Assembly (NCBI GenBank): GCA_963782525.1
Contig: CAWAKC010000004.1
Span: 1 to 64,000 of the forward strand
Length of the DNA stretch: 64,000 nucleotides
From: Candidatus Bathyarchaeota archaeon
Lineage (GTDB): Archaea > Thermoproteota > Bathyarchaeia > Bathyarchaeales > Bathycorpusculaceae
Direction of reading: 5' to 3'
Shown: in pieces, positions 1 to 64,000 of the stretch
How the letters are laid out: each line of letters begins with the position of its first letter
Numbering within the stretch: position 1 is the stretch's first letter
Notes under the pieces: generated by a model
Database searches by the model: none
Told to the model about the DNA's origin: nothing
The model's input: only the letters and a program-made list of their open reading frames with translations
Position numbers and translations under genes: made by a program

Positions 1-12
1 CGGGACTCGCAG

Positions 13-34
13 AGTTGTATAGGAGTAAGTACTG
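13..34 (+). repeat. Imperfect inverted copy of the motif beside the tRNA att site (candidate integrase arm site)
   Basis: AGTTGTA-N6-TAAGTACTG (13-34) versus CAGTACTTA-N6-TACAACT (39128-39149); 18/22 identical as inverted repeats. Confidence 0.55.
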
Positions 35-101
35 AATTTTTTTATCTTTTTAGTTTATTTTCATTGTTAGCGGATGCCCTAAGCTTTAGGAGGGCTATTT
101 T

Positions 102-629
102 TTGAGCACCATTTTTACTTACCTACGTCAGCCGCTTAATCGCTATACGTTCAAGGCGCCAAAAACTAAGGCATGGGTAGAAGATCAGTGCAAAGGCAAG
201 TATGTGCTGAACCTCTTTGCGGGTCCTACGCGGCTCAATGGCTGTATTGAAGTCGCCAACGACCTAGACGATTTGCCGTGTACTCTTTTTAGAATGGATG
301 CCCTGGACTGCGCCAAACATCTCAGGGAAAGAGGCGAGTTATTCGATGTTATTTTGCTAGACCCACCGTATAGTTACCGCAAAAGCATGGAGCTCTACAA
401 TGGGCATAAGAATAGTCGTTTCAAGCAGCTCCTCGATGTTCTGCCTGATATTTTGACGCCTCATGGCTGGGTTATCACTTTTGGGTATCATAGTCGCGTG
501 ATGGGTGTTAGCCGTGGCTTTAGGATTCGTGAAATCTGTCTGATCAGCCATGGCGGAGCTCAACACGATACTATCGCATCGGTTGAGGAGCGAATCCAAG
601 TAACGAAAGGAGAAATCAAAGATGAGTAA
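102..629 (+). CDS. Small amino (N6A/N4C) DNA methyltransferase
   Basis: Motif I-like LNLFAG and catalytic DPPY (VILLDPPYS). Confidence 0.8.
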   Translation: MSTIFTYLRQPLNRYTFKAPKTKAWVEDQCKGKYVLNLFAGPTRLNGCIEVANDLDDLPCTLFRMDALDCAKHLRERGELFDVILLDPPYSYRKSMELYNGHKNSRFKQLLDVLPDILTPHGWVITFGYHSRVMGVSRGFRIREICLISHGGAQHDTIASVEERIQVTKGEIKDE

Positions 630-1176
630 CAAAGTTAGTTTTGTTCTAAATCGCAATCCGCCCTATATGGATACGACCGTTCCTTATGAGCGGACTAAAG
701 CGGAAATTGAGATTCTGCTAAAAAGCTACGGGATAAAGAACATTCGCTGGACCACTCTTGAAGGCCAGGATGATACTTTAGAGTTCATCATTGAAGCACA
801 GGTGCAGGGTGTTAAGAAGCAATTAGGCGTCGCTGTTAAGCCTCCTCATATTGTTATTAAAAAGAAGCTTCATGGCAAACTCGTCGAGTCTGAGAACATT
901 AACCAGGAGTACCGGTTGCTGTTTCATTGGATAAAAAGCAAGATTGAGGCGGTCGTTTGGGGTCTTAGCACAATTGAGAAGGAATTTCTCAGCGAAGTTC
1001 TAATGAAGCTGCCCAATGGCCAGCAGTCAACAGTTGGCGACGTGGTCGTAAATTTGATGAGTAAAGATACGCTGCAGAGCTTGCCTTTCTACGGTTCCCG
1101 ACAGAGCGAAGTTCCGTGTCGAGTGATTGAGCCTGAAGTAATTTTACCCTCTAAAGGTAATCCGGGAGGTGCCTAG
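622..1176 (+). CDS. Viral hypothetical protein
   Basis: 184-aa ORF overlapping the previous stop; SD-like AAGGAG upstream. Confidence 0.65.
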   Translation: MSNKVSFVLNRNPPYMDTTVPYERTKAEIEILLKSYGIKNIRWTTLEGQDDTLEFIIEAQVQGVKKQLGVAVKPPHIVIKKKLHGKLVESENINQEYRLLFHWIKSKIEAVVWGLSTIEKEFLSEVLMKLPNGQQSTVGDVVVNLMSKDTLQSLPFYGSRQSEVPCRVIEPEVILPSKGNPGGA

Positions 1177-1178
1177 TT

Positions 1179-1487
1179 TTGGGCTATTTTCGTATGGGTC
1201 CTCGGAACATTCTTCAGCCTTTGCTTGAGCAGGCTGCCGTAGAGAAGCAGTCGCTTGGTGCTCCCACAAAAAAGACGTTGCTTGAAATTGCAGATAAGCT
1301 GGTTCAATGGGCACCTAACTTGTATAGCAGCTGCAGTAACCCAAGCTATTCTGACGAGGAGAAGACCGCTGCTAAGTCGTTGTTGAAAAAGTATGGCTTG
1401 GAGAAGCTTGGGAATTTGAGTCCCCGCTACAAGCAGGCTACTTTTGGGTTGATTGCTGCAGAAAAGGCAAAGGAGACTTGGCGCTAA
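1179..1487 (+). CDS. Viral hypothetical protein
   Basis: Tightly packed ORF; GGAGG upstream of the TTG start. Confidence 0.55.
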   Translation: MGYFRMGPRNILQPLLEQAAVEKQSLGAPTKKTLLEIADKLVQWAPNLYSSCSNPSYSDEEKTAAKSLLKKYGLEKLGNLSPRYKQATFGLIAAEKAKETWR

Positions 1488-1744
1488 TGGGTGAGACAGT
1501 TTTAGAACAGTTTGGGTTCAAACGCTTCTCGTATAGATCTCACCCTGAGGTTAAAAGCGTAGTTGAGACGCCACCTCCAGCTGACTGCTGTGAATTTGTC
1601 GGCGATCTAGTGTTTTCTGAGGGTGAAGGGCGTTATTGTTCTGACAAGACGTTTTGCCCTAAGCGTATTTTTGCAAATGCCAATGTCTATTCTAATTGTC
1701 CTACCCGGATAGAGAAGTTAAAAGCCCAAAAGGCTCAATCTTAG
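1478..1744 (+). CDS. Small Cys-rich viral protein
   Basis: Overlaps the upstream gene; several Cys (DCCEF, YC, FCP, NCP). Confidence 0.5.
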   Translation: MALMGETVLEQFGFKRFSYRSHPEVKSVVETPPPADCCEFVGDLVFSEGEGRYCSDKTFCPKRIFANANVYSNCPTRIEKLKAQKAQS

Positions 1745-2709
1745 GAGCTGTTTTTTTGGTTGAAGCATCTGATAACACCGCCAACACCCCTACCAACAGG
1801 TGTTGCAACAGTTGGCACCCCTCAAAGCCCAGAGGCATAGAAGCACTAACATATCAGATTATCGATGCTTCAGAAATTGAGCTAAAACCATGTGAAATAG
1901 CCCGAAAAATCCATGCTCCACGCAAGCCAACACCAGGTCAATATTCCACCGTTCGCTTTTTCTGCTCCAAATTGCTGCAAAAAGGCATGATCATTCAGCC
2001 CTACCCTGGAAGTTACTGTAACAAAATCACCTACGGGGTGCGGTTCGTGCCGCTCTCAGTGCATAACATTAGCTTGCGCAGTTTCGTCTGCCAAGATGTC
2101 AAGCATTGGGAGAAGGATGAGTTTGTCGGGGGAGTAAAGATTCATGTTTGTTTTGGGTCTGAGCGCCGCAAAATCAGCGGATACCTCGCCTGTGACGTCG
2201 GCGGCATGAGCCATGACGCATGTCTTTTGGCACTTAACCGTTGGTTTGACCTAGTCAACGACCATTTAGGCTTCCAACTAAATGATTTAGAGATCTTAAC
2301 TTTTGAGTGCAACAAAGACTACCATGGCATTCGCCTGGATGGTGTTCAATGCATAACCAAAATCAATCTCTATGGTATGGTTGAGCGGGTGTATCAAAAA
2401 GAGGAAGCCCTTGTTCGCAAGGAACGCAAGATCACAAAGCCCATGAGCGTAAACAGGTTTGAACAAGCTATATCCAAAGGTTTTGCTGATACCGAAAGAT
2501 CTCAGCATGCCTTTGAGCTTAGAGAAGAGGTCAAACGTAACACTGAGGCGTTAAAGTACGCTAACAGTAGGCTTTTGCAGCTTGAGCGTTTAAACGAGGC
2601 TATGTTTGGAGCTCTCACCAAGCTCAATGATGTTTTGGGTAAGCTTGGCGATTTTGGCAGCCCTGTGCCTCTTGGGAAAGGGCAGGATTCTGAGGATTAT
2701 GTTCGTTGA
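1696..2709 (+). CDS. Viral protein with N-terminal wHTH-like segment and C-terminal coiled coil; candidate replication initiator (true start probably TTG ~1756)
   Basis: ELKPCEIARKI...CSKLLQKGMII is wHTH-like; the only large early-region ORF. Function is inference. Confidence 0.5.
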   Translation: MSYPDREVKSPKGSILGAVFLVEASDNTANTPTNRCCNSWHPSKPRGIEALTYQIIDASEIELKPCEIARKIHAPRKPTPGQYSTVRFFCSKLLQKGMIIQPYPGSYCNKITYGVRFVPLSVHNISLRSFVCQDVKHWEKDEFVGGVKIHVCFGSERRKISGYLACDVGGMSHDACLLALNRWFDLVNDHLGFQLNDLEILTFECNKDYHGIRLDGVQCITKINLYGMVERVYQKEEALVRKERKITKPMSVNRFEQAISKGFADTERSQHAFELREEVKRNTEALKYANSRLLQLERLNEAMFGALTKLNDVLGKLGDFGSPVPLGKGQDSEDYVR

Positions 2710-2808
2710 TAGTTATGGAGTTGATTGTTTGGGAAGTCATGAGAAAAAAAGAGCAAAAAAAAGACAGAAACAACTAAAGTTGGAACTGAAGAAATTGGGG
2801 GTTCACCC

Positions 2809-3375
2809 ATGAGTGAAAAGAAAACGGTCCTAAAAGTTCCCGATGCTTACAAGGGGCTTTTGGAAGATATCCGTCTGCTAAAATCTGACGAAACTAACCC
2901 CAATAAAATGACTAACAAGCAAAAAGACCAGGTATGGAAAAGCCTGCAAAGACACGGCTGGATCTACCCCATAGTCACCGATTTGAAAGGCGTCTTTAGT
3001 GACGGCGAGCAGCGCGTCCAAGTTTGCAAAGATCACAACGAGTTTTTTGCGCCGGTACTTAGGCTCGCCCTCTCAGATCCTCAGAGGAGACTGCTAAGGC
3101 AGACCCTAAACAAACTTAGAGGCAAGCACAACCGAGAGCTTGATGAAGCCGACTACAAGCGCATAATTGAGGCTGGCGAAAAAGAAGATTTACAGGCGCT
3201 GTTGACGGCGATTGGCGAGAAAATTCCTGAAGATCTAGGCGGACCTCGTGAGGGCTCTATGTTGATTCCTGAAAGCTACGAGCTGGTTATTGAGTGCAAG
3301 GATGAGACTGATCAGAAAGCCAAGTTTGACCAATTAACCGCGGCAGGGTATGTTGTGAGGGTGTTGAATCTCTAG
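2809..3375 (+). CDS. ParB/Srx-like N-terminal domain protein
   Basis: NPNKM...KSLQRHGWIYPIV...SDGEQR pattern of phage ParB-like proteins. Confidence 0.75.
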   Translation: MSEKKTVLKVPDAYKGLLEDIRLLKSDETNPNKMTNKQKDQVWKSLQRHGWIYPIVTDLKGVFSDGEQRVQVCKDHNEFFAPVLRLALSDPQRRLLRQTLNKLRGKHNRELDEADYKRIIEAGEKEDLQALLTAIGEKIPEDLGGPREGSMLIPESYELVIECKDETDQKAKFDQLTAAGYVVRVLNL

Positions 3376-4058
3376 TGGACTTTGACTTCTATAACACCTG
3401 GACTGAGCCTGACAGTTTCCGAGCTCAAAGCGTTATAGGAAGCTTCACCTTAAACGATGTTAAGCTGCAGAAGCACTTCAAAGGCTCCCTGCCCATAGAA
3501 GATGATGATTGGCAAATAGGCATAATAGTTGGTCGCAGCGGATCGGGCAAGAGCAGCATCGCAAAAAAACTGTTTCATAATGAGTATATTACAGGTTTTG
3601 AGTACCAGGGCAAATGTATCCTCGATGACTTTCCCCAAGAGCTCAGCACCTCAGAGATTACCCGTATGCTCTGCAGTGTCGGTTTTGCTTCTCCCCCAGA
3701 TTGGCTAAAGGCATATAGTTGTCTTAGCCAAGGCGAGAAGATGCGAGTTGACGTTGCAAGGGCACTTTGCCTGCCTCAGAAACGCATAGTCTTCGACGAA
3801 TTTACCAGCGTTGTTGACCGAGAAGTTGCCAAAATCGGTTCTTATGCCATCAGCAAAGCTGTCCGAGCGCAAACAGGAAAGCAGTTCATAGCTGTTACCT
3901 GCCACTTTGACGTCATAGACTGGCTTGAAGTCGATTGGGTCTTCAACACTGACACGATGGAGTTTTTTAAAAAAAAAGAACCCACCCAACAATTGAGCTC
4001 CAAGTGCAGCGGTGCAACAACGCTATGTGGAAGAGTTTTCGGCAATATCACTATTTGA
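3375..4058 (+). CDS. ABC-type ATPase (N-terminal half of an ABC-GNAT fusion)
   Basis: Walker A GRSGSGKS, signature LSQGE, Walker B IVFDEF, H-loop TCH; no membrane partner. Confidence 0.85.
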   Translation: MDFDFYNTWTEPDSFRAQSVIGSFTLNDVKLQKHFKGSLPIEDDDWQIGIIVGRSGSGKSSIAKKLFHNEYITGFEYQGKCILDDFPQELSTSEITRMLCSVGFASPPDWLKAYSCLSQGEKMRVDVARALCLPQKRIVFDEFTSVVDREVAKIGSYAISKAVRAQTGKQFIAVTCHFDVIDWLEVDWVFNTDTMEFFKKKEPTQQLSSKCSGATTLCGRVFGNITI

Positions 4059-4459
4059 ATGGGAAACTTGGCGCCGGAGTACGATGTTACGTTGCCGTCT
4101 ATAACGAGAAACCTGTGGGTTTTGTTGCGATTGTCCATACAAGGATGAAGGCCAATTACTTCCGTGTTAGTCGTCTTGTGGTTTTGCCAGATTACCAAGG
4201 CATAGGCTTAGGTAAACGGTTACTCAACTTCATCGCACAGCTCTACACTTCCCAAATCAACCTACCATTCTATCTAGTTACTTCGAATCCTCAGCTTGTC
4301 CGAGGCAACTTGGGCAACTGGCGCGTGAAGCGTGTTGGGCATGGCACAGCTGGAAACGAAGACACAAGAATCAACTCAGAACTCACCAAGAGCAACAGCA
4401 AACGACGCCTAAGCGTAACCCTACAGTACATACCCAAGCGGAAATCGGGGAGTTTATAG
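3971..4459 (+). CDS. GNAT acetyltransferase, in the -1 frame of the ABC ATPase
   Basis: WKSFRQYHYL and SRLVVLPDYQGIGLG (acetyl-CoA motif A); the frame opens right after TAA 3968-3970 inside the T6A9 run. Confidence 0.82.
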   Translation, partial: KKRTHPTIELQVQRCNNAMWKSFRQYHYLNGKLGAGVRCYVAVYNEKPVGFVAIVHTRMKANYFRVSRLVVLPDYQGIGLGKRLLNFIAQLYTSQINLPFYLVTSNPQLVRGNLGNWRVKRVGHGTAGNEDTRINSELTKSNSKRRLSVTLQYIPKRKSGSL

Positions 4460-4590
4460 TGCAAAAATACTGCAAAGGCAAATGCGGACGCAAGCTCTCA
4501 CACCAAAACAAAACAGGCTATTGCAAAGAATGCTTCGGTCGCTTCATCCTTAGCCCTAAGGGTGCTAATGCAAGTAAGCGAGATCATTAA
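4459..4590 (+). CDS. Small zinc-finger protein (43 aa, not in ORF track)
   Basis: GTG overlapping the GNAT stop; MQKYCKGKCG...GYCKEC. Confidence 0.5.
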   Translation: MQKYCKGKCGRKLSHQNKTGYCKECFGRFILSPKGANASKRDH

Positions 4591-4686
4591 TCATCGGCAA
4601 GTGCGTCGCGGAAAAATAGGTTTGGCATTTAGCGCTAACGTTTTCTATTCGCGCAACATTTTTTTACTTAAATAGCCAAATTTAAT

Positions 4687-5040
4687 TTGGAAATTTGTAT
4701 GTCGAATTCTGATGCGATAATGGTTGAAGTGATCGATAGGGTATTATCGTCTTTGGCTGAGAAAGAACGCTTTTACAGTGAGCTAAAAAAGATGCAAATT
4801 CAGCCCCAAGATATCCCAAACAACCTTTATGCCTTTCACCATGTCTTAAAGAGTACGTTTGGAAAAGGTCATTACTCAATTGAAAGTTCAATTATCAAGA
4901 CGCTCCATGAAAACACAAAGAAGGGTATCTACAGTGAAAAGGATGCTGCGCCAGTCGCCATTCGCCTTCTTGATGTATTTACAAAGGAGCACCAAAAGGA
5001 AATAGAAGAATCAAAAAAAGAATTAAATAAAAAAGCTTAA
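4687..5040 (+). CDS. Hypothetical helical protein beside the kinase cargo
   Basis: 117-aa ORF in AT-rich DNA with its own upstream TTAAATA box. Confidence 0.55.
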   Translation: MEICMSNSDAIMVEVIDRVLSSLAEKERFYSELKKMQIQPQDIPNNLYAFHHVLKSTFGKGHYSIESSIIKTLHENTKKGIYSEKDAAPVAIRLLDVFTKEHQKEIEESKKELNKKA

Positions 5041-5176
5041 CCCAATAGGTGCAAGCTCCGATATCTTTTCTGCTTATTTTTCCATTAAATTATCTGCTCA
5101 GTTTAGGTTCTATTCAGGGAAGTTTAAATATTAATTAGAAAAGAGGTTATTAGAGCAAATACTAGATGGGTAACTT

Positions 5177-8100
5177 ATGGCGAGCAAAACGAAAACTGCT
5201 TTCGATGAATCGACTTCGCTTGAAGGCAAAGGTAAAGCGTATGAGTTTCCGATCGTTGGAATCGGCGCTTCTGCAGGCGGATTAGACCCCATCAGGAAAC
5301 TGCTAGAGAATTTACCCATCGACACGGGCATGGCGTTTGTTGTGATCCAGCATCTGGCTGCTGGACAAGAGAGCATGCTGCCCGAAATCCTCTCAAGATC
5401 TACCAAGATGAAGGTTCTGCAAGCCCTAGATGACTTGAAGGTTGAAAAGAACCATGTTTACGTCATTACCCCGGGCAAGACCATGACGTTGAAAAATGGT
5501 TACCTCAAGCTTGTTCCTAAAGGTGTATCTATCAAACCCATCAACGATTTCTTTGTTTCCTTAGCTTCAGAGCGAAAAACCCAAGCAATCGGAATCGTGC
5601 TATCGGGAACAGGCAATGATGGAACCGACGGCCTCAAAGCAATTAGAGCCGAAGGCGGAATTACCTTCGCTCAAGACCCAGAGACAGCTCAATACCCAGA
5701 CATGCCTCGAAACGCAATAGATGCTGAAAATCCAGACTTTATTCTTTCACCAGAACAGATGGCAAAAGAGTTAGCTATAGTCTCTAAGCACCCTCAGCTA
5801 ATTCGTCCTGAAACAAAAACTGCAAAGCAAGAAATAGACGAAACAGACTTTAGAAAAATCATAAAGGCGCTCAAAAAATCCTTCGGGGTTGATTTCACCC
5901 ATTACCGAGATACAACCATAAACCGCCGCATTACTCGTCGCATGGTCATAAATAAGACCGAAAACATGGAAGCGTACTTGGCGTATTTGCAGGCGCATCC
6001 AAGTGAGCTTCAGGCATTGTTTGATGACCTGCTAATAGGTGTGACAAGCTTTTTTAGAGAACCAGATACTTTCTTGGCTTTGAAAGAGAAGGTTTTTCCA
6101 GAAGTTATCCAGAAAAAGGCTCCCAATGAATTCATACGAGTTTGGGTTCCTGGCTGTTCCACAGGCGAAGACGTCTATTCCGTAGCCATAGTAATTCAGG
6201 AATTTATAGAAGAAAAAGCCCTAACAGATATCCGGATTCAAATTTTTGGCACTGATGCAAACGTAAAAAATGTTGAGAAAGCTCGTCAAGGAACATACCC
6301 AAAAACCATAGCTGAGCATATATCCGAAAACAGGCTAAAACGATTCTTCACCGCTTATAATGGGCATTATCGAATAACAAAAAGCATACGTGACGTATGC
6401 ATATTTGCAAAACAGGACATAACAAGTGATCCGCCTTTCTCTAACTTGGATGTCATTATGTGCAGAAATGTGCTCATCTATTTTGACTCGTACCTTCACG
6501 AGAGAATACTGCCCATTTTCCATTACGGGTTAAAGCCGAGTGGTTTTCTTGTTTTGGGCGAGTCCGAAAGTGTAGGCAAGTTCCAGTACCTGTTTGAGCC
6601 CATTACTCCAAGAGGCCTAATTTACAGAAAGAAGCAAGCTCAGCCGCAATCGATGGTATTTCAAGAAGCCTTTATTCCTTCTGCTACAAGGGATTCTGCT
6701 AAACCGCAAAGAAAAGCAGATTTGCTAACTGTTTTAGGAGAGAAGGTAGACCGCCTGATAACTACAGAGTATGGTCCAGCGACTCTGTTAGTAAACAACA
6801 ACTTGGACATACTGGTTTTTCGTGGGGATGTCGCACCTTATCTTTCACCAGAATCAGGAGCGGCAAGCCTTAATGTAACAAAGATTCTTCGAAAAGAGTT
6901 AAGGTCTCAAGTTCAAACTGCATTATACAGAGCAAAGAAAGAAAATAAAGTCTTCAAAGAAAATGTGAACTTAAAGCAAAAAGGGCAAGCAAAAACTGTT
7001 ACTTTCGAGATAAGACCACTGGAAATAGCAGATTACGACGAACCATTCTACCTGGTATTATTTACTGAAACGCCGTCACATGCACATATATATCAAGAAA
7101 ACGAATCGGCGATTTCATCTGATGGAATTAAGGAGCTTAAAGATCGCCAGATTAGTGAGCTTAGGGAGGATTTGGAGGCAACTAAGCGGTCATTGCAGGC
7201 ACTTGTTGAGGGGCAGGAGGCAACTAATGAGGAGCTGCGGTCGTCTATGGAAGAGGTTCAGTCGAGCAATGAAGAGTTGCAGAGCACAAATGAAGAGCTT
7301 GAAACGGCGAAGGAAGAGTTGCAGTCAAGCAATGAGGAGTTGCAGACTTTAAATGAGGAGCTTAAGAACCGTAATCAGACTCTTGGTCGCCTAAATGATG
7401 ACTTAGCAAATCTGCAAACGAACATTGACATCGCAGTGGTTATCGTTGATAGTGGCCTGAAGATTAGGCGGTTCACTGCTTCAGCCCAAGAACTTTTGAG
7501 AATTTCGCCATCCGATGTTGGGGGCTCCATAGCCAACATAACTCCCGGGGTTCATATTGAAAGCTTGGAAAAAACGATAACGGAGGTAATCGATAAGTTA
7601 ACTCCTGTTAGTAAAGAAGTTGAGGGTTTGGAAGATCGTTGCTATGAAATGCGGGTTCGACCCTACTTAACTGAAGAAAAGAAAATTGACGGTGCATTTC
7701 TATCTTTCACAGATATTACCAAACGCAAAAAAGCTGAAGAGGCACTTGATAAATATGCTAAGAACTTGGAGAAGCTTGTTGAAGAACGAACCAGTCAACT
7801 CAAAGACTCCGAGCGTTTAGCAGCTATAGGCGCAACTGCAGGTATGGTTGGACATGACATTCGCAATCCCTTGCAAGCAATTGCCAGTGATGCATATTTG
7901 GCTAAGACTGACTTAGCTTTGATGCCTGAAGGCGAAGCAAAAGAGGGCATGAAAGAAAGTTTAGCAGGCATTGAGAAGAATGTTGAGTACATTAACAAGA
8001 TTGTCCAAGACCTACAGGATTTTGTAAAGCCACTCAAGCCGACTGTTCAGGAAACAGATGTTGAAGCGCTCTGCCAAGACGTGCTGCTTAATAATGGTCT

Positions 8101-8491
8101 TCCAAAAAACATTGATGCCTCATGCATAGTCGAGAAAGAAGCGAAAAAGGCGATTGCTGACCCAGCTATGTTGAAGCGAATTTTGAGTAATCTGGTAAGT
8201 AATGCGGTTCAAGCTATGCCGCAGGGTGGAAAACTTGATATTCATGCGGTCAAGGAAGGTGGCGATATTGTCATAACTGTTCAGGACACAGGTGTTGGTA
8301 TCCCACAAGAAATTAGACCAAAACTATTCACTCCGCTTTTCACTACTAAATCGAAGGGTCAAGGCTTTGGCTTAGCAGTGGTCAAGCGCATGACTGAGGC
8401 ATTAGGCGGCAAAATAACGTTCGAGAGCGAAACAGGCAAAGGCACAAAATTCATTTTGCGTTTTCCCCCCCCCCAAAGAGCTAAGCGGTAA
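5177..8491 (+). CDS. CheB methylesterase-CheR methyltransferase-PAS-histidine kinase fusion
   Basis: CheB GASAGG/QHL/GNDG; CheR PGCSTGE and CRNVLIYF; EELQSxNEEL heptads; H-box GHDIRNPL; N, G1 and G2 boxes. Confidence 0.93.
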   Translation: MASKTKTAFDESTSLEGKGKAYEFPIVGIGASAGGLDPIRKLLENLPIDTGMAFVVIQHLAAGQESMLPEILSRSTKMKVLQALDDLKVEKNHVYVITPGKTMTLKNGYLKLVPKGVSIKPINDFFVSLASERKTQAIGIVLSGTGNDGTDGLKAIRAEGGITFAQDPETAQYPDMPRNAIDAENPDFILSPEQMAKELAIVSKHPQLIRPETKTAKQEIDETDFRKIIKALKKSFGVDFTHYRDTTINRRITRRMVINKTENMEAYLAYLQAHPSELQALFDDLLIGVTSFFREPDTFLALKEKVFPEVIQKKAPNEFIRVWVPGCSTGEDVYSVAIVIQEFIEEKALTDIRIQIFGTDANVKNVEKARQGTYPKTIAEHISENRLKRFFTAYNGHYRITKSIRDVCIFAKQDITSDPPFSNLDVIMCRNVLIYFDSYLHERILPIFHYGLKPSGFLVLGESESVGKFQYLFEPITPRGLIYRKKQAQPQSMVFQEAFIPSATRDSAKPQRKADLLTVLGEKVDRLITTEYGPATLLVNNNLDILVFRGDVAPYLSPESGAASLNVTKILRKELRSQVQTALYRAKKENKVFKENVNLKQKGQAKTVTFEIRPLEIADYDEPFYLVLFTETPSHAHIYQENESAISSDGIKELKDRQISELREDLEATKRSLQALVEGQEATNEELRSSMEEVQSSNEELQSTNEELETAKEELQSSNEELQTLNEELKNRNQTLGRLNDDLANLQTNIDIAVVIVDSGLKIRRFTASAQELLRISPSDVGGSIANITPGVHIESLEKTITEVIDKLTPVSKEVEGLEDRCYEMRVRPYLTEEKKIDGAFLSFTDITKRKKAEEALDKYAKNLEKLVEERTSQLKDSERLAAIGATAGMVGHDIRNPLQAIASDAYLAKTDLALMPEGEAKEGMKESLAGIEKNVEYINKIVQDLQDFVKPLKPTVQETDVEALCQDVLLNNGLPKNIDASCIVEKEAKKAIADPAMLKRILSNLVSNAVQAMPQGGKLDIHAVKEGGDIVITVQDTGVGIPQEIRPKLFTPLFTTKSKGQGFGLAVVKRMTEALGGKITFESETGKGTKFILRFPPPQRAKR

Positions 8492-8715
8492 ATGGATTTA
8501 CAAAAGATATTAGCGTCTTTTTCTCATAATTATCAAGGGATTAACATAATTCTTACTTATCCTTGCGAAAAATTCTTTGAAATCAATTTGCTCGATTATT
8601 CTTGCGTGCAATTGCTTAAAAGCGAGCGCTTATTAGTGTAATTTATTGGGTTAACCTCTTGCAAGTATGCGTTTAGTTTTCCTCGCCTCCTTAGCTGGAG
8701 CGTGAACGGTTTGCA

Positions 8716-9033
8716 GTGGTTTCTGTCATTATTATCTTCGTTTGGGTGTTGTTTATGCCTCATAAAAGAAGTTACCAGGGAAAAATAGGTCAGCGGCAGC
8801 GAGAGCAAGATTACGCTGCTATTAAGGTTCAAAGGAAAGCAGCTTGGCAGTTCATTGGGGAGACTGAGTTTCGTGATCGCTTGATCGGCGAGACTGTTTG
8901 TCGAACTGATATCAATACGATTACTGATGAGTTGGCAAAGCTTTTTGGTCAGCCTGAATCTGAAGCGATTCCTAACGTTGAACGTGGCCTAGTTCTTATT
9001 GGACCTTTGAAGGAGTTTAATTTTGATGCCTGA
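8716..9033 (+). CDS. Viral hypothetical protein (start probably ATG 8755)
   Basis: First gene of the packed late cluster. Confidence 0.5.
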   Translation: MVSVIIIFVWVLFMPHKRSYQGKIGQRQREQDYAAIKVQRKAAWQFIGETEFRDRLIGETVCRTDINTITDELAKLFGQPESEAIPNVERGLVLIGPLKEFNFDA

Positions 9034-9280
9034 AGAGTTACATCCTGATTATAGCTTATGCCCCAGTTGCCCCGAGATCAAGCGCAAGATTGACCGTATA
9101 GATTTGGCTCTTTTAGGAGAGGACGGCACTGGCTTAAACGGCGGTATTGTTAAGGCTATAACGGATCTGCAGAAGAAAAGTAAGGTTTCGGCGAGTTGGA
9201 CAAATTTTGCAAAACCCATCGCGATTGGTGCGGTCACGTCGGTTGTGACTTTTCTGTTAACTTACGCTGTAGCTCATTAA
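9023..9280 (+). CDS. Small protein with CxxC, coiled coil and C-terminal TM helix (holin-like candidate)
   Basis: Hydrophobic C-terminus PIAIGAVTSVVTFLLTYAVAH. Confidence 0.5.
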   Translation: MMPEELHPDYSLCPSCPEIKRKIDRIDLALLGEDGTGLNGGIVKAITDLQKKSKVSASWTNFAKPIAIGAVTSVVTFLLTYAVAH

Positions 9281-9298
9281 TTTAGGAGAGAGGATTGT

Positions 9299-9478
9299 TT
9301 GGAGCCTGAAGAGTTTATAGGAGAAATAAAGAGGACCTTTAGCCGAGCCGCTATGTTGCCTGATTGGATGCAGCAGATTCTCTTAGAGGACATAAACGCC
9401 GCTATAGAAAATCGCATCCGCACGATGGAACTCATCATTCAAGCTAAATCTAAGGCTGCAGAGACCTTGGAACCCTGA
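9299..9478 (+). CDS. Small helical protein (59 aa, not in ORF track)
   Basis: TTG start after GGAGAGAGGA; MEPEEF...MLPDWMQQILLEDINAAIENRIRTME. Confidence 0.5.
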   Translation: MEPEEFIGEIKRTFSRAAMLPDWMQQILLEDINAAIENRIRTMELIIQAKSKAAETLEP

Positions 9479-9511
9479 ACAATAGCATAATCCGAAGGGA
9501 GAGAGCAAAAA

Positions 9512-9772
9512 TTGGGAAAAAGATCCACATTTGAACAATCCTTAGCTATTTTGGAAGTTGTGCGAACGCCAAAGATTCTAACGCATATTATGTATAAAAC
9601 AAACGTTAATTGCAATGTACTCAAGCTGATCCTTGAAGACTTGGAGAAGAAGGGTTTAATCACAACAGTTGAGATGCGCAGAGGAATTTCACGAAAGCAT
9701 TATATCAGTTCTCAAAAAGGCATAGAGGTTCTTTGCTCCGTTAGAAAAGCATCGGAATTGCTGCAGGCTTAA
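9512..9772 (+). CDS. Archaeal winged-helix transcription regulator
   Basis: KRS...THIMYKTNVN...LEDLEKKGLI...SQKG pattern. Confidence 0.75.
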   Translation: MGKRSTFEQSLAILEVVRTPKILTHIMYKTNVNCNVLKLILEDLEKKGLITTVEMRRGISRKHYISSQKGIEVLCSVRKASELLQA

Positions 9773-9785
9773 GGAGTATTGTTGT

Positions 9786-10289
9786 TTGTCGATTTCGATG
9801 GAAGAGGCTTTGGGAATCCAGCAGCCTGAACCGAAAGTGGAGGCTGTGCCAGAAGAGGAAGAGCTGGATATAGAATACTCGCATGTTGAGCTTAAGACAA
9901 TTCAGCGGGATAAGATTATTCTTGAGGAAGCGGCAAATAAGGGCTCGACTATCCCTGAGATTTGCGAGATTTTGCGAGAAAAGGGGCATCCTGCAAGTCA
10001 GAGAACTATCTGGACAGTTCTGCACAGTGACCGCGCTACTAAGTTTAGGGAAGAGTTGGAGCGTGCGCAGTGTCGAGATATTGCATTGCTTCGTGCTTAT
10101 GCGTTGCAGGATAGGGATTTGAAGGCTTTGGCTGCGGCGATTTCGGCGCGTGAGCAGAGAATTAAGAATTTGACGCCTAACAATCAACCCAATGTCAACG
10201 TGGATGTCAAAGTTAATAACAAAATTGACGTTACCAAAGAAGTTGCCGAAATCATAAAGTTTAGTCGTGAAGAAGATGCTGGCAAGTGA
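9786..10289 (+). CDS. Putative terminase small subunit
   Basis: HTH-like segment (TIPEICEIL...SQRTIW) directly upstream of, and overlapping, TerL. Confidence 0.6.
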   Translation: MSISMEEALGIQQPEPKVEAVPEEEELDIEYSHVELKTIQRDKIILEEAANKGSTIPEICEILREKGHPASQRTIWTVLHSDRATKFREELERAQCRDIALLRAYALQDRDLKALAAAISAREQRIKNLTPNNQPNVNVDVKVNNKIDVTKEVAEIIKFSREEDAGK

Positions 10290-11596
10290 AAGCCGATGTT
10301 TTGGGGTATGCTCTTAGAGATGGGCAGCTAAAGATTGTCGGCTCCGTCTTGGATCCCAATGTTAAGCGTCTTATTGTTAGTGCAGTGACGCAGTATGGCA
10401 AAACGAGGGCTGTTGCCATCGGTGTTTTGCTCTATATTTTGGTGAATGAAAACAAGCGGATCCTGTTCATCGCGCCAACCATCGATCAAACCAATATTAT
10501 CCGGAATTATGTATCGGAGCATATTGCGGCAAGTCGTCAGCTTGCTTCTTTGGTGAATAAGCCTAGGCGCAGCAACCCCGAAGACCTAAAAAACGAAATG
10601 AGTAAGAAGCGTCTAACGCTCAAAAACGGCTGCGAAATCATTACATTAACAGCCCATGGCGCTGGGGAAGAGCCTGGCAAGCAGTTGATGGGGTTTGGCG
10701 GCGACGTAATTGTTGTAGACGAGGCCTGTCTGGTTCTTGATGAGGTTTACCGTAAGCGTATTAAGCGCATGTTGGGCAGCAACCCAAACAGCAAACTCAT
10801 CATTTTGGTTAATCCGTGGCATCGACGCAACTTTGCTTTTAGGGCTTGGCGAAACCCCAAGTTCAAGAAAATCCATATTGATTGGCGTCAAGCAGTCTCC
10901 GAGGGGCGTGTTACTGAAGAATTCATCGACGATATGCGCCAGGAGCTTTCAGATTACGAGTTTAAGGTCCTCTATGAGAGTGAGTTTGCGGAAGATTCTG
11001 AGGATTCGCTGATTCGTTGGGATTGGATCCAGCGTGCTCTCGTGAAGAAGGTTGAGTTTTCGGGTGCTACGCAGACGGTTTGGGGTTTAGATGTTGCTGA
11101 GCAAGGCAAGGACCTCACCGTTCTTACCCGTGCGGAGACTGATGGCGTGCATTATGCTGTGATTGGGCAGCAGCATATCCAGGAGCGGGAAACAATGCCC
11201 ACAGCTAATCGTGTGGCCGCCATTGTTCCAAAAGATGAAACCCTGCACGTTGACAGCATCGGCGTTGGCGCTGGCGTGCATAGTCGGCTGTCTGAGATGG
11301 GGCTTAGGGCAATTTCCGTTAGAGTTAGTATGTCTCCTTCCTGTGAGGGGGATCGTTATCTTAACGAGAAGTCGCAGCGGTTTTGGAAGCTTCGCTCAAT
11401 CTTTGAGCAGGACCTAATCAGCATCCCAAACAATCCGCATCTGATTAGTCAATTATCGCAGATGCGTTATGAGTTTACGTCGGCTGGCAAAATCCGTATT
11501 GTTGATCCGGAGGGCAAGAGCCCAGATTTTGCGGATAGTTTGATGTTAACGCTTCTGGATTCGAGAAAGCGGCCTAAGGCGGCTAATGCATCATGA
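10286..11596 (+). CDS. terL: Terminase large subunit
   Basis: Walker A TQYGKT, Walker B VIVVDEA, coupling motif VNP, nuclease motifs GLDVA and PDFADSL. Confidence 0.92.
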   Translation: MKADVLGYALRDGQLKIVGSVLDPNVKRLIVSAVTQYGKTRAVAIGVLLYILVNENKRILFIAPTIDQTNIIRNYVSEHIAASRQLASLVNKPRRSNPEDLKNEMSKKRLTLKNGCEIITLTAHGAGEEPGKQLMGFGGDVIVVDEACLVLDEVYRKRIKRMLGSNPNSKLIILVNPWHRRNFAFRAWRNPKFKKIHIDWRQAVSEGRVTEEFIDDMRQELSDYEFKVLYESEFAEDSEDSLIRWDWIQRALVKKVEFSGATQTVWGLDVAEQGKDLTVLTRAETDGVHYAVIGQQHIQERETMPTANRVAAIVPKDETLHVDSIGVGAGVHSRLSEMGLRAISVRVSMSPSCEGDRYLNEKSQRFWKLRSIFEQDLISIPNNPHLISQLSQMRYEFTSAGKIRIVDPEGKSPDFADSLMLTLLDSRKRPKAANAS

Positions 11597-11733
11597 AGAC
11601 ACCTAAAATCTTTGCAGGCAAAAACAGAGCTGAGAGTGCGGATCGCTTTGCCGAGTTTGACCCAGAGTTTAAGGACCTGCAGAAGCAGGGCGCAATTAGG
11701 GTTTTAAGTACTTCATCGGATCGGTAGAGAATC

Positions 11734-13114
11734 TTGAGTGAGAAAAAATCTTCCTGGAAGGGTTTGTCGCATTACGCTAAAGTGCTAGTTTACGGCAGCG
11801 CAGCGAGTTCTCCCAAGATAGGCAAAGGCGACTTCGGAACCTCCAATACCCCAACAGACAGCGAGAATTATGCAAGTATGGATAAGGATTACCGTTGGTT
11901 CCGCCAAGATGAGCTTGTCCGCAGATGCACAATTATTAATGCTTGTTTTACTGCTTTGGCAGCTGGGTTTGAGACCACTCTTGAGCCAACAAAGCCCATA
12001 GCTGATGAGAACTGAAAAGAAAGCCTTCTTAGAGAAATATCAGTACGTCAAGGATTATGTCGACGCAATTAACAAAGCAGTAAACTTTGACCAGGTTCTA
12101 TTTGTTGCCCAAATTAAACGCAGCATCTTTGGGAAATGCGGGTTTGAGATCGTCTTTAAAACCGACGGCAAAACTCCTGCATACCTGATTAGTCTTCAGA
12201 GCCCAAAGTTAACTCCCAAGAAAAACAAGGATTGGGAACTCACCGGCTTCAAATATACTGGCATCAAAGAGGGCTATGACGTCGATGAAGTCTTATATTT
12301 TGTTAACACTCAGCTCGAGAATGATTTCTTGGGTTTAAGCGATGTTGAACCCATCCGTTCAACCTGCAAAGCCCGAAATTACTTGCTCGATAAGGATTTC
12401 CCCGAGATTACCCGTCGGCTTTGGGCACCCTATACTTTGCTTGAAGCGGATACAGCTGATATGGCTGACGATGATGAGACCGCTTTTCTTAAGGATCTGG
12501 CAAAGATCGCTGAAGCGGGCAAGAGCACTGCGATTAACAAGTCTGTCACAGCCCAAGTGGTTGAGTTCCGCATTAATTTAGGAGGGCTTGTGCAGTTGAT
12601 GGATAAGCTTGAGGAAGGAGTTATCCGAGCATATGGCACGCCGCGTTTTCTAATTAACAAGACGCCTGAGAATAGGGCAACTGCATATGTCGAGTTTGAA
12701 GCTTACGTTGAAGGGGTTATCAAGCCTAATCAGCGTTACTTCAAGCGTGTTTTGGAATCCGAGATGTGGTATGATAGGCTAACTAGGCTTGCCATGGAAG
12801 AACAAGGGGAGAAAATTGCTAAAGGCGTGTCTCTTCCGGTTAAGGTTAAGCAAAATTTCAAGCCAGTTAAGGCCTCTGACATCTATGCCATGGCGGCAGC
12901 GGTTGCAAGTCTTTACGGTAACGGTAGCGGCGTTTTAGCAGAGTTCCCCGAGATTGCTTTCGAGATGATGAATTGGGACCAAGAGTTGCTTAAGGCAAAA
13001 GAAAAGTCCCCACAACCTGGCAAAACGTCAGTTGTCAAGGGCGAAGATAAGGAGGGCAACTATGAGGAGTACATTATCCGTCGCCGATTGCCTGCAGCTC
13101 ATCAGCATAGTTGA
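11734..13114 (+). CDS. Portal protein, split into two ORFs (11734-12015, 12005-13114) by a +1 frame break
   Basis: Position between TerL and head genes; portal-like motifs (IFGKCGFEI, DFLGLSDVE, RAYGTPRFLI); removing one base near 12010 joins the frames. Confidence 0.78.
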
Positions 13115-13376
13115 TGCCACAGAGGTCCTTGAAGCCTTCAAGAGGATCCCCGAAGAATTTACGGGGTTTACCTTCTTTGGCGCTGATGATCGCTGGCTGT
13201 ACCTTCAATCTGGTAACCCGAACCTTTGTGAGAACTGTTTGGGCTATGACGGTGAAGTCTTCTACGGTGATAGCCTAAGATCCGAGTTTCCGTATCTGCG
13301 AATTATTGATGAGAACACGATTAACCCCAATGTCCATCCGCATTGTGAGTGCCTTCTGATTCGGGTTATAGCGTAA
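13032..13376 (+). CDS. Minor head protein, MuF/SPP1 gp7-like C-terminal motif
   Basis: CENCLGYDG...PNVHPHCEC resembles the MuF HPxCRC motif; follows the portal. Confidence 0.68.
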   Translation: MSRAKIRRATMRSTLSVADCLQLISIVDATEVLEAFKRIPEEFTGFTFFGADDRWLYLQSGNPNLCENCLGYDGEVFYGDSLRSEFPYLRIIDENTINPNVHPHCECLLIRVIA

Positions 13377-13407
13377 CAGATTTTCAAAGTAACAGAGGTA
13401 AAATTGT

Positions 13408-14457
13408 TTGTCTAAACAGCATAACCATGAGCTAGTCTTCATTGCGGGTTTGCATCGGCTTGATGCTGCCAACAAGAAGGCAGTGTTCTACTTGATGAAT
13501 ACTAGCCGGAACCGCAATCGCTGGGGAGTCACCCAAAAGGCACTCGATGAGGCTTTGCCATCGCTGTTAAAGAAGCCCTTGGGCATGGGCAGGGACTATG
13601 AGCTGGGGCATTTTCCCGATGAGGAAAGTATCAATGTTGGGTTGTTTTCGGCTTTTGAGAATAAGGGTAACTATGCATTGGGCACCGTCGACATAACCGA
13701 TGATAAAGCATTAGCGATGCTTGAAGCTGGCGAGTTGGGACCAATTAGTTCTGTTATCTTGCCCTATTATGATACTTGCAGCGTTTGCGGTGAAGTTTTA
13801 GATGCCAACTGGGAAATTCACCCTTGCATAGCCGAAAATAAGGCATTCTCAGAAGTGCAATCGTTTGAGTTTCACCGTTTCGATTTTGTTGATGTGCCAG
13901 CGTATCCGCAAGCGGGCTTCATGAATTTTGCCTCCAAACGAGAGGATAAGAGTGTGCCTCTTACGCTTCTGGCAAGTGTCTACAACAATTCACGGTCTCC
14001 AATCTTACAGGAGCAAAATAAAGTGTCCGAAAAACAAGAGAATGAAAAAATAGCGGCACTTGAGCAGAGGGCAACCAAAGCCGAAGCTGACCTCAAGAAA
14101 GCACAAGACGACGCATCAACAAACGCCACTAAAGTCAATGAGCTCAGTGCAGAACTCAAAGCAATCAAAGATGAAAAACACGCTGGCCTGGTAGAGCAAG
14201 CCTACCGTGCACGTGTCGAAGCTGGCATCGCAGGCGAAGAGAAAACAGATAGAGAAATGCTTGCGGCATTAGATGACAAGAACTTGAAGCTTTTCTTTGT
14301 TGAGGCTCAGAAAATCGCTAAAGTTGTTTCTACTCAAGGGCATCAATCCCCCAAAAACAAGTATCAGGCGGGTGAGGAAGATGAGCTTGCAGCTGCAGTC
14401 GCAGCCAAAAGAGCAGAGCTTGGCTTACCCGAAATAAAAAAACAGGAGAAAAAATAA
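13408..14457 (+). CDS. Prohead protease/scaffold
   Basis: Protease-like N-domain (FDFVDVPAY), CSVCG zinc insert, coiled-coil C-terminus; lies before the capsid genes. Confidence 0.7.
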   Translation: MSKQHNHELVFIAGLHRLDAANKKAVFYLMNTSRNRNRWGVTQKALDEALPSLLKKPLGMGRDYELGHFPDEESINVGLFSAFENKGNYALGTVDITDDKALAMLEAGELGPISSVILPYYDTCSVCGEVLDANWEIHPCIAENKAFSEVQSFEFHRFDFVDVPAYPQAGFMNFASKREDKSVPLTLLASVYNNSRSPILQEQNKVSEKQENEKIAALEQRATKAEADLKKAQDDASTNATKVNELSAELKAIKDEKHAGLVEQAYRARVEAGIAGEEKTDREMLAALDDKNLKLFFVEAQKIAKVVSTQGHQSPKNKYQAGEEDELAAAVAAKRAELGLPEIKKQEKK

Positions 14458-14458
14458 T

Positions 14459-14917
14459 TTGACGTTAGGAGATTATGGACTCAAATCAGCTCTTCTTGTC
14501 GTTGAAAAAATGACTATGAAGAGCAACACCGACGCAGTAAAAGGCAAACTCTACGCTGACGACGGAGCAGGCTTAGTTCTCGCAACCGTTGCCCTAGCTG
14601 CAGTCACAAAGGTTGTTATGGCAAATGAAGATCACGACTACAGCGAAGAAACAGACCACGACATCAGCGTAACGGTTGTGGGCTTGGTTGAATGCGCAAA
14701 AGTCGCAGGCTCGGGTTTAGCACGCAAGGGCGACAAAATCATGGTTTCTGCAACAGCGGGAGAATGCACAAAGTTTGTTGCGGGCGATGTTACTGCTACA
14801 GTCAACGAATCTACGGTTGAGGCAGCTAACCTGGTTAACCTTGGCAAGATCGGAACAGCCTACGAAACCTCAGCTGATGCAGATACCACACAGAAGATGT
14901 GGTTAGGAGTCTTCTAG
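14459..14917 (+). CDS. Head decoration/cement protein
   Basis: Small Ala/Gly/Val-rich beta protein between scaffold and MCP. Confidence 0.6.
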   Translation: MTLGDYGLKSALLVVEKMTMKSNTDAVKGKLYADDGAGLVLATVALAAVTKVVMANEDHDYSEETDHDISVTVVGLVECAKVAGSGLARKGDKIMVSATAGECTKFVAGDVTATVNESTVEAANLVNLGKIGTAYETSADADTTQKMWLGVF

Positions 14918-14918
14918 T

Positions 14919-15872
14919 ATGTCTCATCCAATCAGGGTCTTTAAATCCGCTGTAGACGGCAAATTCTACAAAGCAAACTACACAGAACGTGGAAGAAACG
15001 CAAGCTTAACAGCAGGCGGAATCGTTTCCCCAAGCGATGTTGAAGCAGTCGAAGCCGTAACAATCCTGGAACAAGTCTTAGGCTACGCATGGCCCAACTA
15101 CAACCTGCGCTCAATCTGCAGAACTATCCAGATGGATAACTTGCAAGAACGAATCGACATCGCAACCAAATCAACAGGTCAACGAAAAGTTAAACCAATG
15201 CAGGAAGCCGAAATCAGCAAAGACGCATTCGCACCAATCAACTTTGACCTATGGAAGAACGTTGTGCACGTTGCAGTCGCCGACGAGGCAGGAATGAAAT
15301 CAGCACATAACATCCTGCAACTCCAAACAGAAGCCGCTGGCAGAGATCTAGGACGCATGGAAAACCTCGACATCAAAGACATAGCCGAAGCATGCACAGA
15401 AAAAACATCCAGCACCCCATACGTGGATTGGGCAGCAAAATCAAGCGGCATAAGCACAAACGATCCATTCGACGCTATCATCCCCGCAATCGATTATATC
15501 CAGGGCAAAGGCTGGCCAGTTGACTTCATGGCATTGCACCAAACAATCTACAGCAAATTCATCCGCAACACACACGTCCGAGAATTAGTTCATGCGGGCA
15601 TTGCGAGTTTGGGTCCAAACGGCGGCGCCTTCACCTTGCCAGGCTACCCAACCGTTAAGGTCGTCACTGACTTTGCATTAACAGAAACTCCAGATAGCAC
15701 TCATGGTCCACTCATTGGCAGTTCAGTTGCTCCAGGCTTAGTTTTCGGTGAAGGTCCAACAATGGCAGCGCAGTACAGAGACGAAGCGAAAGGCTTTGAC
15801 GGCTATATAATCCGCAAATGGCAAGAGCCCAAAGTCGTCATACAAGACGCTATCACAAAAATCTGCACTTAA
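14919..15872 (+). CDS. Major capsid protein (HK97 fold)
   Basis: Size, position and MCP-like segments (AAGRDLGRMENLDI, PKVVIQDAITKI); followed by a T-tract. Confidence 0.82.
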   Translation: MSHPIRVFKSAVDGKFYKANYTERGRNASLTAGGIVSPSDVEAVEAVTILEQVLGYAWPNYNLRSICRTIQMDNLQERIDIATKSTGQRKVKPMQEAEISKDAFAPINFDLWKNVVHVAVADEAGMKSAHNILQLQTEAAGRDLGRMENLDIKDIAEACTEKTSSTPYVDWAAKSSGISTNDPFDAIIPAIDYIQGKGWPVDFMALHQTIYSKFIRNTHVRELVHAGIASLGPNGGAFTLPGYPTVKVVTDFALTETPDSTHGPLIGSSVAPGLVFGEGPTMAAQYRDEAKGFDGYIIRKWQEPKVVIQDAITKICT

Positions 15873-15877
15873 CCCTC

Positions 15878-15891
15878 TTTTTTTCTTTTTA
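15878..15891 (+). terminator. Archaeal oligo-T terminator after MCP
   Basis: TTTTTTTCTTTTT immediately after the stop codon. Confidence 0.55.
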
Positions 15892-16040
15892 ATAACTAGC
15901 GGTTTCAGCTCTGTTATCCAAACAAGCAATGGCACACTATCACCGTTTATCTAATATTCTATCCTCCAGTCTGGTTTACACCCAGTCAATCGTCGGAAAG
16001 TCATCCAGCCGGGCAAACGCAAAATATTATTACAACCCCT

Positions 16041-17075
16041 ATGATTAAGGAGATTATGCAATTAGATCAATTAGAAAAGAAATTGTCCATAATATTTGAT
16101 AAAATATTAGCAGATCAAGAGAAAGGGTTGAAAGACAATTCTTTTCTTCAATTGAGTGACTATCTTAGCTTTAATTTTCCTAATACTGATATGCTGATTG
16201 ACATCTTCTCAATGATTTCCACGGATGACAAACTAAGGATCCTTTTTATTAACATTCTAAAAAAACAGGTATCGCATGCCGAAGAGATCCAATGGGGAAT
16301 GTTAGGTCGGGGCTTTTCCTTGAAGGGAATATCCCCAACTTGTTTTCTATGCTTGGTCAAAATCGGATATATTAAAGACGCTTTGGAAGCCCTCGGAAAA
16401 AGGAAACAAGGGAAAATTGGCATTTATACGGTGATAAATAAAATTTTGGATGAGAATTATTTCAACGCTGAACAATTGGAAGCTTTGTTTGAGATAGTGA
16501 AGAATGATTATGATCAACATTTAGTTGACATTACAAGTTCATATAAAATCACTTCCATTTTACAGGACAGACTAATACAGCTCCGTCATGAATTTTTGGG
16601 AAAAGAAGTAAAGGGTACTAACGTCGAAATTAATCAGGACAAAAAAACGGTTGCAGAAAAAATTCATTTATTTGGTTTCGATCCGAAGTATCAAGAACTT
16701 TTGAACTGCATTGACATTTACTTGATAACTGAAACCTCAAAACCTTTGAACGCAGGTATGATAAATAACCTTCGTACATTCATGGCTGATTTGGTTACTG
16801 ATATTGCACAAAGTATTGCTAAAAAAGAGCATGAAAAAATTCCTCAGACAAAAGAGTCTAAATTAGGTAACATGCGAAGCTATCTAAAAATTAAACTGAG
16901 CTTGACGGATAAAGACGACAAATTGATTGACTCTTTTATTGATATTTTACATTCTGAAGGAGGGCATTCTTTCATATCTGAAAAAGAGTATTTCCGCTTG
17001 TCTATGAATATTGCAATTGAGATAGCCCTGTTTCTCCTATCAAAATATGGCAAAAGATATCCCAAAAAGGACTGA
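16041..17075 (+). CDS. AT-rich moron, possible Abi/HEPN-like C-terminal domain
   Basis: Visibly lower GC than flanks, own intergenic region, interrupts the head-neck operon; helical C-terminus ILHSEGGH. Confidence 0.6.
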   Translation: MIKEIMQLDQLEKKLSIIFDKILADQEKGLKDNSFLQLSDYLSFNFPNTDMLIDIFSMISTDDKLRILFINILKKQVSHAEEIQWGMLGRGFSLKGISPTCFLCLVKIGYIKDALEALGKRKQGKIGIYTVINKILDENYFNAEQLEALFEIVKNDYDQHLVDITSSYKITSILQDRLIQLRHEFLGKEVKGTNVEINQDKKTVAEKIHLFGFDPKYQELLNCIDIYLITETSKPLNAGMINNLRTFMADLVTDIAQSIAKKEHEKIPQTKESKLGNMRSYLKIKLSLTDKDDKLIDSFIDILHSEGGHSFISEKEYFRLSMNIAIEIALFLLSKYGKRYPKKD

Positions 17076-17126
17076 CGTATTATCTAAAGCATAAACGCTG
17101 AAAATCATCTTTCGGTGAATTAAACA

Positions 17127-17465
17127 ATGTATGGCGATTTGGCTAATGTTCAGTTTATGGCAGGCGTGACTGTAAATGATGGCGTGAGCTCTGCCGATGC
17201 GGAGTTAACTATGTACTTGGGCAAGGCCTGCGATTTCATTAACAACTTCCTCAAGGGATTTGTGTCGGTGCCGTTGGATCCTGTTCCTGCAGTTGTGGAT
17301 ACGATTGCAGAGTTCTACGCTTCGGGGCTCTATCTTGCCCGAAATAATCTTTCTGAAGGCCAGACGCAGCATCCCAACGTGGTCTTGGCAGAAAAGAAGC
17401 TGGCTGAGTATAGGGCGAGTCTTCGCCGGGGCTACAAGCTGTTTAGTAATGCTGAAGTGGAGTAA
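17127..17465 (+). CDS. Head-tail adaptor
   Basis: MYGDLANVQ start and helical pattern typical of gp15/gp6-type adaptors; position. Confidence 0.65.
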   Translation: MYGDLANVQFMAGVTVNDGVSSADAELTMYLGKACDFINNFLKGFVSVPLDPVPAVVDTIAEFYASGLYLARNNLSEGQTQHPNVVLAEKKLAEYRASLRRGYKLFSNAEVE

Positions 17466-17471
17466 GGCGCC

Positions 17472-17930
17472 GTGTCTGTTCGGGTTAAAGTTGATTCTAC
17501 TAGGCTTGAGAGTCTAGTCGGTGGGGTGGCTGCTCGGCAGGGGCTTGTTTTTGGTGAGTGGCAGCGGCAGGGATCCGTCGAGGCTGAGCGCGTGTTAAGG
17601 GCTAATACGCCTGTTCGCACTGGTTTTCTGCGTGATAGTATCGTTAAGCAGTTGACGCCTTCGGGTTTCACAGTTTACCCCACGGCATCCTATGCACCGG
17701 CAGTAGAGCATGGGACAGGTCCGCACACGATTTTTCCTTCACATGCCAAAGTTCTTTGCTTCAGAATCGGCAACCTTGGTTGGGCATTTGGAGAAGGCGC
17801 AATCTTTGCAAGGCGGGTTGATCATCCTGGATTTGCTGGTCGCTTCTTCATACGCAAAAGCGGCGAGGAGTTGCGTGGCAAGTTAAGAGATCTGTATTTG
17901 ATGCTTTGGAGTCGGATGCAAAATGAGTAA
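17472..17930 (+). CDS. HK97 gp10-like neck/tail completion protein
   Basis: TPVRTGFLRDSI and YAPAVEHGT motifs. Confidence 0.8.
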   Translation: MSVRVKVDSTRLESLVGGVAARQGLVFGEWQRQGSVEAERVLRANTPVRTGFLRDSIVKQLTPSGFTVYPTASYAPAVEHGTGPHTIFPSHAKVLCFRIGNLGWAFGEGAIFARRVDHPGFAGRFFIRKSGEELRGKLRDLYLMLWSRMQNE

Positions 17931-18339
17931 CGGCATATTAGCGATAAAAGCGGCTGTCAAAGGCGTCCTTGCGGATGCTTCTTTAAGCCAAGTTTCTAGG
18001 TGGCTCTCAGCTGAGCCTTCGCCATCTGCTTATCCTGGACTATGTTTTGGCTGGGTTGAATGGAGCGGTGGTCCAATTGTTCAAGCAAATTTTGACCGCA
18101 AAAAAGCAGTTGATGAATTCTTCATAGTCATAATTACTAAGAACGCTGATGCTGACCAGGCGGAAAGTGACGGATTGTCATTAGCCGAGAAGGCTGAGGC
18201 TTTGTTTTCTGCTGATCGTAAGTTGGGTGGCGCCGTAACTGATAGTTTGGTTACATTGCGTGAGAAGCAAAAAGTGTTCGACGGCAAGTTTAGCGTTAAT
18301 GCTGTTCGTTTGACACTACAGACTTGGCGTTGGCTATAG
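17923..18339 (+). CDS. Tail terminator/completion protein
   Basis: Size and position before the tail tube; DRKLGGAV motif. Confidence 0.62.
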   Translation: MSNGILAIKAAVKGVLADASLSQVSRWLSAEPSPSAYPGLCFGWVEWSGGPIVQANFDRKKAVDEFFIVIITKNADADQAESDGLSLAEKAEALFSADRKLGGAVTDSLVTLREKQKVFDGKFSVNAVRLTLQTWRWL

Positions 18340-18388
18340 AGTAACTGCCAGGCATTTCTGGCATTACATTATTTGGAGGCAAAAAATT

Positions 18389-18781
18389 ATGTCTAGTCCA
18401 GTCCCTGTTTTGGGTAGAGATGCCCGTCTAATAAAATCCAGTGTAGCCATCGGTTATGGCAAAAGCATTAAAGTATCCGCAGACGCTGAAGAAATAAAAG
18501 TCTACAGTATGGATTCTTTGCAGCCTGCTATCACTGCTGCTGGGAAGCAGTCTTTTAAGTGGTCCTGTGATCGCCTTTTCACCGATAAAACTTATTTGGC
18601 GCTGCTGATGGCTGGCACCAAGTTTGATTTGGTGTTTGCTCCTGAGGGTGACGCTGAAGGCGATACGATTGAGACTTGGAAGAACTGCAGTATTTTGCAT
18701 TGTGAGCGTTCAGCCGGCGAAGATGACGGTGTTTTGGAGAGTATTAGTGGCTCTGCTGAAACAGTCGAGTTTCCAGCTTAA
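18389..18781 (+). CDS. Tail tube protein
   Basis: 130-aa beta-rich protein before the chaperone and TMP; no sheath gene nearby. Confidence 0.7.
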   Translation: MSSPVPVLGRDARLIKSSVAIGYGKSIKVSADAEEIKVYSMDSLQPAITAAGKQSFKWSCDRLFTDKTYLALLMAGTKFDLVFAPEGDAEGDTIETWKNCSILHCERSAGEDDGVLESISGSAETVEFPA

Positions 18782-18790
18782 GGCGGGTTA

Positions 18791-19383
18791 TTGATGGGTA
18801 ACGAAAAACAGTTGAGTTCTGCCGAAGCTGTTAAACTGCCTGAGAACGAAGCGAAAGTTGCAGAGTTTAAGAGGCGTGCTGAAGCTGACGACGCCCGAAA
18901 TCAAGAAATTTTTAATTTATTTGACCCCGTTGCGTTGCTGCAGCGAGCTGGCCAGATCCATGAAGCGAAGCATCAGACTTTGGGCTTGATTCGGTATGGT
19001 GAGTTGGTAATCGCAGATTCTGAAATCATCAACAAATGCAAAAACAAAGCAGACCGCAACGCCATGAGCATCTATTTGATGCTGAAAAAAGCCTATCCTA
19101 ACCTGCCCGATTATACCCCAGAGACTATCAGCGAATTTAACTGTTCTTTTCCAATGTTGGAAGCTTCAGAACTGATAAAGTTCCTAAATGAGCAGCCGGG
19201 TTTTTTGTTAACCAAATCGCCAACTGGATCAAGCACAGTTCAGACGGCGAAAACATCGGTTTAGTGCTCTCTACTTTTCCCCAATTCAATTTCAGTAGCT
19301 TGCGGGAGCTCACAGTTTTTCAGTTTAATTATTTGGTCGCCTGGGCAAGACTGCACCAGGTTAAGGTGAGGCAGATTGGCTAA
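18791..19383 (+). CDS. Tail assembly chaperone (short form to 19264) with -1 frameshift extension to 19383
   Basis: G GGT TTT TTG at 19198-19207; the -1 frame is open to TAA 19381-19383, overlapping the TMP start. Confidence 0.8.
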
Positions 19384-20737
19384 TTCTGACATAGAAATCA
19401 ATCTAGAGCTAATCGACAATGCGAGTAGTCAGTTAGCGGAAGCCTCATCAAACATTTCCAGCAGCCTTGATATGGTTTCAGATTCGAGTAATCAGTTAGC
19501 TTCTGCAGCTGAATCGACCGTGCCGCCTTTATCGGAGAGCGAGCAGGCTCAGATGCAATTGGCTTCTGCAGCAGTAGAGTTGAAGGATGCACAGGCAACG
19601 TTGGCATCAGCCACTGAGAACCTAAACGCCGCTATTAGGAAGAATGGATCTGATAGCGAAGAGGCGGCTGTGGCGCTTCGGGATTTTACAACTGCCCAGG
19701 AGAACGTTAAGGATAGCCAAAGTGAGCTTAATTCAATTACCAAGCAGAGTTCAGGTTCTCTAAAGGGATTTGCTCTTGGTGCTTCTGGAGCTGCCACTGC
19801 AGGCTTTAGCCTGTATAACAGTTTTGACCGGATTGAAAAAGCGGAGCTTGCGGTTGATCGGGCTAATTTGCAGGTGCGCACTTCCACTAAGGGGGTTGAG
19901 GATGCCCAGCGAAACCTCAATGAAGCTGTTGTTGAGCATGGCGCGAATAGTGCTGAAGCTAAAGCCGCGTCAGAGCAGCTAAGCATTGCCCAGGAGCGCT
20001 TAGAAGTTGCGAATGAGCGGGCTAAGCAGTCGCAGGACAACGTCAATCAAGCAATGATGGCAAGTGCAATACAGATTATTCCTTCCGCCATCACTATGGT
20101 TGATAGTTTGGGTAGGGCTTGGAAGAATTTCCCCGACATGACAGGCGTTCTAAAAACTCTTGGTACCAATGTTTCTGATGTTGGCAGCAAGGCGACACTT
20201 GCCGCTATTGGGGTTGGTTCTTTTGTCGGGGGCTTCACATTGGGCTACACTGTGATTAAGCAGTTTGGTGATGCTCTTGGTCCCGTCGGCAGGGCTTTGA
20301 TGGTTGTTGTTCCCGCGATTATTGCGGCTGCCGCAGCGGTTTGGATGCTCCAAGAAGGTCTCACGCTTGGCGTCGCCACGGTCGCATTGGTGGCTGCGGG
20401 TGTTGCTGTTGGCGCTATGGTTGCGAACCTTGAGAGTTATGGCAATGTCGCTGGTTTAGCCTCAGGCGGCGTGGTTGATCATCCGATGCTGGCGTTGATC
20501 GGTGAAGGCGGCGAGAAAGAGATCGTTATGCCCCTTAGCCAGTATGAGGCACAGCGGGCGACAGACAAAGAATTTTCCCGAAGCGGTCCTGTCTTGCAGC
20601 CTCAGCCAAACGTTATCTATGTCACGCTTACGCAGCAGTTCTACGGTGATATAAACAGCCCCGAATACGTCGATATGGCAGCGGAAAAAACCATCAATCA
20701 ACTGGATGAAAAGCTAAGACATAGCAGGAGCGGCTAG
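19376..20737 (+). CDS. Tape measure protein (short, 453 aa)
   Basis: Ala-rich coiled coils, hydrophobic segments, C-terminal LASGGVV...LIGEGGEKEIVMPL motif. Confidence 0.85.
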   Translation: MANSDIEINLELIDNASSQLAEASSNISSSLDMVSDSSNQLASAAESTVPPLSESEQAQMQLASAAVELKDAQATLASATENLNAAIRKNGSDSEEAAVALRDFTTAQENVKDSQSELNSITKQSSGSLKGFALGASGAATAGFSLYNSFDRIEKAELAVDRANLQVRTSTKGVEDAQRNLNEAVVEHGANSAEAKAASEQLSIAQERLEVANERAKQSQDNVNQAMMASAIQIIPSAITMVDSLGRAWKNFPDMTGVLKTLGTNVSDVGSKATLAAIGVGSFVGGFTLGYTVIKQFGDALGPVGRALMVVVPAIIAAAAAVWMLQEGLTLGVATVALVAAGVAVGAMVANLESYGNVAGLASGGVVDHPMLALIGEGGEKEIVMPLSQYEAQRATDKEFSRSGPVLQPQPNVIYVTLTQQFYGDINSPEYVDMAAEKTINQLDEKLRHSRSG

Positions 20738-20738
20738 C

Positions 20739-21278
20739 ATGTCCGAAATTACCATTCTTGACAACCTCAACAAAGAGATCGATGAATCTGACAGTCTCTG
20801 GCCTTCAGATGACGGCAACACCGGGCTTGGCGTCCAATTTCGACTTTTCACTGCAGCCGTAGTCAGCAGGATTAAAGTTAGATTGGGACGCGAGGGCTGG
20901 AACGGTTACAACGGACCAACAGGACATATCGTTGCTAGACTCTACGGCAGCCACACGGGCACTTTCCGAGACGCAAACGACTATGCCGAAGGGCTCATCA
21001 GTGAAAGCAACAATAGCCTTGATTGCGAAGATATCTCAAGCAATTGGGAGGGCAGTGTTTGCGAGTTTGAATTTTCCAATGTTTCGCTGCCTGCAGGCGT
21101 CTATTTCCTTTGCCTATGGTCAAATGACATGATTATAGAAGACCATGGAACTTCTGAGCAGATGGGTGTTATCCGCTGGCTTGCGACTGAGTCAGCCGTC
21201 TCAACTGTTGGTCCATGGACTTTTTGGTATCCCAATGCTGAAGGAGGCGCCAGGTGGGGCAGCGCCATGGAGGATTAA
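20739..21278 (+). CDS. Tail-associated beta-sandwich protein
   Basis: GVQF...SLPAGVYFLCL jelly-roll-like pattern; in frame with the next ORF across one TAA. Confidence 0.55.
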   Translation: MSEITILDNLNKEIDESDSLWPSDDGNTGLGVQFRLFTAAVVSRIKVRLGREGWNGYNGPTGHIVARLYGSHTGTFRDANDYAEGLISESNNSLDCEDISSNWEGSVCEFEFSNVSLPAGVYFLCLWSNDMIIEDHGTSEQMGVIRWLATESAVSTVGPWTFWYPNAEGGARWGSAMED

Positions 21279-21281
21279 ACG

Positions 21282-21713
21282 ATGGTGTATGGGTATCTCT
21301 TTGCAATCTATGGCACCATGACTGAACCATCGGAATGGAGGATCAACGATATATCGTTGCCATTTGGTCCCGAAGGGCTCCAACGTCAAGGTGGCTGTAA
21401 CAAAGAAGTTATGAGTCAAACCAAGGATGACCCTGTCCAAGTGGTTGATAGCAGAAAAGGCGAAGTGCTCACTTTTACCGGTACCATCTCAGACCCAACC
21501 ATAACCGACGCTCAATTATGGACAGATGTGCTTGCGCCAATCAAAGATCTAGAGGGCACCGAAATTGTCCTAACTTGCCCAATTCTTGCACTTTGCAATA
21601 ATTACCTGCTGGAGTCTTTTGAGTTTCGCAGAGACACATCGGCGCCCCTCTACAAGTACACTTTGAAAATCAGCCGGGCAAGCCTCAACATCATAATGCA
21701 GGAGTACGACTAA
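21282..21713 (+). CDS. Distal tail (Dit-like) protein
   Basis: Size and position after TMP; beta-rich. Confidence 0.5.
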   Translation: MVYGYLFAIYGTMTEPSEWRINDISLPFGPEGLQRQGGCNKEVMSQTKDDPVQVVDSRKGEVLTFTGTISDPTITDAQLWTDVLAPIKDLEGTEIVLTCPILALCNNYLLESFEFRRDTSAPLYKYTLKISRASLNIIMQEYD

Positions 21714-21716
21714 AAC

Positions 21717-23381
21717 ATGGCTGCTCAAGAGCTTAGCGGCTGGCTTATCTTCTACTATGACCCCCAAGGGGAAAGTGGCGGAATCTTTGAGCACATAGAA
21801 ATGGATCAACTGCAAGACGAGCTAAACAGTGAACTTGGACCGGTCGCATCATTTAAGCTGCCAAACACCGAAAACAACCGATCTTTATGCAAGGATCGCC
21901 TGCTCTACGTTGAGATTTTCTACAATCAGAGGTTTCAGTTTGCCGGGGTGTTGCTTGCGGGGGAAGCAAACGGCTCAAGGGGGCAGTGGATTAAAGCATT
22001 CTGTCATGATGCTGTACTTACAGCGCTCGATGAAGCCGAACCCATCACAGGCGTCTATGATGAAGTGCCAGCTAACCAAGTTCTCGCCGAAGCCATCGAG
22101 GGAGTCGAAAATCTGTTTGGCGAAATCAGCATCGATGACTGCCCAACCACTCCGGTTACGTTTGTTGCGTATAAGGCAAACCGCTTAGATGTTGCTAAAT
22201 TTCTCGCTGACGTGACGGGGCTTGAATTGTTCTCAGTTGGCTCAACTAGAATAAGCGTTGGTTCAAGAGGGAACGATTCTTACTATCCTAACCCTAATAC
22301 GGTTACAGTAAGCAACCATGGCTTTGACAAGACAAAGCAAGCTAGCAAAGTTATCATAAGGGGCATCGACACGTTTGGGCGCCACTTAACAGGCGAGGCA
22401 CAAGTCCCTTGGTGGGTGGATCGTGTTCGCGTGCGCACCTTTAACGAGGATACTCCGACAGATCAAGGCGGCTTAGAGTTGTTGGCCTCAAAAAAACTTA
22501 TGGAGCTAAACAGCGGCTATACGGGGGCTCCCATTAAAATGGCGATGGCTGATGCCTACCAGTATAGGGCAGGCGACTATTTGGGCATCTACAAGCCAAG
22601 ATATTTCTTATATGGCGATCAGTCGCGCATCATTAGCTTAACCAAGAGCAGAACCCAAGCCTCAATCCAATTAGACAAGATCGCTGCATCGGTCACTAAA
22701 TCAATTGATGAGCTGCGTAGCTGGGAGAAAAAAGGCATCTACCTCCCTGGTTGCACAAGTTGGAGTATTAACCTTCAGGACCTTGTTGGATTCTATCATT
22801 TAAACGAGGGCTCTGGAGTTGTCGCAAGGGATTCGAGCCCAAGAGTGGACCCACAAGATGGAAACATCGTTAACTGTGCTTGGCAGCAAAACCAGTACCT
22901 CAAATTCCTCACTTTCAACGGCGGATCTTCCTACGTCGATATCGGAGATTCAATCACCTTTGCGGCCTCTGGCAAATTTAGCGTTGGCGGTTGGATAAGC
23001 CCCTCTATACAAGACGCTTCAAGTCGCAATATGATCCACAAGGACGGTCAATTTACCTTAAAAGTAATAAACGGAACCGTCATTCTCATAGTCTACGATT
23101 CAGGCGGCACTCCTCACACCTTCACGACTGCGTCAATTGTAACGCTGGGCGGTCGCAACTTTATCATGGCAACATACGACGGAGCAACTTTTCGCATTTA
23201 TCGGAACACCAAAGTTGTCCTCGAACAAAACATCAGCATGTCAATTCACTCCTCAACTAACAAAGTCTACATTGGCATGGGTTTTCAGGGTGCCCTGGGC
23301 GAAGTGATGCTTTGGCAACGATGCCTATATGATCAGGAGGTGGTGGAGCTTTACTTTTTTCCCCTTGTCAGAACTGTATAG
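21717..23381 (+). CDS. Baseplate hub/tail tip protein with C-terminal LamG (ConA-like) domain
   Basis: LVGFYHLNEGSG...FNGGSSYV...FSVGGWI...ATYDG...FQGALGEV LamG_3 pattern. Confidence 0.8.
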   Translation: MAAQELSGWLIFYYDPQGESGGIFEHIEMDQLQDELNSELGPVASFKLPNTENNRSLCKDRLLYVEIFYNQRFQFAGVLLAGEANGSRGQWIKAFCHDAVLTALDEAEPITGVYDEVPANQVLAEAIEGVENLFGEISIDDCPTTPVTFVAYKANRLDVAKFLADVTGLELFSVGSTRISVGSRGNDSYYPNPNTVTVSNHGFDKTKQASKVIIRGIDTFGRHLTGEAQVPWWVDRVRVRTFNEDTPTDQGGLELLASKKLMELNSGYTGAPIKMAMADAYQYRAGDYLGIYKPRYFLYGDQSRIISLTKSRTQASIQLDKIAASVTKSIDELRSWEKKGIYLPGCTSWSINLQDLVGFYHLNEGSGVVARDSSPRVDPQDGNIVNCAWQQNQYLKFLTFNGGSSYVDIGDSITFAASGKFSVGGWISPSIQDASSRNMIHKDGQFTLKVINGTVILIVYDSGGTPHTFTTASIVTLGGRNFIMATYDGATFRIYRNTKVVLEQNISMSIHSSTNKVYIGMGFQGALGEVMLWQRCLYDQEVVELYFFPLVRTV

Positions 23382-23625
23382 CTGGGTTGAAGTAGAAGTC
23401 GCAAACGCAACCCGCTACTTCCCCTACACACTACCCGCACCTAATGCAACTCGACATGTTCAATATCCACCACAATGGAACCCGCTGGCAATACGTCACC
23501 TACAGTACCCAACTATTGCACCATGCGCAAAAAGGCATACTTCTTACAACCAAGTGGCCTCTTACAATCCAAACGATAGTCTGATTTTCGATGTGAATCC
23601 ATTCAACAGGGAGATATTCCAGTAA
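23365..23625 (+). CDS. Small tail protein with internal ~13-aa repeats
   Basis: NATRYFPY, PNATRHVQY, PLAIRHLQY, PCAKRHTSY; probable TTG start at 23365. Confidence 0.5.
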   Translation: MSELYSWVEVEVANATRYFPYTLPAPNATRHVQYPPQWNPLAIRHLQYPTIAPCAKRHTSYNQVASYNPNDSLIFDVNPFNREIFQ

Positions 23626-23626
23626 A

Positions 23627-24712
23627 ATGCCCATAACACACCATACCCAAGCGGTAACACCTGGAAAGATCCCCTGGCAATCCTACAACGAGAACCACGA
23701 TTATAGCAACCTTGACGCTACAACGCTTGGTGGATCTACAAAATCTCAGATAATCGATGAAGCCCAGGAGGGTATGGGCAGCGGAGAACCAGGCGAAACA
23801 ACCATCATTAACAAACCTGCTGACGCTCAGTTTTTCAAAGGCATGATTCTTCTGTGGTCGGGCAAAATAGGCGATATCCCCGACGGATGGCACCTATGCG
23901 ACGGCACAGATGGCACTCCGGATTTAACGGATCGATTCATCAAAGGTGCCTCAAGCGACTCTAACATCGGCAATACAGGCGGAAAAACAACCCTTCAGCA
24001 CAGCGAATTAGATATCGACGTCGATATTGCCGATCATCCAAACCACACTCACACCTATAGCGACGTCATAGAGCACACTCACCCGATAACTGACCCAGGG
24101 CACACCCACAATCAAGGATATAGAAACTCGGGCACTGCAGGCACACTGGGCATTCAAGGTTGTAGTTCAGCTAACAATGCTACAATAAGCAACGGTGTAC
24201 CAAGTAAAACAACAGGCATAACAGTTGACAACCCAGCTGGCGCCCTCGCCCAAGGCGAAACCGACGGCACACCCCTAAATCATGAGGTCAGCATCGATGT
24301 CAACCAACTTAAACCGCACAAAGACGTTGAACCGCCTTACTACAAATTAGCATTCATCATGTACCTTGGAGGTGAACAAGAAATGGGAGCAATTTTCGTA
24401 GAATACAAAATAATCGGAAAATCAGATGCATATTTCTCTCTGGGAAACGACAGTCAAGAAAGAAGCATCGACGAACTAGATGCGTCAAGCACAACAAAAC
24501 ACGGAATGACGTTAGCTAACCCGGGCGATCGAATAGGCTTATACTTCCAGAACAACAACGGAGCTGGAAGCGTGCAGATATTCTATCGTGTACGCGACAT
24601 GGAAGGAAACGAACTCATAGACAACTGGGAAGACATACAGGCTAGCAACAGCAAAAACATCAACCTAATAATCAAAGAGCACGTCGTCATCGAGTTCGGC
24701 TGGAGTGATTAG
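23627..24712 (+). CDS. Tail fibre with collar domain and HxH metal-binding needle
   Basis: GMILLWSG...IPDGWHLCDG...TPDLTDRFI collar; HTH motifs; PPYYKLAFIM. Confidence 0.85.
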   Translation: MPITHHTQAVTPGKIPWQSYNENHDYSNLDATTLGGSTKSQIIDEAQEGMGSGEPGETTIINKPADAQFFKGMILLWSGKIGDIPDGWHLCDGTDGTPDLTDRFIKGASSDSNIGNTGGKTTLQHSELDIDVDIADHPNHTHTYSDVIEHTHPITDPGHTHNQGYRNSGTAGTLGIQGCSSANNATISNGVPSKTTGITVDNPAGALAQGETDGTPLNHEVSIDVNQLKPHKDVEPPYYKLAFIMYLGGEQEMGAIFVEYKIIGKSDAYFSLGNDSQERSIDELDASSTTKHGMTLANPGDRIGLYFQNNNGAGSVQIFYRVRDMEGNELIDNWEDIQASNSKNINLIIKEHVVIEFGWSD

Positions 24713-25529
24713 TATGCCGGTAACTATACAATTTAGCGCAGACGTGCTAGAACCTGACCTCTATAATGATGTTCAGGGGTTGCCCGACCCCTTTGGCATG
24801 GTTGTACTGATAGGAATCAGCAACACCTACAGTGCTGGGCTTTACTTCAGAGTGCGGCTTGTTTCACCGCCCGCCGACTACACAGTCTATCAGGTCAACC
24901 TCGGATTACTAAACGCCGGAAACTCAAGCATCTACTCCCCAATTTTCATCAGAAACATCCCAACATTAAACGCTGGGGAATATGACGAAACAGTAACCTT
25001 GAGGCTTGAAGCTTTCTCAGACGCCGGATACTCAGTTCCATATGGCTCAAAAGACCTCTCCGTTGCAATTCATCACTTTGATCATCTTGACCCAGCATGG
25101 ACAATTATAGAACACGCTGATTTCAACTATGACCTATGCGGCTGGACTCGAAGCGGAGTATATTATTACGAGATAGTCAATGACAATTTCTATTCCTCAC
25201 CGGGAAGTGTAGCTGTAAGTTACAATGGCTATGGATCTTCAAGTTATGGTCCAGGTTACGTTCAAAAAAACATCCCTGTTGGAGCCTATTCTAAAGCCCG
25301 TTTTGTGTGCCACATTTATAGACATGATGCAGCAGACGATGATATAGAAATAAAGTTAGGGTCAATAATCAAGAAAGGTCGAACTTTGCCTTTGCCTAAT
25401 CAAACCTGGTGCCGTTTGTCTTGGAACATGCCAGTTAACGCGACAACGTTGGCGTATTTTTGGTGTAACGGACGTACGTATCTTTATCCTCATTATCATT
25501 TAGATGAAGTTTGGGTCATAGCAAAGTAG
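24705..25529 (+). CDS. Putative tail/adhesin protein
   Basis: Aromatic, beta-rich protein overlapping the fibre gene stop. Confidence 0.55.
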   Translation: MISMPVTIQFSADVLEPDLYNDVQGLPDPFGMVVLIGISNTYSAGLYFRVRLVSPPADYTVYQVNLGLLNAGNSSIYSPIFIRNIPTLNAGEYDETVTLRLEAFSDAGYSVPYGSKDLSVAIHHFDHLDPAWTIIEHADFNYDLCGWTRSGVYYYEIVNDNFYSSPGSVAVSYNGYGSSSYGPGYVQKNIPVGAYSKARFVCHIYRHDAADDDIEIKLGSIIKKGRTLPLPNQTWCRLSWNMPVNATTLAYFWCNGRTYLYPHYHLDEVWVIAK

Positions 25530-25539
25530 TTGTGGAACA

Positions 25540-25857
25540 ATGCCTGAAACTAAAATAATCTCAAATCAAGCGTCCAAATTCAGTAGCGAAATTGAGGATG
25601 CTTTAGCAGACGGATGGATACCTGATGAGTTTTATGGCCCTAACGGTGTAAAAGAAGTCAACAAGCAAATACGACATTACTTCATAAAGTTTAGCGACCT
25701 AGAAAAACAAGATCGTGAGAAGAGAAACGCTCAAGTTTTGTTGGAGCAAAACCCCAACTCAACAGAGGAAAGCTACAAGATTACTGTTGTTTTCGAGGGT
25801 AAAACACTATTTTTTGAAAACTGCAAACCCAAAGACGCAGTTGAAACAAAACCTTAA
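25540..25857 (+). CDS. Viral hypothetical protein
   Basis: Packed ORF at the end of the tail operon. Confidence 0.55.
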   Translation: MPETKIISNQASKFSSEIEDALADGWIPDEFYGPNGVKEVNKQIRHYFIKFSDLEKQDREKRNAQVLLEQNPNSTEESYKITVVFEGKTLFFENCKPKDAVETKP

Positions 25858-26011
25858 GCTCAAAACAAAAATTTTTTAGGTATTGTTGTTCGGCATCTTC
25901 TTTTTTATGGCTAAGCTTTGCTGCTGTTCTCTTTCATAAGGAAACCTGCCCTCACTAATGAACTGAAAGAGGACCTGAATTATTTCCCAACGTTTTTCCT
26001 GTTAATGCTTC

Positions 26012-26221
26012 TTGGAGGTGATTTATTTGGTTGATGAGATAGAGGTATCTGAGAATAAGGAAGCCCTGATCGTTTTGGCTGGCACAGTTGCGGCTGCGGC
26101 TACTACGTTTGTTGCTTCTTTGCCGATTCCGCTGGAGATTAAGGCTCCCGCGACTGCGTTAGCATCCGCTGTGACGGCGGCGATTCTGTTTTACTGGAAA
26201 AACAAAGTCAATAAACCGTAA
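26012..26221 (+). CDS. Small two-TM membrane protein (holin-like)
   Basis: Two hydrophobic helices and a basic C-terminus; GGAGGTGA SD suggests a start slightly downstream; followed by a T-tract. Confidence 0.55.
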   Translation: MEVIYLVDEIEVSENKEALIVLAGTVAAAATTFVASLPIPLEIKAPATALASAVTAAILFYWKNKVNKP

Positions 26222-26390
26222 GCAGCCTCTTTTTTCTTTTTTTGTTTGGGTAAATTTAGCTGTTTTTAGTTCAAAAACGTGTATTATTGAGGGTACGTTG
26301 CTTCTGATTTCTAGGCAGTTATTTTTTTTTTGGGCTTAGCGGTAGCTTGGGCCTTTTCTTCATTTGCTGGTTAACACTCTTTGCAAATAG

Positions 26391-29300
26391 CTACCTTAGA
26401 TTTGCGGTTGGTTGAACCTTCAAAACACTACATGCGTCTTTTTGTGCAATCTCAAAATCCATGCGTTCAGTGATTCTTACTAATACAAGTTGCCTTAATT
26501 TATCGACCGCTTCTATCTCTGGTAAAGTATCGCCTTTGTCGTTTTGCCCAAGCTTCGGATTAGCTTTTATTAACTCTTTTGCTTTCTCGCAGTCAATGAT
26601 CTGAATTTTTATATTTAGTACTTCTGTGTCGCTCTCTTCAACTTTGTATTGGCAGAAGGTCCCAATTTTTTTCAAATCAACTAAGCAAATGGTTTCGTTT
26701 TCAAGCTCATGCACAAAAAATACTGGTAATGCCCCAAGATTGCCCTCGTAACCATGAAGTTTCTCGTAGGTTGAGCCTTTAATTGACCAGTATGGCTGAT
26801 AGAGTGAGGACTTCTGAAACATTCGAATTAGCTTTCGACTGCCTGTTAAAATAGCATTCACATTAATGTTTTTCGTTTCCATTTCCAAATTAACTTCGGC
26901 TATTTTGGCTAACAGTTCTTCCTCAGTAGTGTTGAAATGAGTTCCATTCGAAAGAAATACTGACAAAATCCTTGAGTTCTCTCCTCTTCCCATGGCTTGA
27001 CCAAAATTCTCAATTCCACAAACTATTGCTTGGGGGTTCTTAACAAATTCGTTTTTAGGTACCCAGTTTTGAAGACCAAGAAGCGGAACTTCAGACACCA
27101 CTGATTTTTCAGAATAATTCCCTATTTTCGTAATAAGATATCTTAAACTTGAACTGTTTTGCCAAGCAGCAGTTACTTTGCCTTTAAAGTCAAGGACTTT
27201 TTTATCATCTATTGGTTGTGAAATCAGCTCCTGGGCTTGTATTTGCTTTTGTCTTTCAGCTGTTCTCTCGTGCATTTTTATAAAGTTATGAGCTCGCACA
27301 TTAATCTCATCAGGACTCAATTGCATAATGAGAGTCCACTTGTTAGGGTTTGCTATGATATCCCCGCAGATGTTTTTGACGGTGTTTAAGATGCTTTCTG
27401 AGTCTTTGGTCGGTGATAAGGAGTCGTTTGGTCCAATTTCTTTCGGAGTTAGGATAATCCCTGATATACAAAAAAACCTACCTAACCATTGCTCATTACC
27501 ACTCAAACCAAAGACTATTCCAGGTGGCGTGTCCCTTGTATCCCACCACTTCCAAGAATGCGTAAATGAAGGGTAAAGAGTATCAACGCCAGCATACACG
27601 GTAGAAAGAGCCTGCAAATTTTTGAAATGCGATAAAACAACTTTAAGGAAGTCAGCGGTTTGTGCTTCGTTATATTTATTTTCAAGGTATAATTGGCTAA
27701 TCCAACCGCCTATACCAAACCAGACCTCTAACCGTAAATTTTCCAAATCAAGCTTAAGTTGATTTTTTGCTCTGGCAATTTCTACCTGCTCGTTCAGCTG
27801 TTTTCTTTCTTGAGGGCCTAACGAGCGATTCATTAAGGTTGCTTCTATTTCTTCAGCATACGGTCTGTCCCTTTCTGGCTCATAGTTAGTTAATATCAGG
27901 TCTAAACTATTCTGAACTCTCTTGAAACCTTCAATCGAACATGCATCCAGTGAAGTTTTCAACATCTGTTCAAAGAGCAAAATTAAATCAATTGAATACT
28001 CTTGGTATTTCTCTACTTGCTTCTTAGTCATTTCGGAGTGCGCAAGGTGTAGAAGCTGGGTTGCTGTAAATTCTGAGATAGTGTCGATTACCAATCCAAT
28101 TATGGCGTTCCGATGCGATTTGCTCTCTATGTCCAAAGCAATACTGTATGTGTTCGCCAAAAAATTTTTGAATCTGTTAAAAATCAAGTAATCGTCGTTC
28201 TCATTTGCGAGAGACAGAATATCACGTATGAAATTGACCTCTACTCTAATTATTTCCTTATTTCCTTTTTCGACACTGTTTTCAATGAGTTGGTAGAAGT
28301 CATGTTGTATAATGAAGATTGGTTCCCATTCATGTAAAATCTCTCCCTGTTTTGCCTGCTCTGGGCTATACCTTATTCCATACAATTGGAGTGTACGCAG
28401 GAACTCTTCCAGGGAACGATAATAAAGTTCGAGTGACCGTTCAAGGTCCTTTACGTTCCCGCTGTTTACTGCAATTTGGAGTTGTTGTGCGATGTCATCA
28501 AGGGCTAAATGAAGGTCTTTTCTCAAAGGTTCACTTTTCAGCTTAAAGCAGCTCTTTAGTCGTCTTATTGAGTTATCATTGATTTCTGCTGGTACAGCGC
28601 CTACAATACTATATTGTGGTGAAACTATGTCACCTATCGCCTTCTTGATGTAGATTTTGTTGGGCTTGATTATTGAGGCGATTTTATCTATGGCTATGTC
28701 CGATATCCGTTCTCTTTCATTGACGCTTAATTGAATAAGTTTACGATTTTTCTCTCCCACAGTAAAAAGTTCGAATTTTATGTTTTGGCTCTTCTCGCTG
28801 ACTTTTATAAGAAGATTTGTGGATAAACGTCTATTGAGGTCTGCGTCTATACTATCAACAATCTCTGTCTGCAAAATTCTTGAACGGGTCTTCTCCATTT
28901 CATCACTTTCAAAAAAACTGATTGCCTTAGCGAAAAGAAGGCAAATCGATATGATGCTAAGGATTAGCAAGGTAACGCTCTGGAAGGCCTGAATTGTATT
29001 TATTACGATGCCTACATACACCAACGAAAAAAGATTGAAGAATAAAAGCGGTTGAACGAATGTTTTTTGGTAAAATTCTCTTCTAAATCTAAATTCCAAA
29101 TTTTTGAAATTCGACGTTACACGCGAGAAGAATGCTTCGTAAGAAAAGAATAAAGCTACAAACGATAAACCAACTATTGCTCCGTAGACCTGCCATAATG
29201 TCAAGTAATAGTTATCTTTCCATCCTAAGACAGGAGTTGCCGCGTAAATAGTGCGGTCAATTGGAAAAATAAAATACAAACTCAATAGAAGAAAAACCGC

Positions 29301-29573
29301 TATAAAACTCCATTTCGATGTTAGAAATACTGCAGCACCATTTAAATGGCGTCTAACATAATCCCTGAGCCGCTTTCTTCTGTTAAGATTAAGCATGTTA
29401 TTTTTCTGAATGTTAACATAATACGAAAGATTCCTGGAAATCCAATTTAAAGATAGAATGTTCTTTATTGAAACGACGCTGCGATCCACAAGTAATCGAG
29501 TTCTTTGCAATATCTGCGGATTTGAGATGAAACCTTTCAGTTTCTTAATTACGTGAAGATATCGCCCTCCCAC
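26391..29573 (-). CDS. Large membrane protein: N-terminal multi-TM region, helical middle, C-terminal HK97-capsid-like domain
   Basis: About 4 hydrophobic helices; C-terminal ~275 aa show capsid-like motifs in the expected order (see findings). Antisense to the structural genes; AT-rich. Confidence 0.75.
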   Translation of the reverse strand: MGGRYLHVIKKLKGFISNPQILQRTRLLVDRSVVSIKNILSLNWISRNLSYYVNIQKNNMLNLNRRKRLRDYVRRHLNGAAVFLTSKWSFIAVFLLLSLYFIFPIDRTIYAATPVLGWKDNYYLTLWQVYGAIVGLSFVALFFSYEAFFSRVTSNFKNLEFRFRREFYQKTFVQPLLFFNLFSLVYVGIVINTIQAFQSVTLLILSIISICLLFAKAISFFESDEMEKTRSRILQTEIVDSIDADLNRRLSTNLLIKVSEKSQNIKFELFTVGEKNRKLIQLSVNERERISDIAIDKIASIIKPNKIYIKKAIGDIVSPQYSIVGAVPAEINDNSIRRLKSCFKLKSEPLRKDLHLALDDIAQQLQIAVNSGNVKDLERSLELYYRSLEEFLRTLQLYGIRYSPEQAKQGEILHEWEPIFIIQHDFYQLIENSVEKGNKEIIRVEVNFIRDILSLANENDDYLIFNRFKNFLANTYSIALDIESKSHRNAIIGLVIDTISEFTATQLLHLAHSEMTKKQVEKYQEYSIDLILLFEQMLKTSLDACSIEGFKRVQNSLDLILTNYEPERDRPYAEEIEATLMNRSLGPQERKQLNEQVEIARAKNQLKLDLENLRLEVWFGIGGWISQLYLENKYNEAQTADFLKVVLSHFKNLQALSTVYAGVDTLYPSFTHSWKWWDTRDTPPGIVFGLSGNEQWLGRFFCISGIILTPKEIGPNDSLSPTKDSESILNTVKNICGDIIANPNKWTLIMQLSPDEINVRAHNFIKMHERTAERQKQIQAQELISQPIDDKKVLDFKGKVTAAWQNSSSLRYLITKIGNYSEKSVVSEVPLLGLQNWVPKNEFVKNPQAIVCGIENFGQAMGRGENSRILSVFLSNGTHFNTTEEELLAKIAEVNLEMETKNINVNAILTGSRKLIRMFQKSSLYQPYWSIKGSTYEKLHGYEGNLGALPVFFVHELENETICLVDLKKIGTFCQYKVEESDTEVLNIKIQIIDCEKAKELIKANPKLGQNDKGDTLPEIEAVDKLRQLVLVRITERMDFEIAQKDACSVLKVQPTANLR

Positions 29574-29734
29574 CTGTCACTCGCCCGTTTAATCATTAAA
29601 CGTTATATCGCTTTATATATTTAAAAAAATCCAGTACATTAATTCACGGTGTATTATTAGTCGGAGTTTTAACTAACACGGCAAGTGTTATTAAAACAAA
29701 CAAGCAATAAAGTAGCATTCCAGAGGTCTCTTGT

Positions 29735-32240
29735 ATGCCCACTAAAAAAGACGAAGAAGTAAAACAGTACATACACGACGAAGCCAAAAGAGCCAACAAC
29801 CCACCTGTAGGATTAGTCACCGCAGAAACCGACCATCTAAACGGCAAAAAAACCTACCAATTCGACCCACATATAGACCCACAATTACTATGGGCAGGAA
29901 AGGCTGAGGGATTAAGTTTCGAGGTGGATACCGTTTCTTTACACGTCCATGAAAGAATCGACCCCCTAACAATCATAGAGGCAGTTAAGAAAAAAGAGAT
30001 AACCGAACAAAAAAGTCTCTTCCATTACTTCGAAACTAAAGAAAACAACCCACCCATAAGAGAAGCAATAGAATTCTACAAACACAACCAAGGATGGAGC
30101 AACCGACTAATCGCAGGCGACTCACTGCTCGTTATGAATTCTCTACTCGAAAAAGAAGGCATGGCTGGCAAAATGCAAATGATATACATAGACCCGCCCT
30201 ATGGTGTTAAGTATGGGTCAAATTTTCAGCCTTTTATAAATAAGAAAGATGTAAAGGATGGAAAAGACCAAGACCTAAGCCAAGAACCGGAGACAATCAA
30301 GGCATTTCGAGATACTTGGGAGCTAGGCATTCATTCATACTTGTCATATTTACGCAACCGGCTTCTTCCAGCAAGAGAATTATTGCATGAATCTGGAAGC
30401 GTCTTTGTTCAAATTTCTGACGAAAACATTCATCACGTACGAGAAATATGCGATGAGATTTTCGGTGTTAACAATTTTTGCGCTTTAATTGCTTTTCAAA
30501 AGACAATTTCTTCTTCGAGCCGAATTCTGCCTATTGTTACTGATTACTTAATCTGGTATGCTAAAGATGCCAAAAAAGTGAAGTATAGACAACTTTTCTC
30601 AGATAAAATGCTCAGTGTAGGCATTAAGGAGTATCAATGGTGTGAGTCTCCTGATGGCAAATTTAGAAGAAAGCTAACAAAAGAGGAATCGGAGAACCGT
30701 AACAAAATTCCGAACGGTTGGAAGTCATTTAGGCAGAGTGATTTAACCTCTCAAGGATGGTATGAGGAAAGAGGCTTCAAGTATCAATTTGAAGGTGAAT
30801 TCTTTGTTCCAGGCGCTAATAGACATTGGAGCATCAGCAAAGAGGGATTGGATCACCTTTCAGAACTTAATAGGCTCGTCAAAAGAGGTGAATCTCTGGC
30901 ATTTGTACGTTATCTTGAGGATCAACCAGTATTTCCAATTTCAAATAATTGGGCAGATGTCGCTTTCAGTAGTCGATCAGAGGATAAAATATACGTCGTA
31001 CAAACAAGTGAGAAACCCATTACACGTTGTATGCTAATGACAACAGACCCGGGAGACCTAGGTCCTAGATCCTACTTGTGGCTCGGGAACAACTGCTAAT
31101 GTAGCTGAGCAATGGGGTCGTCGTTGGATAACTTGCGATACCTCGCGTGTGGCTATTACGCTTGCTAAACAGAGACTAATGACAGCAATTTTTGACTACT
31201 ACCAGCTTGCCCATCCAAAAGAGGGAGTTTCAAGTGGTTTCACTTACAAGGAAGTTCCAGATGTGAGTTTACATTCTATTGCTATTAGCGGGCAAGCGGA
31301 AGCCATAGTACTTTACGACACGCCGCTAATTGACTCTTCCAAAAAAAGGGTGGCGGGGCCGTTTACAACAGAAGCCGTACCTTCGCAGAGAGTCAAGAGC
31401 TTTGATGAGGTTATCGGAAGCGCTACTGAAGCGGATATTAGCATAGCCCGTTCAGGGGAAACATTACGACAAAACGATTGGATTTCTGAGCTCCTTGCAA
31501 CCGGTATACGGGGCAAGGGGGGACAAATTATAGAATTTGTTCGTATTGAACCCATGAGTGGAACACAATGGATTCAGGCAGATGCCGAAACTAAGGATGG
31601 AAAACGAGCGGTTATTTCTTTTGGACCTGATTACGCGCCGATGGGAATTACACAGGTGAACCGAGCGCTTGAAGAAGCACAGGAGTTGATTCCCAAGCCT
31701 AAACTTGTTGTATTTGCATCATTTCAATTCGACCCCGAAGCGGCAAAGAATCTAGACAAAACGAACTGGCCTGGAGTCACAATCCTAAAAGTGCAGATGA
31801 ATACTGATCTACTTACGGCAGACCTTAAGAAAAAGCGTGCAAGCAACGAGTCTTTCTGGCTAATGGGGCAACCAGATATTGAGCTCAAGAAGCAAGGCAA
31901 CAAGTATGTTGTAATCGTTAATGGCTTTGATTATTATAATACTAAGACAGGGGAAATTGAATCTGGCGATGCGTCAAAGATTGCTATGTGGGAGCTTGAC
32001 ATTGATTATGATGGAAGAAGTCTTTATCCGCGGCAGGTATTCTTCCCGATGGCTGGTTTAGATGAAGGCTGGAGCAAGCTGGCAAAGACTCTGAAAGCTC
32101 AAATTGATGAAGAAAAAATTGAGAACTACCACGGCAACACGTCTTTACCCTTTAAACTCGGTAATAACAAGCAAATAGCGGTCAAAATCATCGACGACCG
32201 TGGAATTGAATCCCTAAAAATCATGCGGGTAAGAGAATGA
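29735..32240 (+). pseudogene. mod: Type III-like Mod DNA methyltransferase broken by a 1-bp insertion at ~31061
   Basis: IYIDPPYG in the first ORF; removing one G restores [14 protein letters not shown] (motif I) and joins 31149-32240. Confidence 0.85.
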
Positions 32241-35020
32241 CTGATACAACTGACCGCCTAATTATCTGTAGCCCGTATGAGATGCCCCAGAAGCACTTGA
32301 GCTATAATCGGGAGATTAGGAAGTTTGAGCTTGTTGAGGGACGCAGAAGAGCAGGATATATTGTGGCCACTGAGGATTCCAGGGCATTCGATGACCCAGG
32401 GCATTTCATTCCCCTAGAAGAGGTTAACAAAATCCGTGAAAGAGTAGACAAGTGGCGGGATGCAAGCTATCCTGGCATAACAACAGTAACCAAAGAACTA
32501 CTTGAGCACTGGATTAACCCTGAGCGGGAACCACGCTTGTTTTTCTGCCAAATCGAAGCTATAGAAACGCTCATATGGTTACTTGAAGCACCTGAAAAAG
32601 AGCGGCAGGGTATTGCAATCAAGGGCGATGGTAGCGCTTTTCAGCGTGTCTGCTCTAAAATGGCTACTGGCAGTGGAAAAACTATTGTTATGGCGATGCT
32701 GATTGCATGGCAAGCTATCAACAAAGTGACTTATCCAAAAGATGGCAGATTCTCAAAAAACTTTCTGGTCGTTTCACCTGGATTAACAGTGAAAAACCGA
32801 CTTCAAGTGCTCTATTCTACAAATGAACAAGATTACTATCACGCGTTTGATATCGTCCCATCAGATATGTTCGATAAGCTGAGGCAAGCTAACATTAAAG
32901 TCATAAATTGGCATATGCTCTCATGGGAATCCCAAGAACAACTAGCACGGAAACACACAGTTGATAAACGCGGTGTGAAAAGCGATGAAGCCTATACACG
33001 CGAAGTCCTCGGAGAAATGGCAAACGCCAAAAACCTCATAGTAATAAACGATGAAGCACACCATGCATGGCGAGAAAACCCAGAAGCAATCGGCAAGTAT
33101 CAAAGAGAACGTGATTTGAAAGATAGCGCGGAAGAAGCAACCGTTTGGATAGGTGGATTAGATAGAATTAACAAAACTCGGGGCATTCTACGATGCCACG
33201 ACTTTTCAGCCACACCATTTTATCCATCAGGCAAAAAAGCCTCAGAGGAAAACCTGTTTAGTTGGATAGTTAGCGATTTTGGCTTAAACGACGCAATAGA
33301 ATCAGGCTTGGTGAAAACTCCTTGCGTTGTAATTCGGGACGATGGCCGGCTAACTAAGCAGATGAAATCAAGGTTCTATCATATCTACGCTGACCCCGAT
33401 GTTAAAGGCGACATCAATCGACAAGCTGAAGAGAATGAACCCTTGCCTGACCTAATCAATACAGCATACATGCATTTGGGTAAGCATTGGGCAGAAACTC
33501 TCGATCTTTGGAAGAAGAACAAGGTTGAGACGCCACCCGTAATGATAACCGTTTGCAACAGGACGGAAACCGCTGCCAGAGTAGAGTACGCCTTTAACCA
33601 CAAAAAAATAAAGGTTGAAGGATTAAATGACTCCACAAAAACATTGAGAATTGACTCTAAAATTATGGCAGAAGCCGAAAGCAAAGAAGAAGCGGCTGAA
33701 AAAGAGGCTGAACATGAGAAGAAGCAAACCCAAAGCGACAGGGCTGATTTTCTGCGCGAACAGGTAAATACAGTGGGCGTTGTAGGCAAACCAGGTGAGC
33801 AAATTCAAAATGTCATTTCAGTGGGAATGTTGACTGAGGGTTGGGATGCCAAAACCGTTACTCATATCATGGGTTTGAGGGCTTTTACTAGCCAGTTGCT
33901 ATGTGAACAGGTGGTTGGCAGAGGATTAAGAAGAACATCATACGATGTAGACCCAGAAACTGGGCTTTACGCTCCAGAGTACGTTAACATCTTTGGCATA
34001 CCCTTCACGTTTCTGCCCCATGAAGGCGGCGAAGATACACCTCCACCGCCACCAAAACCAAGGACGCGAATCTACCCAGACCCAGACAAGAAACAATACG
34101 AAATTACATGGCCAAATATCGTTAGAATCAACCATACCTACACACCAAAACTAACCCTCGATGTTTCAAAGGTAAAACGCATTGAACTGCGACCGGAAGA
34201 AACTCCGCTTAGCTCAGATTTGGCAGCGATGATTGAAGGCAAACCCAACGCTAAATTCCTTACAGAAATCAACTTGGCAGATAAAACGGTCGAAAACTAT
34301 TTACAGGCTGTAAGAAGGCAGCGGTTGATTTTTGAGATTTCAAAGGAAATATACGACCAGATGATGCCGAATTGGCAGGGTAGCAAAGAATACTTGCTTA
34401 TTCAACTGGTTAAGATGGTTGAGGACTTCATCGATTCCAACAAAGTATTCATCTATAGTTTAGCCTACCGTGAAGACGACTTGCGAAGAAGGCTCCTCAT
34501 ACTTCTAAACATGAACAAAATAGTTCACCACATCTTTACTGCGATTAAATTTAAAAATACACAGCAGACTGCGCCGATTTTCAACAAAGAGCAAGCCATC
34601 AAATCAACCGAGAATATGATGACTTGGTTTACAACTCGTCCCTGTGAACATACTAAAAGAAGCCATATCAGTCAAATCGTAGTAGACAGCACTTGGGAAA
34701 TGACTGAAGCCTTTGAGTTGGATCGGAACCCAGATGTTGTGGCTTGGGCAAAAAATGACCATCTTGGCTTTACTATTAGCTACATCTTCCGAGGAGTCAT
34801 CCACAAGTACTACCCTGACTTTCTCATCAAACTATCAAACGGCAAAACCCTAATATTGGAAGTCAAAGGCAGAGATGATCAACAAAACAAAACCAAACGC
34901 GAATACCTCAACGAATGGGTCGAAGCTGTCAATGCAGACGGTAGATTCGGTAAATGGGCATGGGATGTTTCCTTTAGAACTTCAGATATTAAAGACAAAA
35001 TAAAGAAACACTCGGGCTAA
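32237..35020 (+). CDS. res: Type III-like restriction subunit (SF2 helicase + PD-(D/E)xK nuclease)
   Basis: [35 protein letters not shown]...LEVKG; overlaps the mod stop (ATGA). Confidence 0.9.
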
Positions 35021-35029
35021 GGGCAGAAT

Positions 35030-35896
35030 ATGAGCGTTGAAAACCTGTTACCCTCGTTCAGCGATTTAGGAAACATATCCTTAATAGTGTTGGCCGCGGT
35101 GGCAGCTCTTTTCTATTTTGGAAAGTTATCTTCAAGCGTTAAGATCGAACAATACGAGAAAGATGACTATTATATTGAAGGTTTTTTCTTTGCTTTCTTT
35201 TATGTAGGCATTCCGTTTATCTTAGTGTTGGGGCTATCAGAGCTATTTACCCAGCACTTTCCAGGCTTCACATGGCAAACAAACAACATCCTTCTGGTCA
35301 TAGCAATTCTGACCGAGGCAATAATCACATATCTCTTAGCTGCTACAATTACATTTAACCACTCAAGGTTTACTCTGTTTTCTCAACTGAAGGAAGCCTA
35401 TACGAAGGCATATAACAAAGAAAAAGCGAAGAAATCACTACTCATAGCATCAGCCGAAAAGGCAACAGCAAAACTAAACATAAACCTCTCTGAAGACTCC
35501 CTGAACGCTCAAAGTAGTCTGGCGGATACAGTCTGCCGACCGATAACAATTTTCTTGACGTCACTAATTCTGGTATTAGTTGCTTATGCTACTTTTATTT
35601 CGCCCCCACCTATCGTTGTTTTTAGTTCTACTGAAATCTCAATAGTTCTTTATGTTCTAACGTTTGTAAATCTAACTTTTTTAGCACTCGCTTTTGGCTA
35701 TATCAATGTCTACCATCCTCCAGCAACCATTCACTTGGATGATGGAACAAAAATTGAGGGAAAACTAGTCAAAATAGGCAAATTCCTGTACATAGTAAGT
35801 GAAAAAGATCATCATAAGATTTTCATAAACTCAGAAAAGGTTGTTCGAGTAGAAGAGGACATGTTCAAAGTAGAAAGCGATGAAAAGGCGGAATGA
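35030..35896 (+). CDS. Multi-TM protein with C-terminal Sm/LSm-like beta domain
   Basis: About 5 hydrophobic segments; ATIHLDDGTKIEGKLV...KIFINSEKVVRVE. Confidence 0.6.
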   Translation: MSVENLLPSFSDLGNISLIVLAAVAALFYFGKLSSSVKIEQYEKDDYYIEGFFFAFFYVGIPFILVLGLSELFTQHFPGFTWQTNNILLVIAILTEAIITYLLAATITFNHSRFTLFSQLKEAYTKAYNKEKAKKSLLIASAEKATAKLNINLSEDSLNAQSSLADTVCRPITIFLTSLILVLVAYATFISPPPIVVFSSTEISIVLYVLTFVNLTFLALAFGYINVYHPPATIHLDDGTKIEGKLVKIGKFLYIVSEKDHHKIFINSEKVVRVEEDMFKVESDEKAE

Positions 35897-35905
35897 TATT
35901 GCATG

Positions 35906-36205
35906 CTATTCTTCTGGTTCAACCTCTAAATGGACCGTAATGCGCTCTATGTCCTTTTCAGTCATCAAATCCTCTTGCGTTCGGTTGTCAACTATGCCGT
36001 CGGCTATGCTCTGGACGATATAACTGCAAATAAAACATAATGGAATATTTACTAAAGTATGGTCTTTATCTTTGTTGAAAGGCAACGTGACAAGCTCATC
36101 TTCGGTTACGCCGGTGGCCCACGCACCCTTAGCCTTTAGTCTGATGAGTTCTTCTGCAACTTCTTTTTTGGTTCTTTTGCACATCCAACATCTCTTCTCA
36201 TTCAA
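35906..36205 (-). CDS. Small C4 zinc-finger protein
   Basis: RCWMCKR...LCFIC, ClpX-type-like spacing. Confidence 0.55.
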   Translation of the reverse strand: MNEKRCWMCKRTKKEVAEELIRLKAKGAWATGVTEDELVTLPFNKDKDHTLVNIPLCFICSYIVQSIADGIVDNRTQEDLMTEKDIERITVHLEVEPEE

Positions 36206-36211
36206 GATAAA

Positions 36212-36640
36212 TCACCGATTAATGCCAGATTTTCTTTCTCGTTTAAACTCGTCGTATTTGTAGAGTACTTCACTTATCTGGCTGCGGATAAATTGCTCTG
36301 GTGAGCGGTAAGTTGTTCCCATTTCTTTTAGGGCTTCTTCTAGCTCATCGTATTGTTCGCGTGAGACCTCTACATACTCGTTGTCGTTTTTGAGTCTCTC
36401 GAGTCTTACTCTTATGGCGTCTCGTACGAAGTCCTCTTTGTTGACAAAGCCCCTGTCTTTGTTTTCTTCGATGAAGTTTTGCACTTTGGCGATGACTTCT
36501 GGGGGTAGTATAACTGATTGTTCCATTAGTGCGTTTAGGGCGTCTTGGTAGGTTTGCATTTTGTTGGTTTCTGCTGTGAGTTCGCCTAGTAGTCCGGTTA
36601 GTTTGCTGTGGATGTCGTCGGAGATTTTTATGGCTTTCAT
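36212..36640 (-). CDS. Multi-RHH transcription regulator (repressor candidate)
   Basis: Three ribbon-helix-helix-like units: MKAIKISDDIH, SVILPPEV...KEDFVRDAIR, YVEVSREQY...EQFIR. Confidence 0.7.
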   Translation of the reverse strand: MKAIKISDDIHSKLTGLLGELTAETNKMQTYQDALNALMEQSVILPPEVIAKVQNFIEENKDRGFVNKEDFVRDAIRVRLERLKNDNEYVEVSREQYDELEEALKEMGTTYRSPEQFIRSQISEVLYKYDEFKRERKSGINR

Positions 36641-36664
36641 ACTGTTTTTCGCCTTTTGATTGAG

Positions 36665-36726
36665 GTAGGATTAGTAGGATTAGATTTATAAGGTTATCCA
36701 AAGTAAACGCAGTTAACTAAGTTAAC
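36665..36726. promoter_or_regulatory. Divergent promoter with two pairs of 9-bp-periodic direct repeats
   Basis: GTAGGATTA x2 (36665-36682), TTTATAA box (~36685-36691), AGTTAAC x2 (36711, 36720). Confidence 0.65.
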
Positions 36727-36735
36727 CATAAGGGG

Positions 36736-36963
36736 ATGTGTAAGATGAAAGCAAAAGTCGGATTCACCATCGATCAAGAGGTCTTAAAGGAAATAGACGC
36801 CCTAAGAGACCTAGCTACACGTAGCGCCTTCGCCAACGAAATCCTCAAACAAGGACTCAGAGCATACAAGTCAACCCACAAGAAACCTAAAGCGCCTTAC
36901 CCAGCTATAACCATTGATACCGCTGAGGAAACAGCGTTAGCGATGCCGAGGGACAAGCAATGA
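36736..36963 (+). CDS. RHH/CopG-like regulator
   Basis: KVGFTIDQEVLKEID...TRSAFANEIL. Confidence 0.72.
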   Translation: MCKMKAKVGFTIDQEVLKEIDALRDLATRSAFANEILKQGLRAYKSTHKKPKAPYPAITIDTAEETALAMPRDKQ

Positions 36964-37199
36964 TGCAACCCCATAGGATTTGCCCTTTAGCCGCAGCCCA
37001 CCCTCGACAAGAAAACAGCGATTGCCTGGGCGAAGCGTGCGCATGCCACGTAAAGATGCAAAAGCCCCGCTTAATGCAAACAGGCAACACCAGCATTGTT
37101 GATCTAGAGAGTTTCTATCGCTATGTCGGATGCGGACTGGTGGCACATATTCCCTGGGAACTTGTCAACTTCGAAAAGATTCCAGAATCAAACAAGTAA
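36960..37199 (+). CDS. Small Cys-rich protein
   Basis: RICPL...CLGEACAC...GCGLV; ATGA overlap with the upstream gene. Confidence 0.55.
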   Translation: MMQPHRICPLAAAHPRQENSDCLGEACACHVKMQKPRLMQTGNTSIVDLESFYRYVGCGLVAHIPWELVNFEKIPESNK

Positions 37200-37219
37200 C
37201 CTAACAATAAAATGAAGAG

Positions 37220-37663
37220 GTGTGGGAGGGAATGGCTATTCTCGCTACAAATTCTAAGAAGAGCACCAATGAAGCCAGTGTAAGTTTTGGCGAGTCGGCT
37301 ACTGTAAATGCCGCTGGCAATGGCTCCCAAATCCTAAAAGCCGTTTATATCCGCTACAGAGACCACGTGTTTTTCAGAAACGTCCAGACACCAGCAGCTC
37401 AAGCAATCATACGGGAAACAATAGGCTGGATTAAAGAAGAAAACGATGAAGTTATGCTTATCGAATGCGATAGACCTCTCCCCGAGTGCCACAGCGGCTT
37501 TAACGGCGTGGTTGTAATCAAAAGCTGCATTGTCGCCATGGTATCTCTCAATTTTGAGCATGTTTTAAATTGTCCAGCCACTTTACTAAAGAATCGAGTA
37601 TGCGCTCCTAGCCAAAGAAGCGAAAAACTCACCCCTAAAAACAAACGGAAGGGGCGAAATTGA
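37220..37663 (+). CDS. Hypothetical protein upstream of the integrase (start probably ATG 37232)
   Basis: GGGAGG SD; stop overlaps the integrase start. Confidence 0.55.
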   Translation: MWEGMAILATNSKKSTNEASVSFGESATVNAAGNGSQILKAVYIRYRDHVFFRNVQTPAAQAIIRETIGWIKEENDEVMLIECDRPLPECHSGFNGVVVIKSCIVAMVSLNFEHVLNCPATLLKNRVCAPSQRSEKLTPKNKRKGRN

Positions 37664-39117
37664 TAGAGAGAAAGACGCAAAATACAGCAATCGCAATAGA
37701 GCGAAAACGTAACCTCACCGTTGATGACTTAAAAAAACTCAATCTGCCACTACAATTCCAAGGTCAACTCGTCATTATCGAAAAAAGCCTCAACAACATC
37801 CGCCTGCAAAATCCCATTAGCTTAGAGCTCAGCAAAATCTTAGCGACTGGAGAAATAGGACTCGCAGACTACATCATACGCAGCTGCCTCAACAAGTACC
37901 CAAACATGATCCCCTACATCTTTGAACATCAAAGCATGGTCAAGATGTCCCGACACTTTCTACGTCACTGCAGCGGCTCCCATGAGAGCTGTCCTGGATA
38001 TGCACTCCGATTCAAAAAATACGCCGACTGGCTCGGATACAGCCCTGACTTAATAATCCAAGACGTCAAACCCGTAGGCGCAATCCCCGACCCCCTAAAA
38101 GTGCAAAACCACTGCGGATTCTTAAGCGACTACCTAGCAGCCCTCCAAGATAGCGACCTAAAGCCCGGCGCAGTCTGCAACTACATCAAAGCAGTCAAAA
38201 CCTTCTACCGCACCAACGGAGTAAAAAAGATTGAACTAGACGAACCGTTGAGCCGAAATATATCTCACAAAGACAGAGCACCCAAACCCGAAGAACTAAC
38301 CGTAATGCTAGACAAAGCCGCTATACGCGAAAGTTTTGTTATCGCAGGCATAGCAACAGGAGGCTTTAGAGAAGGCACCTTTGCCAAACTAAAATACCGC
38401 CACGTCAAAGAAGACTTAGAAGCAAACCGCATACCGATCCACATCCACGTTGAAGCAGACATAACCAAGGGCAAATACCACGACTACGACACATTTCTAA
38501 ACGCTGAAGCCTGTCACCTCTTAAAACTCTACATCGACCAAAGAAAACAGGGCACCCGAGGAGTGTCACCGGAAGAAATTACTGACGAATCACCGCTGAT
38601 CAGAAACAGCCGTGTTGCGAACAGAGTCTTAGGAGTCACCGAAAAAACCATCCGCCAAATCGTGCATGACTCCGCTGTCGAAGCAAAGGTCGCTAAAAAA
38701 CTACCTAACAGCTGGATGTATAGCGTAAGAACACACAGCCTCAGAAAATTCTTCAGAACCCAATTAAGCGCATCGAAGATCGACGACGAAATCATCAAGT
38801 ACATGATGGGAAAAACCATCGACACATACGAAGACGTGCAGAGTTTAGGCATTGAAACCCTTAGAAATCTATACGCTGCTGCAGGCTTAGCAATCAGACC
38901 CAAAACTAAAGTCAACCGGATTGATCAACTCAAAGAAATCATACGCGCCTGGGGAGAAAACCCTGAACAAATACTTTCAAAGGATGTCTTGTTGCGCGGC
39001 AACCAAACCGTTTACTGCGCGGGCGCACAAAGTGATGAGCAGATCAATAGTCATCAGCTATCTGTTCTTGCAACGGAGCTTAAACAGATTATACGCAAAG
39101 AGGTTACAGAAAAATGA
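37660..39117 (+). CDS. int: Tyrosine recombinase/integrase
   Basis: Catalytic R (GGFREG), K (TKGK), HSLRKFF, MMGK and Y (DTY); SAM-like N-domain; adjacent to a tRNA. Confidence 0.92.
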   Translation: MIERKTQNTAIAIERKRNLTVDDLKKLNLPLQFQGQLVIIEKSLNNIRLQNPISLELSKILATGEIGLADYIIRSCLNKYPNMIPYIFEHQSMVKMSRHFLRHCSGSHESCPGYALRFKKYADWLGYSPDLIIQDVKPVGAIPDPLKVQNHCGFLSDYLAALQDSDLKPGAVCNYIKAVKTFYRTNGVKKIELDEPLSRNISHKDRAPKPEELTVMLDKAAIRESFVIAGIATGGFREGTFAKLKYRHVKEDLEANRIPIHIHVEADITKGKYHDYDTFLNAEACHLLKLYIDQRKQGTRGVSPEEITDESPLIRNSRVANRVLGVTEKTIRQIVHDSAVEAKVAKKLPNSWMYSVRTHSLRKFFRTQLSASKIDDEIIKYMMGKTIDTYEDVQSLGIETLRNLYAAAGLAIRPKTKVNRIDQLKEIIRAWGENPEQILSKDVLLRGNQTVYCAGAQSDEQINSHQLSVLATELKQIIRKEVTEK

Positions 39118-39152
39118 CCATCAAAAACAGTACTTATTACGTTACAACTAGG

Positions 39153-39227
39153 CGGGTCCGACGGGAATTGAACCCGCGACCCTCGGATTAAGAGTCCGAT
39201 GCTCTAGCCTGACTGAGCTACGGACCC
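39153..39227 (-). tRNA. tRNA-Lys (anticodon CTT), intronless, CCA not encoded
   Basis: GGGTCCG/CGGACCC acceptor stem, TAGCTCAG D arm, TCGGA-CTCTTAA-TCCGA anticodon arm, GGTTCAATTCCC T arm. Confidence 0.96.
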
Positions 39228-39330
39228 GCGTGGTTTGAAAAAGGGTTTCATTGAGCAATATAGAGCTTGTGGTTTTGTTGTTGCAGCCTGATGCAGGGAA
39301 GACTAAATAGAAAGAGGCGCTCTAGTTTTT

Positions 39331-40254
39331 GTGGTGCTTTTTGTGGTTGATTCTTCTGGTGAGGTTTTTGTTTTAAAAACAACCGATAGGGCAACAGGGG
39401 TTCCTGCGCTTCTAAAAAAGTTTGGTTTAGATGATTATGCAGGGAAGCAGGTGGCCGTTAAAGCTAATTTTAACAGTGCTGATCCGTTTCCAGCTTCAAC
39501 AAACTTGGAGACTTTGGGCGCCATTGTGGAAACCCTAAAAGTTGCTGGTGCAGGTGGGATAACGTTGGCTGAACGCAGCGGCATGGGCAACACCACAGAG
39601 GTCCTTGAAGAGATGGGCGTCTTTGCACTATCGCGGAAACTGGGGTTTAACGCAGTTGTTTTAGATAGCATTGGCAAAGACGGCTGGATCAAAATTAAAC
39701 GCAACAAAACCCACTGGTTAAACGGCTTCTACATGGCAAAGGTTTTCCATGACGCCGACAAAATCGTTCAAACATGCTGCCTCAAAACTCACCGCTTCGG
39801 CGGTCACTTCACCCTGTCACTAAAAAACTCTGTAGGTTTAGTTGCCAAGAAGGTTCCAGGCGGCATGTACGATTACATGTGGGAACTGCACGGTTCCCCG
39901 TTCCAAAGACAGATGATTGCAGAAATAAACAACCACTACAACCTGGACTTTGTCGTGATGGATGGGATAAAAGCGTTCGTTACGGGGGGGCCAGAAAGTG
40001 GCAAAGTCGTTGAGCCAAACCTTTTACTCGCAAGTAAAGACCGAGTAGCCATCGATGCAGTTGGGGTTGCAATTCTAAAGGTGTACGGTGCCAGAGGTAA
40101 GGTGGGTGAAGCTGGCGTTTTTGAGCAGGACCAGCTGAAACGGGCAGCCGAGCTAGGTTTTGGGGTTAAATCAGTTGATGAAATCAAGTTGATGCCTCTG
40201 AATAGTGAAAGCCAATCGGAAGTAGAGAAGATAGAACAGGTTCTAAGAGCATAA
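39331..40254 (+). CDS. DUF362 family protein
   Basis: VAVKANF, LKTH...TLSLKN, VMDG, DRVAIDA motifs. Confidence 0.85.
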   Translation: MVLFVVDSSGEVFVLKTTDRATGVPALLKKFGLDDYAGKQVAVKANFNSADPFPASTNLETLGAIVETLKVAGAGGITLAERSGMGNTTEVLEEMGVFALSRKLGFNAVVLDSIGKDGWIKIKRNKTHWLNGFYMAKVFHDADKIVQTCCLKTHRFGGHFTLSLKNSVGLVAKKVPGGMYDYMWELHGSPFQRQMIAEINNHYNLDFVVMDGIKAFVTGGPESGKVVEPNLLLASKDRVAIDAVGVAILKVYGARGKVGEAGVFEQDQLKRAAELGFGVKSVDEIKLMPLNSESQSEVEKIEQVLRA

Positions 40255-40258
40255 GTAA

Positions 40259-40933
40259 CTATGCATTGATGCCTTTTAGTATGTCTGGTTTGTCGCTGGC
40301 TATGCCATCTACACCTTTTTTAGCGTATTCTTGGGCTTCTTGAGGGGTGTTTATGGTCCAAACGATGATTTTTAAGCCGTTTTCATGCGCTTTCTGCACC
40401 ATGGCTGTATGAGTTAACCTGTAGAGTGCGACGAGATAGTTTGCTTTGAGTTCTAAAGCTGCTTTAACGGGATTGCTGTGTTTTGCATAAATCAAACCTG
40501 TCTCCACGCTCTTGTTTAGTTCTCTAACTTTCTTTAGGGCATCTTCAAGGAATGAAATGATTACAACATTTTTCTCAAGACCCCTTGCCTGAACTATCGA
40601 AAGCACCTGTTCCTCAATGCCCTTTTCCTTTAGTTCAACCAAAACTTTCACTTTCTTGTCCAAAAAATCTAACGCTTCCTTCAAAGTCGGAATCTTCTCG
40701 CCACCCTCAGCAGAAAAACCCTTAACTTGTGCAAGTGTGAGTTCGCTTACCACGCCTTCGCCGTCTGTAGTCCGCTTAACATCTGCATCATGAATAACAA
40801 CAAGTTGGTTATCTTTGGTTTTTCTAACATCCACCTCGATTGCATCAACGCCGATTTCTAAGGCTTTCTTAAAACTTGCCAACGTATTCTCGGGAGCATA
40901 GGCTCTAGCGCCGCGATGACCAATACGTAACAT
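40259..40933 (-). CDS. Glycerophosphodiester phosphodiesterase
   Basis: IGHRGA...PENT, EVDV...KD...HD, WTIN, GVDGIASD. Confidence 0.93.
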   Translation of the reverse strand: MLRIGHRGARAYAPENTLASFKKALEIGVDAIEVDVRKTKDNQLVVIHDADVKRTTDGEGVVSELTLAQVKGFSAEGGEKIPTLKEALDFLDKKVKVLVELKEKGIEEQVLSIVQARGLEKNVVIISFLEDALKKVRELNKSVETGLIYAKHSNPVKAALELKANYLVALYRLTHTAMVQKAHENGLKIIVWTINTPQEAQEYAKKGVDGIASDKPDILKGINA

Positions 40934-41253
40934 AATATAGACTTGGTTAACCTGAGAATAATATCTTGCTGAAATTCATCGGATCGATCGATCAATTGAA
41001 GCACTTATCTTTGATTGATGATACTGTTGTGTGCAGAATTGGTTTGCATCATCATCAGCATCATTATCATCTTCTCAGGAGTTCTTACTTTCGTTTCAGT
41101 TTGAGGTGTACTTGGCAATTTGGGTTGTCTTGATTGTTGCAACCGGTGTGCAGAATTCTGTTGCAGCAGCAGCAACAACTTCTCTTCCAAGTTTGTCCCG
41201 GTTATTGAACGCTTAAATATTTTCGCAGCTCACTCCAACAATGAGGAGTAACG

Positions 41254-41727
41254 ATGTCTTTTCAAGAAAAAATTGTTCTAAACCCCATAGGTTACGTCAA
41301 AACCACCACTAAAGGTGAAGAAGTCAAAGACAAAGCGTCATTGTCACAGATTGTTCTTCGCGACGATTTAGTCGAGGGTTTAAGCGGCATCTCTGACTAT
41401 TCGCATCTGTTTGTACTGTTCTACCTTAACCAAGTTACAAATGAACAAAAGAAAACCTTGAGAGTTCATCCAAGAGGCAGAATGGACATGCCCTTAGTGG
41501 GCGTATTTGTGGCCAGAACTATGCTGCGCCCAAATCCTATCGGGTTAACTTTGGTTGAACTTGTTAAAGTAGAAGGCAACGTTTTGACGGTGAGAGGTTT
41601 GGATGCTTACGATGAGACGCCAGTCTTAGACATTAAAACTTATGACTTCTGGGATATGGCTGAAAACATTCGTGTTCCAGATTGGTGGAAAAAACTTAAC
41701 AGCGAAAAACTGCAAAAACTAAAGTAG
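41254..41727 (+). CDS. tsaA: tRNA (N6-methyl-t6A37) methyltransferase TrmO/TsaA-like
   Basis: PIGYV, GVFVART..RPNPIGL, GLDAYDETPVLDIK. Confidence 0.88.
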   Translation: MSFQEKIVLNPIGYVKTTTKGEEVKDKASLSQIVLRDDLVEGLSGISDYSHLFVLFYLNQVTNEQKKTLRVHPRGRMDMPLVGVFVARTMLRPNPIGLTLVELVKVEGNVLTVRGLDAYDETPVLDIKTYDFWDMAENIRVPDWWKKLNSEKLQKLK

Positions 41728-42219
41728 TTCTCCAACGCCGTATTTGGCGTCCACAGCTTTTAGGAGTGCTTTTCGAAGGTCCTCACCCTTCAACCCCGCT
41801 GTCTTTAAAACCCCAAAAGTCTCCGCCAACCCTTCGTCCTTAACTACTTCTTTTAGCCAATTCTCAAAATCGCCTCGATAAAGATGGAATTCCAGGGAAT
41901 CAATCGTGACCTGCTTGATGAACCTGTAAAACTGCTCTATCGACAACGCTGTAAAACCCAGTGGCTTTCCAAAATCAACGTAAAAGTTAAAGCCTAATTC
42001 GTTTGGTGCTTGCATAAAAATTTTCATGGCATTTTTGCCTTTTTCCGTTAATCCGAATCCGCCGCCTACTTTGCGCAAAAACCCTTCTTTGGCGAGCTCC
42101 TGTATCTCTGCTATGGCTTGGTTTGGGTTTAGGTTTACAGCTTGTGCAAACATGGTTAGATCCATGCGGTTGGTGGCTTCGTTCATAGTTTTTAGAATTC
42201 TGACTTGTACTTCCTTCAA
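41719..42219 (-). CDS. wHTH plus DUF5752-like protein
   Basis: N-terminal wHTH; SLEFHLYRGDFENWL motif. Confidence 0.7.
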   Translation of the reverse strand: MKEVQVRILKTMNEATNRMDLTMFAQAVNLNPNQAIAEIQELAKEGFLRKVGGGFGLTEKGKNAMKIFMQAPNELGFNFYVDFGKPLGFTALSIEQFYRFIKQVTIDSLEFHLYRGDFENWLKEVVKDEGLAETFGVLKTAGLKGEDLRKALLKAVDAKYGVGELL

Positions 42220-42342
42220 GAAACTTCCGCCTCGTTGTTATGCATGATATTAGGGAAATGGGAAATTTAAATGTGTTAATGCGCTAGTTGTTAAATGGCA
42301 AGTTTTTATTTCTCTAAATCCACAAATTAACTGGGACACGGC

Positions 42343-42663
42343 ATGAATACCGAATACATCATAGTTTTTGTTACAACAGCAAATAAAGCAGAAGCTGAAA
42401 AAATCTCCCAAGCACTCCTAACTAAAAGCCTAATTGCCTGCGCCAATATCATAAACCCAGTTACTTCATTCTTTTTTTGGTCAGGCAAGATTGATCGGAC
42501 GGAGGAGTGTTTGGTGGTTATGAAGTCTCGGCGGGATTTGTTTTTGGAGTTGGTGGAGCTGTTGAAGGGGTTGCATAGTTATGAAGTTCCTGAGGTCTTG
42601 GCGCTTCCGATTGTTGAGGGTTCAAAGGCTTATTTGGATTGGATGGCTAAAGTGCTCAAATGA
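42343..42663 (+). CDS. cutA: Divalent cation tolerance protein CutA
   Basis: LIACANI, HSYEVPEV, YLDW. Confidence 0.93.
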   Translation: MNTEYIIVFVTTANKAEAEKISQALLTKSLIACANIINPVTSFFFWSGKIDRTEECLVVMKSRRDLFLELVELLKGLHSYEVPEVLALPIVEGSKAYLDWMAKVLK

Positions 42664-42875
42664 CGCTCTGTCGACTTAAATATTGTAACAACTAATATCG
42701 GAAAATCCCCTTGTGCTGTCAATAGATTCAGCTGCCAAGCTATAACCTCAACAAAGAAACCTTTGCAAGAAAAAAGAACTAAAACATTATTAGCTCAAAC
42801 ACGATAATAACCCAAAACTGCAATTTCATAATCTGCTAATAGGAGCTTTTTAGTTAGTCAACATACCTTACGAGA

Positions 42876-43892
42876 ATGTTTTTATCTCTTAATTTTGGCT
42901 CATACTACATTAGGGTAATGGGATATCAATTGCTAAGTAGAAAAAAACTAGTAGTTTTTGCTCTAATTGCAGTAATTTCCATTTCTTCAGGTATATATGC
43001 ATATTCAAATTTTATAACAAACCAAGACTCAAAGGTTGACGATTCAAACAATGATTTGCTTATTGAAAGCTTTAGTCCCTCAACAATTGGAAGTAATGTA
43101 ACTGGTGGCACATTTGTGCTCGTCAACCTCACAAACAAGAATTTTGAGAACCTAACATTAACTATTAAAATCGACGATTCAGATCTAATAATACCGAATT
43201 TACGTTTACAAATACATCTACCTACCGAGGCGCCTTTTGGTAATTATAGCGTTCCAATAACCCAAATAAGCATCGAGCCAAATCAAAATCAGACGATTCA
43301 ACTTTATCTTTATGATCCAACCCAAAATGAGACTAGTCAGCTTTATCGTACAAGTGTCAACTTACAAACTTTTAGTGCTCACATACTACGGTTCTATATT
43401 ACCCAAAAGACACTGGGAGACATAGTTAACGGTCAATCCTTAACAATTCCTCAAGAAAAGGCTTACTTACAAATCATCAGTTACAGCTCAATAGAACACG
43501 ATAATGAAACGTGGCATGAGTACTTTAACAGCAGCACAAACCGGTATGGGTATGTAAACGACCAACCTAACTTCTACCAACAGTACTATCATGCTGCCTA
43601 CTACCCAATGGAACCAGACTCTTACAGTTGGGCAAAAGCCATAAACCAAATCGGCGAACACTACTTCAATGTAACAGTATTCAACAATGGCACCTTTCCT
43701 GTGGATAAGATAGCGTTTTATTCGAGGGAAGGCGGAGTGTCATTTGCAATTGATAAGATCCTTCAACACAACGAAACCTATATTTTCCCTGTAGCCGCCA
43801 GCGGTGCAAACTGGTGGAGTGTTGAGAGCGTTAATCAACTGAGCAATTTCTATCCAGCGCAAGCCTATGCAAGTGGCGATTTGTACAAGTAG
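42876..43892 (+). CDS. Membrane-anchored/secreted hypothetical protein
   Basis: N-terminal TM after RKK; Asn/Thr-rich with many N-x-S/T sequons. Confidence 0.65.
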   Translation: MFLSLNFGSYYIRVMGYQLLSRKKLVVFALIAVISISSGIYAYSNFITNQDSKVDDSNNDLLIESFSPSTIGSNVTGGTFVLVNLTNKNFENLTLTIKIDDSDLIIPNLRLQIHLPTEAPFGNYSVPITQISIEPNQNQTIQLYLYDPTQNETSQLYRTSVNLQTFSAHILRFYITQKTLGDIVNGQSLTIPQEKAYLQIISYSSIEHDNETWHEYFNSSTNRYGYVNDQPNFYQQYYHAAYYPMEPDSYSWAKAINQIGEHYFNVTVFNNGTFPVDKIAFYSREGGVSFAIDKILQHNETYIFPVAASGANWWSVESVNQLSNFYPAQAYASGDLYK

Positions 43893-44051
43893 ACATAGTG
43901 AGTTAAACAACAGTTAAGAAACCTTGACAAGTAATAAGCGCTGTTCAGTCAAGATTAATTGGTCTTGGTCATCTTCTCGCTTTTTTACGGATTCTTGCAC
44001 AGCTCCTCAATGATCGCATATTGTCTCGAGTACACTTTTGTACTGGTAAGC

Positions 44052-44093
44052 CTTAAATAAAACATTTCAGTATACTTCTGAACCATAAGGAAG
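44052..44093 (+). promoter_or_regulatory. trp operon TATA box and SD-like sequence
   Basis: CTTAAATA at ~44052-44059; AAGGAAG at 44087-44093, 8 nt before ATG 44102. Confidence 0.55.
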
Positions 44094-44101
44094 CATGACA
44101 A

Positions 44102-45524
44102 ATGGGGAATCGCCTTTGGCAAAACACCAACACAAACCCAACACACAGTCAACCCACTAAACTACGTTAAATTCAACTACACAAACCAACCCATAGAAAT
44201 TTTCTCAAAACTCCACCAAAAATACAAAGCCGCCTACCTTTTAGAATCCATCGAAGGCCCCCAAAAACTTGCCCAATACTCGTTCTTAGGGTTCGACCCA
44301 AAAATCACTGTGACAGCCAAAAACGGAACTGTCACAACAACAAACCAGAAGACCAATCAAACCACCACCCAGCAAACTAGCGACCCCTTCAAACTCATAA
44401 AAGAGCAATTGCAACCCTACGCAAACGAAATGGTGGACTTCCGTTTTGTCGGCGGCGCATTAGGGTACATTTCCTATGATGCCATACGGTACATCGAGAA
44501 ACTGCCCAACCAAAAACCCGATGACCTCCAGTTTCCTGATTTGGAGATGGGTATTTTTGAGGACGGAATCGTTTTTGACCACACCATCAATCAGGCTTAC
44601 TATTATTTTAGACGCGAAAACCGATTAAAAGAAATCCAGACATTGGTCGATGAGCCAGCATCAGAAGAAGCACCATTCACCTACACTCAGCCAACTGTCA
44701 ACACGACAAAAGAGGATTTTGAGAAAGCTGTCGAAAAAGCCAAGGAGTATGTGATGGCTGGAGACGTATTTCAAGTTGTCCTCTCCAAACGTTTCCAGTT
44801 CCAATACACTGGCAGCCTCCTAACTTTCTACAAGAGTCTACGCCAAATCAACCCTTCACCCTATATGTTCTACTACAAATCTGACAAACGCCAAATCGTC
44901 GGCGCTAGCCCAGAGATGCTCGTCCGCATCGACAACCGAAAAGTCATAACTTTCCCAATTGCAGGCACAGCGCCCGCCACTGCAGACCACAAAGAAAACC
45001 TGCGCCTGGGCAAAGAACTGTTAAAAGACCAAAAAGAACGCGCCGAACACGTAATGCTCGTAGATTTAGCGAGAAATGACCTTGGCAGGATCAGCAAGTA
45101 CGGAAGCGTATCGGTTCCGGAGTTTATGCAGGTTCACCAGTTCAGCCATGTTCAACACATAGTTTCCCAAGTCATGGGCGACTTGCAAGAAGGATTAGAA
45201 AGTTTTGATGCCCTAAAGGCGGTGTTTCCCGCAGGTACAGTTTCGGGTGCACCCAAAGTCCGAGCCATGGAAATAATCGAGGAACTTGAGCCGTCGCGCC
45301 GTGGACCATATGCTGGTGCAGTCGGGTATTTCAGTTGCAACGGTAACGCAGACTTTGCCATAACAATACGCACCCTATTCGCTGAGGGCAATCAAGCGTA
45401 CATCCAAGCGGGTGCAGGCATTGTCGCTGATTCAGTGCCAGAGAAAGAGTGGTTTGAAACTGACCACAAAGCCAAGGCGCTTATGAAAGCGCTTGAACAT
45501 GCCGCAGGAGGCAATCAACCATGA
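44102..45524 (+). CDS. trpE: Anthranilate synthase component I; reading frame open from 44082 but first in-frame start is GTG 44310
   Basis: AYLLESIEG...YSFLGFDP encoded upstream of 44310; NPSPYM, GASPE, EHVMLVDLARND, PAGTVSGAPK. Confidence 0.9.
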
Positions 45525-46105
45525 AAGTACTGGTTATCGATAACTATGATTCGTTCGTTTACAATCTTGTCCAATACATAGGGGAACTCGGCGCAGAAAC
45601 CGTGGTTTACCGAAATGACCAAATCACCCTAACTGAAGCTGCAGAAATCAAGCCTGATCGCATCGTGATTTCGCCTGGACCTGGCAACCCCGAGGACGAC
45701 AAGTTCTTTGGCGTCTGCAAAGCAATCTTGCAAACCTTGAGCCCAACCATACCCACCTTGGGCGTTTGCTTGGGGCATCAAGGAATCATCCATACGTACG
45801 GCGGAAAAGTTGTTCACGCTAAAAAACTCATGCATGGCAAAACCTGTACAATAAAACACAACCAAAAAGCGATCTTTAGGGGTGTCCGCAATCCCCTCTG
45901 TGCAACTAGGTACCATTCGCTTGCGGGCGAACGAGAATCCATCCCCGATTGTCTTCAAATTACGGCGGAATCTGTCGAGGACGGCGAAATCATGGGCATC
46001 CGCCACGTCAAATACCCGATTTACGGTGTCCAATTCCACCCTGAATCCATTCTTTGCGAAGACGGCAAACTCATAATCAAAAACTTCCTGGAGAATAAAC
46101 AATGA
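45521..46105 (+). CDS. trpG: Anthranilate synthase component II
   Basis: IDNYDSF, SPGPG, GVCLGHQ, QFHPES. Confidence 0.96.
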   Translation: MKVLVIDNYDSFVYNLVQYIGELGAETVVYRNDQITLTEAAEIKPDRIVISPGPGNPEDDKFFGVCKAILQTLSPTIPTLGVCLGHQGIIHTYGGKVVHAKKLMHGKTCTIKHNQKAIFRGVRNPLCATRYHSLAGERESIPDCLQITAESVEDGEIMGIRHVKYPIYGVQFHPESILCEDGKLIIKNFLENKQ

Positions 46106-47160
46106 TTCGGGAAGGCATCCAAAAACTCATCGAAGCCAAAAACTTAACGTCTGAGGAATCAGGTGAAATCATGCAAGAAGTTATTTCCGGAAAAGCCACA
46201 AACGCTCAAACCGCCGCTTTTCTAACGGCTTTGCGTATGAAGGGCGAATCGGTTGAGGAACTAATAGCATTCGCTTCGGTAATGAAGAGCAGTAGCTGTC
46301 AAATTCACCCTAATGTGCATGGACGCTTAGTGGATACTTGTGGCACGGGCGGAGATAAAATAAAAACCTTCAACGTGAGCACGGCATCGGCGTTTGTTAT
46401 TGCAGGCGCTGGGGTCTCGGTCGCCAAACATGGAAACAGGGCAGTTACAAGCAAAAGCGGCAGCGCAGATGTTCTCGAAAAACTGGGTTTAAACATAAAC
46501 TTGGAACCTAAAACCGTTGAAGGCATCATAGAAAAAATCGGGATAGGCTTCATGTTTGCTCCAGCGTTTCATCCTGCCATGAAGTATGCTGGCGAAACCA
46601 GACGCGAGATCGGCATCCGAACCGTTTTCAACATCCTTGGACCCATAACAAACCCTGCATGTGCCAATGCTCAAGTACTCGGAGTTTACGATTCAAAACT
46701 GGTGGTTCCTTTGGCTTTTGCCCTTGAGAAGTTGGGTTGTCTAGAAGCGATGGTTGTTCATGGACTGGACGGATTAGATGAGATTTCCACGATTGGAAAA
46801 ACCATCATTGCACATCTAAAGAAGGGTAATGTGGCGAAAATGGAGTTGGTTCCCAGCAATTTTGGAGTAAAAACCGCAGCGATAGCTGATTTGCAGTCGT
46901 CTTCATCCGAAGAAAGTGCTGAAATTCTCTATAAAATCTTAAGTGGCAAAACCGTTGATGATGCGAAGGCAGAGATTGTGCTCGTTAACAGTGCAGCAGG
47001 AATAATCATTGGCGGCAAAGCAGAAAACTTTGCGGAAGGCATGGAATTAGCGCGAAAATCCATCGCGAGTGGAGCGGCATACAACAAACTAAAAGAATTA
47101 ATTAAAATATCAAATGGCAGCTTACAAAGACTTGAGGAGCTTGAAGCAAAATATGATTGA
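46102..47160 (+). CDS. trpD: Anthranilate phosphoribosyltransferase
   Basis: DTCGTGGD, NVST, KHGN, GSAD. Confidence 0.96.
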   Translation: MIREGIQKLIEAKNLTSEESGEIMQEVISGKATNAQTAAFLTALRMKGESVEELIAFASVMKSSSCQIHPNVHGRLVDTCGTGGDKIKTFNVSTASAFVIAGAGVSVAKHGNRAVTSKSGSADVLEKLGLNINLEPKTVEGIIEKIGIGFMFAPAFHPAMKYAGETRREIGIRTVFNILGPITNPACANAQVLGVYDSKLVVPLAFALEKLGCLEAMVVHGLDGLDEISTIGKTIIAHLKKGNVAKMELVPSNFGVKTAAIADLQSSSSEESAEILYKILSGKTVDDAKAEIVLVNSAAGIIIGGKAENFAEGMELARKSIASGAAYNKLKELIKISNGSLQRLEELEAKYD

Positions 47161-47929
47161 TTTCCTAGACACATTAGCAATGGATGCGACGAAAACAATT
47201 GACAGCGGATACTACAAAACCGCTGCGTCCACGAACAAACCGAAGGTTAGCCTAAAATACGCAATCTTGCAATGCAAAGCTAACCCAGTGATAACGGAGA
47301 TTAAAGCAGCCTCTCCCTCTCTTGGCACGATCAGAAGCCAAGTGAACCACAAAGAAATTGCTAACGCCATGGAAAAAGGCGGCGCCGTCGGCATTTCAGT
47401 TTTAACCGAGCCCAAACACTTCCAAGGCTCCCTGTCCGCACTGATTCAATCAAGAGAAGTAGTTAAACTGCCCATACTGATGAAAGACATCGTCATCGTT
47501 GCGGAACAAATCGAAATTGCAGCACAGATTGGCGCAGATGCGGTTTTGCTAATTCAAGGGCTTTTTGATAAGGGATGCTGTGAAATGAGCGTAGACAAGA
47601 CTGTAGCATTTGCCCATTCAAAGGGACTCGAGGTTTTGCTTGAAACCCACACCGCAGAAGAATTTCAAGCAGCGGCTGAAACAGACGCAGACCTAATAGG
47701 GATAAATAACCGAAATCTCGGAACCCTAAAAATCGACTTAAACACTACAAAAGAAATCCTCAAAAAAAATGGTGATTGCGGCAAAGTGGTGGTAAGTGAA
47801 AGCGGAATCAAAACACCCAAAGACCTGCGTTTCCTCCGTGAATGCGGCGCAAAGGCTTTCCTCATTGGATCGCGCATAATGTTAACTGAAAACATTGAAG
47901 ATAAAGTCAAGGAGTTTGTAGAAGCATGA
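47153..47929 (+). CDS. trpC: Indole-3-glycerol phosphate synthase
   Basis: [25 protein letters not shown]; ATG at 47153. Confidence 0.95.
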
Positions 47930-49122
47930 AACTAAGCGACTACCCGGTTGACGGAAAATACGGCAAATACGGCGGACGGTTTGTCCCCGAAATTTTAATG
48001 GAAGCCATTAATGAACTAGCAGAAGCCTATGATAAAGCCAAAGCAGACCCCACATTTCAAAACCAACTAAATTATTATTTGGCTGACTTTGTTGGGCGAC
48101 CCACGTCACTCTACTTCGCTGAGAATTTGACGCGCAAATTGGGCGGAGCAAAAATCTACCTCAAACGCGAAGACCTAGCGCACGGTGGAGCACACAAAAT
48201 TAACAACACACTCGGACAGGCTCTCCTCGCCAAACGCATGGGTAAAACACGCATCATCGCTGAGACGGGCGCAGGGCAACATGGTGTAGCAACGGCAATT
48301 GCTTGCGCCGCTTTGGGTTTGAAGGCCGTTGTGTTCATGGGCACTGAAGACTGCGAACGACAACGCCTCAACGTCTTCCGCATGAAACTCTTAAACGCAG
48401 AAGTGCACCCCGTTGAATCTGGCTCAAAAACACTCAAAGACTCCATCAACGAAGCCTTCCGCGACTGGGTAACCAACCTCGAATCCACCTATTACCTGAT
48501 TGGTTCTACAATGGGTCCACATCCTTATCCCATGATTGTACGGGACTTTCAAAGCGTCATAGGCAAGGAAATCAAGACGCAGTTTAAGCAGAAGACTGGC
48601 GAGTTGCCTGATGCTTTAGTGGCTTGTGTGGGTGGAGGAAGCAACGCTATGGGTACATTCTATCCTTTTGAAGATGACAGGGAAGTGGCGCTTTATGGTG
48701 TGGAAGCTGCAGGGGAAGGTATTGAAACAGGGAAACATGCGGCAACGCTTGCCGCTGGCTCTGAAGGCGTATTCCATGGCATGTTCACATACGTGCTTCA
48801 AGATAGCAATGGGCAAATCCAAAACACCCAAAGCATCTCAGCAGGACTTGATTACCCCGGTGTGGGTCCTGAGCATTCGTTTCTCAAAATTTCCAAGCGC
48901 GCTAACTATACTTCAGCTACAGACAAAGAGGCTGTAGACGCATTCCTCACATTATCTAAGGAAGAAGGCATTTTGCCAGCGCTTGAGTCATCACACGCAG
49001 TAGCTTATGTTATGAAGTTGGCCCCTAAAATGAAGAAAACCCAATCCATCGTGGTTACGCTTTCGGGTCGCGGAGACAAAGACGTAGAAACAATCGCTCA
49101 TTACATAGGTGCAAAAATATGA
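47926..49122 (+). CDS. trpB: Tryptophan synthase beta chain
   Basis: KREDL...[27 protein letters not shown]. Confidence 0.97.
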
Positions 49123-49925
49123 ACACGATAAAAGCAACTTTCCAAAAAGTCAAAGCCAAAGGCGACGGTTTGCTCATCGGTTATATCACTGGAGGAGATC
49201 CAACACCAGAGCAGACGCCGAAAATTGCAGATGCACTCATCAAAGGCGGCGTTGACATCTTAGAGTTGGGGCTGCCGTTTTCTGATCCCATTGCTGATGG
49301 ACCAACAATTCAGGCGGCAAGCCTCCGCGCCCTAAACGCCGGCACAACGCCGATGAAAGTGCTGGAAATCGCGAAAGAAATCAAGAGCCAACATGACATA
49401 CCCATCTTAGTGATGACATACTATAACCCAGTGTTCCATCTTGGACTCGACAAATTCCTTGCGTCCGCCAAAGATCATGGTGTTGACGGTTTCATTGTTC
49501 CCGATTTGCCCGTTGAAGAAGCAGATGACTACCGAAAAGCTGCGATGGAGCATAGTTTGGACACGGTTTTCCTTGCTTCCCCAGCCACCTCAAACGAGCG
49601 TCTCACCAAAATCGTTGATGCGTCATCAGGTTTCCTCTATTTGGTTTCGCGTTTCGGGGTAACCGGCGCCCAATCTGATTTGGCAGATTCAACGATGCAG
49701 CTTATCAAACGAATTCAACCATTTACGGCAGGAAAGATTCCGTTGGCAGTTGGCTTTGGAATATCAAAACCAGAGCATGTCAAACGGGTGATTGGGGCAG
49801 GAGCTGATGCAGCCATTGTTGGAAGCGCATTCATAAACATTATACAAAAAAACAGCCCAAACATGCTAAAAGAACTTCAAACAACAGCGCAAGCCCTCAA
49901 AACAGCAACAAGAAAGTCGAAGTAG
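49119..49925 (+). CDS. trpA: Tryptophan synthase alpha chain
   Basis: [26 protein letters not shown]. Confidence 0.97.
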
Positions 49926-49984
49926 CATGAAACTGTCTATCGCCACTGGGAAAGTTTTAAAGTCCGATTAATCCATCTATGTGC

Positions 49985-50303
49985 GGCGGTGGATCTTAGG
50001 CGGTGGGTTAGGGGTCCATTGTACCGTAAATCCTCTACATGACGGGCTAACATCTGCGGATGAGGCGTCAGTGGCCGCTTGAACTTCCATTTCCGAACCA
50101 GTGACTATCCGTCCTTTGGGGCTGGCGGTCGATGGGTGGCTTCCGTAGGGAAGTTACTTCATCGTTTAGCAGGCGAACCTGGCTAGGCTCGGGAGAGAGC
50201 AACCTAAGTTTGGACGTTATGCGCTCAAGGGGGTGCGGGTAAGAGTGTAGGGTTTGGAGGCTTCAGACGGATTCTGGGCGTCAAACCGCAGTGGTCCACC
50301 GCT
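49985..50303 (+). ncRNA. ffs: Archaeal SRP (7S) RNA
   Basis: ~320-nt GC-rich region; ends pair (GGCGGTGGA/TCCACCGCT); Alu-like 5' domain; helix-8-like TAGGCTCGGGAGAGAGCAACC; T-tract after. Confidence 0.88.
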
Positions 50304-50325
50304 ACTTATTTTCATTTTAAAAAAA

Positions 50326-52866
50326 TTATTTTATGGGGATTTGGATGTTGAATGTTGTGCCTTTTCCTTGTTTGCTGCTGAAAGTTATTTTTCCATCTTG
50401 CGCCTCAACCAAACGCTTAACCACAGCTAAACCGAAACCTTGACCCTTAGATTTTGTAGTAAATAGGGGCGTGAAAAGTTTATCTTGCACCTCAACTGGA
50501 ATGCCTTCGCCAGTATCGTGAACGCTGATGCATGCTTGATTGTTTTCGCATTTAGCTTTAATTTTTAGTTTTCCACCGTTAGGCATGGCTTGCACGGCAT
50601 TCTGGATTAGGTTGATAAGGGCGCGCTTCAGCATGGAGAAGTCAGCTGTAACCTGTGGAAAACCCTCTTCGATTGCGATATCCACTTTCAGGCTGTTTGG
50701 GATGGCGACGATGAGTAATGCTTCTTCGATGGCTTTTTCAACGTTAACTTTTTCCCAGTTAGGCTTCAATGGCTTAGTGTAATCTTGCAAGTCCGCAACG
50801 ATTTTGTCTATATAAAACAGGTTTTGTTCAATGAAGGCACAACTTTCCTCTAAACTTTTTTTGGAGTCTGCATTACTGATTGAGTTTATCTCGTCTTTTG
50901 CTAAGTATAGTTCGCCAACGATAGCTTGTAAGGGGTTACGGATGTCGTGTCCAACCATACCTGCAGTTTGACCAATAGTAATCAACCGTTCCGCTTGGCT
51001 GAGCTGTCGTGCCCGTTCCTTAGCAAGCTCCTCCATCTGGTTAGCATATTTTTTCAATTGCACTGCTGCGGCATCTTTTTCTTTTCGAAGCCTAAGCATT
51101 TCGATGCCGTAGGCAAAGTCGTTGGCTAATTCTGTTAGAAGTTTGCTTTCTTCTTCGGTGAATGGGTCTTTTTCTTGGCTGTAGATGTTTAGGGCACCAA
51201 AGGTTTTGCCTTCAAACGAAGAAAGCGGCAAGACAAGTGAAGCGGTGTATTTTCTTTTTGTTGCTTGTTCTCGCCACAGTTCAAAATTTGGATCCAAGTT
51301 CATGTTTCTACAAATGTAGGATTTTCCAGTTCGAATGACCGTTCCTGTGGGCCCTCGTCCACGCGGTTTATCGGCCCATGTTATGTTGAGTTGGTCAATG
51401 TATTCTTTATCGAAGCCTGAATAAGCTACTGGGCGGACAGTTTTGCTTTTGTCGTGTTGCGCCATTCCTACCCAAACCAGTGCATAGCCGCAGTCGTGGA
51501 CGATTATGTTGCAGACCTCTTTGGTTAAAGTGTCTTCATCGGTTGCATGTATAAGGGCTTCGTTGCTGTTGCCGATTGCTCTTAAGTGGCGATTAAGATT
51601 GCTGAGGATCGCTTCTGCTTTTTTGCGTTCAGTAATGTTTCTGGCGACATGTACTGTGCCAACGAGGTTTCCTTTGTCATCTCTGAGAGGAGTTGTGCTT
51701 ACCAAGAAGTCTCCTCCCAAACGAGGCGCATGAACTTCAGCCGTATGCTCCTTCCCATCATTCACAGTTTTTGCATGTGGACAAAAATCAGGCGGATTAT
51801 CCAGTCCGTGAACACATTGATAACAGAATAACCCGACAGCCTGCTCTTTAGACACACCCAACTGCTGAGCCATAGCTCGGTTGGCACGCACAAGTCTAAA
51901 ATTATTATCCAAAACAGCAACGAAATCGGGAACACTGTCAAAAGTGCGTTCCCAATCCTGTTTTGCTCGGCGAAGATCCAGCTCGGCTTTCTTTTGATCT
52001 GTTATATCGTGAACCATTCCAATAGATCGGATAATTTTACCTGATTCATCTCGGATATGGTTACATTTTTCGTAAACAACCCTTATTTCGCCAGTATGTT
52101 TTTTGATTACTCGATGCTCAATCTCATAGGAGTCCTTTCCTTGCTTGAGTGAACCAGAATAAGTGGCATCTACCGCAGCCCTGTCATCCGGGTGAATGTA
52201 GCTGAGGAAAGCTTCGTAGGTTGCGCCAAATTCTTGGGGCTTTAACCCGAAAATGCGGTAAACCTCATCCGACCAAGTCAATTTGTTATTTTTCAAGTCG
52301 AGTTCCCAGCTGCCCAGATGCGCTATCTCTTGGCTTCGGTTAAGGCGCTTCTCGCTTTCCTCCAATGCCTCCTGGATCTGTTTACGTTTAGTTATATCTT
52401 CGAAGATAGCGGCAAAATAGCCTTTTTGCGGGCAGTAAACAGATATGGATAGCCACAATTTTAATGGCTTGAAGAATACTTCAAATTTTTCTTCTCTGCA
52501 GGATAGGGCAACTCTGCCGTAGATTTCAAACAGTTCAGGGTTGGCTTCTTTGATTCCTGGAATGGCTTGTGTCACTTTCTTTCCAACAACAAGTTCCCTT
52601 TTCAGCCCCGTTATTCTAACAAAAGCGTCGTTAATTTCGAGATAAATAAAATCAATCGGCCTGTTTTCTGAGTCAAAAATCATTTTGCAGAAAGCAAAAC
52701 CATCGATCATGTTGCTGAACAAGGAGAGGTAACGTTCTTCGCTTGCTCTAAGTTTCTCTTCAGTATCCATGTGAATAGGATTAGGCCTAGCAACTGAGGG
52801 CTGGCTACGGGAAAATTCATCCATTGGAGACTCCCTTGAAACTATTATTGAGGACAACAGAATCAT
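50326..52866 (-). CDS. PAS-PAS-PAS-GAF sensor histidine kinase
   Basis: Repeated PAS ends (DITKRK, HDITDQK, NITERK), GAF, GHDIRNPL H-box, DTGEG and GQGFGL. Confidence 0.93.
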   Translation of the reverse strand: MILLSSIIVSRESPMDEFSRSQPSVARPNPIHMDTEEKLRASEERYLSLFSNMIDGFAFCKMIFDSENRPIDFIYLEINDAFVRITGLKRELVVGKKVTQAIPGIKEANPELFEIYGRVALSCREEKFEVFFKPLKLWLSISVYCPQKGYFAAIFEDITKRKQIQEALEESEKRLNRSQEIAHLGSWELDLKNNKLTWSDEVYRIFGLKPQEFGATYEAFLSYIHPDDRAAVDATYSGSLKQGKDSYEIEHRVIKKHTGEIRVVYEKCNHIRDESGKIIRSIGMVHDITDQKKAELDLRRAKQDWERTFDSVPDFVAVLDNNFRLVRANRAMAQQLGVSKEQAVGLFCYQCVHGLDNPPDFCPHAKTVNDGKEHTAEVHAPRLGGDFLVSTTPLRDDKGNLVGTVHVARNITERKKAEAILSNLNRHLRAIGNSNEALIHATDEDTLTKEVCNIIVHDCGYALVWVGMAQHDKSKTVRPVAYSGFDKEYIDQLNITWADKPRGRGPTGTVIRTGKSYICRNMNLDPNFELWREQATKRKYTASLVLPLSSFEGKTFGALNIYSQEKDPFTEEESKLLTELANDFAYGIEMLRLRKEKDAAAVQLKKYANQMEELAKERARQLSQAERLITIGQTAGMVGHDIRNPLQAIVGELYLAKDEINSISNADSKKSLEESCAFIEQNLFYIDKIVADLQDYTKPLKPNWEKVNVEKAIEEALLIVAIPNSLKVDIAIEEGFPQVTADFSMLKRALINLIQNAVQAMPNGGKLKIKAKCENNQACISVHDTGEGIPVEVQDKLFTPLFTTKSKGQGFGLAVVKRLVEAQDGKITFSSKQGKGTTFNIQIPIK

Positions 52867-53112
52867 ATAAAACTTATTAAAAACTTAAAAAAATGGTGGG
52901 ACATCGAAAACTGACTCTTCAAATAAGCTGTTATAAGCACGGTGAGAGCGCTTAGGCGTTGGTTTGTTTTTTTCAAAAATGGTACTGTAGCGCTCAAGAA
53001 ATTCATTTAAGAGCTTTAAATATTTAAAACCAATTGACTTAAAGCTAACTTTATTCCCATGGTCTTTTTGTAGAGTCTTTGTTGATGGTTCAGGCGTGGC
53101 GGCGATTTTGCT

Positions 53113-53459
53113 TTATTGTTTTTCTTGTTCTTTTAGCATTTTTTGGATTGGGGCTTTTAGTTGTGGGATGTTGGTTTTGGCTGCTTTGTAGATGGTTTCA
53201 GTGTCTATTCCGAAGTAGCCGTGGATTAGTTTGTCTCTCATACCATTTCTCTCCAGGGCAGTTCCTTGTGTTTTGCTCTTAGTGGCCGGGGGATGTTCTT
53301 GGCGGCTTCTCCAATTACTTCGATGCTGCGTACGACAGCGTTGAGGGTTTTTCTGTCTGTGGTAAATTCGTCTTAGGTTAAGTCTCCAATGAAGGCTTCA
53401 ACCTCATCTATAGCCTCCAAAATATCTTTCAGGTAGTCATTCGCGTCGCGTTTTTTCAT
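53113..53459 (-). pseudogene. HepT/DUF86 HEPN toxin pseudogene
   Basis: DYLKDILEAI, IEVIGEAAK, GMRDKLIHGYF recognisable; in-frame TAA at ~53373 and indels near LPW. Confidence 0.8.
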
Positions 53460-53750
53460 ACGATAATGACTTCCTCATGGATCCTCTTTCCTATGTGTGG
53501 TTTGAGGGCTTTTTTGGATACCAAATCCACTTTAATACCTAAAGTGTCGGAGAGGAAGAATTCTAAATCCATGAATTCAAACAGACCTATGGGCTCCTCA
53601 AACTCCACCAAACACGTCCACGTCGCTCTTGGAGGTTTGTTCGCCGTGAACATAGGACCCGAAGACGCCGATGGTTTTCACTTTAAACCGCTCCTTGAGC
53701 GTGGGTTTTAGCGTTTCTAGTGTTGAGGTTATTTCTTTTATGGTCTTCAT
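53456..53750 (-). pseudogene. MNT nucleotidyltransferase antitoxin pseudogene
   Basis: IGVFGSYVHGEQ...SDVDV, then a 1-bp insertion (~53611) before LVEFEEP...KVDLV. Confidence 0.82.
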
Positions 53751-53816
53751 GGCTGTTACAACGACTATTACGGGGTTTCTTTCTTTTCTATTTTACGCAA
53801 CAAAAACAAGTACAAG

Positions 53817-54359
53817 TTACTTGGATTCGTCGAGGGCTTTTTTGAAAAATGCTTTGTCGATTATCCTGACATCCAGTTTTTGTTTGGCTGCGGTTTTTCT
53901 GATGACGGCGAGTAGGACGAGGTAGTTTTGGGTGGTTTGCATGTTTGGGGGTACATTGCCTAATAGAGCTTTCCAGGTGTGGGCGTCGAGGATGCAGTAG
54001 GTTTTGGGGTCGAAGAAGGTGAGGATGATGCTGGCGAAAATGGGGCTGACGCCTTCGAGCAGCGTGAGGCAGTTCATGCGGTAGCCGTCTTCGCAGCCCG
54101 GAATGCTCAACGCTTGGCTTGTTAATCGACTGACTGTGGCTTCGTCGTTGCGAGCTACCAACTCCAAGCTCCGCGCTTTCTTTTCTTCATCGCCCTTGAA
54201 TTTCCATTCAACAATGGCCGCTAAATCCTTGCAGGTCAAGGCTTTGTTTTTGCGGAATTTTGTGCCGAGTTCCCGCTCTCGTTGCGCCTGCCATCCGTAG
54301 GCCTTATCGTACTTGCGGCTCCAGAGAATAAATTCAGCTTTATCCATGCCATTATTCAC
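53817..54359 (-). CDS. Hypothetical protein, HhH glycosylase-like fold
   Basis: IVEWK...LEGVSPIFASIIL...ILDAH resembles HhH-GPD-like proteins. Confidence 0.55.
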   Translation of the reverse strand: MNNGMDKAEFILWSRKYDKAYGWQAQRERELGTKFRKNKALTCKDLAAIVEWKFKGDEEKKARSLELVARNDEATVSRLTSQALSIPGCEDGYRMNCLTLLEGVSPIFASIILTFFDPKTYCILDAHTWKALLGNVPPNMQTTQNYLVLLAVIRKTAAKQKLDVRIIDKAFFKKALDESK

Positions 54360-54554
54360 CTAAAGGTAGCTTCGCCTGAATCTATAAATGCGCTTTTGCC
54401 CCAAGTTTTCTTGTTAGAAGTAACTTTCAAAACTTCCGATATTTTTTCGGATTTACGTTCGCCAGTCATAATGACCATTTGAAGAATATACAAAACCCCA
54501 AACTAATAACTCTTCATAATTAGCCATTTAACAAAAAATTGGAAAAGTTGGGGT

Positions 54555-54749
54555 TTAATTTTGGTCTACTAGGTGTGCTGTTCCGTCTGGACAGTATACT
54601 TTCTCGTCTTTGCCGACACGTCTGTATCTTTCACTGCACATGTGCAGAAGTGTACAGCCGTCGCAGTCTCTACTCAACACTTTTTTTTCGCCTCCTATTG
54701 GGACATCGTGCATCGGTGAAATTGGCTTATAAGGATATGTAACATGCAT
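54555..54749 (-). CDS. Small Cys/His protein
   Basis: CDGC...C...YCPDGTAH; followed by an A/T tract. Confidence 0.45.
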   Translation of the reverse strand: MHVTYPYKPISPMHDVPIGGEKKVLSRDCDGCTLLHMCSERYRRVGKDEKVYCPDGTAHLVDQN

Positions 54750-55278
54750 GTGTATACGCCGCTACCTTTTTTGGGTGTGGGCGCTACAGGTTTTGAAGGC
54801 GATACAGTCTTCGGAGCAGGGAATGGCGGTTTTGGTTTGGCAATCCAAGATGATTGTTCTGTTCATGCAGGTTCACCTTGTTTTATGCTCTTGGCTTGGA
54901 CTGAAGACGGAGTTGGGGTGCCCGTGAATGTGAAGGGCAAGGCAAACATGCCTTCACAGCCCAATTCTTGAGTTGCTAAATCCAGCATACCATATCCACC
55001 GCATTTTTGTTTTGCTCTGATTGTTGAGTATGCATTTTGGGATTTAAAGAGTTTTGAGAAATGTTCATAACATTTATGAAAATACGTCTAGTTGTCAAAC
55101 AAAAAATAAATGAGGTGAGCATCTGAATGCAATCAAAGGAATAATTGTGAACAAATGAATTCTGCATATTTCTCTATTTTTATCAATCTTAAACAATCAC
55201 TCATGAAGACGGCAAACTCGAGGCGCATTGGGATGCGATGCAACAGTTACCCTGTAGACAGCGGAAAAAAACAATGTT

Positions 55279-55791
55279 TTAGAAGGGGCTTTTAACGTGG
55301 ACGATGGGTTTACCCATTATATCACGCATCGTGTCTGCTACGTTGTAAGGATGGCGAACAAGCCGCAGTCTGGTTTCACGTTCCTCCTGAGAGTTAACCG
55401 TTAAGTCGCCGTAACCGAAGATTCTTCCCCCGATCGATTGGTACTCGAGTAAGTCGCCGAAACCCGACGGCGTAACCACAAACGAATGCAGCCGCAATAT
55501 ACCGCGCTTAACTTCTAAGCCATCCTGCTGCAGAATGTAGTTGTTTGAGGCGCGAAAAACTAAGAGTTCAAGCATACTGATGAGCCAAATTAAACCAAAC
55601 AGCAGAATTGTCCAAGCCCAAATTGGCAAGCCAACAAGACCCAGAGAGGCTCCGCCAGAGTAGGATTCAAGCGATAGAAAAAGGATCGATAGCACGATGA
55701 TTGTGACCGTTCGGATGATAGCTGCTGGAGCAATCCAGGGTTTGCCTGCCCAAACAACCTCGTGAGTAACTTGTTTAATGTTAAAAGCCAA
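55279..55791 (-). CDS. Membrane protein with bacterial PH (bPH_2) domain
   Basis: Two TMs, then GIL...QSIGGRIFGYGDL. Confidence 0.75.
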   Translation of the reverse strand: MAFNIKQVTHEVVWAGKPWIAPAAIIRTVTIIVLSILFLSLESYSGGASLGLVGLPIWAWTILLFGLIWLISMLELLVFRASNNYILQQDGLEVKRGILRLHSFVVTPSGFGDLLEYQSIGGRIFGYGDLTVNSQEERETRLRLVRHPYNVADTMRDIMGKPIVHVKSPF

Positions 55792-55850
55792 ACTAAAACA
55801 CGACCACTGGAAAAGTGGGTAAATCGGTATTTAAGTATTCAAGCTCAAAA

Positions 55851-56165
55851 CTAGACGACTGGTCGGTGGGGGAATATGCTTTCGATGCTACGGAGCAGTT
55901 GGTAACCGAAGAGGATGGCGACGAAATAGGTGGGCCACAGTATCACGGGCCAGTTGCCGGGCGTGTAATTCCAGAGCCCTGTAGAGACGGCGAAGAATTC
56001 CATGAGCGCCAGTGAAATCATTCCTCCGAACGCTAGGAACACCTGCTGTTTAAGCTCGTGTTTTGTTATTCCTTTACCGCGGATAACCATCAAGAAAGCC
56101 CAGGCTGCTAAGAACCCGAACAAGAGCACATACCAATCTGAATTGAAACTGAAGATTACATTCAT
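55851..56165 (-). CDS. Small membrane protein
   Basis: Three hydrophobic segments; GLWNY motif. Confidence 0.6.
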   Translation of the reverse strand: MNVIFSFNSDWYVLLFGFLAAWAFLMVIRGKGITKHELKQQVFLAFGGMISLALMEFFAVSTGLWNYTPGNWPVILWPTYFVAILFGYQLLRSIESIFPHRPVV

Positions 56166-56180
56166 GTTTTATACCAAACT

Positions 56181-56834
56181 TTAATGTTTTACAGCTTTTC
56201 CTTTACGTTGAGGTTTATGGTTTGACCAGCATTTCTTGCAGTAAACAGGCTTGTCAGCTTTAGGTTTGAAGGGCACTTCGCATTCGACTCCGCATTCGCT
56301 GCATACGGCGTTGAAGGCTTGAGGGGCTTGGAACTGCTTGAACATCTGATAGTTTTTCAGGCGTGGCCAACCGGTTTTTGCATACTGTAACATTTCCGGG
56401 TTGTTTTTTAGCCACCGCATCATGTGGAAGAAGCTTTTGCCCCGTTTCTCCTCCCGCTCGGCTAAGGGTTCGTAACCTAAGTTGCGAATTTCATCAAGGT
56501 AAGCAATTTCTACTAGCCGCTGCGTTTCGCCGATGACACGGATGCGTTTGACGCGGCTTTCGCCATAGACTTTTTGGAGTTCCTCGGCGGCAACGTCGAA
56601 GATGCAGCCTTGGCAAATGTGAATTTCCTCTTCAGGAGCCAAATTAAACTTCAAAACAAGCTTGGAGACGACGCGGCTGGATTCTTGCAGGTACTCTTTT
56701 TCGCGGAAAATGTCTTGGTAGAACCTGACGTCGATTAAGTCGTATTTGAATTCACCCGTCGGTTCATGGTAGGCGCCAACTACAACTCCGTACAGTAAAT
56801 CGCCGCTGCCAGCATCATCAACAATAAGGGTCAA
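56181..56834 (-). CDS. RNase H-like fold protein with C-terminal CxxC-x17-CxxC domain
   Basis: IVDDAGSG resembles RNase HII DEAGRG; CSECGVECEVPFKP...VYCKKC. Confidence 0.7.
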   Translation of the reverse strand: MTLIVDDAGSGDLLYGVVVGAYHEPTGEFKYDLIDVRFYQDIFREKEYLQESSRVVSKLVLKFNLAPEEEIHICQGCIFDVAAEELQKVYGESRVKRIRVIGETQRLVEIAYLDEIRNLGYEPLAEREEKRGKSFFHMMRWLKNNPEMLQYAKTGWPRLKNYQMFKQFQAPQAFNAVCSECGVECEVPFKPKADKPVYCKKCWSNHKPQRKGKAVKH

Positions 56835-57003
56835 TTAACACTATTCCCTCTTCTCTCTTACCCAACCAAATACTTCATACATCTATAAAAACCGTCTTCC
56901 TAAAACGTCAACAAAGGCTGGGAAAATCTTTTGTTTTAATGTTTGGTAGATTGGAGCAAACGGATTAAACCTTGGTTTTAAATGGCTCGATGCTATGACA
57001 TAA

Positions 57004-57510
57004 ATGGGAATTTTAGCTATGAGGAAACGGAGTAGGGTCCTGATCGGTTTAGTTATTGTAATTTTGGTTGTTTCGTTGGCGTCTGCGTGGCTCATTCTGT
57101 TTTCAAACCCCTCATCTTCCAGCCGATCCGCATCAAGCAGTGTTAGCAACGGATTCCAACTAACCATCACCCTCGAGAAAAATCCAACCCAATACACAAA
57201 AGGCAAAACAGTACCTATCACATTTACAGTCACCAACCTTGGCAACCAAACCCAAAACTTCACCAACACAAACGGCAACGCAAACAAACAAGTCTACGCT
57301 TCGCAACATGGAGCATACCCGCTAACAAACGCCACCATACCGCTTGCTCCAAACGAAACCTTTAGCCAAACACTAATCTGGAGCCAAGAAAACGACCTAA
57401 CGAACGGATTTCCCTAAGTCACATCTGGAACATACCATATCATTGGAGAAATCGGAGAAAATCTGCCCTACCAACTCCAAACCCCACCACTCAACATAAC
57501 AATCTGCTAA
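57004..57510 (+). pseudogene. Membrane-anchored Ig-like protein with internal stop at 57415-57417
   Basis: Frame continues after TAA as VTSGTYHIIGE...LNITIC, a typical Ig-domain end. Confidence 0.55.
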
Positions 57511-58056
57511 CCCATAAATCCATAGAAACCAATCAGGTGCACAAAATGTTATGTTGGCTAGGTCTGCTGAGTAATTGGGGGCCATAATGAAGAAAACAGA
57601 AGACGCCGGTTGGGGCATTGCTTTTGGTAGTTGCCGCCTTTCTCGGCTTCTTTGCCGTTGTAACTTACATTTCGAATATTAATCCAACGTTGCTTCAGAT
57701 CTTCAATTTAGTGTATGTTTTAGGGATAGTTTCTGCGGCATTCCTAATTTCAGGAATACGGTTGACGGTCTCAAGCCTTAGGCTCTAAAAATAATTAAAC
57801 AGAATAAAGTAAGCGATTCTTATTGTTATTTTATATATTCTTTCTTTGAGTTAGATGGTGGAAACCGGTACTTTAAAAATTCTATAGAAGCAAGTTGGTT
57901 TTTTTCACTTATGTCAATGCAGATTTTTGCCGGGCTTTTGTTTTTTATATTCTTGAGTTGTTGAGTTAATGGAAACATTTAAGTCAACCTTCCACCTTTA
58001 AATACTCGAAAAATAGGAATTTTTTCCGAATTTTCACAATAATATGGAGTAATTTA

Positions 58057-58266
58057 ATGTCTCAAAGAACAAATGTAACCGAAATTAAATGTAGTGATTG
58101 CGGCAAATCCGCCACTGTTCCCTTTAAACCAACAGCCGGAAAACCAGTTTACTGTCGAGAATGTTTAGCTAAACACAGCACCCCAAGGGGCACTGAACAT
58201 AAAGGTTCAAGCGCTGATTCTAACAAAGAGCAAGCTTGGTCCAGACGTAGAACCGACTGGAAATAA
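58057..58266 (+). CDS. CxxC-x17-CxxC zinc protein
   Basis: CSDCGKSATVPFKP...VYCREC. Confidence 0.85.
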   Translation: MSQRTNVTEIKCSDCGKSATVPFKPTAGKPVYCRECLAKHSTPRGTEHKGSSADSNKEQAWSRRRTDWK

Positions 58267-58291
58267 CAAGAAATAAAAAATATTATTTTTT

Positions 58292-58948
58292 TTATCTAAC
58301 TGCCGCAGTTGCTAATTGCTGCTTTGCGCTTTCAGCTGAGCTTGGCAACACGTTAAGAATACCGTTCTTACCAAGCCGTAATTGTCTCTCTCCTCTAAAA
58401 ACGCATACCTGAGCATTCCTTAATTCAATGTTGTTACCGACTGCGATGGAGCCTATTTGTCCTTCCCAGAGGCAGAGTTTGGTTTTTCCAGTGTCATCTC
58501 CAACCAATGCGTTGACTACCATGACTGTATTGCCGAATTGTGTGTGAACTTGGGCTGGTTTAGGAATCTCTATGACTTCCGCTTTCAAATTAACCCGTTT
58601 CATACCTGCCCTTAAATCATGGATTGAAGTGTAGATAGATTCAGTGTTTTGCTTAGCGATTTTCTTGCGTATTTTGTCGGTACTCATCCAACTTTCGAAG
58701 GGGTTATCTTTTCTTAGGAGGAATTCTTCGCCAACACGGAACTGGGCGACAACTGCGCTATCTTTTGTTATTAGAAAAATTGTTTCGCCCTTCACTTTGC
58801 CGCGGTATTCAACGGTCAGGTTTCCGCAGACTGCCTTCTCGTTGTTTCTTGCGGAAATCAAAGCTTGAAAAACTTCGTTAGGATAAATGTTGTATTTAAC
58901 TGAAAGAAGCGCAAGATGCTCGCCTAAGGTTGATTTTTTCTGTCTCAA
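58292..58948 (-). CDS. OB-fold ssDNA-binding (SSB/RPA-like) protein
   Basis: IHDLRAGMKRVNLKAEV...VGDDTGKTKLCLW...LRLGKNG. Confidence 0.8.
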   Translation of the reverse strand: MRQKKSTLGEHLALLSVKYNIYPNEVFQALISARNNEKAVCGNLTVEYRGKVKGETIFLITKDSAVVAQFRVGEEFLLRKDNPFESWMSTDKIRKKIAKQNTESIYTSIHDLRAGMKRVNLKAEVIEIPKPAQVHTQFGNTVMVVNALVGDDTGKTKLCLWEGQIGSIAVGNNIELRNAQVCVFRGERQLRLGKNGILNVLPSSAESAKQQLATAAVR

Positions 58949-59290
58949 ATTACCCCTCTCAAATCATAGTCAAAGTTAAGAGAAAAAGCAAACGCAGGAA
59001 TGCTAATTCACACTTTTTCTCAATTACCCGAGTATTTACCTAATAATACAATGTTAACTATATTAGGTTGACGATGGAAAACGGGCATTAAGCAGTTTAG
59101 TTTAACCGCTTTTCTCCTCGAAAAGTCCTTTTTTAAGGCTTAAATTGGAATCTAAGTTTGTGAAACGTTTTTTCTAAGGGTTTAATTGTTAATACTGAAG
59201 CACTCAATTTATAAGCATCGAACAATAGTTAGATGATACTGTGCGGAAGAGACTTTTGCACAGCCAAAGTAGTAGGAGTTGAAATAGCGA

Positions 59291-59431
59291 ATGTATAATA
59301 ACAAAGAGATGCACAAGGCAACTTGCGCTGACTGCGGAAAAGAATGTGAAGTTCCTTTCAAGCCAGACGGTACAAGGCCAGTTTACTGCCGAGAGTGCTA
59401 CTCAAAACGAAGACCACCACGAAGATACTAA
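59291..59431 (+). CDS. CxxC-x17-CxxC zinc protein (46 aa, not in ORF track)
   Basis: MHKATCADCGKECEVPFKPDGTRPVYCRECY; AGGAG SD upstream. Confidence 0.88.
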   Translation: MYNNKEMHKATCADCGKECEVPFKPDGTRPVYCRECYSKRRPPRRY

Positions 59432-60117
59432 GCTTTTAGCTAAATATCTTTAAAATCTTTAACAATTTTCTTTTTTATTTTTTATTATTTTATAAAAATT
59501 GCTCTTCCTAACGCAGAATTCACTTAAATCACGTTTGAAATAAAAATTTAAAAATTCTAAAATAAATCTGAGGAACGAGAAAAAACTCGCTATTTTGGGT
59601 GAAATTAGGTTTTTATTCTGATCCGGTTCGTTTCTTGTTGTCGGTGTAATTCTTTTTGCCAGACTTCTTCCTTAGGACACAATTTAGTCTGACCGATGAT
59701 TTACATCTGCGGCAATTTTTAACTAAACCTGCTCTTAACATACACAATGCTATTTACCTCTCATTTGTTTTTTTGAAAAGGATCCGTTATTCAATCAGGT
59801 TACCCAAGAGGATAAAAGAAACTCTTCACCCTTGAGTGTCGCTGCGTGCTTATAAAGGAATGGATAGAAAAAAGACTTTTTTGGAAAACAGAAAAAATTC
59901 GAGGTGATTTTTGAATATTGGGTCTTTTTAAAATTTATTTTTAAAAAATGTCTTAAAATCATGTAAAAAAAGCCATTTGAGTAAGCTAACCTAATATACC
60001 TGCTGCATCCTTTAGTGGTTAAGGTTAGAATTCTTTAGAGGAAGAGTTAGACCACTTATTGCTTTTTCTCAAAACTATTCTGATTATTAGTTGGCGTAAG
60101 CCAAATAGGTGTAAAAA

Positions 60118-60426
60118 ATGGGTAAACGAAAAATTACAAACGAGGGCAGTCTTGACAGCATGGTTCTACCTTCCTCAAACGATGTGTTGGGTGTGGCGGT
60201 TAAGATGCTTGGTGCCGAAAGAATCACAGTTAAATGTCAAGATGGCAAAGAACGAATGTGTAGAGTTCGCGGCAAACTAAAAAGACGTGTTTGGATTCGC
60301 GAGGGTGACGTCGTTCTAGTTTCGCCTTGGGATTTCCAGTCTGACACTAGGGGCGACATCTTTTGGCGTTACCGCAAAAACCAGTCTGACTGGTTAAGAA
60401 GCCACAACTACCTCAAAATGGAGTAA
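60118..60426 (+). CDS. eif1a: Translation initiation factor aIF-1A
   Basis: MLGAERITVKC.DG...RGKLKRRVWIREGDVVLVSPWDFQ. Confidence 0.95.
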   Translation: MGKRKITNEGSLDSMVLPSSNDVLGVAVKMLGAERITVKCQDGKERMCRVRGKLKRRVWIREGDVVLVSPWDFQSDTRGDIFWRYRKNQSDWLRSHNYLKME

Positions 60427-60437
60427 GAGAACAAATC

Positions 60438-60608
60438 ATGATCCTAAAATGTACTGACTGTGGAAACACCTTTAGACGGGAGGGACTAAAAGACGGCGAA
60501 ATCATTGCATGTCCAATATGTGAAGCAGACTACCAAGTTCTAGTTAAAGATGGAAAGATCGAAATAATCGAATACGTCTATGAAGGTCCCGACGAAGGCG
60601 AATTATAA
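60438..60608 (+). CDS. LysW-like zinc-ribbon protein (56 aa, not in ORF track)
   Basis: CTDCG...GEIIACPICEADYQV...EGPDEGEL. Confidence 0.65.
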   Translation: MILKCTDCGNTFRREGLKDGEIIACPICEADYQVLVKDGKIEIIEYVYEGPDEGEL

Positions 60609-60715
60609 AAACAGTTTAGACGTGTGCGCAATTCATTTTTTATAGTTCCGATAGGTAAGTTATCTTTGAGCAAGTCTGGGATCGTACCCGTAAATACCAT
60701 TGATTTGGTGTCTTT

Positions 60716-61638
60716 GAGGGCTCCATGATCATTTGTTGTTGGGTCAAGCCCAGTACTTGCTTACCGTTTTTAGACTTTGCTCGCCAACAATAAGCGATCG
60801 TATTGCTTCAGCATCATAACTAATCAAGCCAGCCATCACAATAGCCGCCTTCTTCACCAAACCCTTAGGCCTCACCCAGCAATTCCTCAAAACGTTAGCT
60901 TTAAGATGCCCATTAAACTGCTCAACCACATAACGCTTAGTCTCCAAGAGTCTAGCATGTTTGATTCTTTTGCGTTTTCCCCTTCTAGGATTAGGAGCAA
61001 TAACAGGCTCAGCTTCAATGCCCTTGGCTGCTCTTTTGTTTGTTTTCGAGTCATAACCCGCATCGGCCAAAACGTATTCTGCTTCCAAATCCTCAATGAG
61101 ACCGGGAAGAAAAGGCGAGTCATAACGATTACCAGGCGTAACAACTGCTCTCAACGGCAACCCCAGCTGATTTACCGCTGCATGAAGCTTGAAACCTCTG
61201 AATTTTCCACGGCTCGTGTGACCCCAGCCCGCTTCCATATCGTAGAGATCCACTAACGGCGTTGAGTCAACAATTAGAATAGTGGTCGGTGTCACTAGTT
61301 GAAGCATAGCCGATATCTTCTTAAAAGTTTCTTCAAGAACGTCAAGATAGCGTCTCCACCATCTTCCAACAGTGGTTCTATTGGGTACTTTGAATAAACC
61401 AAGTGTTCTAGCAACGTCCGTATGCTTCTTTAGATGTTCAATTACACGTGTGTCGTTCTCTAATCCTTTCAGTCTGGCATAAACGAGAACTCTTAGTGCT
61501 CTTAGGCGTCCGTAGCCTGGATTTCCGCGTCTTTTGGGTTCTACAGAAACGATTGCTTTGTTGACGAAAAGCCTGACAACTTCACAGGCTTCCATACTAG
61601 AACATAATTGGGAAGCAGCTTAAATTCTGCACACCCCT
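60716..61638 (-). mobile_element. Insertion sequence (IS4/IS5-clan DDE), ~0.92 kb; ends approximate
   Basis: Single transposase ORF; weak terminal similarity (GAGGGCT versus AGGGGT); no clear target duplication. Confidence 0.7.
60744..61595 (-). CDS. DDE transposase
   Basis: IVDST, GFKLH, LADAGYDS, RYVVEQFNGHLK. Confidence 0.92.
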   Translation of the reverse strand: MEACEVVRLFVNKAIVSVEPKRRGNPGYGRLRALRVLVYARLKGLENDTRVIEHLKKHTDVARTLGLFKVPNRTTVGRWWRRYLDVLEETFKKISAMLQLVTPTTILIVDSTPLVDLYDMEAGWGHTSRGKFRGFKLHAAVNQLGLPLRAVVTPGNRYDSPFLPGLIEDLEAEYVLADAGYDSKTNKRAAKGIEAEPVIAPNPRRGKRKRIKHARLLETKRYVVEQFNGHLKANVLRNCWVRPKGLVKKAAIVMAGLISYDAEAIRSLIVGEQSLKTVSKYWA

Positions 61639-61672
61639 AAACAGTTTTTTTTAAAGAAAAATAAACAGTTTT

Positions 61673-61984
61673 TTAGCTGGTCAGTTCAACTATTGAACCG
61701 ATTGCTTGTCCTGGAACGCCACGTACAAACCTTACTCTAACCATGCCGTTCTTTCCATGTGGACCTCTAACTTTTCCCACAAGCTTTTTTGTTCCATTCT
61801 GCCATGTAACCTTTTGTCCAATTAGTTTACTTGCAAGGGCAACTGAGGTAACATTTTCAAATTCAATTAAACATTCTTGCGATGTTTGTTCTCTAATCCC
61901 AGTGCGGTAATTAGTTATTCTTCCATGAACTTTTTGAGCCAAAATACTCACCGTTAAACCTCCCATTCTAAGGTGTGCTTGCAT
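61673..61984 (-). CDS. rpl35ae: 50S ribosomal protein L35Ae
   Basis: GRITNYRTG...LIGQKVTW...GPHGKNGMVRVRF...PGQAIG. Confidence 0.9.
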   Translation of the reverse strand: MQAHLRMGGLTVSILAQKVHGRITNYRTGIREQTSQECLIEFENVTSVALASKLIGQKVTWQNGTKKLVGKVRGPHGKNGMVRVRFVRGVPGQAIGSIVELTS

Positions 61985-62094
61985 TTAAAGCTGTTCTATC
62001 CAACCAAAGAAACTTTGGATTTTCTATGAAGTGAGTTATCTGTACAAAACTTTTATTGACTATTACATGTTTTAATGAATTAGGATGAGGTTAA

Positions 62095-62871
62095 ATGAAA
62101 CAATTTCTTCTAACTCCCCAGGCAGGAAAACGTTTAATCGGCAGAACCTTGGCAAGTCACCCAGTCATCATAAAAGCACTAAAAAATGGAACCGTGGTAA
62201 TTGTTGCTGGAACAACAAATGGTTATGTAGCTGAAGAAATCCTCAAGATTCACAAAATAGCTGATGATTTCTCAAGAGAACACTTTTTCCGGGGTTTAAC
62301 TTTGCCTCCATCCAAAAAGGTGTCCTTGGAAGGCAGGTTAGAGGATGAAATCAAGTTTCCTGGCGACGTCGTGATAAATAGGGGCCTTTGGAAAAGAGGA
62401 AAAACAATCGCTGATGTAATTGACTCTCTAAAAGAAGGGGATGTTATCTTAAAAGGAGCAAATGCCCTGGATCTAACGCGTAAGCAGGCCGCTATTTTGA
62501 TTGGTCATCCCAAAGCAGGAACCATCGGGTTAGCAATACCTGCGATTGTGGGCCGCCGAGTCAAATTGATTATTCCGGTAGGTTTAGAGAAACGGATAGA
62601 TGGCGATTTAAATGCTCTTGCTGAGATGCTAAATACCCCTGGAGCGTGCGGGTATCGTTTGCTTCCCGTCAACGGAGAAGTGTTCACGGAAATAGATGCC
62701 CTGACGGCTTTGACTGCAGCCAGCGTGAAGTTAATTGCCGCTGGCGGAATTTGCGGTGCAGAAGGCGGATGCTGGATAGCTGTCACTGGCGAAAAAGAAC
62801 AAGAGGAATTTGCCGAGCAAATAATTGCCTCGGTGGCGGATGAACCGCCGTTTAGCATGGATTTCCTTTAG
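62095..62871 (+). CDS. Conserved hypothetical protein
   Basis: [37 protein letters not shown] motifs. Confidence 0.7.
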
Positions 62872-62876
62872 TTTCT

Positions 62877-63080
62877 TTATTCTTGGCCATGATGCATCAT
62901 GCCCATTCCCATACCCATGCCTTTTCTTCTTTCTCCCATGTTTTTTCTCCAGATGTCAGCGCCCTGCGAAGCTAAATCCATCATCATGTCAATGTCTTGT
63001 CTAACTAGATCCATCACTGGCTTGTTTAGTTCCATTTCAAAGGTAAACTTTACTTTACCCGCTTTTTCTACTGTTTCCAT
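62877..63080 (-). CDS. Small Met/Gly/His-rich protein
   Basis: GGAGGTGG SD upstream; GMGMGMGMMHH tail. Confidence 0.55.
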   Translation of the reverse strand: METVEKAGKVKFTFEMELNKPVMDLVRQDIDMMMDLASQGADIWRKNMGERRKGMGMGMGMMHHGQE

Positions 63081-63290
63081 AAATCCACCTCCTCAAGAAT
63101 CAAAAAACGATCAATAAAACTACCTTATTGGTTAACGATTGCATTCTTAAACGTAAGTGGCTGTATCGATACAACAACAGTTCAAATGTGGCATCAACTT
63201 TTTGGGGTTTGGTCTTCTTTTGGTTTTTGTGTCAAACTTTATATATTGGGCTGGATAATCCATCCAGATATAAGGGGTTTAAAGGAAAAA

Positions 63291-64000
63291 ATGAACAAAA
63301 AAGTTACAATTTCTATTGTCGCAGTATTAATAATCGTCGTAATAGTTTCTGGCGCTTTCATCTACACCAACAACAATGCAGGTTCAAACAAAACGGGTTC
63401 CCAAAACCTATCTGTAATAGACGATGAAGGATACACAACTAATTTCGCCTCAGTTCCTCAAAGAATCATTTCGCTAGCTCCAAGTAACACTCAAATCCTT
63501 TTCGGCATTGGCGTGGGCGACAAAGTTGTAGGTGTTACCGATTACGATCACCTCCCTTACAATTTCGCCGCATGGATAGCCGCAGGCAACATGACAAGTG
63601 TTGGAGGCTTTTCCACACCTAACAAAGAAGCCATCGCTTCACTCCACCCAGATCTAATTCTCGCCACACCCATAAACGATCCTGACGTTGTCACACTCAG
63701 AAGCTTAGGCTACAATGTGTTGGTCTTAAATCCCAACGATGTTAATGGGGTGCTCAAAGATATCACAATGGTTGGCAAAGCAACAGGAGGCGACCAAAAC
63801 GCAACGACATTAGTGAATTCCATAAACAATAAAATCGCTTCCATAGAATCGAAGATAGCAGCCGCGAATGAGACTAAGCCGCTGGTTTACTATGAGGTCT
63901 GGTATCCCGACCCGTTAATGTCGGCAGGTTCAACATCATTTATCAATGATGTAATTGCAAAAGCCGGAGGAATAAACATCTTCGAAAACGAAACACAGCA
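63291..64000 (+). CDS. ABC transporter cobalamin/iron-siderophore binding protein (BtuF-like), truncated by the window end
   Basis: N-terminal TM; VIDDEG...PQRIISLAPSNTQILF...VVGVTDY...PDLIL; not in the ORF track because there is no stop in the window. Confidence 0.88.
   Translation, partial: MNKKVTISIVAVLIIVVIVSGAFIYTNNNAGSNKTGSQNLSVIDDEGYTTNFASVPQRIISLAPSNTQILFGIGVGDKVVGVTDYDHLPYNFAAWIAAGNMTSVGGFSTPNKEAIASLHPDLILATPINDPDVVTLRSLGYNVLVLNPNDVNGVLKDITMVGKATGGDQNATTLVNSINNKIASIESKIAAANETKPLVYYEVWYPDPLMSAGSTSFINDVIAKAGGINIFENETQ

Follow-up and report, generated by a model that had tools for sequence, protein, structure and literature searches.

An integrated HK97-fold tailed virus genome adjoining the tRNA-Lys(CTT) gene of a Bathyarchaeota genome

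The window (the whole stretch of 64,000 nucleotides that was analysed) corresponds to C4:1-64000, and base 1 is the first base of contig C4. Positions 6-39150 are one integrated genome of a tailed archaeal virus with an HK97-fold capsid, which adjoins a tRNA-Lys(CTT) gene. The following features were deduced:

1-34, + strand: left attachment site (1-5, final 5 nt of the 16-bp core; 6-34, left arm)
102-629, + strand: small methyltransferase-like ORF
622-1176, 1179-1487 and 1478-1744, + strand: early ORFs
1696-2709, + strand: conserved early protein with a winged-helix domain, a beta-rich domain and a long helix
2809-4459, + strand: early module of a 188-aa protein, an ABC-type ATPase (3375-4058) and a GNAT acetyltransferase (4004-4459)
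5177-8491, + strand: CheB methylesterase-CheR methyltransferase-PAS-HisKA-HATPase sensor kinase (1104 aa)
8716-10289, + strand: small pre-terminase genes (8716-9033, 9023-9280, 9512-9772 and 9786-10289)
10286-11596, + strand: large terminase subunit, TerL
11734-13114, + strand: portal gene, split into ORFs of 93 and 369 aa
13032-14917, + strand: head assembly genes (114-aa Cys/His-rich, 349-aa and 152-aa proteins)
14919-15872, + strand: major capsid protein, HK97 fold
16041-17075, + strand: inserted accessory gene between capsid and connector genes, helical 344-aa protein
17127-19264, + strand: head-tail connectors and tail tube region (adaptor-like, 17127-17465; Neck1/tail completion, 17472-17930; tail terminator, 17923-18339; putative tail tube, 18389-18781; putative chaperone, 18791-19264)
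19376-25857, + strand: tail genes from the tape measure (453 aa, 19376-20737) through a 105-aa ORF, including two small distal-tail ORFs, a 554-aa LamG-domain protein, a tail fibre (23627-24712) and a 274-aa ORF
26391-29573, - strand: 1060-aa cargo protein
29735-35020, + strand: type III restriction-modification system (Mod, 29735-31099 and 31149-32240; Res, 32237-35020)
35030-36205: multi-pass membrane protein of 288 aa (+) and CxxC protein of 99 aa (-), read from the translations
36212-36963: putative lysogeny switch, a 142-aa ORF (36212-36640, -) and a 75-aa ORF (36736-36963, +) diverging across 95 bp
37220-37663, + strand: 147-aa ORF preceding the integrase
37660-39117, + strand: integrase, a divergent tyrosine recombinase (485 aa)
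39118-39150, 39151-39166 and 39151-39227, - strand: right arm, right attachment core GGCGGGTCCGACGGGA and tRNA-Lys(CTT)

The segment at 9.8-25.9 kb is the packaging, head and tail operon. TerL was recognised by Pfam Terminase_6N (5e-10) and phrog_2 (3.6e-30), and the portal gene by PF04860 in its homologues, one of which is named phage portal protein. Among the small genes upstream, 9512-9772 encodes a winged-helix protein (Pfam HTH_45, 1e-9), 9023-9280 gave a weak holin-like match below the cut-off (Pfam Phage_holin_3_3, 2.3e-5), and 9786-10289, which had no family match in Pfam or PHROGs, is a putative small terminase by its position. The head assembly genes likewise had no family match in Pfam or PHROGs; their synteny is kept in IMG/VR contig L107, with 42-55% identity. 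Of their products, the 349-aa protein with its C-terminal coiled coil is a putative protease/scaffold and the 152-aa protein a putative decoration protein.

The capsid protein was modelled with AF2 (pLDDT 86.2, pTM 0.83), and Foldseek matched the model to Haloferax tailed virus 1 (HFTV1), HK97 and many phage capsids at a probability of 1.0, the best being HFTV1 (E 3e-13). HFTV1 (8qpq/8qsy) is likewise an archaeal virus with an HK97 fold and a non-contractile tail (TM 0.59-0.65), but sequence identity to it is only 9-11%, a kinship not detectable by sequence, and its host is a halophile. The capsid protein has 181 homologues among cluster representatives. ORF 16041-17075 does not encode the capsid; it is an inserted accessory gene (GC 0.41; depth 0-0.55 in relatives of runs X1-X3), whose product has 139 homologues in archaea and bacteria, carries no Pfam domain and found no match in PDB or PADLOC.

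In the connector region, Neck1 was supported by phrog_5 (3.9e-16), and the region also gave weaker matches to phrog_4204 (3e-3) and HK97-gp10_like (8.6e-4); the putative tail tube and chaperone were assigned from position. The tape measure was identified by TMP_3 (1.8e-5), the LamG-domain protein by Laminin_G_3 (5e-16), and the tail fibre by tail-fibre PHROGs down to 6.5e-19; phrog_167 (1.7e-8) also matched among the tail genes. No family support was obtained for the protease/scaffold, small terminase, tail tube or switch. The ORF list contained no ORF of sheath size between tail terminator and tape measure. A sequence-only reading of this DNA had described a full morphogenesis operon; TerL, portal, capsid, Neck1, tape measure and tail fibre were all found, but the portal gene is frameshifted.

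The same reading had noted the absence of DNA polymerase, helicase, sheath and endolysin. DNA polymerase, tail sheath and lysin had no match among 44 provirus ORFs (Pfam) or 30 (PHROGs), and in the provirus ORFs scanned the only proteins with a helicase-type domain were TerL and Res of the type III system. Since the element has no polymerase, its replication would have to rely on the host.

The left 4.5 kb, with the winged-helix protein, the ATPase and GNAT, would be the early genes. ORF 102-629 matched Pfam Cons_hypoth95 below the cut-off (3.5e-4), and ORFs 622-1744 had no Pfam family match. The conserved protein at 1696-2709 has 208 homologues, all hypothetical or without a name, and no PDB sequence match; its AF2 model (mean pLDDT 62) is confident only for residues ~46-116, a stretch that matches winged-helix domains (Z 8-10). 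Because its relatives have 317 aa, the true start is probably ~20 codons downstream. In the early module, the 188-aa protein resembles the N-terminal part of a methyltransferase model (PADLOC MTase_II 1.3e-11, mad3 3e-11), and Pfam recognised ABC_tran (2.6e-8) and GNAT (1.5e-10). The module has 92-95% amino acid identity to an element on contig C3 of the same genome, and its ATPase and GNAT are 72 and 62% identical in L107.

At 36.2-37.0 kb, the divergent pair is a putative lysogeny switch. Support for the regulatory switch of the sequence-only reading is weak, as its family matches were not significant (RHH_1, E 0.034, sub-threshold; phrog_38461, 3e-5). In relatives G010, G012 and L027-L030, the neighbour of the 142-aa gene is tRNA-Lys or the integrase.

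The integrase had been predicted, co-oriented with the genes at the window start, and both do lie on the + strand. It matched PF00589 below the cut-off (5.5e-5; 23.5 bits against 27.1) and phrog_216 (8.7e-6); its cluster mates carry the names site-specific integrase or XerD, and it has 551 relatives in metagenome contigs. The preceding 147-aa ORF had no family match in Pfam or PHROGs; it always stands before integrases of this family, homologues lying upstream of the integrase in contigs C1 and C8, in relative G012 and at 12 of the 12 metagenome loci tabulated. The integrase stop and the 3' end of tRNA-Lys are 33 nt apart, and the 16-bp core is identical to that 3' end; the 12-nt tRNA-Lys end has only four copies in the whole genome. 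The left arm (~29 bases) repeats the integrase-side arm imperfectly and in inverted form (local score 36 versus 19.8 +/- 3.8 for shuffles, reached by 1 of 2000).

Temperate phages and islands with tyrosine integrases insert into the 3' ends of tRNA genes (the P4/lambda-type scheme). The present element shares with this scheme a core equal to the tRNA 3' end, an element copy that restores the tRNA, an integrase beside the attachment site and a far-end direct repeat, whereas its host is archaeal, its integrase is too divergent for the Pfam cut-off, and within the integrase family (metagenome contigs) the core occurs in either orientation relative to the integrase gene. Recombination by the right-end integrase would have taken place between the host tRNA-Lys(CTT) gene and a viral attP, in which imperfect inverted arms stand on either side of the 16-bp core; the viral core copy would now complete the tRNA at 39151-39166, and the displaced host copy would mark the far side.

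Circularisation had been expected to bring the integrase end up against the genes of the window start, and exactly this attP-type junction was found in a related metagenome contig, L069, in which the integrase is followed by a spacer, the full 16-nt core and a homologous left arm. After the core, L069 continues with homologues of window 1-115, 589-1432 and 1708-2429 (93% identity for ORF 622-1176, 78% for 1179-1487); it lacks 116-588, hence ORF 102-629, and 1433-1707 is skipped in relatives. Directly past the left arm, T7 and T5 runs (37-51) would be expected to stop archaeal transcription, which weakens the reading's proposal of a single early transcription unit spanning attP.

The contig start cuts off the remainder of the left core. 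As base 1 is a contig start inside this core, the provirus is complete in extent. With the element ending at base ~5, its viral genes would not continue far upstream of base 1. In another MAG, a 90-94% identical provirus (G323:C33) has its contig end at the same left point. The element had been read as a near-complete ~39-kb siphovirus-like provirus at tRNA-Lys; it is indeed tailed, sheathless and at tRNA-Lys, but complete rather than merely near-complete.

A second integrase module of the same tRNA locus lies, oppositely oriented, at the end of contig C8, where a 16-nt tRNA fragment in the same orientation, among the four places with the 12-nt tRNA end, occupies C8:85958-85973. In relative G016, tRNA-Lys/DUF362 stands beside genes syntenic with C8:68.8-82.5 kb of the present genome (G000), and in G010 it is 17 kb from genes matching C8:84.2-86.0 kb; in G016 and G014 no provirus gene lies within 20 kb of tRNA-Lys. 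The C8 module would sit between host flank and provirus, so the locus is probably made of two tandem elements, and the assembly may have broken at the middle core of the pair, window base 1. The assembly contains no more than 5 nt of the left core and nothing upstream of it; both the exact left junction and the pairing of two elements in tandem are therefore inferred. Base 1 would be no end at all if the C8 end and C4:1-39150 formed a composite element of >44 kb, its attP lying between two convergent integrases. In favour of a composite, the C8 repeat leads directly into an integrase that is inverted and 71% identical, and no contig contains the junction between the C8 end and the C4 start. 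The composite is nevertheless improbable: the window opens with the core end and left arm, the arm directly follows the core after a single integrase in L069, and integrases of opposite core polarity stand alone beside varied flanks in many metagenome contigs (L034, L036-L039, L074).

The provirus includes cargo genes of host origin, and cargo takes up 26-36 kb and two inserts (5.2-8.5 kb and 16.0-17.1 kb). The 1104-aa CheB/CheR histidine kinase and the type III restriction-modification system are clearly of non-viral type. The kinase (Pfam E-values 6.6e-52, 6e-50, 8e-22 and 3e-29) is recently captured cargo. The variable segment around it (4585-8524) is swapped for other DNA in the C3 element; in metagenome relatives contig depth is low and the strand switches at a junction near 4588/8503; GC dips to 0.42 in the kinase region; and in run X5 a 12-kb contig carries a 95.6% identical copy between flanks that bear no match to the provirus. 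The 1060-aa protein (GC 0.38-0.39) had no match in Pfam, PHROG, PADLOC or PDB; in a language-model search it lay nearest to unnamed bacterial clusters of ~1100 aa (score 0.96), which serves as a lead only. Mod matched PADLOC MTase_III (1.7e-98 at model positions 75-490; 3e-32 at 653-982) and Res matched REase_III (1e-9), with Pfam N6_N4_Mtase and ResIII in the system; these proteins form clusters of one member each. The 288-aa membrane and 99-aa CxxC proteins had no significant match in Pfam or PHROGs.

The large cargo share, the several related copies per genome and the lack of recognised replication genes (Pfam and PHROG scans) would also suit a domesticated particle-forming island (gene transfer agent-like) or an integrative plasmid that had captured head-tail genes. 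Such an origin is very unlikely, given an own integrase, attachment sites, terminase and full-size 39-kb genome, an attP-type junction in a metagenome, relatives among IMG/VR viral contigs, and mosaic end modules typical of temperate viruses.

Two genes carry frameshifts. The portal gene has one extra base near 12011, which is absent in five of five relatives compared (in one of them, 97.7% of the 221 nt compared are identical); an intact 460-aa copy lies on contig C3, and of 14 other cluster members listed, 10 have 459-460 aa and four 427-465 aa. In Mod, a 1-nt frameshift lies near 31056-31062, and the conserved ..DPTCGSGTT.. stretch reads in the frame of the second ORF, right after a stop. 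With a 1-nt frameshift in each of these genes, either the provirus is defective or the assembly is wrong at the two sites, and this copy may not make virions.

If both insertions are real, the provirus would be cryptic and defective, persisting for its cargo or not yet decayed. This reading, close to an even chance, draws on the agreement of all five related copies against the portal base, the second, independent frameshift in Mod, and the decayed remains that related elements have left at C1:47.3-57.3 kb and C3:383-386 kb. Four host genes of the window (GDPD, TrpD, TrpB and the kinase) match cluster-mate lengths, so indels are not rampant, which also favours real mutations. Against it, every other structural gene checked is full length (TerL, 436 aa, the capsid, 317 aa, and the 554-aa and 361-aa tail proteins match cluster-mate lengths, as does the kinase), and the few-contig assembly would fit long-read data, whose typical error is the single-base indel. 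Were both frameshifts base-calling or assembly errors, the provirus would be fully functional and inducible. The rest of the morphogenesis operon, the attachment sites and the integrase are intact, and the contigs here and in another MAG break exactly at the core, as if integrated and excised or tandem forms coexisted. Functionality is plausible though somewhat doubtful, since two independent frameshifts occur in 39 kb and none was noticed in the window's 25 kb of host DNA.

The host is assigned from sequence relationships to Bathyarchaeota, in agreement with the sequence-only reading: the 90% cluster of the integrase holds an NCBI protein named Candidatus Bathyarchaeota, and capsid genes 97-99% identical occur in MAGs of that title. 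Genes 90-99% identical are found in other Bathyarchaeota MAGs and many metagenomes, the 90% clusters of capsid protein, portal and TerL have 105, 97 and 61 members, and the same genome holds at least three further related elements. None of the indexed sequencing runs holds >15% of the sampled words, and a naive scan found no CRISPR array in the provirus-bearing genome. Among GenBank phage records no close match to a classified virus was found: TerL is at most 27.5% identical to the 15 records listed (all 115 matching records <60%), and the capsid protein had no match there.

The suggestion of a new, sparsely described lineage gained no support, as near-identical genes are common in public data and tailed Bathyarchaeia viruses are already in print: the available parts of three reports cover tailed proviruses of Bathyarchaeia, eight in number, as well as two families of Bathyarchaeia Caudoviricetes and a catalogue of 770 archaeal proviruses (PMC11705971, PMC10848311, PMC13573593). 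BATPV1, BATPV2 and six other head-tailed proviruses from Bathyarchaeia MAGs have, like the present one, an integrase, a tRNA gene and direct repeats marking their limits, and carry defence systems (restriction-modification, DISARM parts, pAgo) as well as accessory genes; compared by description, a type III system and a CheB/CheR kinase are not mentioned in the available part of that source (PMC11705971). 'Kunpengviridae' and 'Fuxiviridae' are proposed Bathyarchaeia Caudoviricetes families (PMC10848311). Kunpengvirus shares with the present provirus its assignment to Bathyarchaeia and Caudoviricetes and an integrase, whereas, again by the available description, it encodes a family B DNA polymerase, MCM-like helicase, dNMP kinase and Cas4 (PMC10848311) that Pfam and PHROGs did not find here. 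The best explanation, with a probability of about 85%, is that window 6-39150 is a complete, integrated ~39.15 kb genome of a temperate, non-contractile-tailed HK97-fold virus (Caudoviricetes) of a Bathyarchaeota host. The provirus is genuine, though a fairly ordinary representative of an already catalogued virus group.

The attachment (att) sites of the provirus were located around the only tRNA gene that ARAGORN and Rfam found in the window, tRNA-Lys(CTT), at 39151-39227 on the minus strand; the Rfam scan gave nothing beyond this tRNA. The att core coincides with the 3'-terminal 16 nt of the tRNA (39151-39166, GGCGGGTCCGACGGGA), and this right copy is complete. The window opens with CGGGA, the final 5 nt of the core, the left copy being cut by the contig start. 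The next ~29 nt form a left arm that repeats, in inverted orientation, the arm separating the integrase stop codon from the tRNA (1 of 2000 shuffles reached the score of this alignment). A second tRNA copy was not found in the window with 12-nt seeds or with 27-28-mers at up to 3 mismatches, and the left-end 35-mer had no exact match in IMG/VR. To the right of the tRNA lie cellular genes (DUF362, GDPD, TrmO, CutA and the trp operon).

For comparison, 80 metagenome loci carrying related integrases were fetched and 71 were examined downstream of the gene, nine being dropped because the contig ended inside it. In one metagenome contig (L069), the integrase is followed by a spacer, the full 16-nt core and the homologue of window 1-115, 589-1432 and 1708-2429, which is the attP arrangement of a related virus and shows that, across the core, the integrase is followed by the genes of the window start. 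A provirus on contig C33 of the genome G323 is 90-94% identical over window 4-19998, and its contig ends at the same point, with 2 nt of the core left. In the source genome, only four copies of the 12-nt tRNA end were found, namely the two tRNA-Lys genes, C1:3651 and C8:85958. The copy on contig C8 is a full 16-nt core (C8:85958-85973) on the host-side flank, and it adjoins genes that neighbour tRNA-Lys/DUF362 in relatives: the genes near tRNA-Lys/DUF362 in the genome G016 are syntenic with C8:68.8-82.5 kb, and the genome G010 has genes matching C8:84.2-86.0 kb at 17 kb from the tRNA. An empty site was observed in G016 and in a further genome, G014, where tRNA-Lys/DUF362 stands without any provirus gene within 20 kb. 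Based on the core, the arm, L069, G323, the C8 flank and the empty site, the provirus was placed at window 6-39150, complete in extent. The ~39-kb siphovirus-like provirus at tRNA-Lys proposed by the sequence-only reading is thus real and well delimited; "near-complete" had understated it, given the left core remnant, the arm and L069. In how it works, the element resembles temperate siphoviruses of the lambda/P4 type that integrate at tRNA genes; its anatomy follows the classical tRNA 3'-end scheme, and the chemistry of integration presumably does so too.

Contigs were also observed to stop exactly at att cores in tRNA 3' ends at four places (the start of the present contig, C4:1, the end of C2, the start of C7 and the end of G323:C33), and these assemblies seem to break systematically at prophage junctions. 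In G010 (L014, 630-1160), tRNA-Lys is followed by the final ~60 nt of an integrase gene with no integrase, and in G010 and/or another genome, G322 (C15:158460-159134), a homologue of the 142-aa switch ORF follows tRNA-Lys, again with no integrase; these remains resemble scars left by former integration events at this site.

The ORFs of 1-39227 were scanned against Pfam (n=44) and PHROGs (n=30). The following genes were assigned:

5177-8491: sensor kinase, CheB-CheR-PAS-HisKA-HATPase, 1104 aa (Pfam)
10286-11596: large terminase, TerL (Terminase_6N 5e-10; phrog_2 3.6e-30)
11734-13114: portal gene (homologues of 46-60% identity carry PF04860)
14919-15872: major capsid protein (AlphaFold (AF2) model and Foldseek)
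17472-17930: Neck1/tail-completion protein (phrog_5 3.9e-16)
17923-18339: tail terminator (weak match)
19376-20737: tape measure, 453 aa (phrog_167 1.7e-8; TMP_3 1.8e-5, below cut-off)
21717-23381: LamG-domain tail protein
23627-24712: tail fibre
37660-39117: integrase, a divergent tyrosine recombinase, 485 aa (PF00589, phrog_216)

The integrase matched PF00589 with an E-value of 5.5e-5 at 23.5 bits (cut-off 27.1) and phrog_216 at 8.7e-6. Its cluster mates are named site-specific integrase or XerD at source and are mostly 480 aa long, and candidate catalytic R, H-x-x-R and Y residues were recognised by eye in the translation. Directly inside the core repeat on C8 lies another integrase, 71% identical in protein to that of the window, which reads toward the repeat in inverted relative orientation and is accompanied by its conserved upstream ORF; contig C8 ends 4.5 kb past the repeat (C8:85958-90516; L022, 7442-12000). 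Two arrangements were found among the metagenome loci of this integrase family: in the first, the integrase faces an intact tRNA gene, and in the second, a ~16-nt piece of a tRNA 3' end in sense orientation takes the place of the tRNA gene and is followed by varied flanks (L034, L036-L039, L074). ARAGORN called tRNAs in 23 of the 71 loci (Asn 12, Lys 5, Arg 4, Pro 1, Ile 1). From the inverted C8 integrase and the two arrangements, we infer that two elements probably stand in tandem at tRNA-Lys, no contig spanning the middle core; the order would be host flank, core, second element, core, provirus and tRNA, with the assembly break at the middle core. The loci indicate that a single integrase family, which has over 550 relatives in metagenomes, uses either core polarity and targets tRNA genes for Lys, Asn, Arg and Pro. 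A third integrase, 91% identical in nucleotides to that of C8, was observed at the start of contig C1 (C1:1-3670, L023); the 12-nt tRNA-Lys end comes next, then the 7-nt flank also present in C8, with unrelated sequence beyond.

With TerL, the portal, an HK97-fold capsid protein, Neck1, the tape measure and a tail fibre identified, the morphogenesis genes seen by the sequence-only reading were recovered. The AF2 model of the capsid protein, built from 45 sequences, reached a pLDDT of 86.2 and a pTM of 0.83, and Foldseek matched it with probability 1.0 to the capsid proteins of HFTV1, HK97 and many phages, the top match being that of HFTV1, an archaeal siphovirus. The element thus has the HK97-fold capsid protein, the large terminase subunit (ATPase-nuclease) and the portal protein by which Caudoviricetes (realm Duplodnaviria) are recognised, and it belongs to this class; no named family was assigned. 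The ORF at 13408-14457 is in the capsid protease/scaffold position and has a coiled-coil tail; it is a putative protease or scaffold gene with no family match. One portal homologue, from Candidatus Bathyarchaeota archaeon, is named phage portal protein. In the provirus, a single additional base near 12011 breaks the portal gene into two ORFs of 93 and 369 aa. Its paralogue on contig C3 is an intact 460-aa ORF, and the extra base is absent from all five related copies compared (C3 and four from three other genomes), one of which is 97.7% identical across the 221 nt compared. In the 90% cluster of the portal protein (97 members), ten of the 14 others listed are 459-460 aa long and four are 427-465 aa. 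A second frameshift was found in the methyltransferase subunit gene (Mod) of a type III system, immediately before the conserved DPTCGSGTT stretch. These were the sole defects seen: the att sites are intact, and TerL, the capsid protein, two tail proteins and the kinase match their cluster mates in length. The two frameshifts represent either a recent inactivation of this copy or two base-calling errors.

No tail sheath was matched in the 44 ORFs (Pfam) or the 30 ORFs (PHROGs), and no sheath-sized ORF is present in the tail module; a module with a tape measure and no such ORF fits a non-contractile tail. At the end of the tail module, the 274-aa ORF at 24705-25529 has paralogues in the host genome at C3:89105-89932 (51%), on C9 (49%) and on C1 (36%), and it may be a shared cell-surface-binding domain.

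The left 4.5 kb carries the early genes, which are conserved: protein identity is 92-98% in the related element on C3 and 77-93% in L069, and the early ATPase and GNAT are 62-72% identical in the IMG/VR contig L107. The set includes an ABC-type ATPase, a GNAT and a protein similar to the N-terminal portion of a methyltransferase model. The early protein at 1696-2709 (317-337 aa) has a winged-helix domain, the sole part that folded confidently in the AF2 model; the fold search recognised the winged helix only, no PDB sequence matched, and a language-model search (score 0.76) returned only its own kind. As the sequence-only reading had stated for polymerase and helicase, no DNA polymerase, primase or replicative helicase was recognised in the scanned ORFs, and host machinery therefore presumably replicates the provirus. 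The regulatory switch it had described was retained in part: the divergent pair of small ORFs is present at 36212-36640 (-) and 36736-36963 (+), and it may be a lysogeny switch; family matches were sub-threshold only, and a ribbon-helix-helix (RHH) fold was not confirmed for either ORF (best E 0.034). Scans for sigma-70 promoters and terminators, which are ill-suited to archaea, gave sites not above those of shuffles.

The sensor kinase lies in a variable slot (4585-8524), which holds a NosD-like gene in the C3 element, and L107 has no kinase. Four sequencing runs were compared, as contigs of relatives only. In those from three soil/wetland runs, depth was low over the slot and one strand-switching junction was found near 4588/8503; in the groundwater run, a kinase copy of 95.6% identity is flanked, on a contig of 12 kb, by sequence that does not match the provirus. 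The best paralogue of the kinase in the host genome has 55% identity. Combined, these observations point to recent capture of the kinase from a cellular genome. The gene is full length. That the captured host-type kinase is kept and expressed by the prophage, as a lysogenic-conversion gene or as an input to the lysis-lysogeny decision, appears improbable (we would put it near one chance in seven). If it were the case, this would be the first instance of an archaeal virus using a chemotaxis-type sensor kinase with methylesterase and methyltransferase domains, and the kinase would rewire host signalling or feed the lysis-lysogeny decision; a literature search on archaeal viruses or proviruses and histidine kinases gave no title on such a gene. 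When the host genome was searched by tblastn, the C-terminal part of the kinase gave many matches (24-73% identity), and the CheB/CheR part was also matched at one locus only (C3:305-310 kb, 55%). The host archaeon is thus rich in such sensors.

The 344-aa accessory gene at 16041-17075 is low in GC and absent from the relatives of the three soil/wetland runs. It had initially been taken, by its position, for the capsid gene, which was rejected: its 139 homologues are helical, occur also in bacteria and have no capsid traits. Records of its unnamed family come from Bathyarchaeia, Woesearchaeota, Dojkabacteria and Treponema, and several residues in the C-terminal third of the alignment are invariant (H304, G307, G308, R319, N323 and E327); a defence role for the protein is only a guess. 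The low-GC cargo block at 26.4-35.9 kb contains a 1060-aa protein, a type III restriction-modification (R-M) system and a membrane protein. The 1060-aa protein had no match in Pfam, PHROGs, PADLOC or PDB, and only unnamed bacterial look-alike clusters were found. The adjacent Mod and Res genes were matched by PADLOC (MTase_III 1.7e-98 and 3e-32; REase_III 1e-9) and by Pfam (N6_N4_Mtase, ResIII), and they make up a type III R-M system, carried as prophage cargo; the protein collection held no 90% relatives of them.

The Bathyarchaeia host proposed from sequence was supported by database relatives: the 90% cluster of the integrase includes an NCBI protein of Candidatus Bathyarchaeota archaeon, and capsid genes of 97-99% identity occur in Candidatus Bathyarchaeota MAGs, with one in an uncultured Alphaproteobacteria record. 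The contig with the G323 provirus (L115, CAWGSB010000033.1; 90-94% identical) is 233 kb long and belongs to a MAG whose title reads uncultured Alphaproteobacteria, and all other close copies come from Bathyarchaeota-titled MAGs; for G323, a binning or labelling problem seems more likely than a bacterial host. Across the class, capsid homologues were found in 38 of 301 sampled genomes and 15 of 107 genera, the best outside the source genome having 57% identity. No close match to a classified virus was found among GenBank phage records: TerL matched 115 of them, all below 60% identity (27.5% at the highest among the 15 listed), and the capsid protein matched none. In IMG/VR, relatives of TerL were found at 66% and 62%, and one of the capsid protein at 61%. 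Among the indexed sequencing runs, the sampled words were matched to at most 15% in any one, and the runs listed included no RNA.

The source genome (2.87 Mb in 12 contigs; completeness 95.8%, contamination 2.7%), in which the window is the initial 64 kb of contig C4, contains further related elements. The early genes and portal of the C3 element are ~90% identical in nucleotides to those of the provirus, and its terminase is different; the genome G321 has the same early and head genes adjoining tRNA-Asn. The tail fibres and cargo of the provirus were not found in the three close genomes searched. C3:451717-463547 (L019) is collinear with window 1146-4584, 8525-9815 and 11567-13311 (77-91% nucleotide identity), and on the left it is bounded by 16 nt matching the 3' end of tRNA-Asn(GTT); these 16 nt recur only once, in the tRNA-Asn gene with which contig C2 ends. 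On C6 (1-37445; L020, L021), a tail module runs from the contig start with 30-80% protein identity to that of the window, and ~30 kb beyond it a XerA-like 426-aa recombinase abuts tRNA-Pro(GGG), copies of whose 3' end lie at C7:4-19 (the very start of the contig) and inside C10 (C10:215890). C1:47.3-57.3 kb and C3:383.4-386.5 kb contain short stretches that match parts of the provirus at 84-100% identity, among them the C-terminal end of the capsid gene, the GNAT gene and the genes at 8.5-9.0 kb; they appear to be what is left of related elements after decay. A naive exact-repeat scan of the genome for CRISPR arrays returned only a coding tandem repeat.

The proposal of a new, sparsely described lineage was not supported, since tailed proviruses of Bathyarchaeia have already been published. 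In the portions of these reports available, eight are delimited by integrase, tRNA and direct repeats and carry R-M, DISARM and pAgo cargo (PMC11705971), two Caudoviricetes families of Bathyarchaeia, 'Kunpengviridae' and 'Fuxiviridae', are proposed (PMC10848311), and an archaeal catalogue lists 770 proviruses (PMC13573593). The gene content described for the two families in the available text (PolB, MCM, Cas4 and type IV-B CRISPR-Cas; PMC10848311) was not found here, the comparison being one of description only. Current views are not overturned by this locus.

Bathyarchaeia are abundant uncultured archaea of sediment and soil, and to our knowledge few of their viruses have defined ends. The locus provides the genome of a temperate virus delimited at both ends, with att sites placed to the base and the attP structure, which is useful as a well-annotated reference; it is also a warning that att cores are where MAG contigs of these archaea tend to break. 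Of most value are the exact att anatomy, the multiple, probably tandem, related proviruses in one genome, and what appears to be a recently captured sensor kinase.

Follow-up and report, generated by a model that had tools for sequence, protein, structure and literature searches.

The window, by which we mean the whole 64,000-nucleotide stretch of DNA that was analysed, holds a tryptophan operon on its + strand whose first gene, trpE (anthranilate synthase component I), lies in a frame with no canonical start codon ahead of its conserved N-terminal domain. The trpE frame is closed upstream by a TGA at 44079-44081 and is open from 44082 to 45524. Its first in-frame ATG, GTG or TTG is the GTG at 44310, which comes after 76 start-free codons, and the Pfam domain Anth_synt_I_N begins at residue 36 of the translation from 44082, well upstream of that GTG. 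The identity of the gene is given by its Anth_synt_I_N and Chorismate_bind domains and by its operon, in which it is followed by trpG (45521-46105), trpD (46102-47160) and trpC (47114-47929), with the Pfam domains GATase, Glycos_transf_3 and IGPS. The starts of these three genes, which occupy 45521-47929 on the same strand, overlap the preceding stops (ATGA), and their translation is probably coupled to that of trpE.

The archaeal promoter core TAAGCCTTAAATA (44047-44059, + strand, with the TATA element TTAAATA at 44053-44059) is almost invariant in relatives, and the usual archaeal distance from TATA element to start would place the beginning of the transcript near 44080-44083. Just upstream of the TATA box are two TGTACA-like boxes (AGTACA at 44029-44034 and TGTACT at 44039-44044, together an unstranded feature), a candidate operator for a transcriptional regulator, and the arrangement TGTACA-N4-TGTAC is kept at the matching place in nearly all of the relatives' trpE promoters. 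Presumably these boxes resemble the TRP boxes of TrpY. Binding of TrpY to TRP boxes is described in the available part of a 2019 mBio article (PMC6737238). A Shine-Dalgarno-like AAGGAAG (44087-44093, + strand) stands 8 nt before the ATG at 44102; the genome-wide mode of this spacing is 7-10 nt, and relatives keep a purine- or G-rich block at -14 to -10, with G at -13 in 47 of 57. The 16S 3' end, GGAUCACCUCCU, was located with the Rfam SSU model after a look-up with a typed consensus had given no match.

The ATG at 44102 opens a zero-frame ORF of 22 codons (44102-44170, + strand; MGNRLW..., MGNRLWQNTNTNPTHSQPTKLR) that has a single Trp codon and a TAA stop at 44168-44170, and this would be the fate of ribosomes that do not shift. 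Its first 19 nt, ATG GGG AAT CGC CTT TGG C (44102-44120, + strand), form a cassette of an out-of-frame start, an anti-SD-like GGGG(A)AT and a proposed shift heptamer CTT_TGG_C, made up of CTT (44114-44116), TGG (44117-44119) and C (44120). A +1 step from CTT to TTT (44115-44117) brings GGC (44118-44120) into the trpE frame, and read in this way trpE runs from that GGC to the TGA at 45522-45524. The original prediction had described a trpE frame open from 44082 and start-free before 44310, a TATA box near 44052 and AAGGAAG ahead of the ATG, the 22-codon ORF with its one Trp codon and the slip from CTT into the trpE frame; all of these are present and every coordinate and frame relation checks. 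A second ATG at 44095, absent from that account, lies in the third frame; as a start it was rejected, being 1 nt from the SD and having counterparts in all three frames among relatives. The TTG at 44116 was likewise rejected, as it opens a short ORF in the third frame, and so was an alternative code with TGA read as Trp, under which the trpE frame still has no upstream start and trpE itself ends in TGA.

The degenerate motif RTGRGGNRTNNNNTTTGG matches once in the 64-kb window against 0.03 expected, has 4 other matches elsewhere in the genome and recurs upstream of the relatives' trpE. The cassette precedes 79 trpE genes, in every case with its start one base off the gene's frame (-1), and these genes come from several orders of the class to which the window belongs (probably Bathyarchaeia) and from two families outside it. 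The counts of starts and codons given here are based on the 74 unique trpE cassettes, and parsimony was carried out on a TrpE tree of 71 taxa. The out-of-frame start is kept in 74 of 74 cassettes (68 ATG, 5 GTG and 1 TTG), with three changes on the tree that are all from start to start. An assembly indel or a dead gene, whether through a missing A with a start at TTG 44116, as the original prediction had offered as its alternative, or through an A lost after ATG 44095, is refuted for the cassette as a whole and is to our mind a negligible explanation. Several genes of this genome do look, by eye, broken at runs of A6 to A8, and in three relatives (L008, L014 and L028) an in-frame ATG ACA AAA TGG contains one A that the window lacks. 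However, the frame relation is common to 79 trpE loci of independently assembled genomes, many of them with trpE-frame stops right up to the ATG, and it is kept while the bases after TGG differ among species.

Numbering the cassette so that TTTGG is 13-17, we reconstruct no change at positions 1, 2, 4, 8 and 13-17, as against 10-17 changes at the neighbouring trpE-frame wobble positions and 13-25 in the flanks. The freely varying positions are 3, 6, 9 and 12 (11-17 changes), which are wobble positions of the trpE frame, while T8 and A7, which in the zero frame are a wobble and a second position, hardly vary and C18 is mostly conserved. T15 is also a trpE-frame wobble position, yet it never changes; since TTT accounts for only 49% of Phe codons in the genome, T15 is held for UGG and UUU and not for Phe. 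The codon that would occupy the P site is always NUU (CTT, GTT, ATT or TTT), and the UGG that follows is invariant in a genome where Trp codons number 12 per 1000. Past this Trp codon the zero-frame ORF, which has 7-34 codons in relatives, is not conserved.

The gene behind the cassette keeps its frame. Between the cassette and the LLES motif lies a linker of 34-45 codons, in frame in 71 of the 71 cases examined. In 45 of the 74 unique cassettes, the stretch from the closest upstream stop to TTT GGC contains no canonical in-frame start. Ribosomes must therefore have come into the trpE frame by TTT GGC at the latest. In 28 of 74 cassettes a TGA in the trpE frame overlaps the ATG itself. One relative, G006, carries ATG AGG AAC CAC CTT GAC in frame with trpE, with one T fewer, TGG lost and T8 changed, and like the prfB genes that lack the shift this is a natural non-shifting form. 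The leader combines a zero-frame ORF with its own start and ribosome binding site, a product in the +1 frame that has no canonical start of its own, a P-site codon able to re-pair (CUU_U, UUU_U), and nucleotide conservation beyond coding needs together with in-frame orthologs, which are among the features by which programmed +1 frameshift sites of the prfB and Ty1 type are recognized.

The same cassette, also in the -1 frame, precedes the gene for tryptophan--tRNA ligase (trpS) in 9 genomes of another class (probably Methanomethylicia). These genes score 225-231 bits against TIGR00233 (cut-off 176.75), and trpS homology begins 3-6 residues after the cassette. NTT_T is found in all 9 trpS cassettes as it is in all 74 trpE cassettes, and the cassettes of loci L115 and L061 are identical at 19 of 19 bases. 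No match to trpE was found in 5 of the 9 genomes with a trpS cassette. Nothing in the cassette is specific to Trp except the invariant UGG of the zero frame, and the presence of the cassette before both trpE and trpS ties it to tryptophan. The window genome's own trpS has a normal ATG. As for second matches to the specific pattern in relatives, 15 of 20 regions in one set and 11 of 16 in another either are not followed by a long ORF or fall within a different gene. A genome scan for short ORFs that have an SD and a start, and whose +1 frame is a long start-less ORF, gave 8 matches, of which only trpE is convincing. Taken together, the start kept out of frame, the invariant TTTGG, the in-frame form in G006 and the trpS copies are consistent with the +1 shift at CTT_TGG that was originally predicted, and the relatives' trpE 5' regions, when aligned, bear out the conservation of both the out-of-frame start and NTT-TGG.

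One feature of the cassette does not follow from such a shift. Positions 4-12 show the variation expected of translation in the trpE frame, giving Gly-(Ile/Val/Met)-(Ala/Val/Thr)-Phe-Gly upstream of the proposed shift site; extended anti-SD pairing or a weak in-frame start for basal expression could be invoked as ad hoc explanations. The main rival does without a frameshift and has trpE start at the near-cognate ATC at 44109-44111 (+ strand, trpE frame), or at an ATG or GTG at positions 4-12 in some species, with the ORF from ATG 44102 as an overlapping uORF that modulates a weak start. Positions 7-9 are indeed ATN in 71 of 74 cassettes (GTY in 3), the first two bases being those found nearly invariant and the third being free, as would be typical of a near-cognate start. 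A canonical in-frame ATG or GTG is present at positions 4-12 in 19 of 74 trpE and 7 of 9 trpS cassettes, and these do not strictly depend on a shift. In databases some of the genes are called with starts at MAFG..., MFG... or MVTFG..., and a few other genes of the genome look, by eye, to be ATA-initiated behind a good SD.

Even so, we consider a near-cognate start unlikely. The SD block lies 8-10 nt before ATG 44102 and so at least 16 nt before the ATC, while the GRGG of the cassette is 1 nt away from it, both outside the range of 7-10 nt. Loci L044 and L048 have GTT or GTC at position 7 and no other in-frame start, and G006 uses the ATG itself in frame. The invariance of T15, and hence of the zero-frame UGG, is left unexplained, as is the association with trpE and trpS. 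Additionally, a ribosome stalled at UGG would be expected to cover the ATH, and starvation would then reduce expression, the opposite of what either gene calls for.

The pattern at positions 4-12 could also be accounted for by an early programmed +1 shift at codon 2 (AUG RGG N to GGN AUH), giving a product Met-Gly/Arg-Ile-Ala-Phe-Gly in which the UGG is a by-product of Phe-Gly. Such a shift would account for the invariant G4 and G5 as well; within their families AGG and GGG are used least in this genome (12% of Arg and 10% of Gly), and re-pairing should retain two G-C pairs. We nevertheless regard it as quite unlikely. It leaves T15, with its 0 changes, and the conservation of C18 unexplained, and it offers no tie to tryptophan although the cassette sits on trpE and trpS. 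The variants ATG GGT GAT (L045) and ATG GGT GGT (4 trpS loci) cannot re-pair in this way, yet they retain NTT TGG, and Gly-Ile-Ala-Phe-Gly is dispensable, being missing from G006 and from the four TrpE of family f24 that have normal starts.

The cassette region shows no sign of acting through RNA structure. RNAalifold found no conserved structure over -22 to +45 in the 74 sequences, the window's own fold has an energy of -6.3 kcal/mol as compared to -5.9 +/- 2.7 kcal/mol for shuffles, no Rfam family matched at E<=1, Trp_leader included, and there is no attenuator terminator on the + strand. Attenuation and riboswitch mechanisms are therefore without support: a leader-peptide attenuator of the Trp_leader type was rejected on its one Trp codon, the lack of a hairpin pair and terminator and the missing Rfam match, and a T-box riboswitch, which would need a structured leader with specifier loop and T-box bulge, on the lack of structure and of an Rfam match. 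RNA editing and transcriptional slippage were rejected as well, because RNA-library contigs of relatives (records 4 and 8) cross the cassette with no indel in 44102-44139, with the qualification that contigs drop rare variants and that DNA carry-over is possible. One RNA-library contig joins an adapter at 44101. Among the sequencing runs screened, none had more than 0.23 of the sampled words. Conservation at the nucleotide level beyond the needs of either frame, with a conserved operator-like palindrome just upstream, might still point to a DNA or RNA binding site (an operator or a protein or RNA target) that contains ATG and TGG only by coincidence, with trpE expressed by another route. This we hold to be very improbable: no structure or Rfam family was found, and an untranslated site has no reason to stay in frame across linkers of varying length, to keep a start codon through exchanges of ATG, GTG and TTG, or, as in G006, to give way to a precise fusion in frame.

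On balance, we favour the view that 44102-44120 is a tryptophan-sensing programmed +1 frameshift site that gates trpE and, through the overlapping stops and starts, probably trpG, trpD and trpC, a proposal drawn from comparison of sequences. Ribosomes placed by AAGGAAG would start at ATG 44102 and read Met-Gly-Asn-Arg-Leu, which brings CUU (44114-44116) into the P site and UGG (44117-44119) into the A site. With charged tRNA-Trp plentiful, UGG would be read, the zero frame kept and translation ended at TAA 44168-44170 with no TrpE made. With charged tRNA-Trp scarce, the A site would stay empty and the peptidyl-tRNA-Leu could re-pair on UUU (44115-44117), after which GGC would be read in the trpE frame. 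One point that counts against a shift here is that a five-residue peptidyl-tRNA on a stalled ribosome may drop off. Re-pairing on UUU at both CUU_U and UUU_U is described for the RF2 shift in the available sections of a 2016 review (PMC5009743). The genome has a single-copy tRNA-Trp(CCA) and both tRNA-Leu(GAG) and tRNA-Leu(UAG).

The heptamer alone cannot be very shifty, since NTT-TGG is not avoided in frame genome-wide (829 observed and 646 expected) and the 1597 long ORFs contain 38 instances of CTT TGG C. The G-rich stretch over the start codon, UGGGGAAU, is partly complementary to the 16S 3' end and probably stimulates the shift as an internal SD-like element. The distance from its GRGG core is 6 nt to NUU and 7 nt to UUU, and as GAGG-type SDs in the genome number 5 at 6 nt and 65 at 7-10 nt, the +1 position would fit the anti-SD better. 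Bacterial +1 stimulators, according to the same sections of the 2016 review, are internal SD-like elements 3 nt 5' of the shift codon (PMC5009743). A spacing of 3 nt is reached in the cassette only if pairing extends through A7-U8, as in the GGUGAU and GGUGGU variants (L045 and four trpS loci).

We found no report of such a device in the literature. Going by the distribution of the cassette, we lean slightly towards a wider reading, in which its 19 nt, composed of a start codon, an anti-SD-like G tract and NUU_UGG_N, are a portable module for recoding with which ribosomes would gauge charged tRNA-Trp and answer by a +1 shift. The module would be older than the divergence of several classes in one archaeal phylum, and would act on trpE in prototrophs and on the gene for Trp-tRNA synthetase where no trpE was found. 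For the control of tryptophan synthesis in archaea, TrpY and Tar are the only regulators named in the part of the 2019 mBio article available to us, which anticipates that other lineages use a third mechanism (PMC6737238). 'Hungry-codon' frameshifting has for decades been familiar as a translational error, and its natural use is left open in those sections of the 2016 review (PMC5009743). For archaeal recoding, the available part of a 2021 review gives one -1 case (fucA1), a likely +1 shift in a haloarchaeal virus and a suggested magnesium chelatase frameshift, and has no established cellular +1 programmed frameshift on record (PMC8211752). If our reading is correct, the cassette would be without precedent both as a programmed frameshift that senses an amino acid and as a cellular +1 programmed frameshift in archaea, where it would play the part that attenuation and T-boxes play elsewhere. 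As a module of 19 nt free of structure it would also be the simplest amino-acid sensor known and a potential small genetic part. For annotation, the consequence is that gene callers give cassette-bearing trpE and trpS truncated or arbitrary starts.

The closest comparison is to bacterial prfB (AGG GGG UAU CUU UGA C), with which the original prediction had drawn an analogy. Both have a short zero-frame ORF from a true start, a CUU (NUU elsewhere) that re-pairs or would re-pair on UUU, a G-rich anti-SD-like element upstream, a functional protein in the +1 frame, and some orthologs that are in frame without a shift, as far as prfB is covered in the available sections of the review (PMC5009743). 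The analogy is imperfect, the GRGG core being 6 nt and not 3 nt from the shift codon. In the cassette, moreover, the A-site codon is the sense codon UGG and not a stop, charged tRNA-Trp would be sensed and not the gene's own product, the shift would come right after the start codon, at codon 5/6, and in an archaeal host, and the element is common to two unrelated genes.

The CUU_AGG_C of yeast Ty1 and ABP140 is one base from CUU_UGG_C; there a P-site tRNA-Leu slips at a slow sense codon and GGC follows, in the account of Ty1 and ABP140 given in those sections (PMC5009743), and the cassette would work by the same mechanism. The slow step in Ty1 is a constitutively rare tRNA-Arg, which sets a fixed ratio, whereas in the cassette it would vary with amino-acid supply and so make a sensor. 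Eukaryotic antizyme is likewise, in this source, sensor and effector of metabolite homeostasis through a +1 shift (PMC5009743), but it shifts at a stop codon, on a small-molecule (polyamine) signal and in response to high levels, where the cassette would respond to scarcity of an aminoacyl-tRNA. The pheL leader of E. coli (CCC_UGA) would share with the cassette the occurrence of frameshifting in the leader of an amino-acid biosynthesis operon, but that shift is judged in the same sections to be incidental to attenuation and to make no functional trans-frame protein (PMC5009743).

With trpL attenuation the cassette would share its logic, in that a ribosome on an early Trp codon of the trp mRNA reports charged tRNA-Trp and sets trpE expression. 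It differs in having one Trp codon in place of tandem codons, in lacking terminator and antiterminator hairpins, and in having its leader ORF fused to trpE by the change of frame. The T-box riboswitches of Firmicutes are also one portable Trp-specific device that controls both trpS and trp operons, as the cassette would. A T-box, however, binds uncharged tRNA by means of some 200 nt of structured RNA, and the cassette is 19 nt without structure.

Our re-reading of the window matched the original description of its sequence exactly. The trpE frame is closed upstream by a TGA (44079-81), is open from 44082 to a stop at 45522-24 and, as had been claimed, lacks an ordinary start, the first ATG, GTG or TTG being GTG 44310, 76 codons into the open frame. 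This GTG cannot be the trpE start because the 44082 translation enters the Pfam N-terminal domain of anthranilate synthase as early as residue 36. The predicted TATA box (a strong archaeal TTAAATA, 44053-59), the AAGGAAG (44087-93) and the 22-codon ORF from ATG 44102 are all present at their positions, and two TGTACA-like boxes (44029-44) lie upstream of the TATA box. ATG 44102 opens the 19-nt cassette ATG GGG AAT CGC CTT TGG C (44102-44120), whose frame, here the zero frame, is one base behind that of trpE; the zero-frame ORF ends at TAA 44168-70. A second ATG (44095), 1 nt past the Shine-Dalgarno (SD) sequence, opens a 21-codon ORF in the third frame (44095-44160); in relatives the corresponding ATG may occupy any frame of the three. 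The operon order is trpE-trpG-trpD-trpC with successive stops and starts overlapping. Between cutA and the trp promoter lies a 338-codon ORF (42876-43892) that is rich in Asn, Ser and Tyr, has an N-terminal hydrophobic stretch and gave no match in a Pfam search.

To compare trpE 5' regions we searched relatives' whole genomes with the trpE-frame translation and anchored the loci by tblastn on the conserved N-terminal domain. In the initial set an in-frame TTTGG with a start codon 13 nt upstream in the -1 frame was found at 59 of the 62 loci having an N-terminal match; of the other three, two are cut by contig ends and the third belongs to G006, a relative discussed below. The same frame relation in so many loci rules out an assembly indel, the alternative that the original prediction had allowed for. 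Once loci from further orders of the class had been included and duplicates taken out, 74 unique cassettes were left, throughout which the out-of-frame start and NTT-TGG are conserved; with three further genus members and two loci from families not in the class (L111, L112) the set comes to 79 trpE genes. Judging by the sources given for similar database proteins, the class would be Candidatus Bathyarchaeota/Bathyarchaeia. Within the window's genus the specific 19-nt pattern matched in 49 of 55 genomes; the six without a match comprise G006, three genomes (G013, G269, G267) in which the last base is the sole difference, and two with no trpE match in the search. In another family of the class (f24) four trpE genes start normally and lack the cassette, so the residues it encodes are dispensable for the enzyme. 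The pattern also occurs inside a conserved ORF in three related genomes (L070, L071, L078; family f34). By eye this ORF resembles a homing-endonuclease-type protein, and we regard the pattern there as having arisen by chance and been inherited once.

The consensus is RTG RGG NRT NNN NTT TGG N, with 68 ATG, 5 GTG and 1 TTG as start codons (n=74). Counting from the A of this codon as position 0, a G-rich block lies at -14 to -10 (G at -13 in 47 of 57), which is the usual SD distance, since among 456 clear starts of the genome 65 have GAGG 7-10 nt before the ATG and 5 have it at 6 nt. Parsimony on a TrpE tree of 71 sequences, built without six truncated-gene loci and two duplicates, gave no changes at positions 1, 2, 4, 8 and 13-17, 1-3 changes at positions 0, 5 and 7, and 10-17 at positions 3, 6, 9, 10, 11, 12 and 18, with 13-25 in the flanks. 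The invariance of T15 is not due to the protein, because it is the trpE-frame wobble position (TTT/TTC) and TTT makes up only 49% of the genome's Phe codons; it would instead preserve a zero-frame UGG together with a UUU for re-pairing. Past UGG the zero-frame ORF shows no conservation and is 7-34 codons long, while the trpE-frame linker from cassette to LLES motif (34-45 codons) is in frame in 71 of 71. The post-cassette linker (44121-44200) is of low complexity (Thr/Gln/Lys/Pro), variable in length and A/C-rich, with 13% G over +19 to +60 in 76 loci. No downstream structure follows the cassette, the next 40 nt being A/C-rich and G-poor, and the linker may be kept free of structure.

Most of these genes seem unable to begin in their own frame. 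No canonical trpE-frame start lies between the nearest upstream stop and TTT GGC in 45 of the 74 cassettes, and in 28 a trpE-frame TGA overlaps the ATG (A TGA GG). Another five have only a far-upstream ATG within the promoter's conserved GTATGC element, which, judging from its distance to the TATA box, is probably untranscribed; five have a trpE-frame start at -14 to -2, and 19, mostly of one family, an ATG or GTG at positions 4-12. In G006 the cassette reads ATG AGG AAC CAC CTT GAC with its ATG in frame with trpE, the T run one shorter, TGG gone and T8 changed. It appears to be a natural control for how a frameshift site would look once 'fixed', much like the prfB genes that do without a shift. 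These comparisons make it likely that most species need a programmed +1 recoding event somewhere in the cassette.

Where that event takes place is less certain. The free positions 3, 6, 9 and 12 are trpE-frame wobble positions and the zero-frame wobble T8 has no changes, so that the trpE-frame reading, (Trp/stop)-Gly-(Ile/Val/Met)-(Ala/Val/Thr...)-Phe-Gly, looks coding-like upstream of the proposed shift, which does not fit a shift at NUU_UGG. This pattern could reflect a near-cognate ATH start at position 7 (44109), the ATG ORF being a plain overlapping uORF, or an early +1 shift at codon 2 (RGG_N). We place both below the Trp-sensing shift, as they leave the T15 invariance and the tie to Trp genes unexplained; moreover, the ATH start has no SD at a workable distance and two cassettes lack any start-like in-frame codon, and GGT variants would be unable to slip at codon 2. 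One could speculate on a combination of basal expression from a weak in-frame start and induction by frameshift, which would fit in-frame canonical starts being commoner on the essential trpS (7/9 cassettes) than on trpE (19/74).

The tie to trpS came from a phylum-wide pattern scan, in which five of 16 matched regions examined were true matches, two before trpE in other families and three before a different gene. In family f57, ATG AGG GAT RGY GTT TGG C precedes, in the -1 frame, an ORF of 360 codons identified as tryptophan--tRNA ligase (TIGR00233, 225-231 bits against a cut-off of 176.75; Pfam tRNA-synt_1b), with homology beginning 3-6 residues past the cassette. A protein search in the class of f57, which by source names is probably Candidatus Methanomethylicia (56 genomes; 17 inspected of 30 returned loci), found the cassette before trpS in 9 genomes of three families; four of the nine have the variant ATG GGT GGT NNN NTT TGG, and the eight inspected trpS genes that are more distant start normally. 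L115 (trpS) and L061 (trpE) are identical at 19 of 19 bases. The window genome's own trpS starts normally, and a trpE search gave no match in five of the trpS-cassette genomes (92-99% complete). Many archaeal TrpRS entries of other lineages (P0076-P0091, P0099) begin M-x-x-F-G or carry ...HWGIHFG..., so more trpS genes than those of the nine genomes may carry the cassette or what remains of it.

The invariant zero-frame UGG is the cassette's only tryptophan-specific element, and ribosomes would thus have to read the zero frame up to UGG and make the product in the +1 frame from the next base. We think the original model is the only one in which Trp shortage raises expression. Given strong comparative evidence, namely the conservation on trpE and the link to trpS, we consider its Trp-sensing shift at CTT-TGG, or NUU_UGG in general, reasonably likely to be the +1 event. 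Initiation would occur at ATG 44102, as conservation, SD spacing and G006 suggest, and UGG, read by a single-copy tRNA-Trp, would then wait in the A site. Frameshifting at starved Trp codons is on record in human cells (PMC8942854), and hungry-codon frameshifting in general is treated in a review (PMC5009743). The putative stimulator is the G tract overlapping the start (G2-G5), which matches the anti-SD (16S 3' end GGAUCACCUCCU). Its distance is 6 nt to NUU and 7 nt to UUU, which makes the +1 position the better match to the usual SD spacing. In five cassettes of two lineages positions 3-8 are GGTGAT or GGTGGT, complementary to AUCACC of the 16S end. Pairing may therefore reach A7-U8 and leave the 3-nt spacing of bacterial +1 stimulators (PMC5009743), although this is a hint only, since an in-frame GTG arises from that change as well. 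Past the cassette TrpE (44082-45524) contains one Trp, in ...EKEWFET..., compared with a frequency of 12 Trp codons per 1000 across long ORFs of the genome, so it could be made under Trp scarcity. In-frame NTT-TGG is not avoided in the window's genome (829 observed, 646 expected), and specificity must then come from context or starvation.

A second level of control may exist for the trp operon, because operator-like boxes are also present. The TGTACA-N4-TGTAC boxes directly 5' of TAAGCCTTAAATA (44029-44059) are kept in trpE promoters across the class and beyond and look like a candidate operator for a Trp-responsive transcription factor; we take them to resemble TrpY TRP boxes. Between TATA box and SD lies a conserved stretch, GTATGCTTCTGAAC (GTATACTTCTGAAC in the window, 44066-44084), with an ATG that in some relatives is in frame with trpE and is used by gene callers (MLLNH...KWGIAFG). 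From the TATA distance it is probably at or before the transcription start. In an RNA-library contig of a relative (run X16) the sequencing adapter is joined directly to position 44101, one base before the ATG, which may mark either the end of a fragment or the 5' end of an RNA, as contigs cannot distinguish the two.

At least 40 start-free codons occur in 43 of 1312 ORFs of at least 250 codons in the window's genome, and among twelve viewed by eye several look broken at A6-A8 runs or by mid-gene frame changes and a few resemble genes that start at ATA after a good SD. The assembly therefore has local problems, and trpE is set apart only by its conservation. Several genes outside the window either have no canonical start or switch frame part-way at A6-A8 or G runs, and assembly indels are the probable cause; by eye we noted SufS-like, aminotransferase-like (contig C7), FAD monooxygenase-like (C2), fumarase-like and DnaG-like (C3) genes, and an amidotransferase-like and a DnaG-like gene may start at ATA behind a good SD. 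A genome scan for an SD, start and short ORF with a start-less long +1 ORF gave eight matches, of which trpE alone is convincing. None of the public runs searched contained the organism itself (largest share of sampled words 0.23). RNA-library contigs of relatives (records 4 and 8) span the cassette with no indel, which argues weakly against editing or transcriptional slippage and is silent on the transcript start.

Our literature search on trpE, archaeal or Bathyarchaeo* frameshifting, hungry Trp codons and starvation sensors returned no such device in the texts covered, which included few subscription journals, so an earlier description is possible. In the part covered of the 2016 frameshifting review (PMC5009743) there is no trpE case, and pheL frameshifting is called incidental. 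A 2021 review of archaeal recoding (PMC8211752) names a single -1 case, together with a haloarchaeal-virus event that is likely +1 and a frameshift suggested for magnesium chelatase genes of archaea. Regulatory +1 frameshifting is already known as a kind, and what would be new in the trpE and trpS cassettes is the signal sensed, the domain and the modular distribution over two genes.
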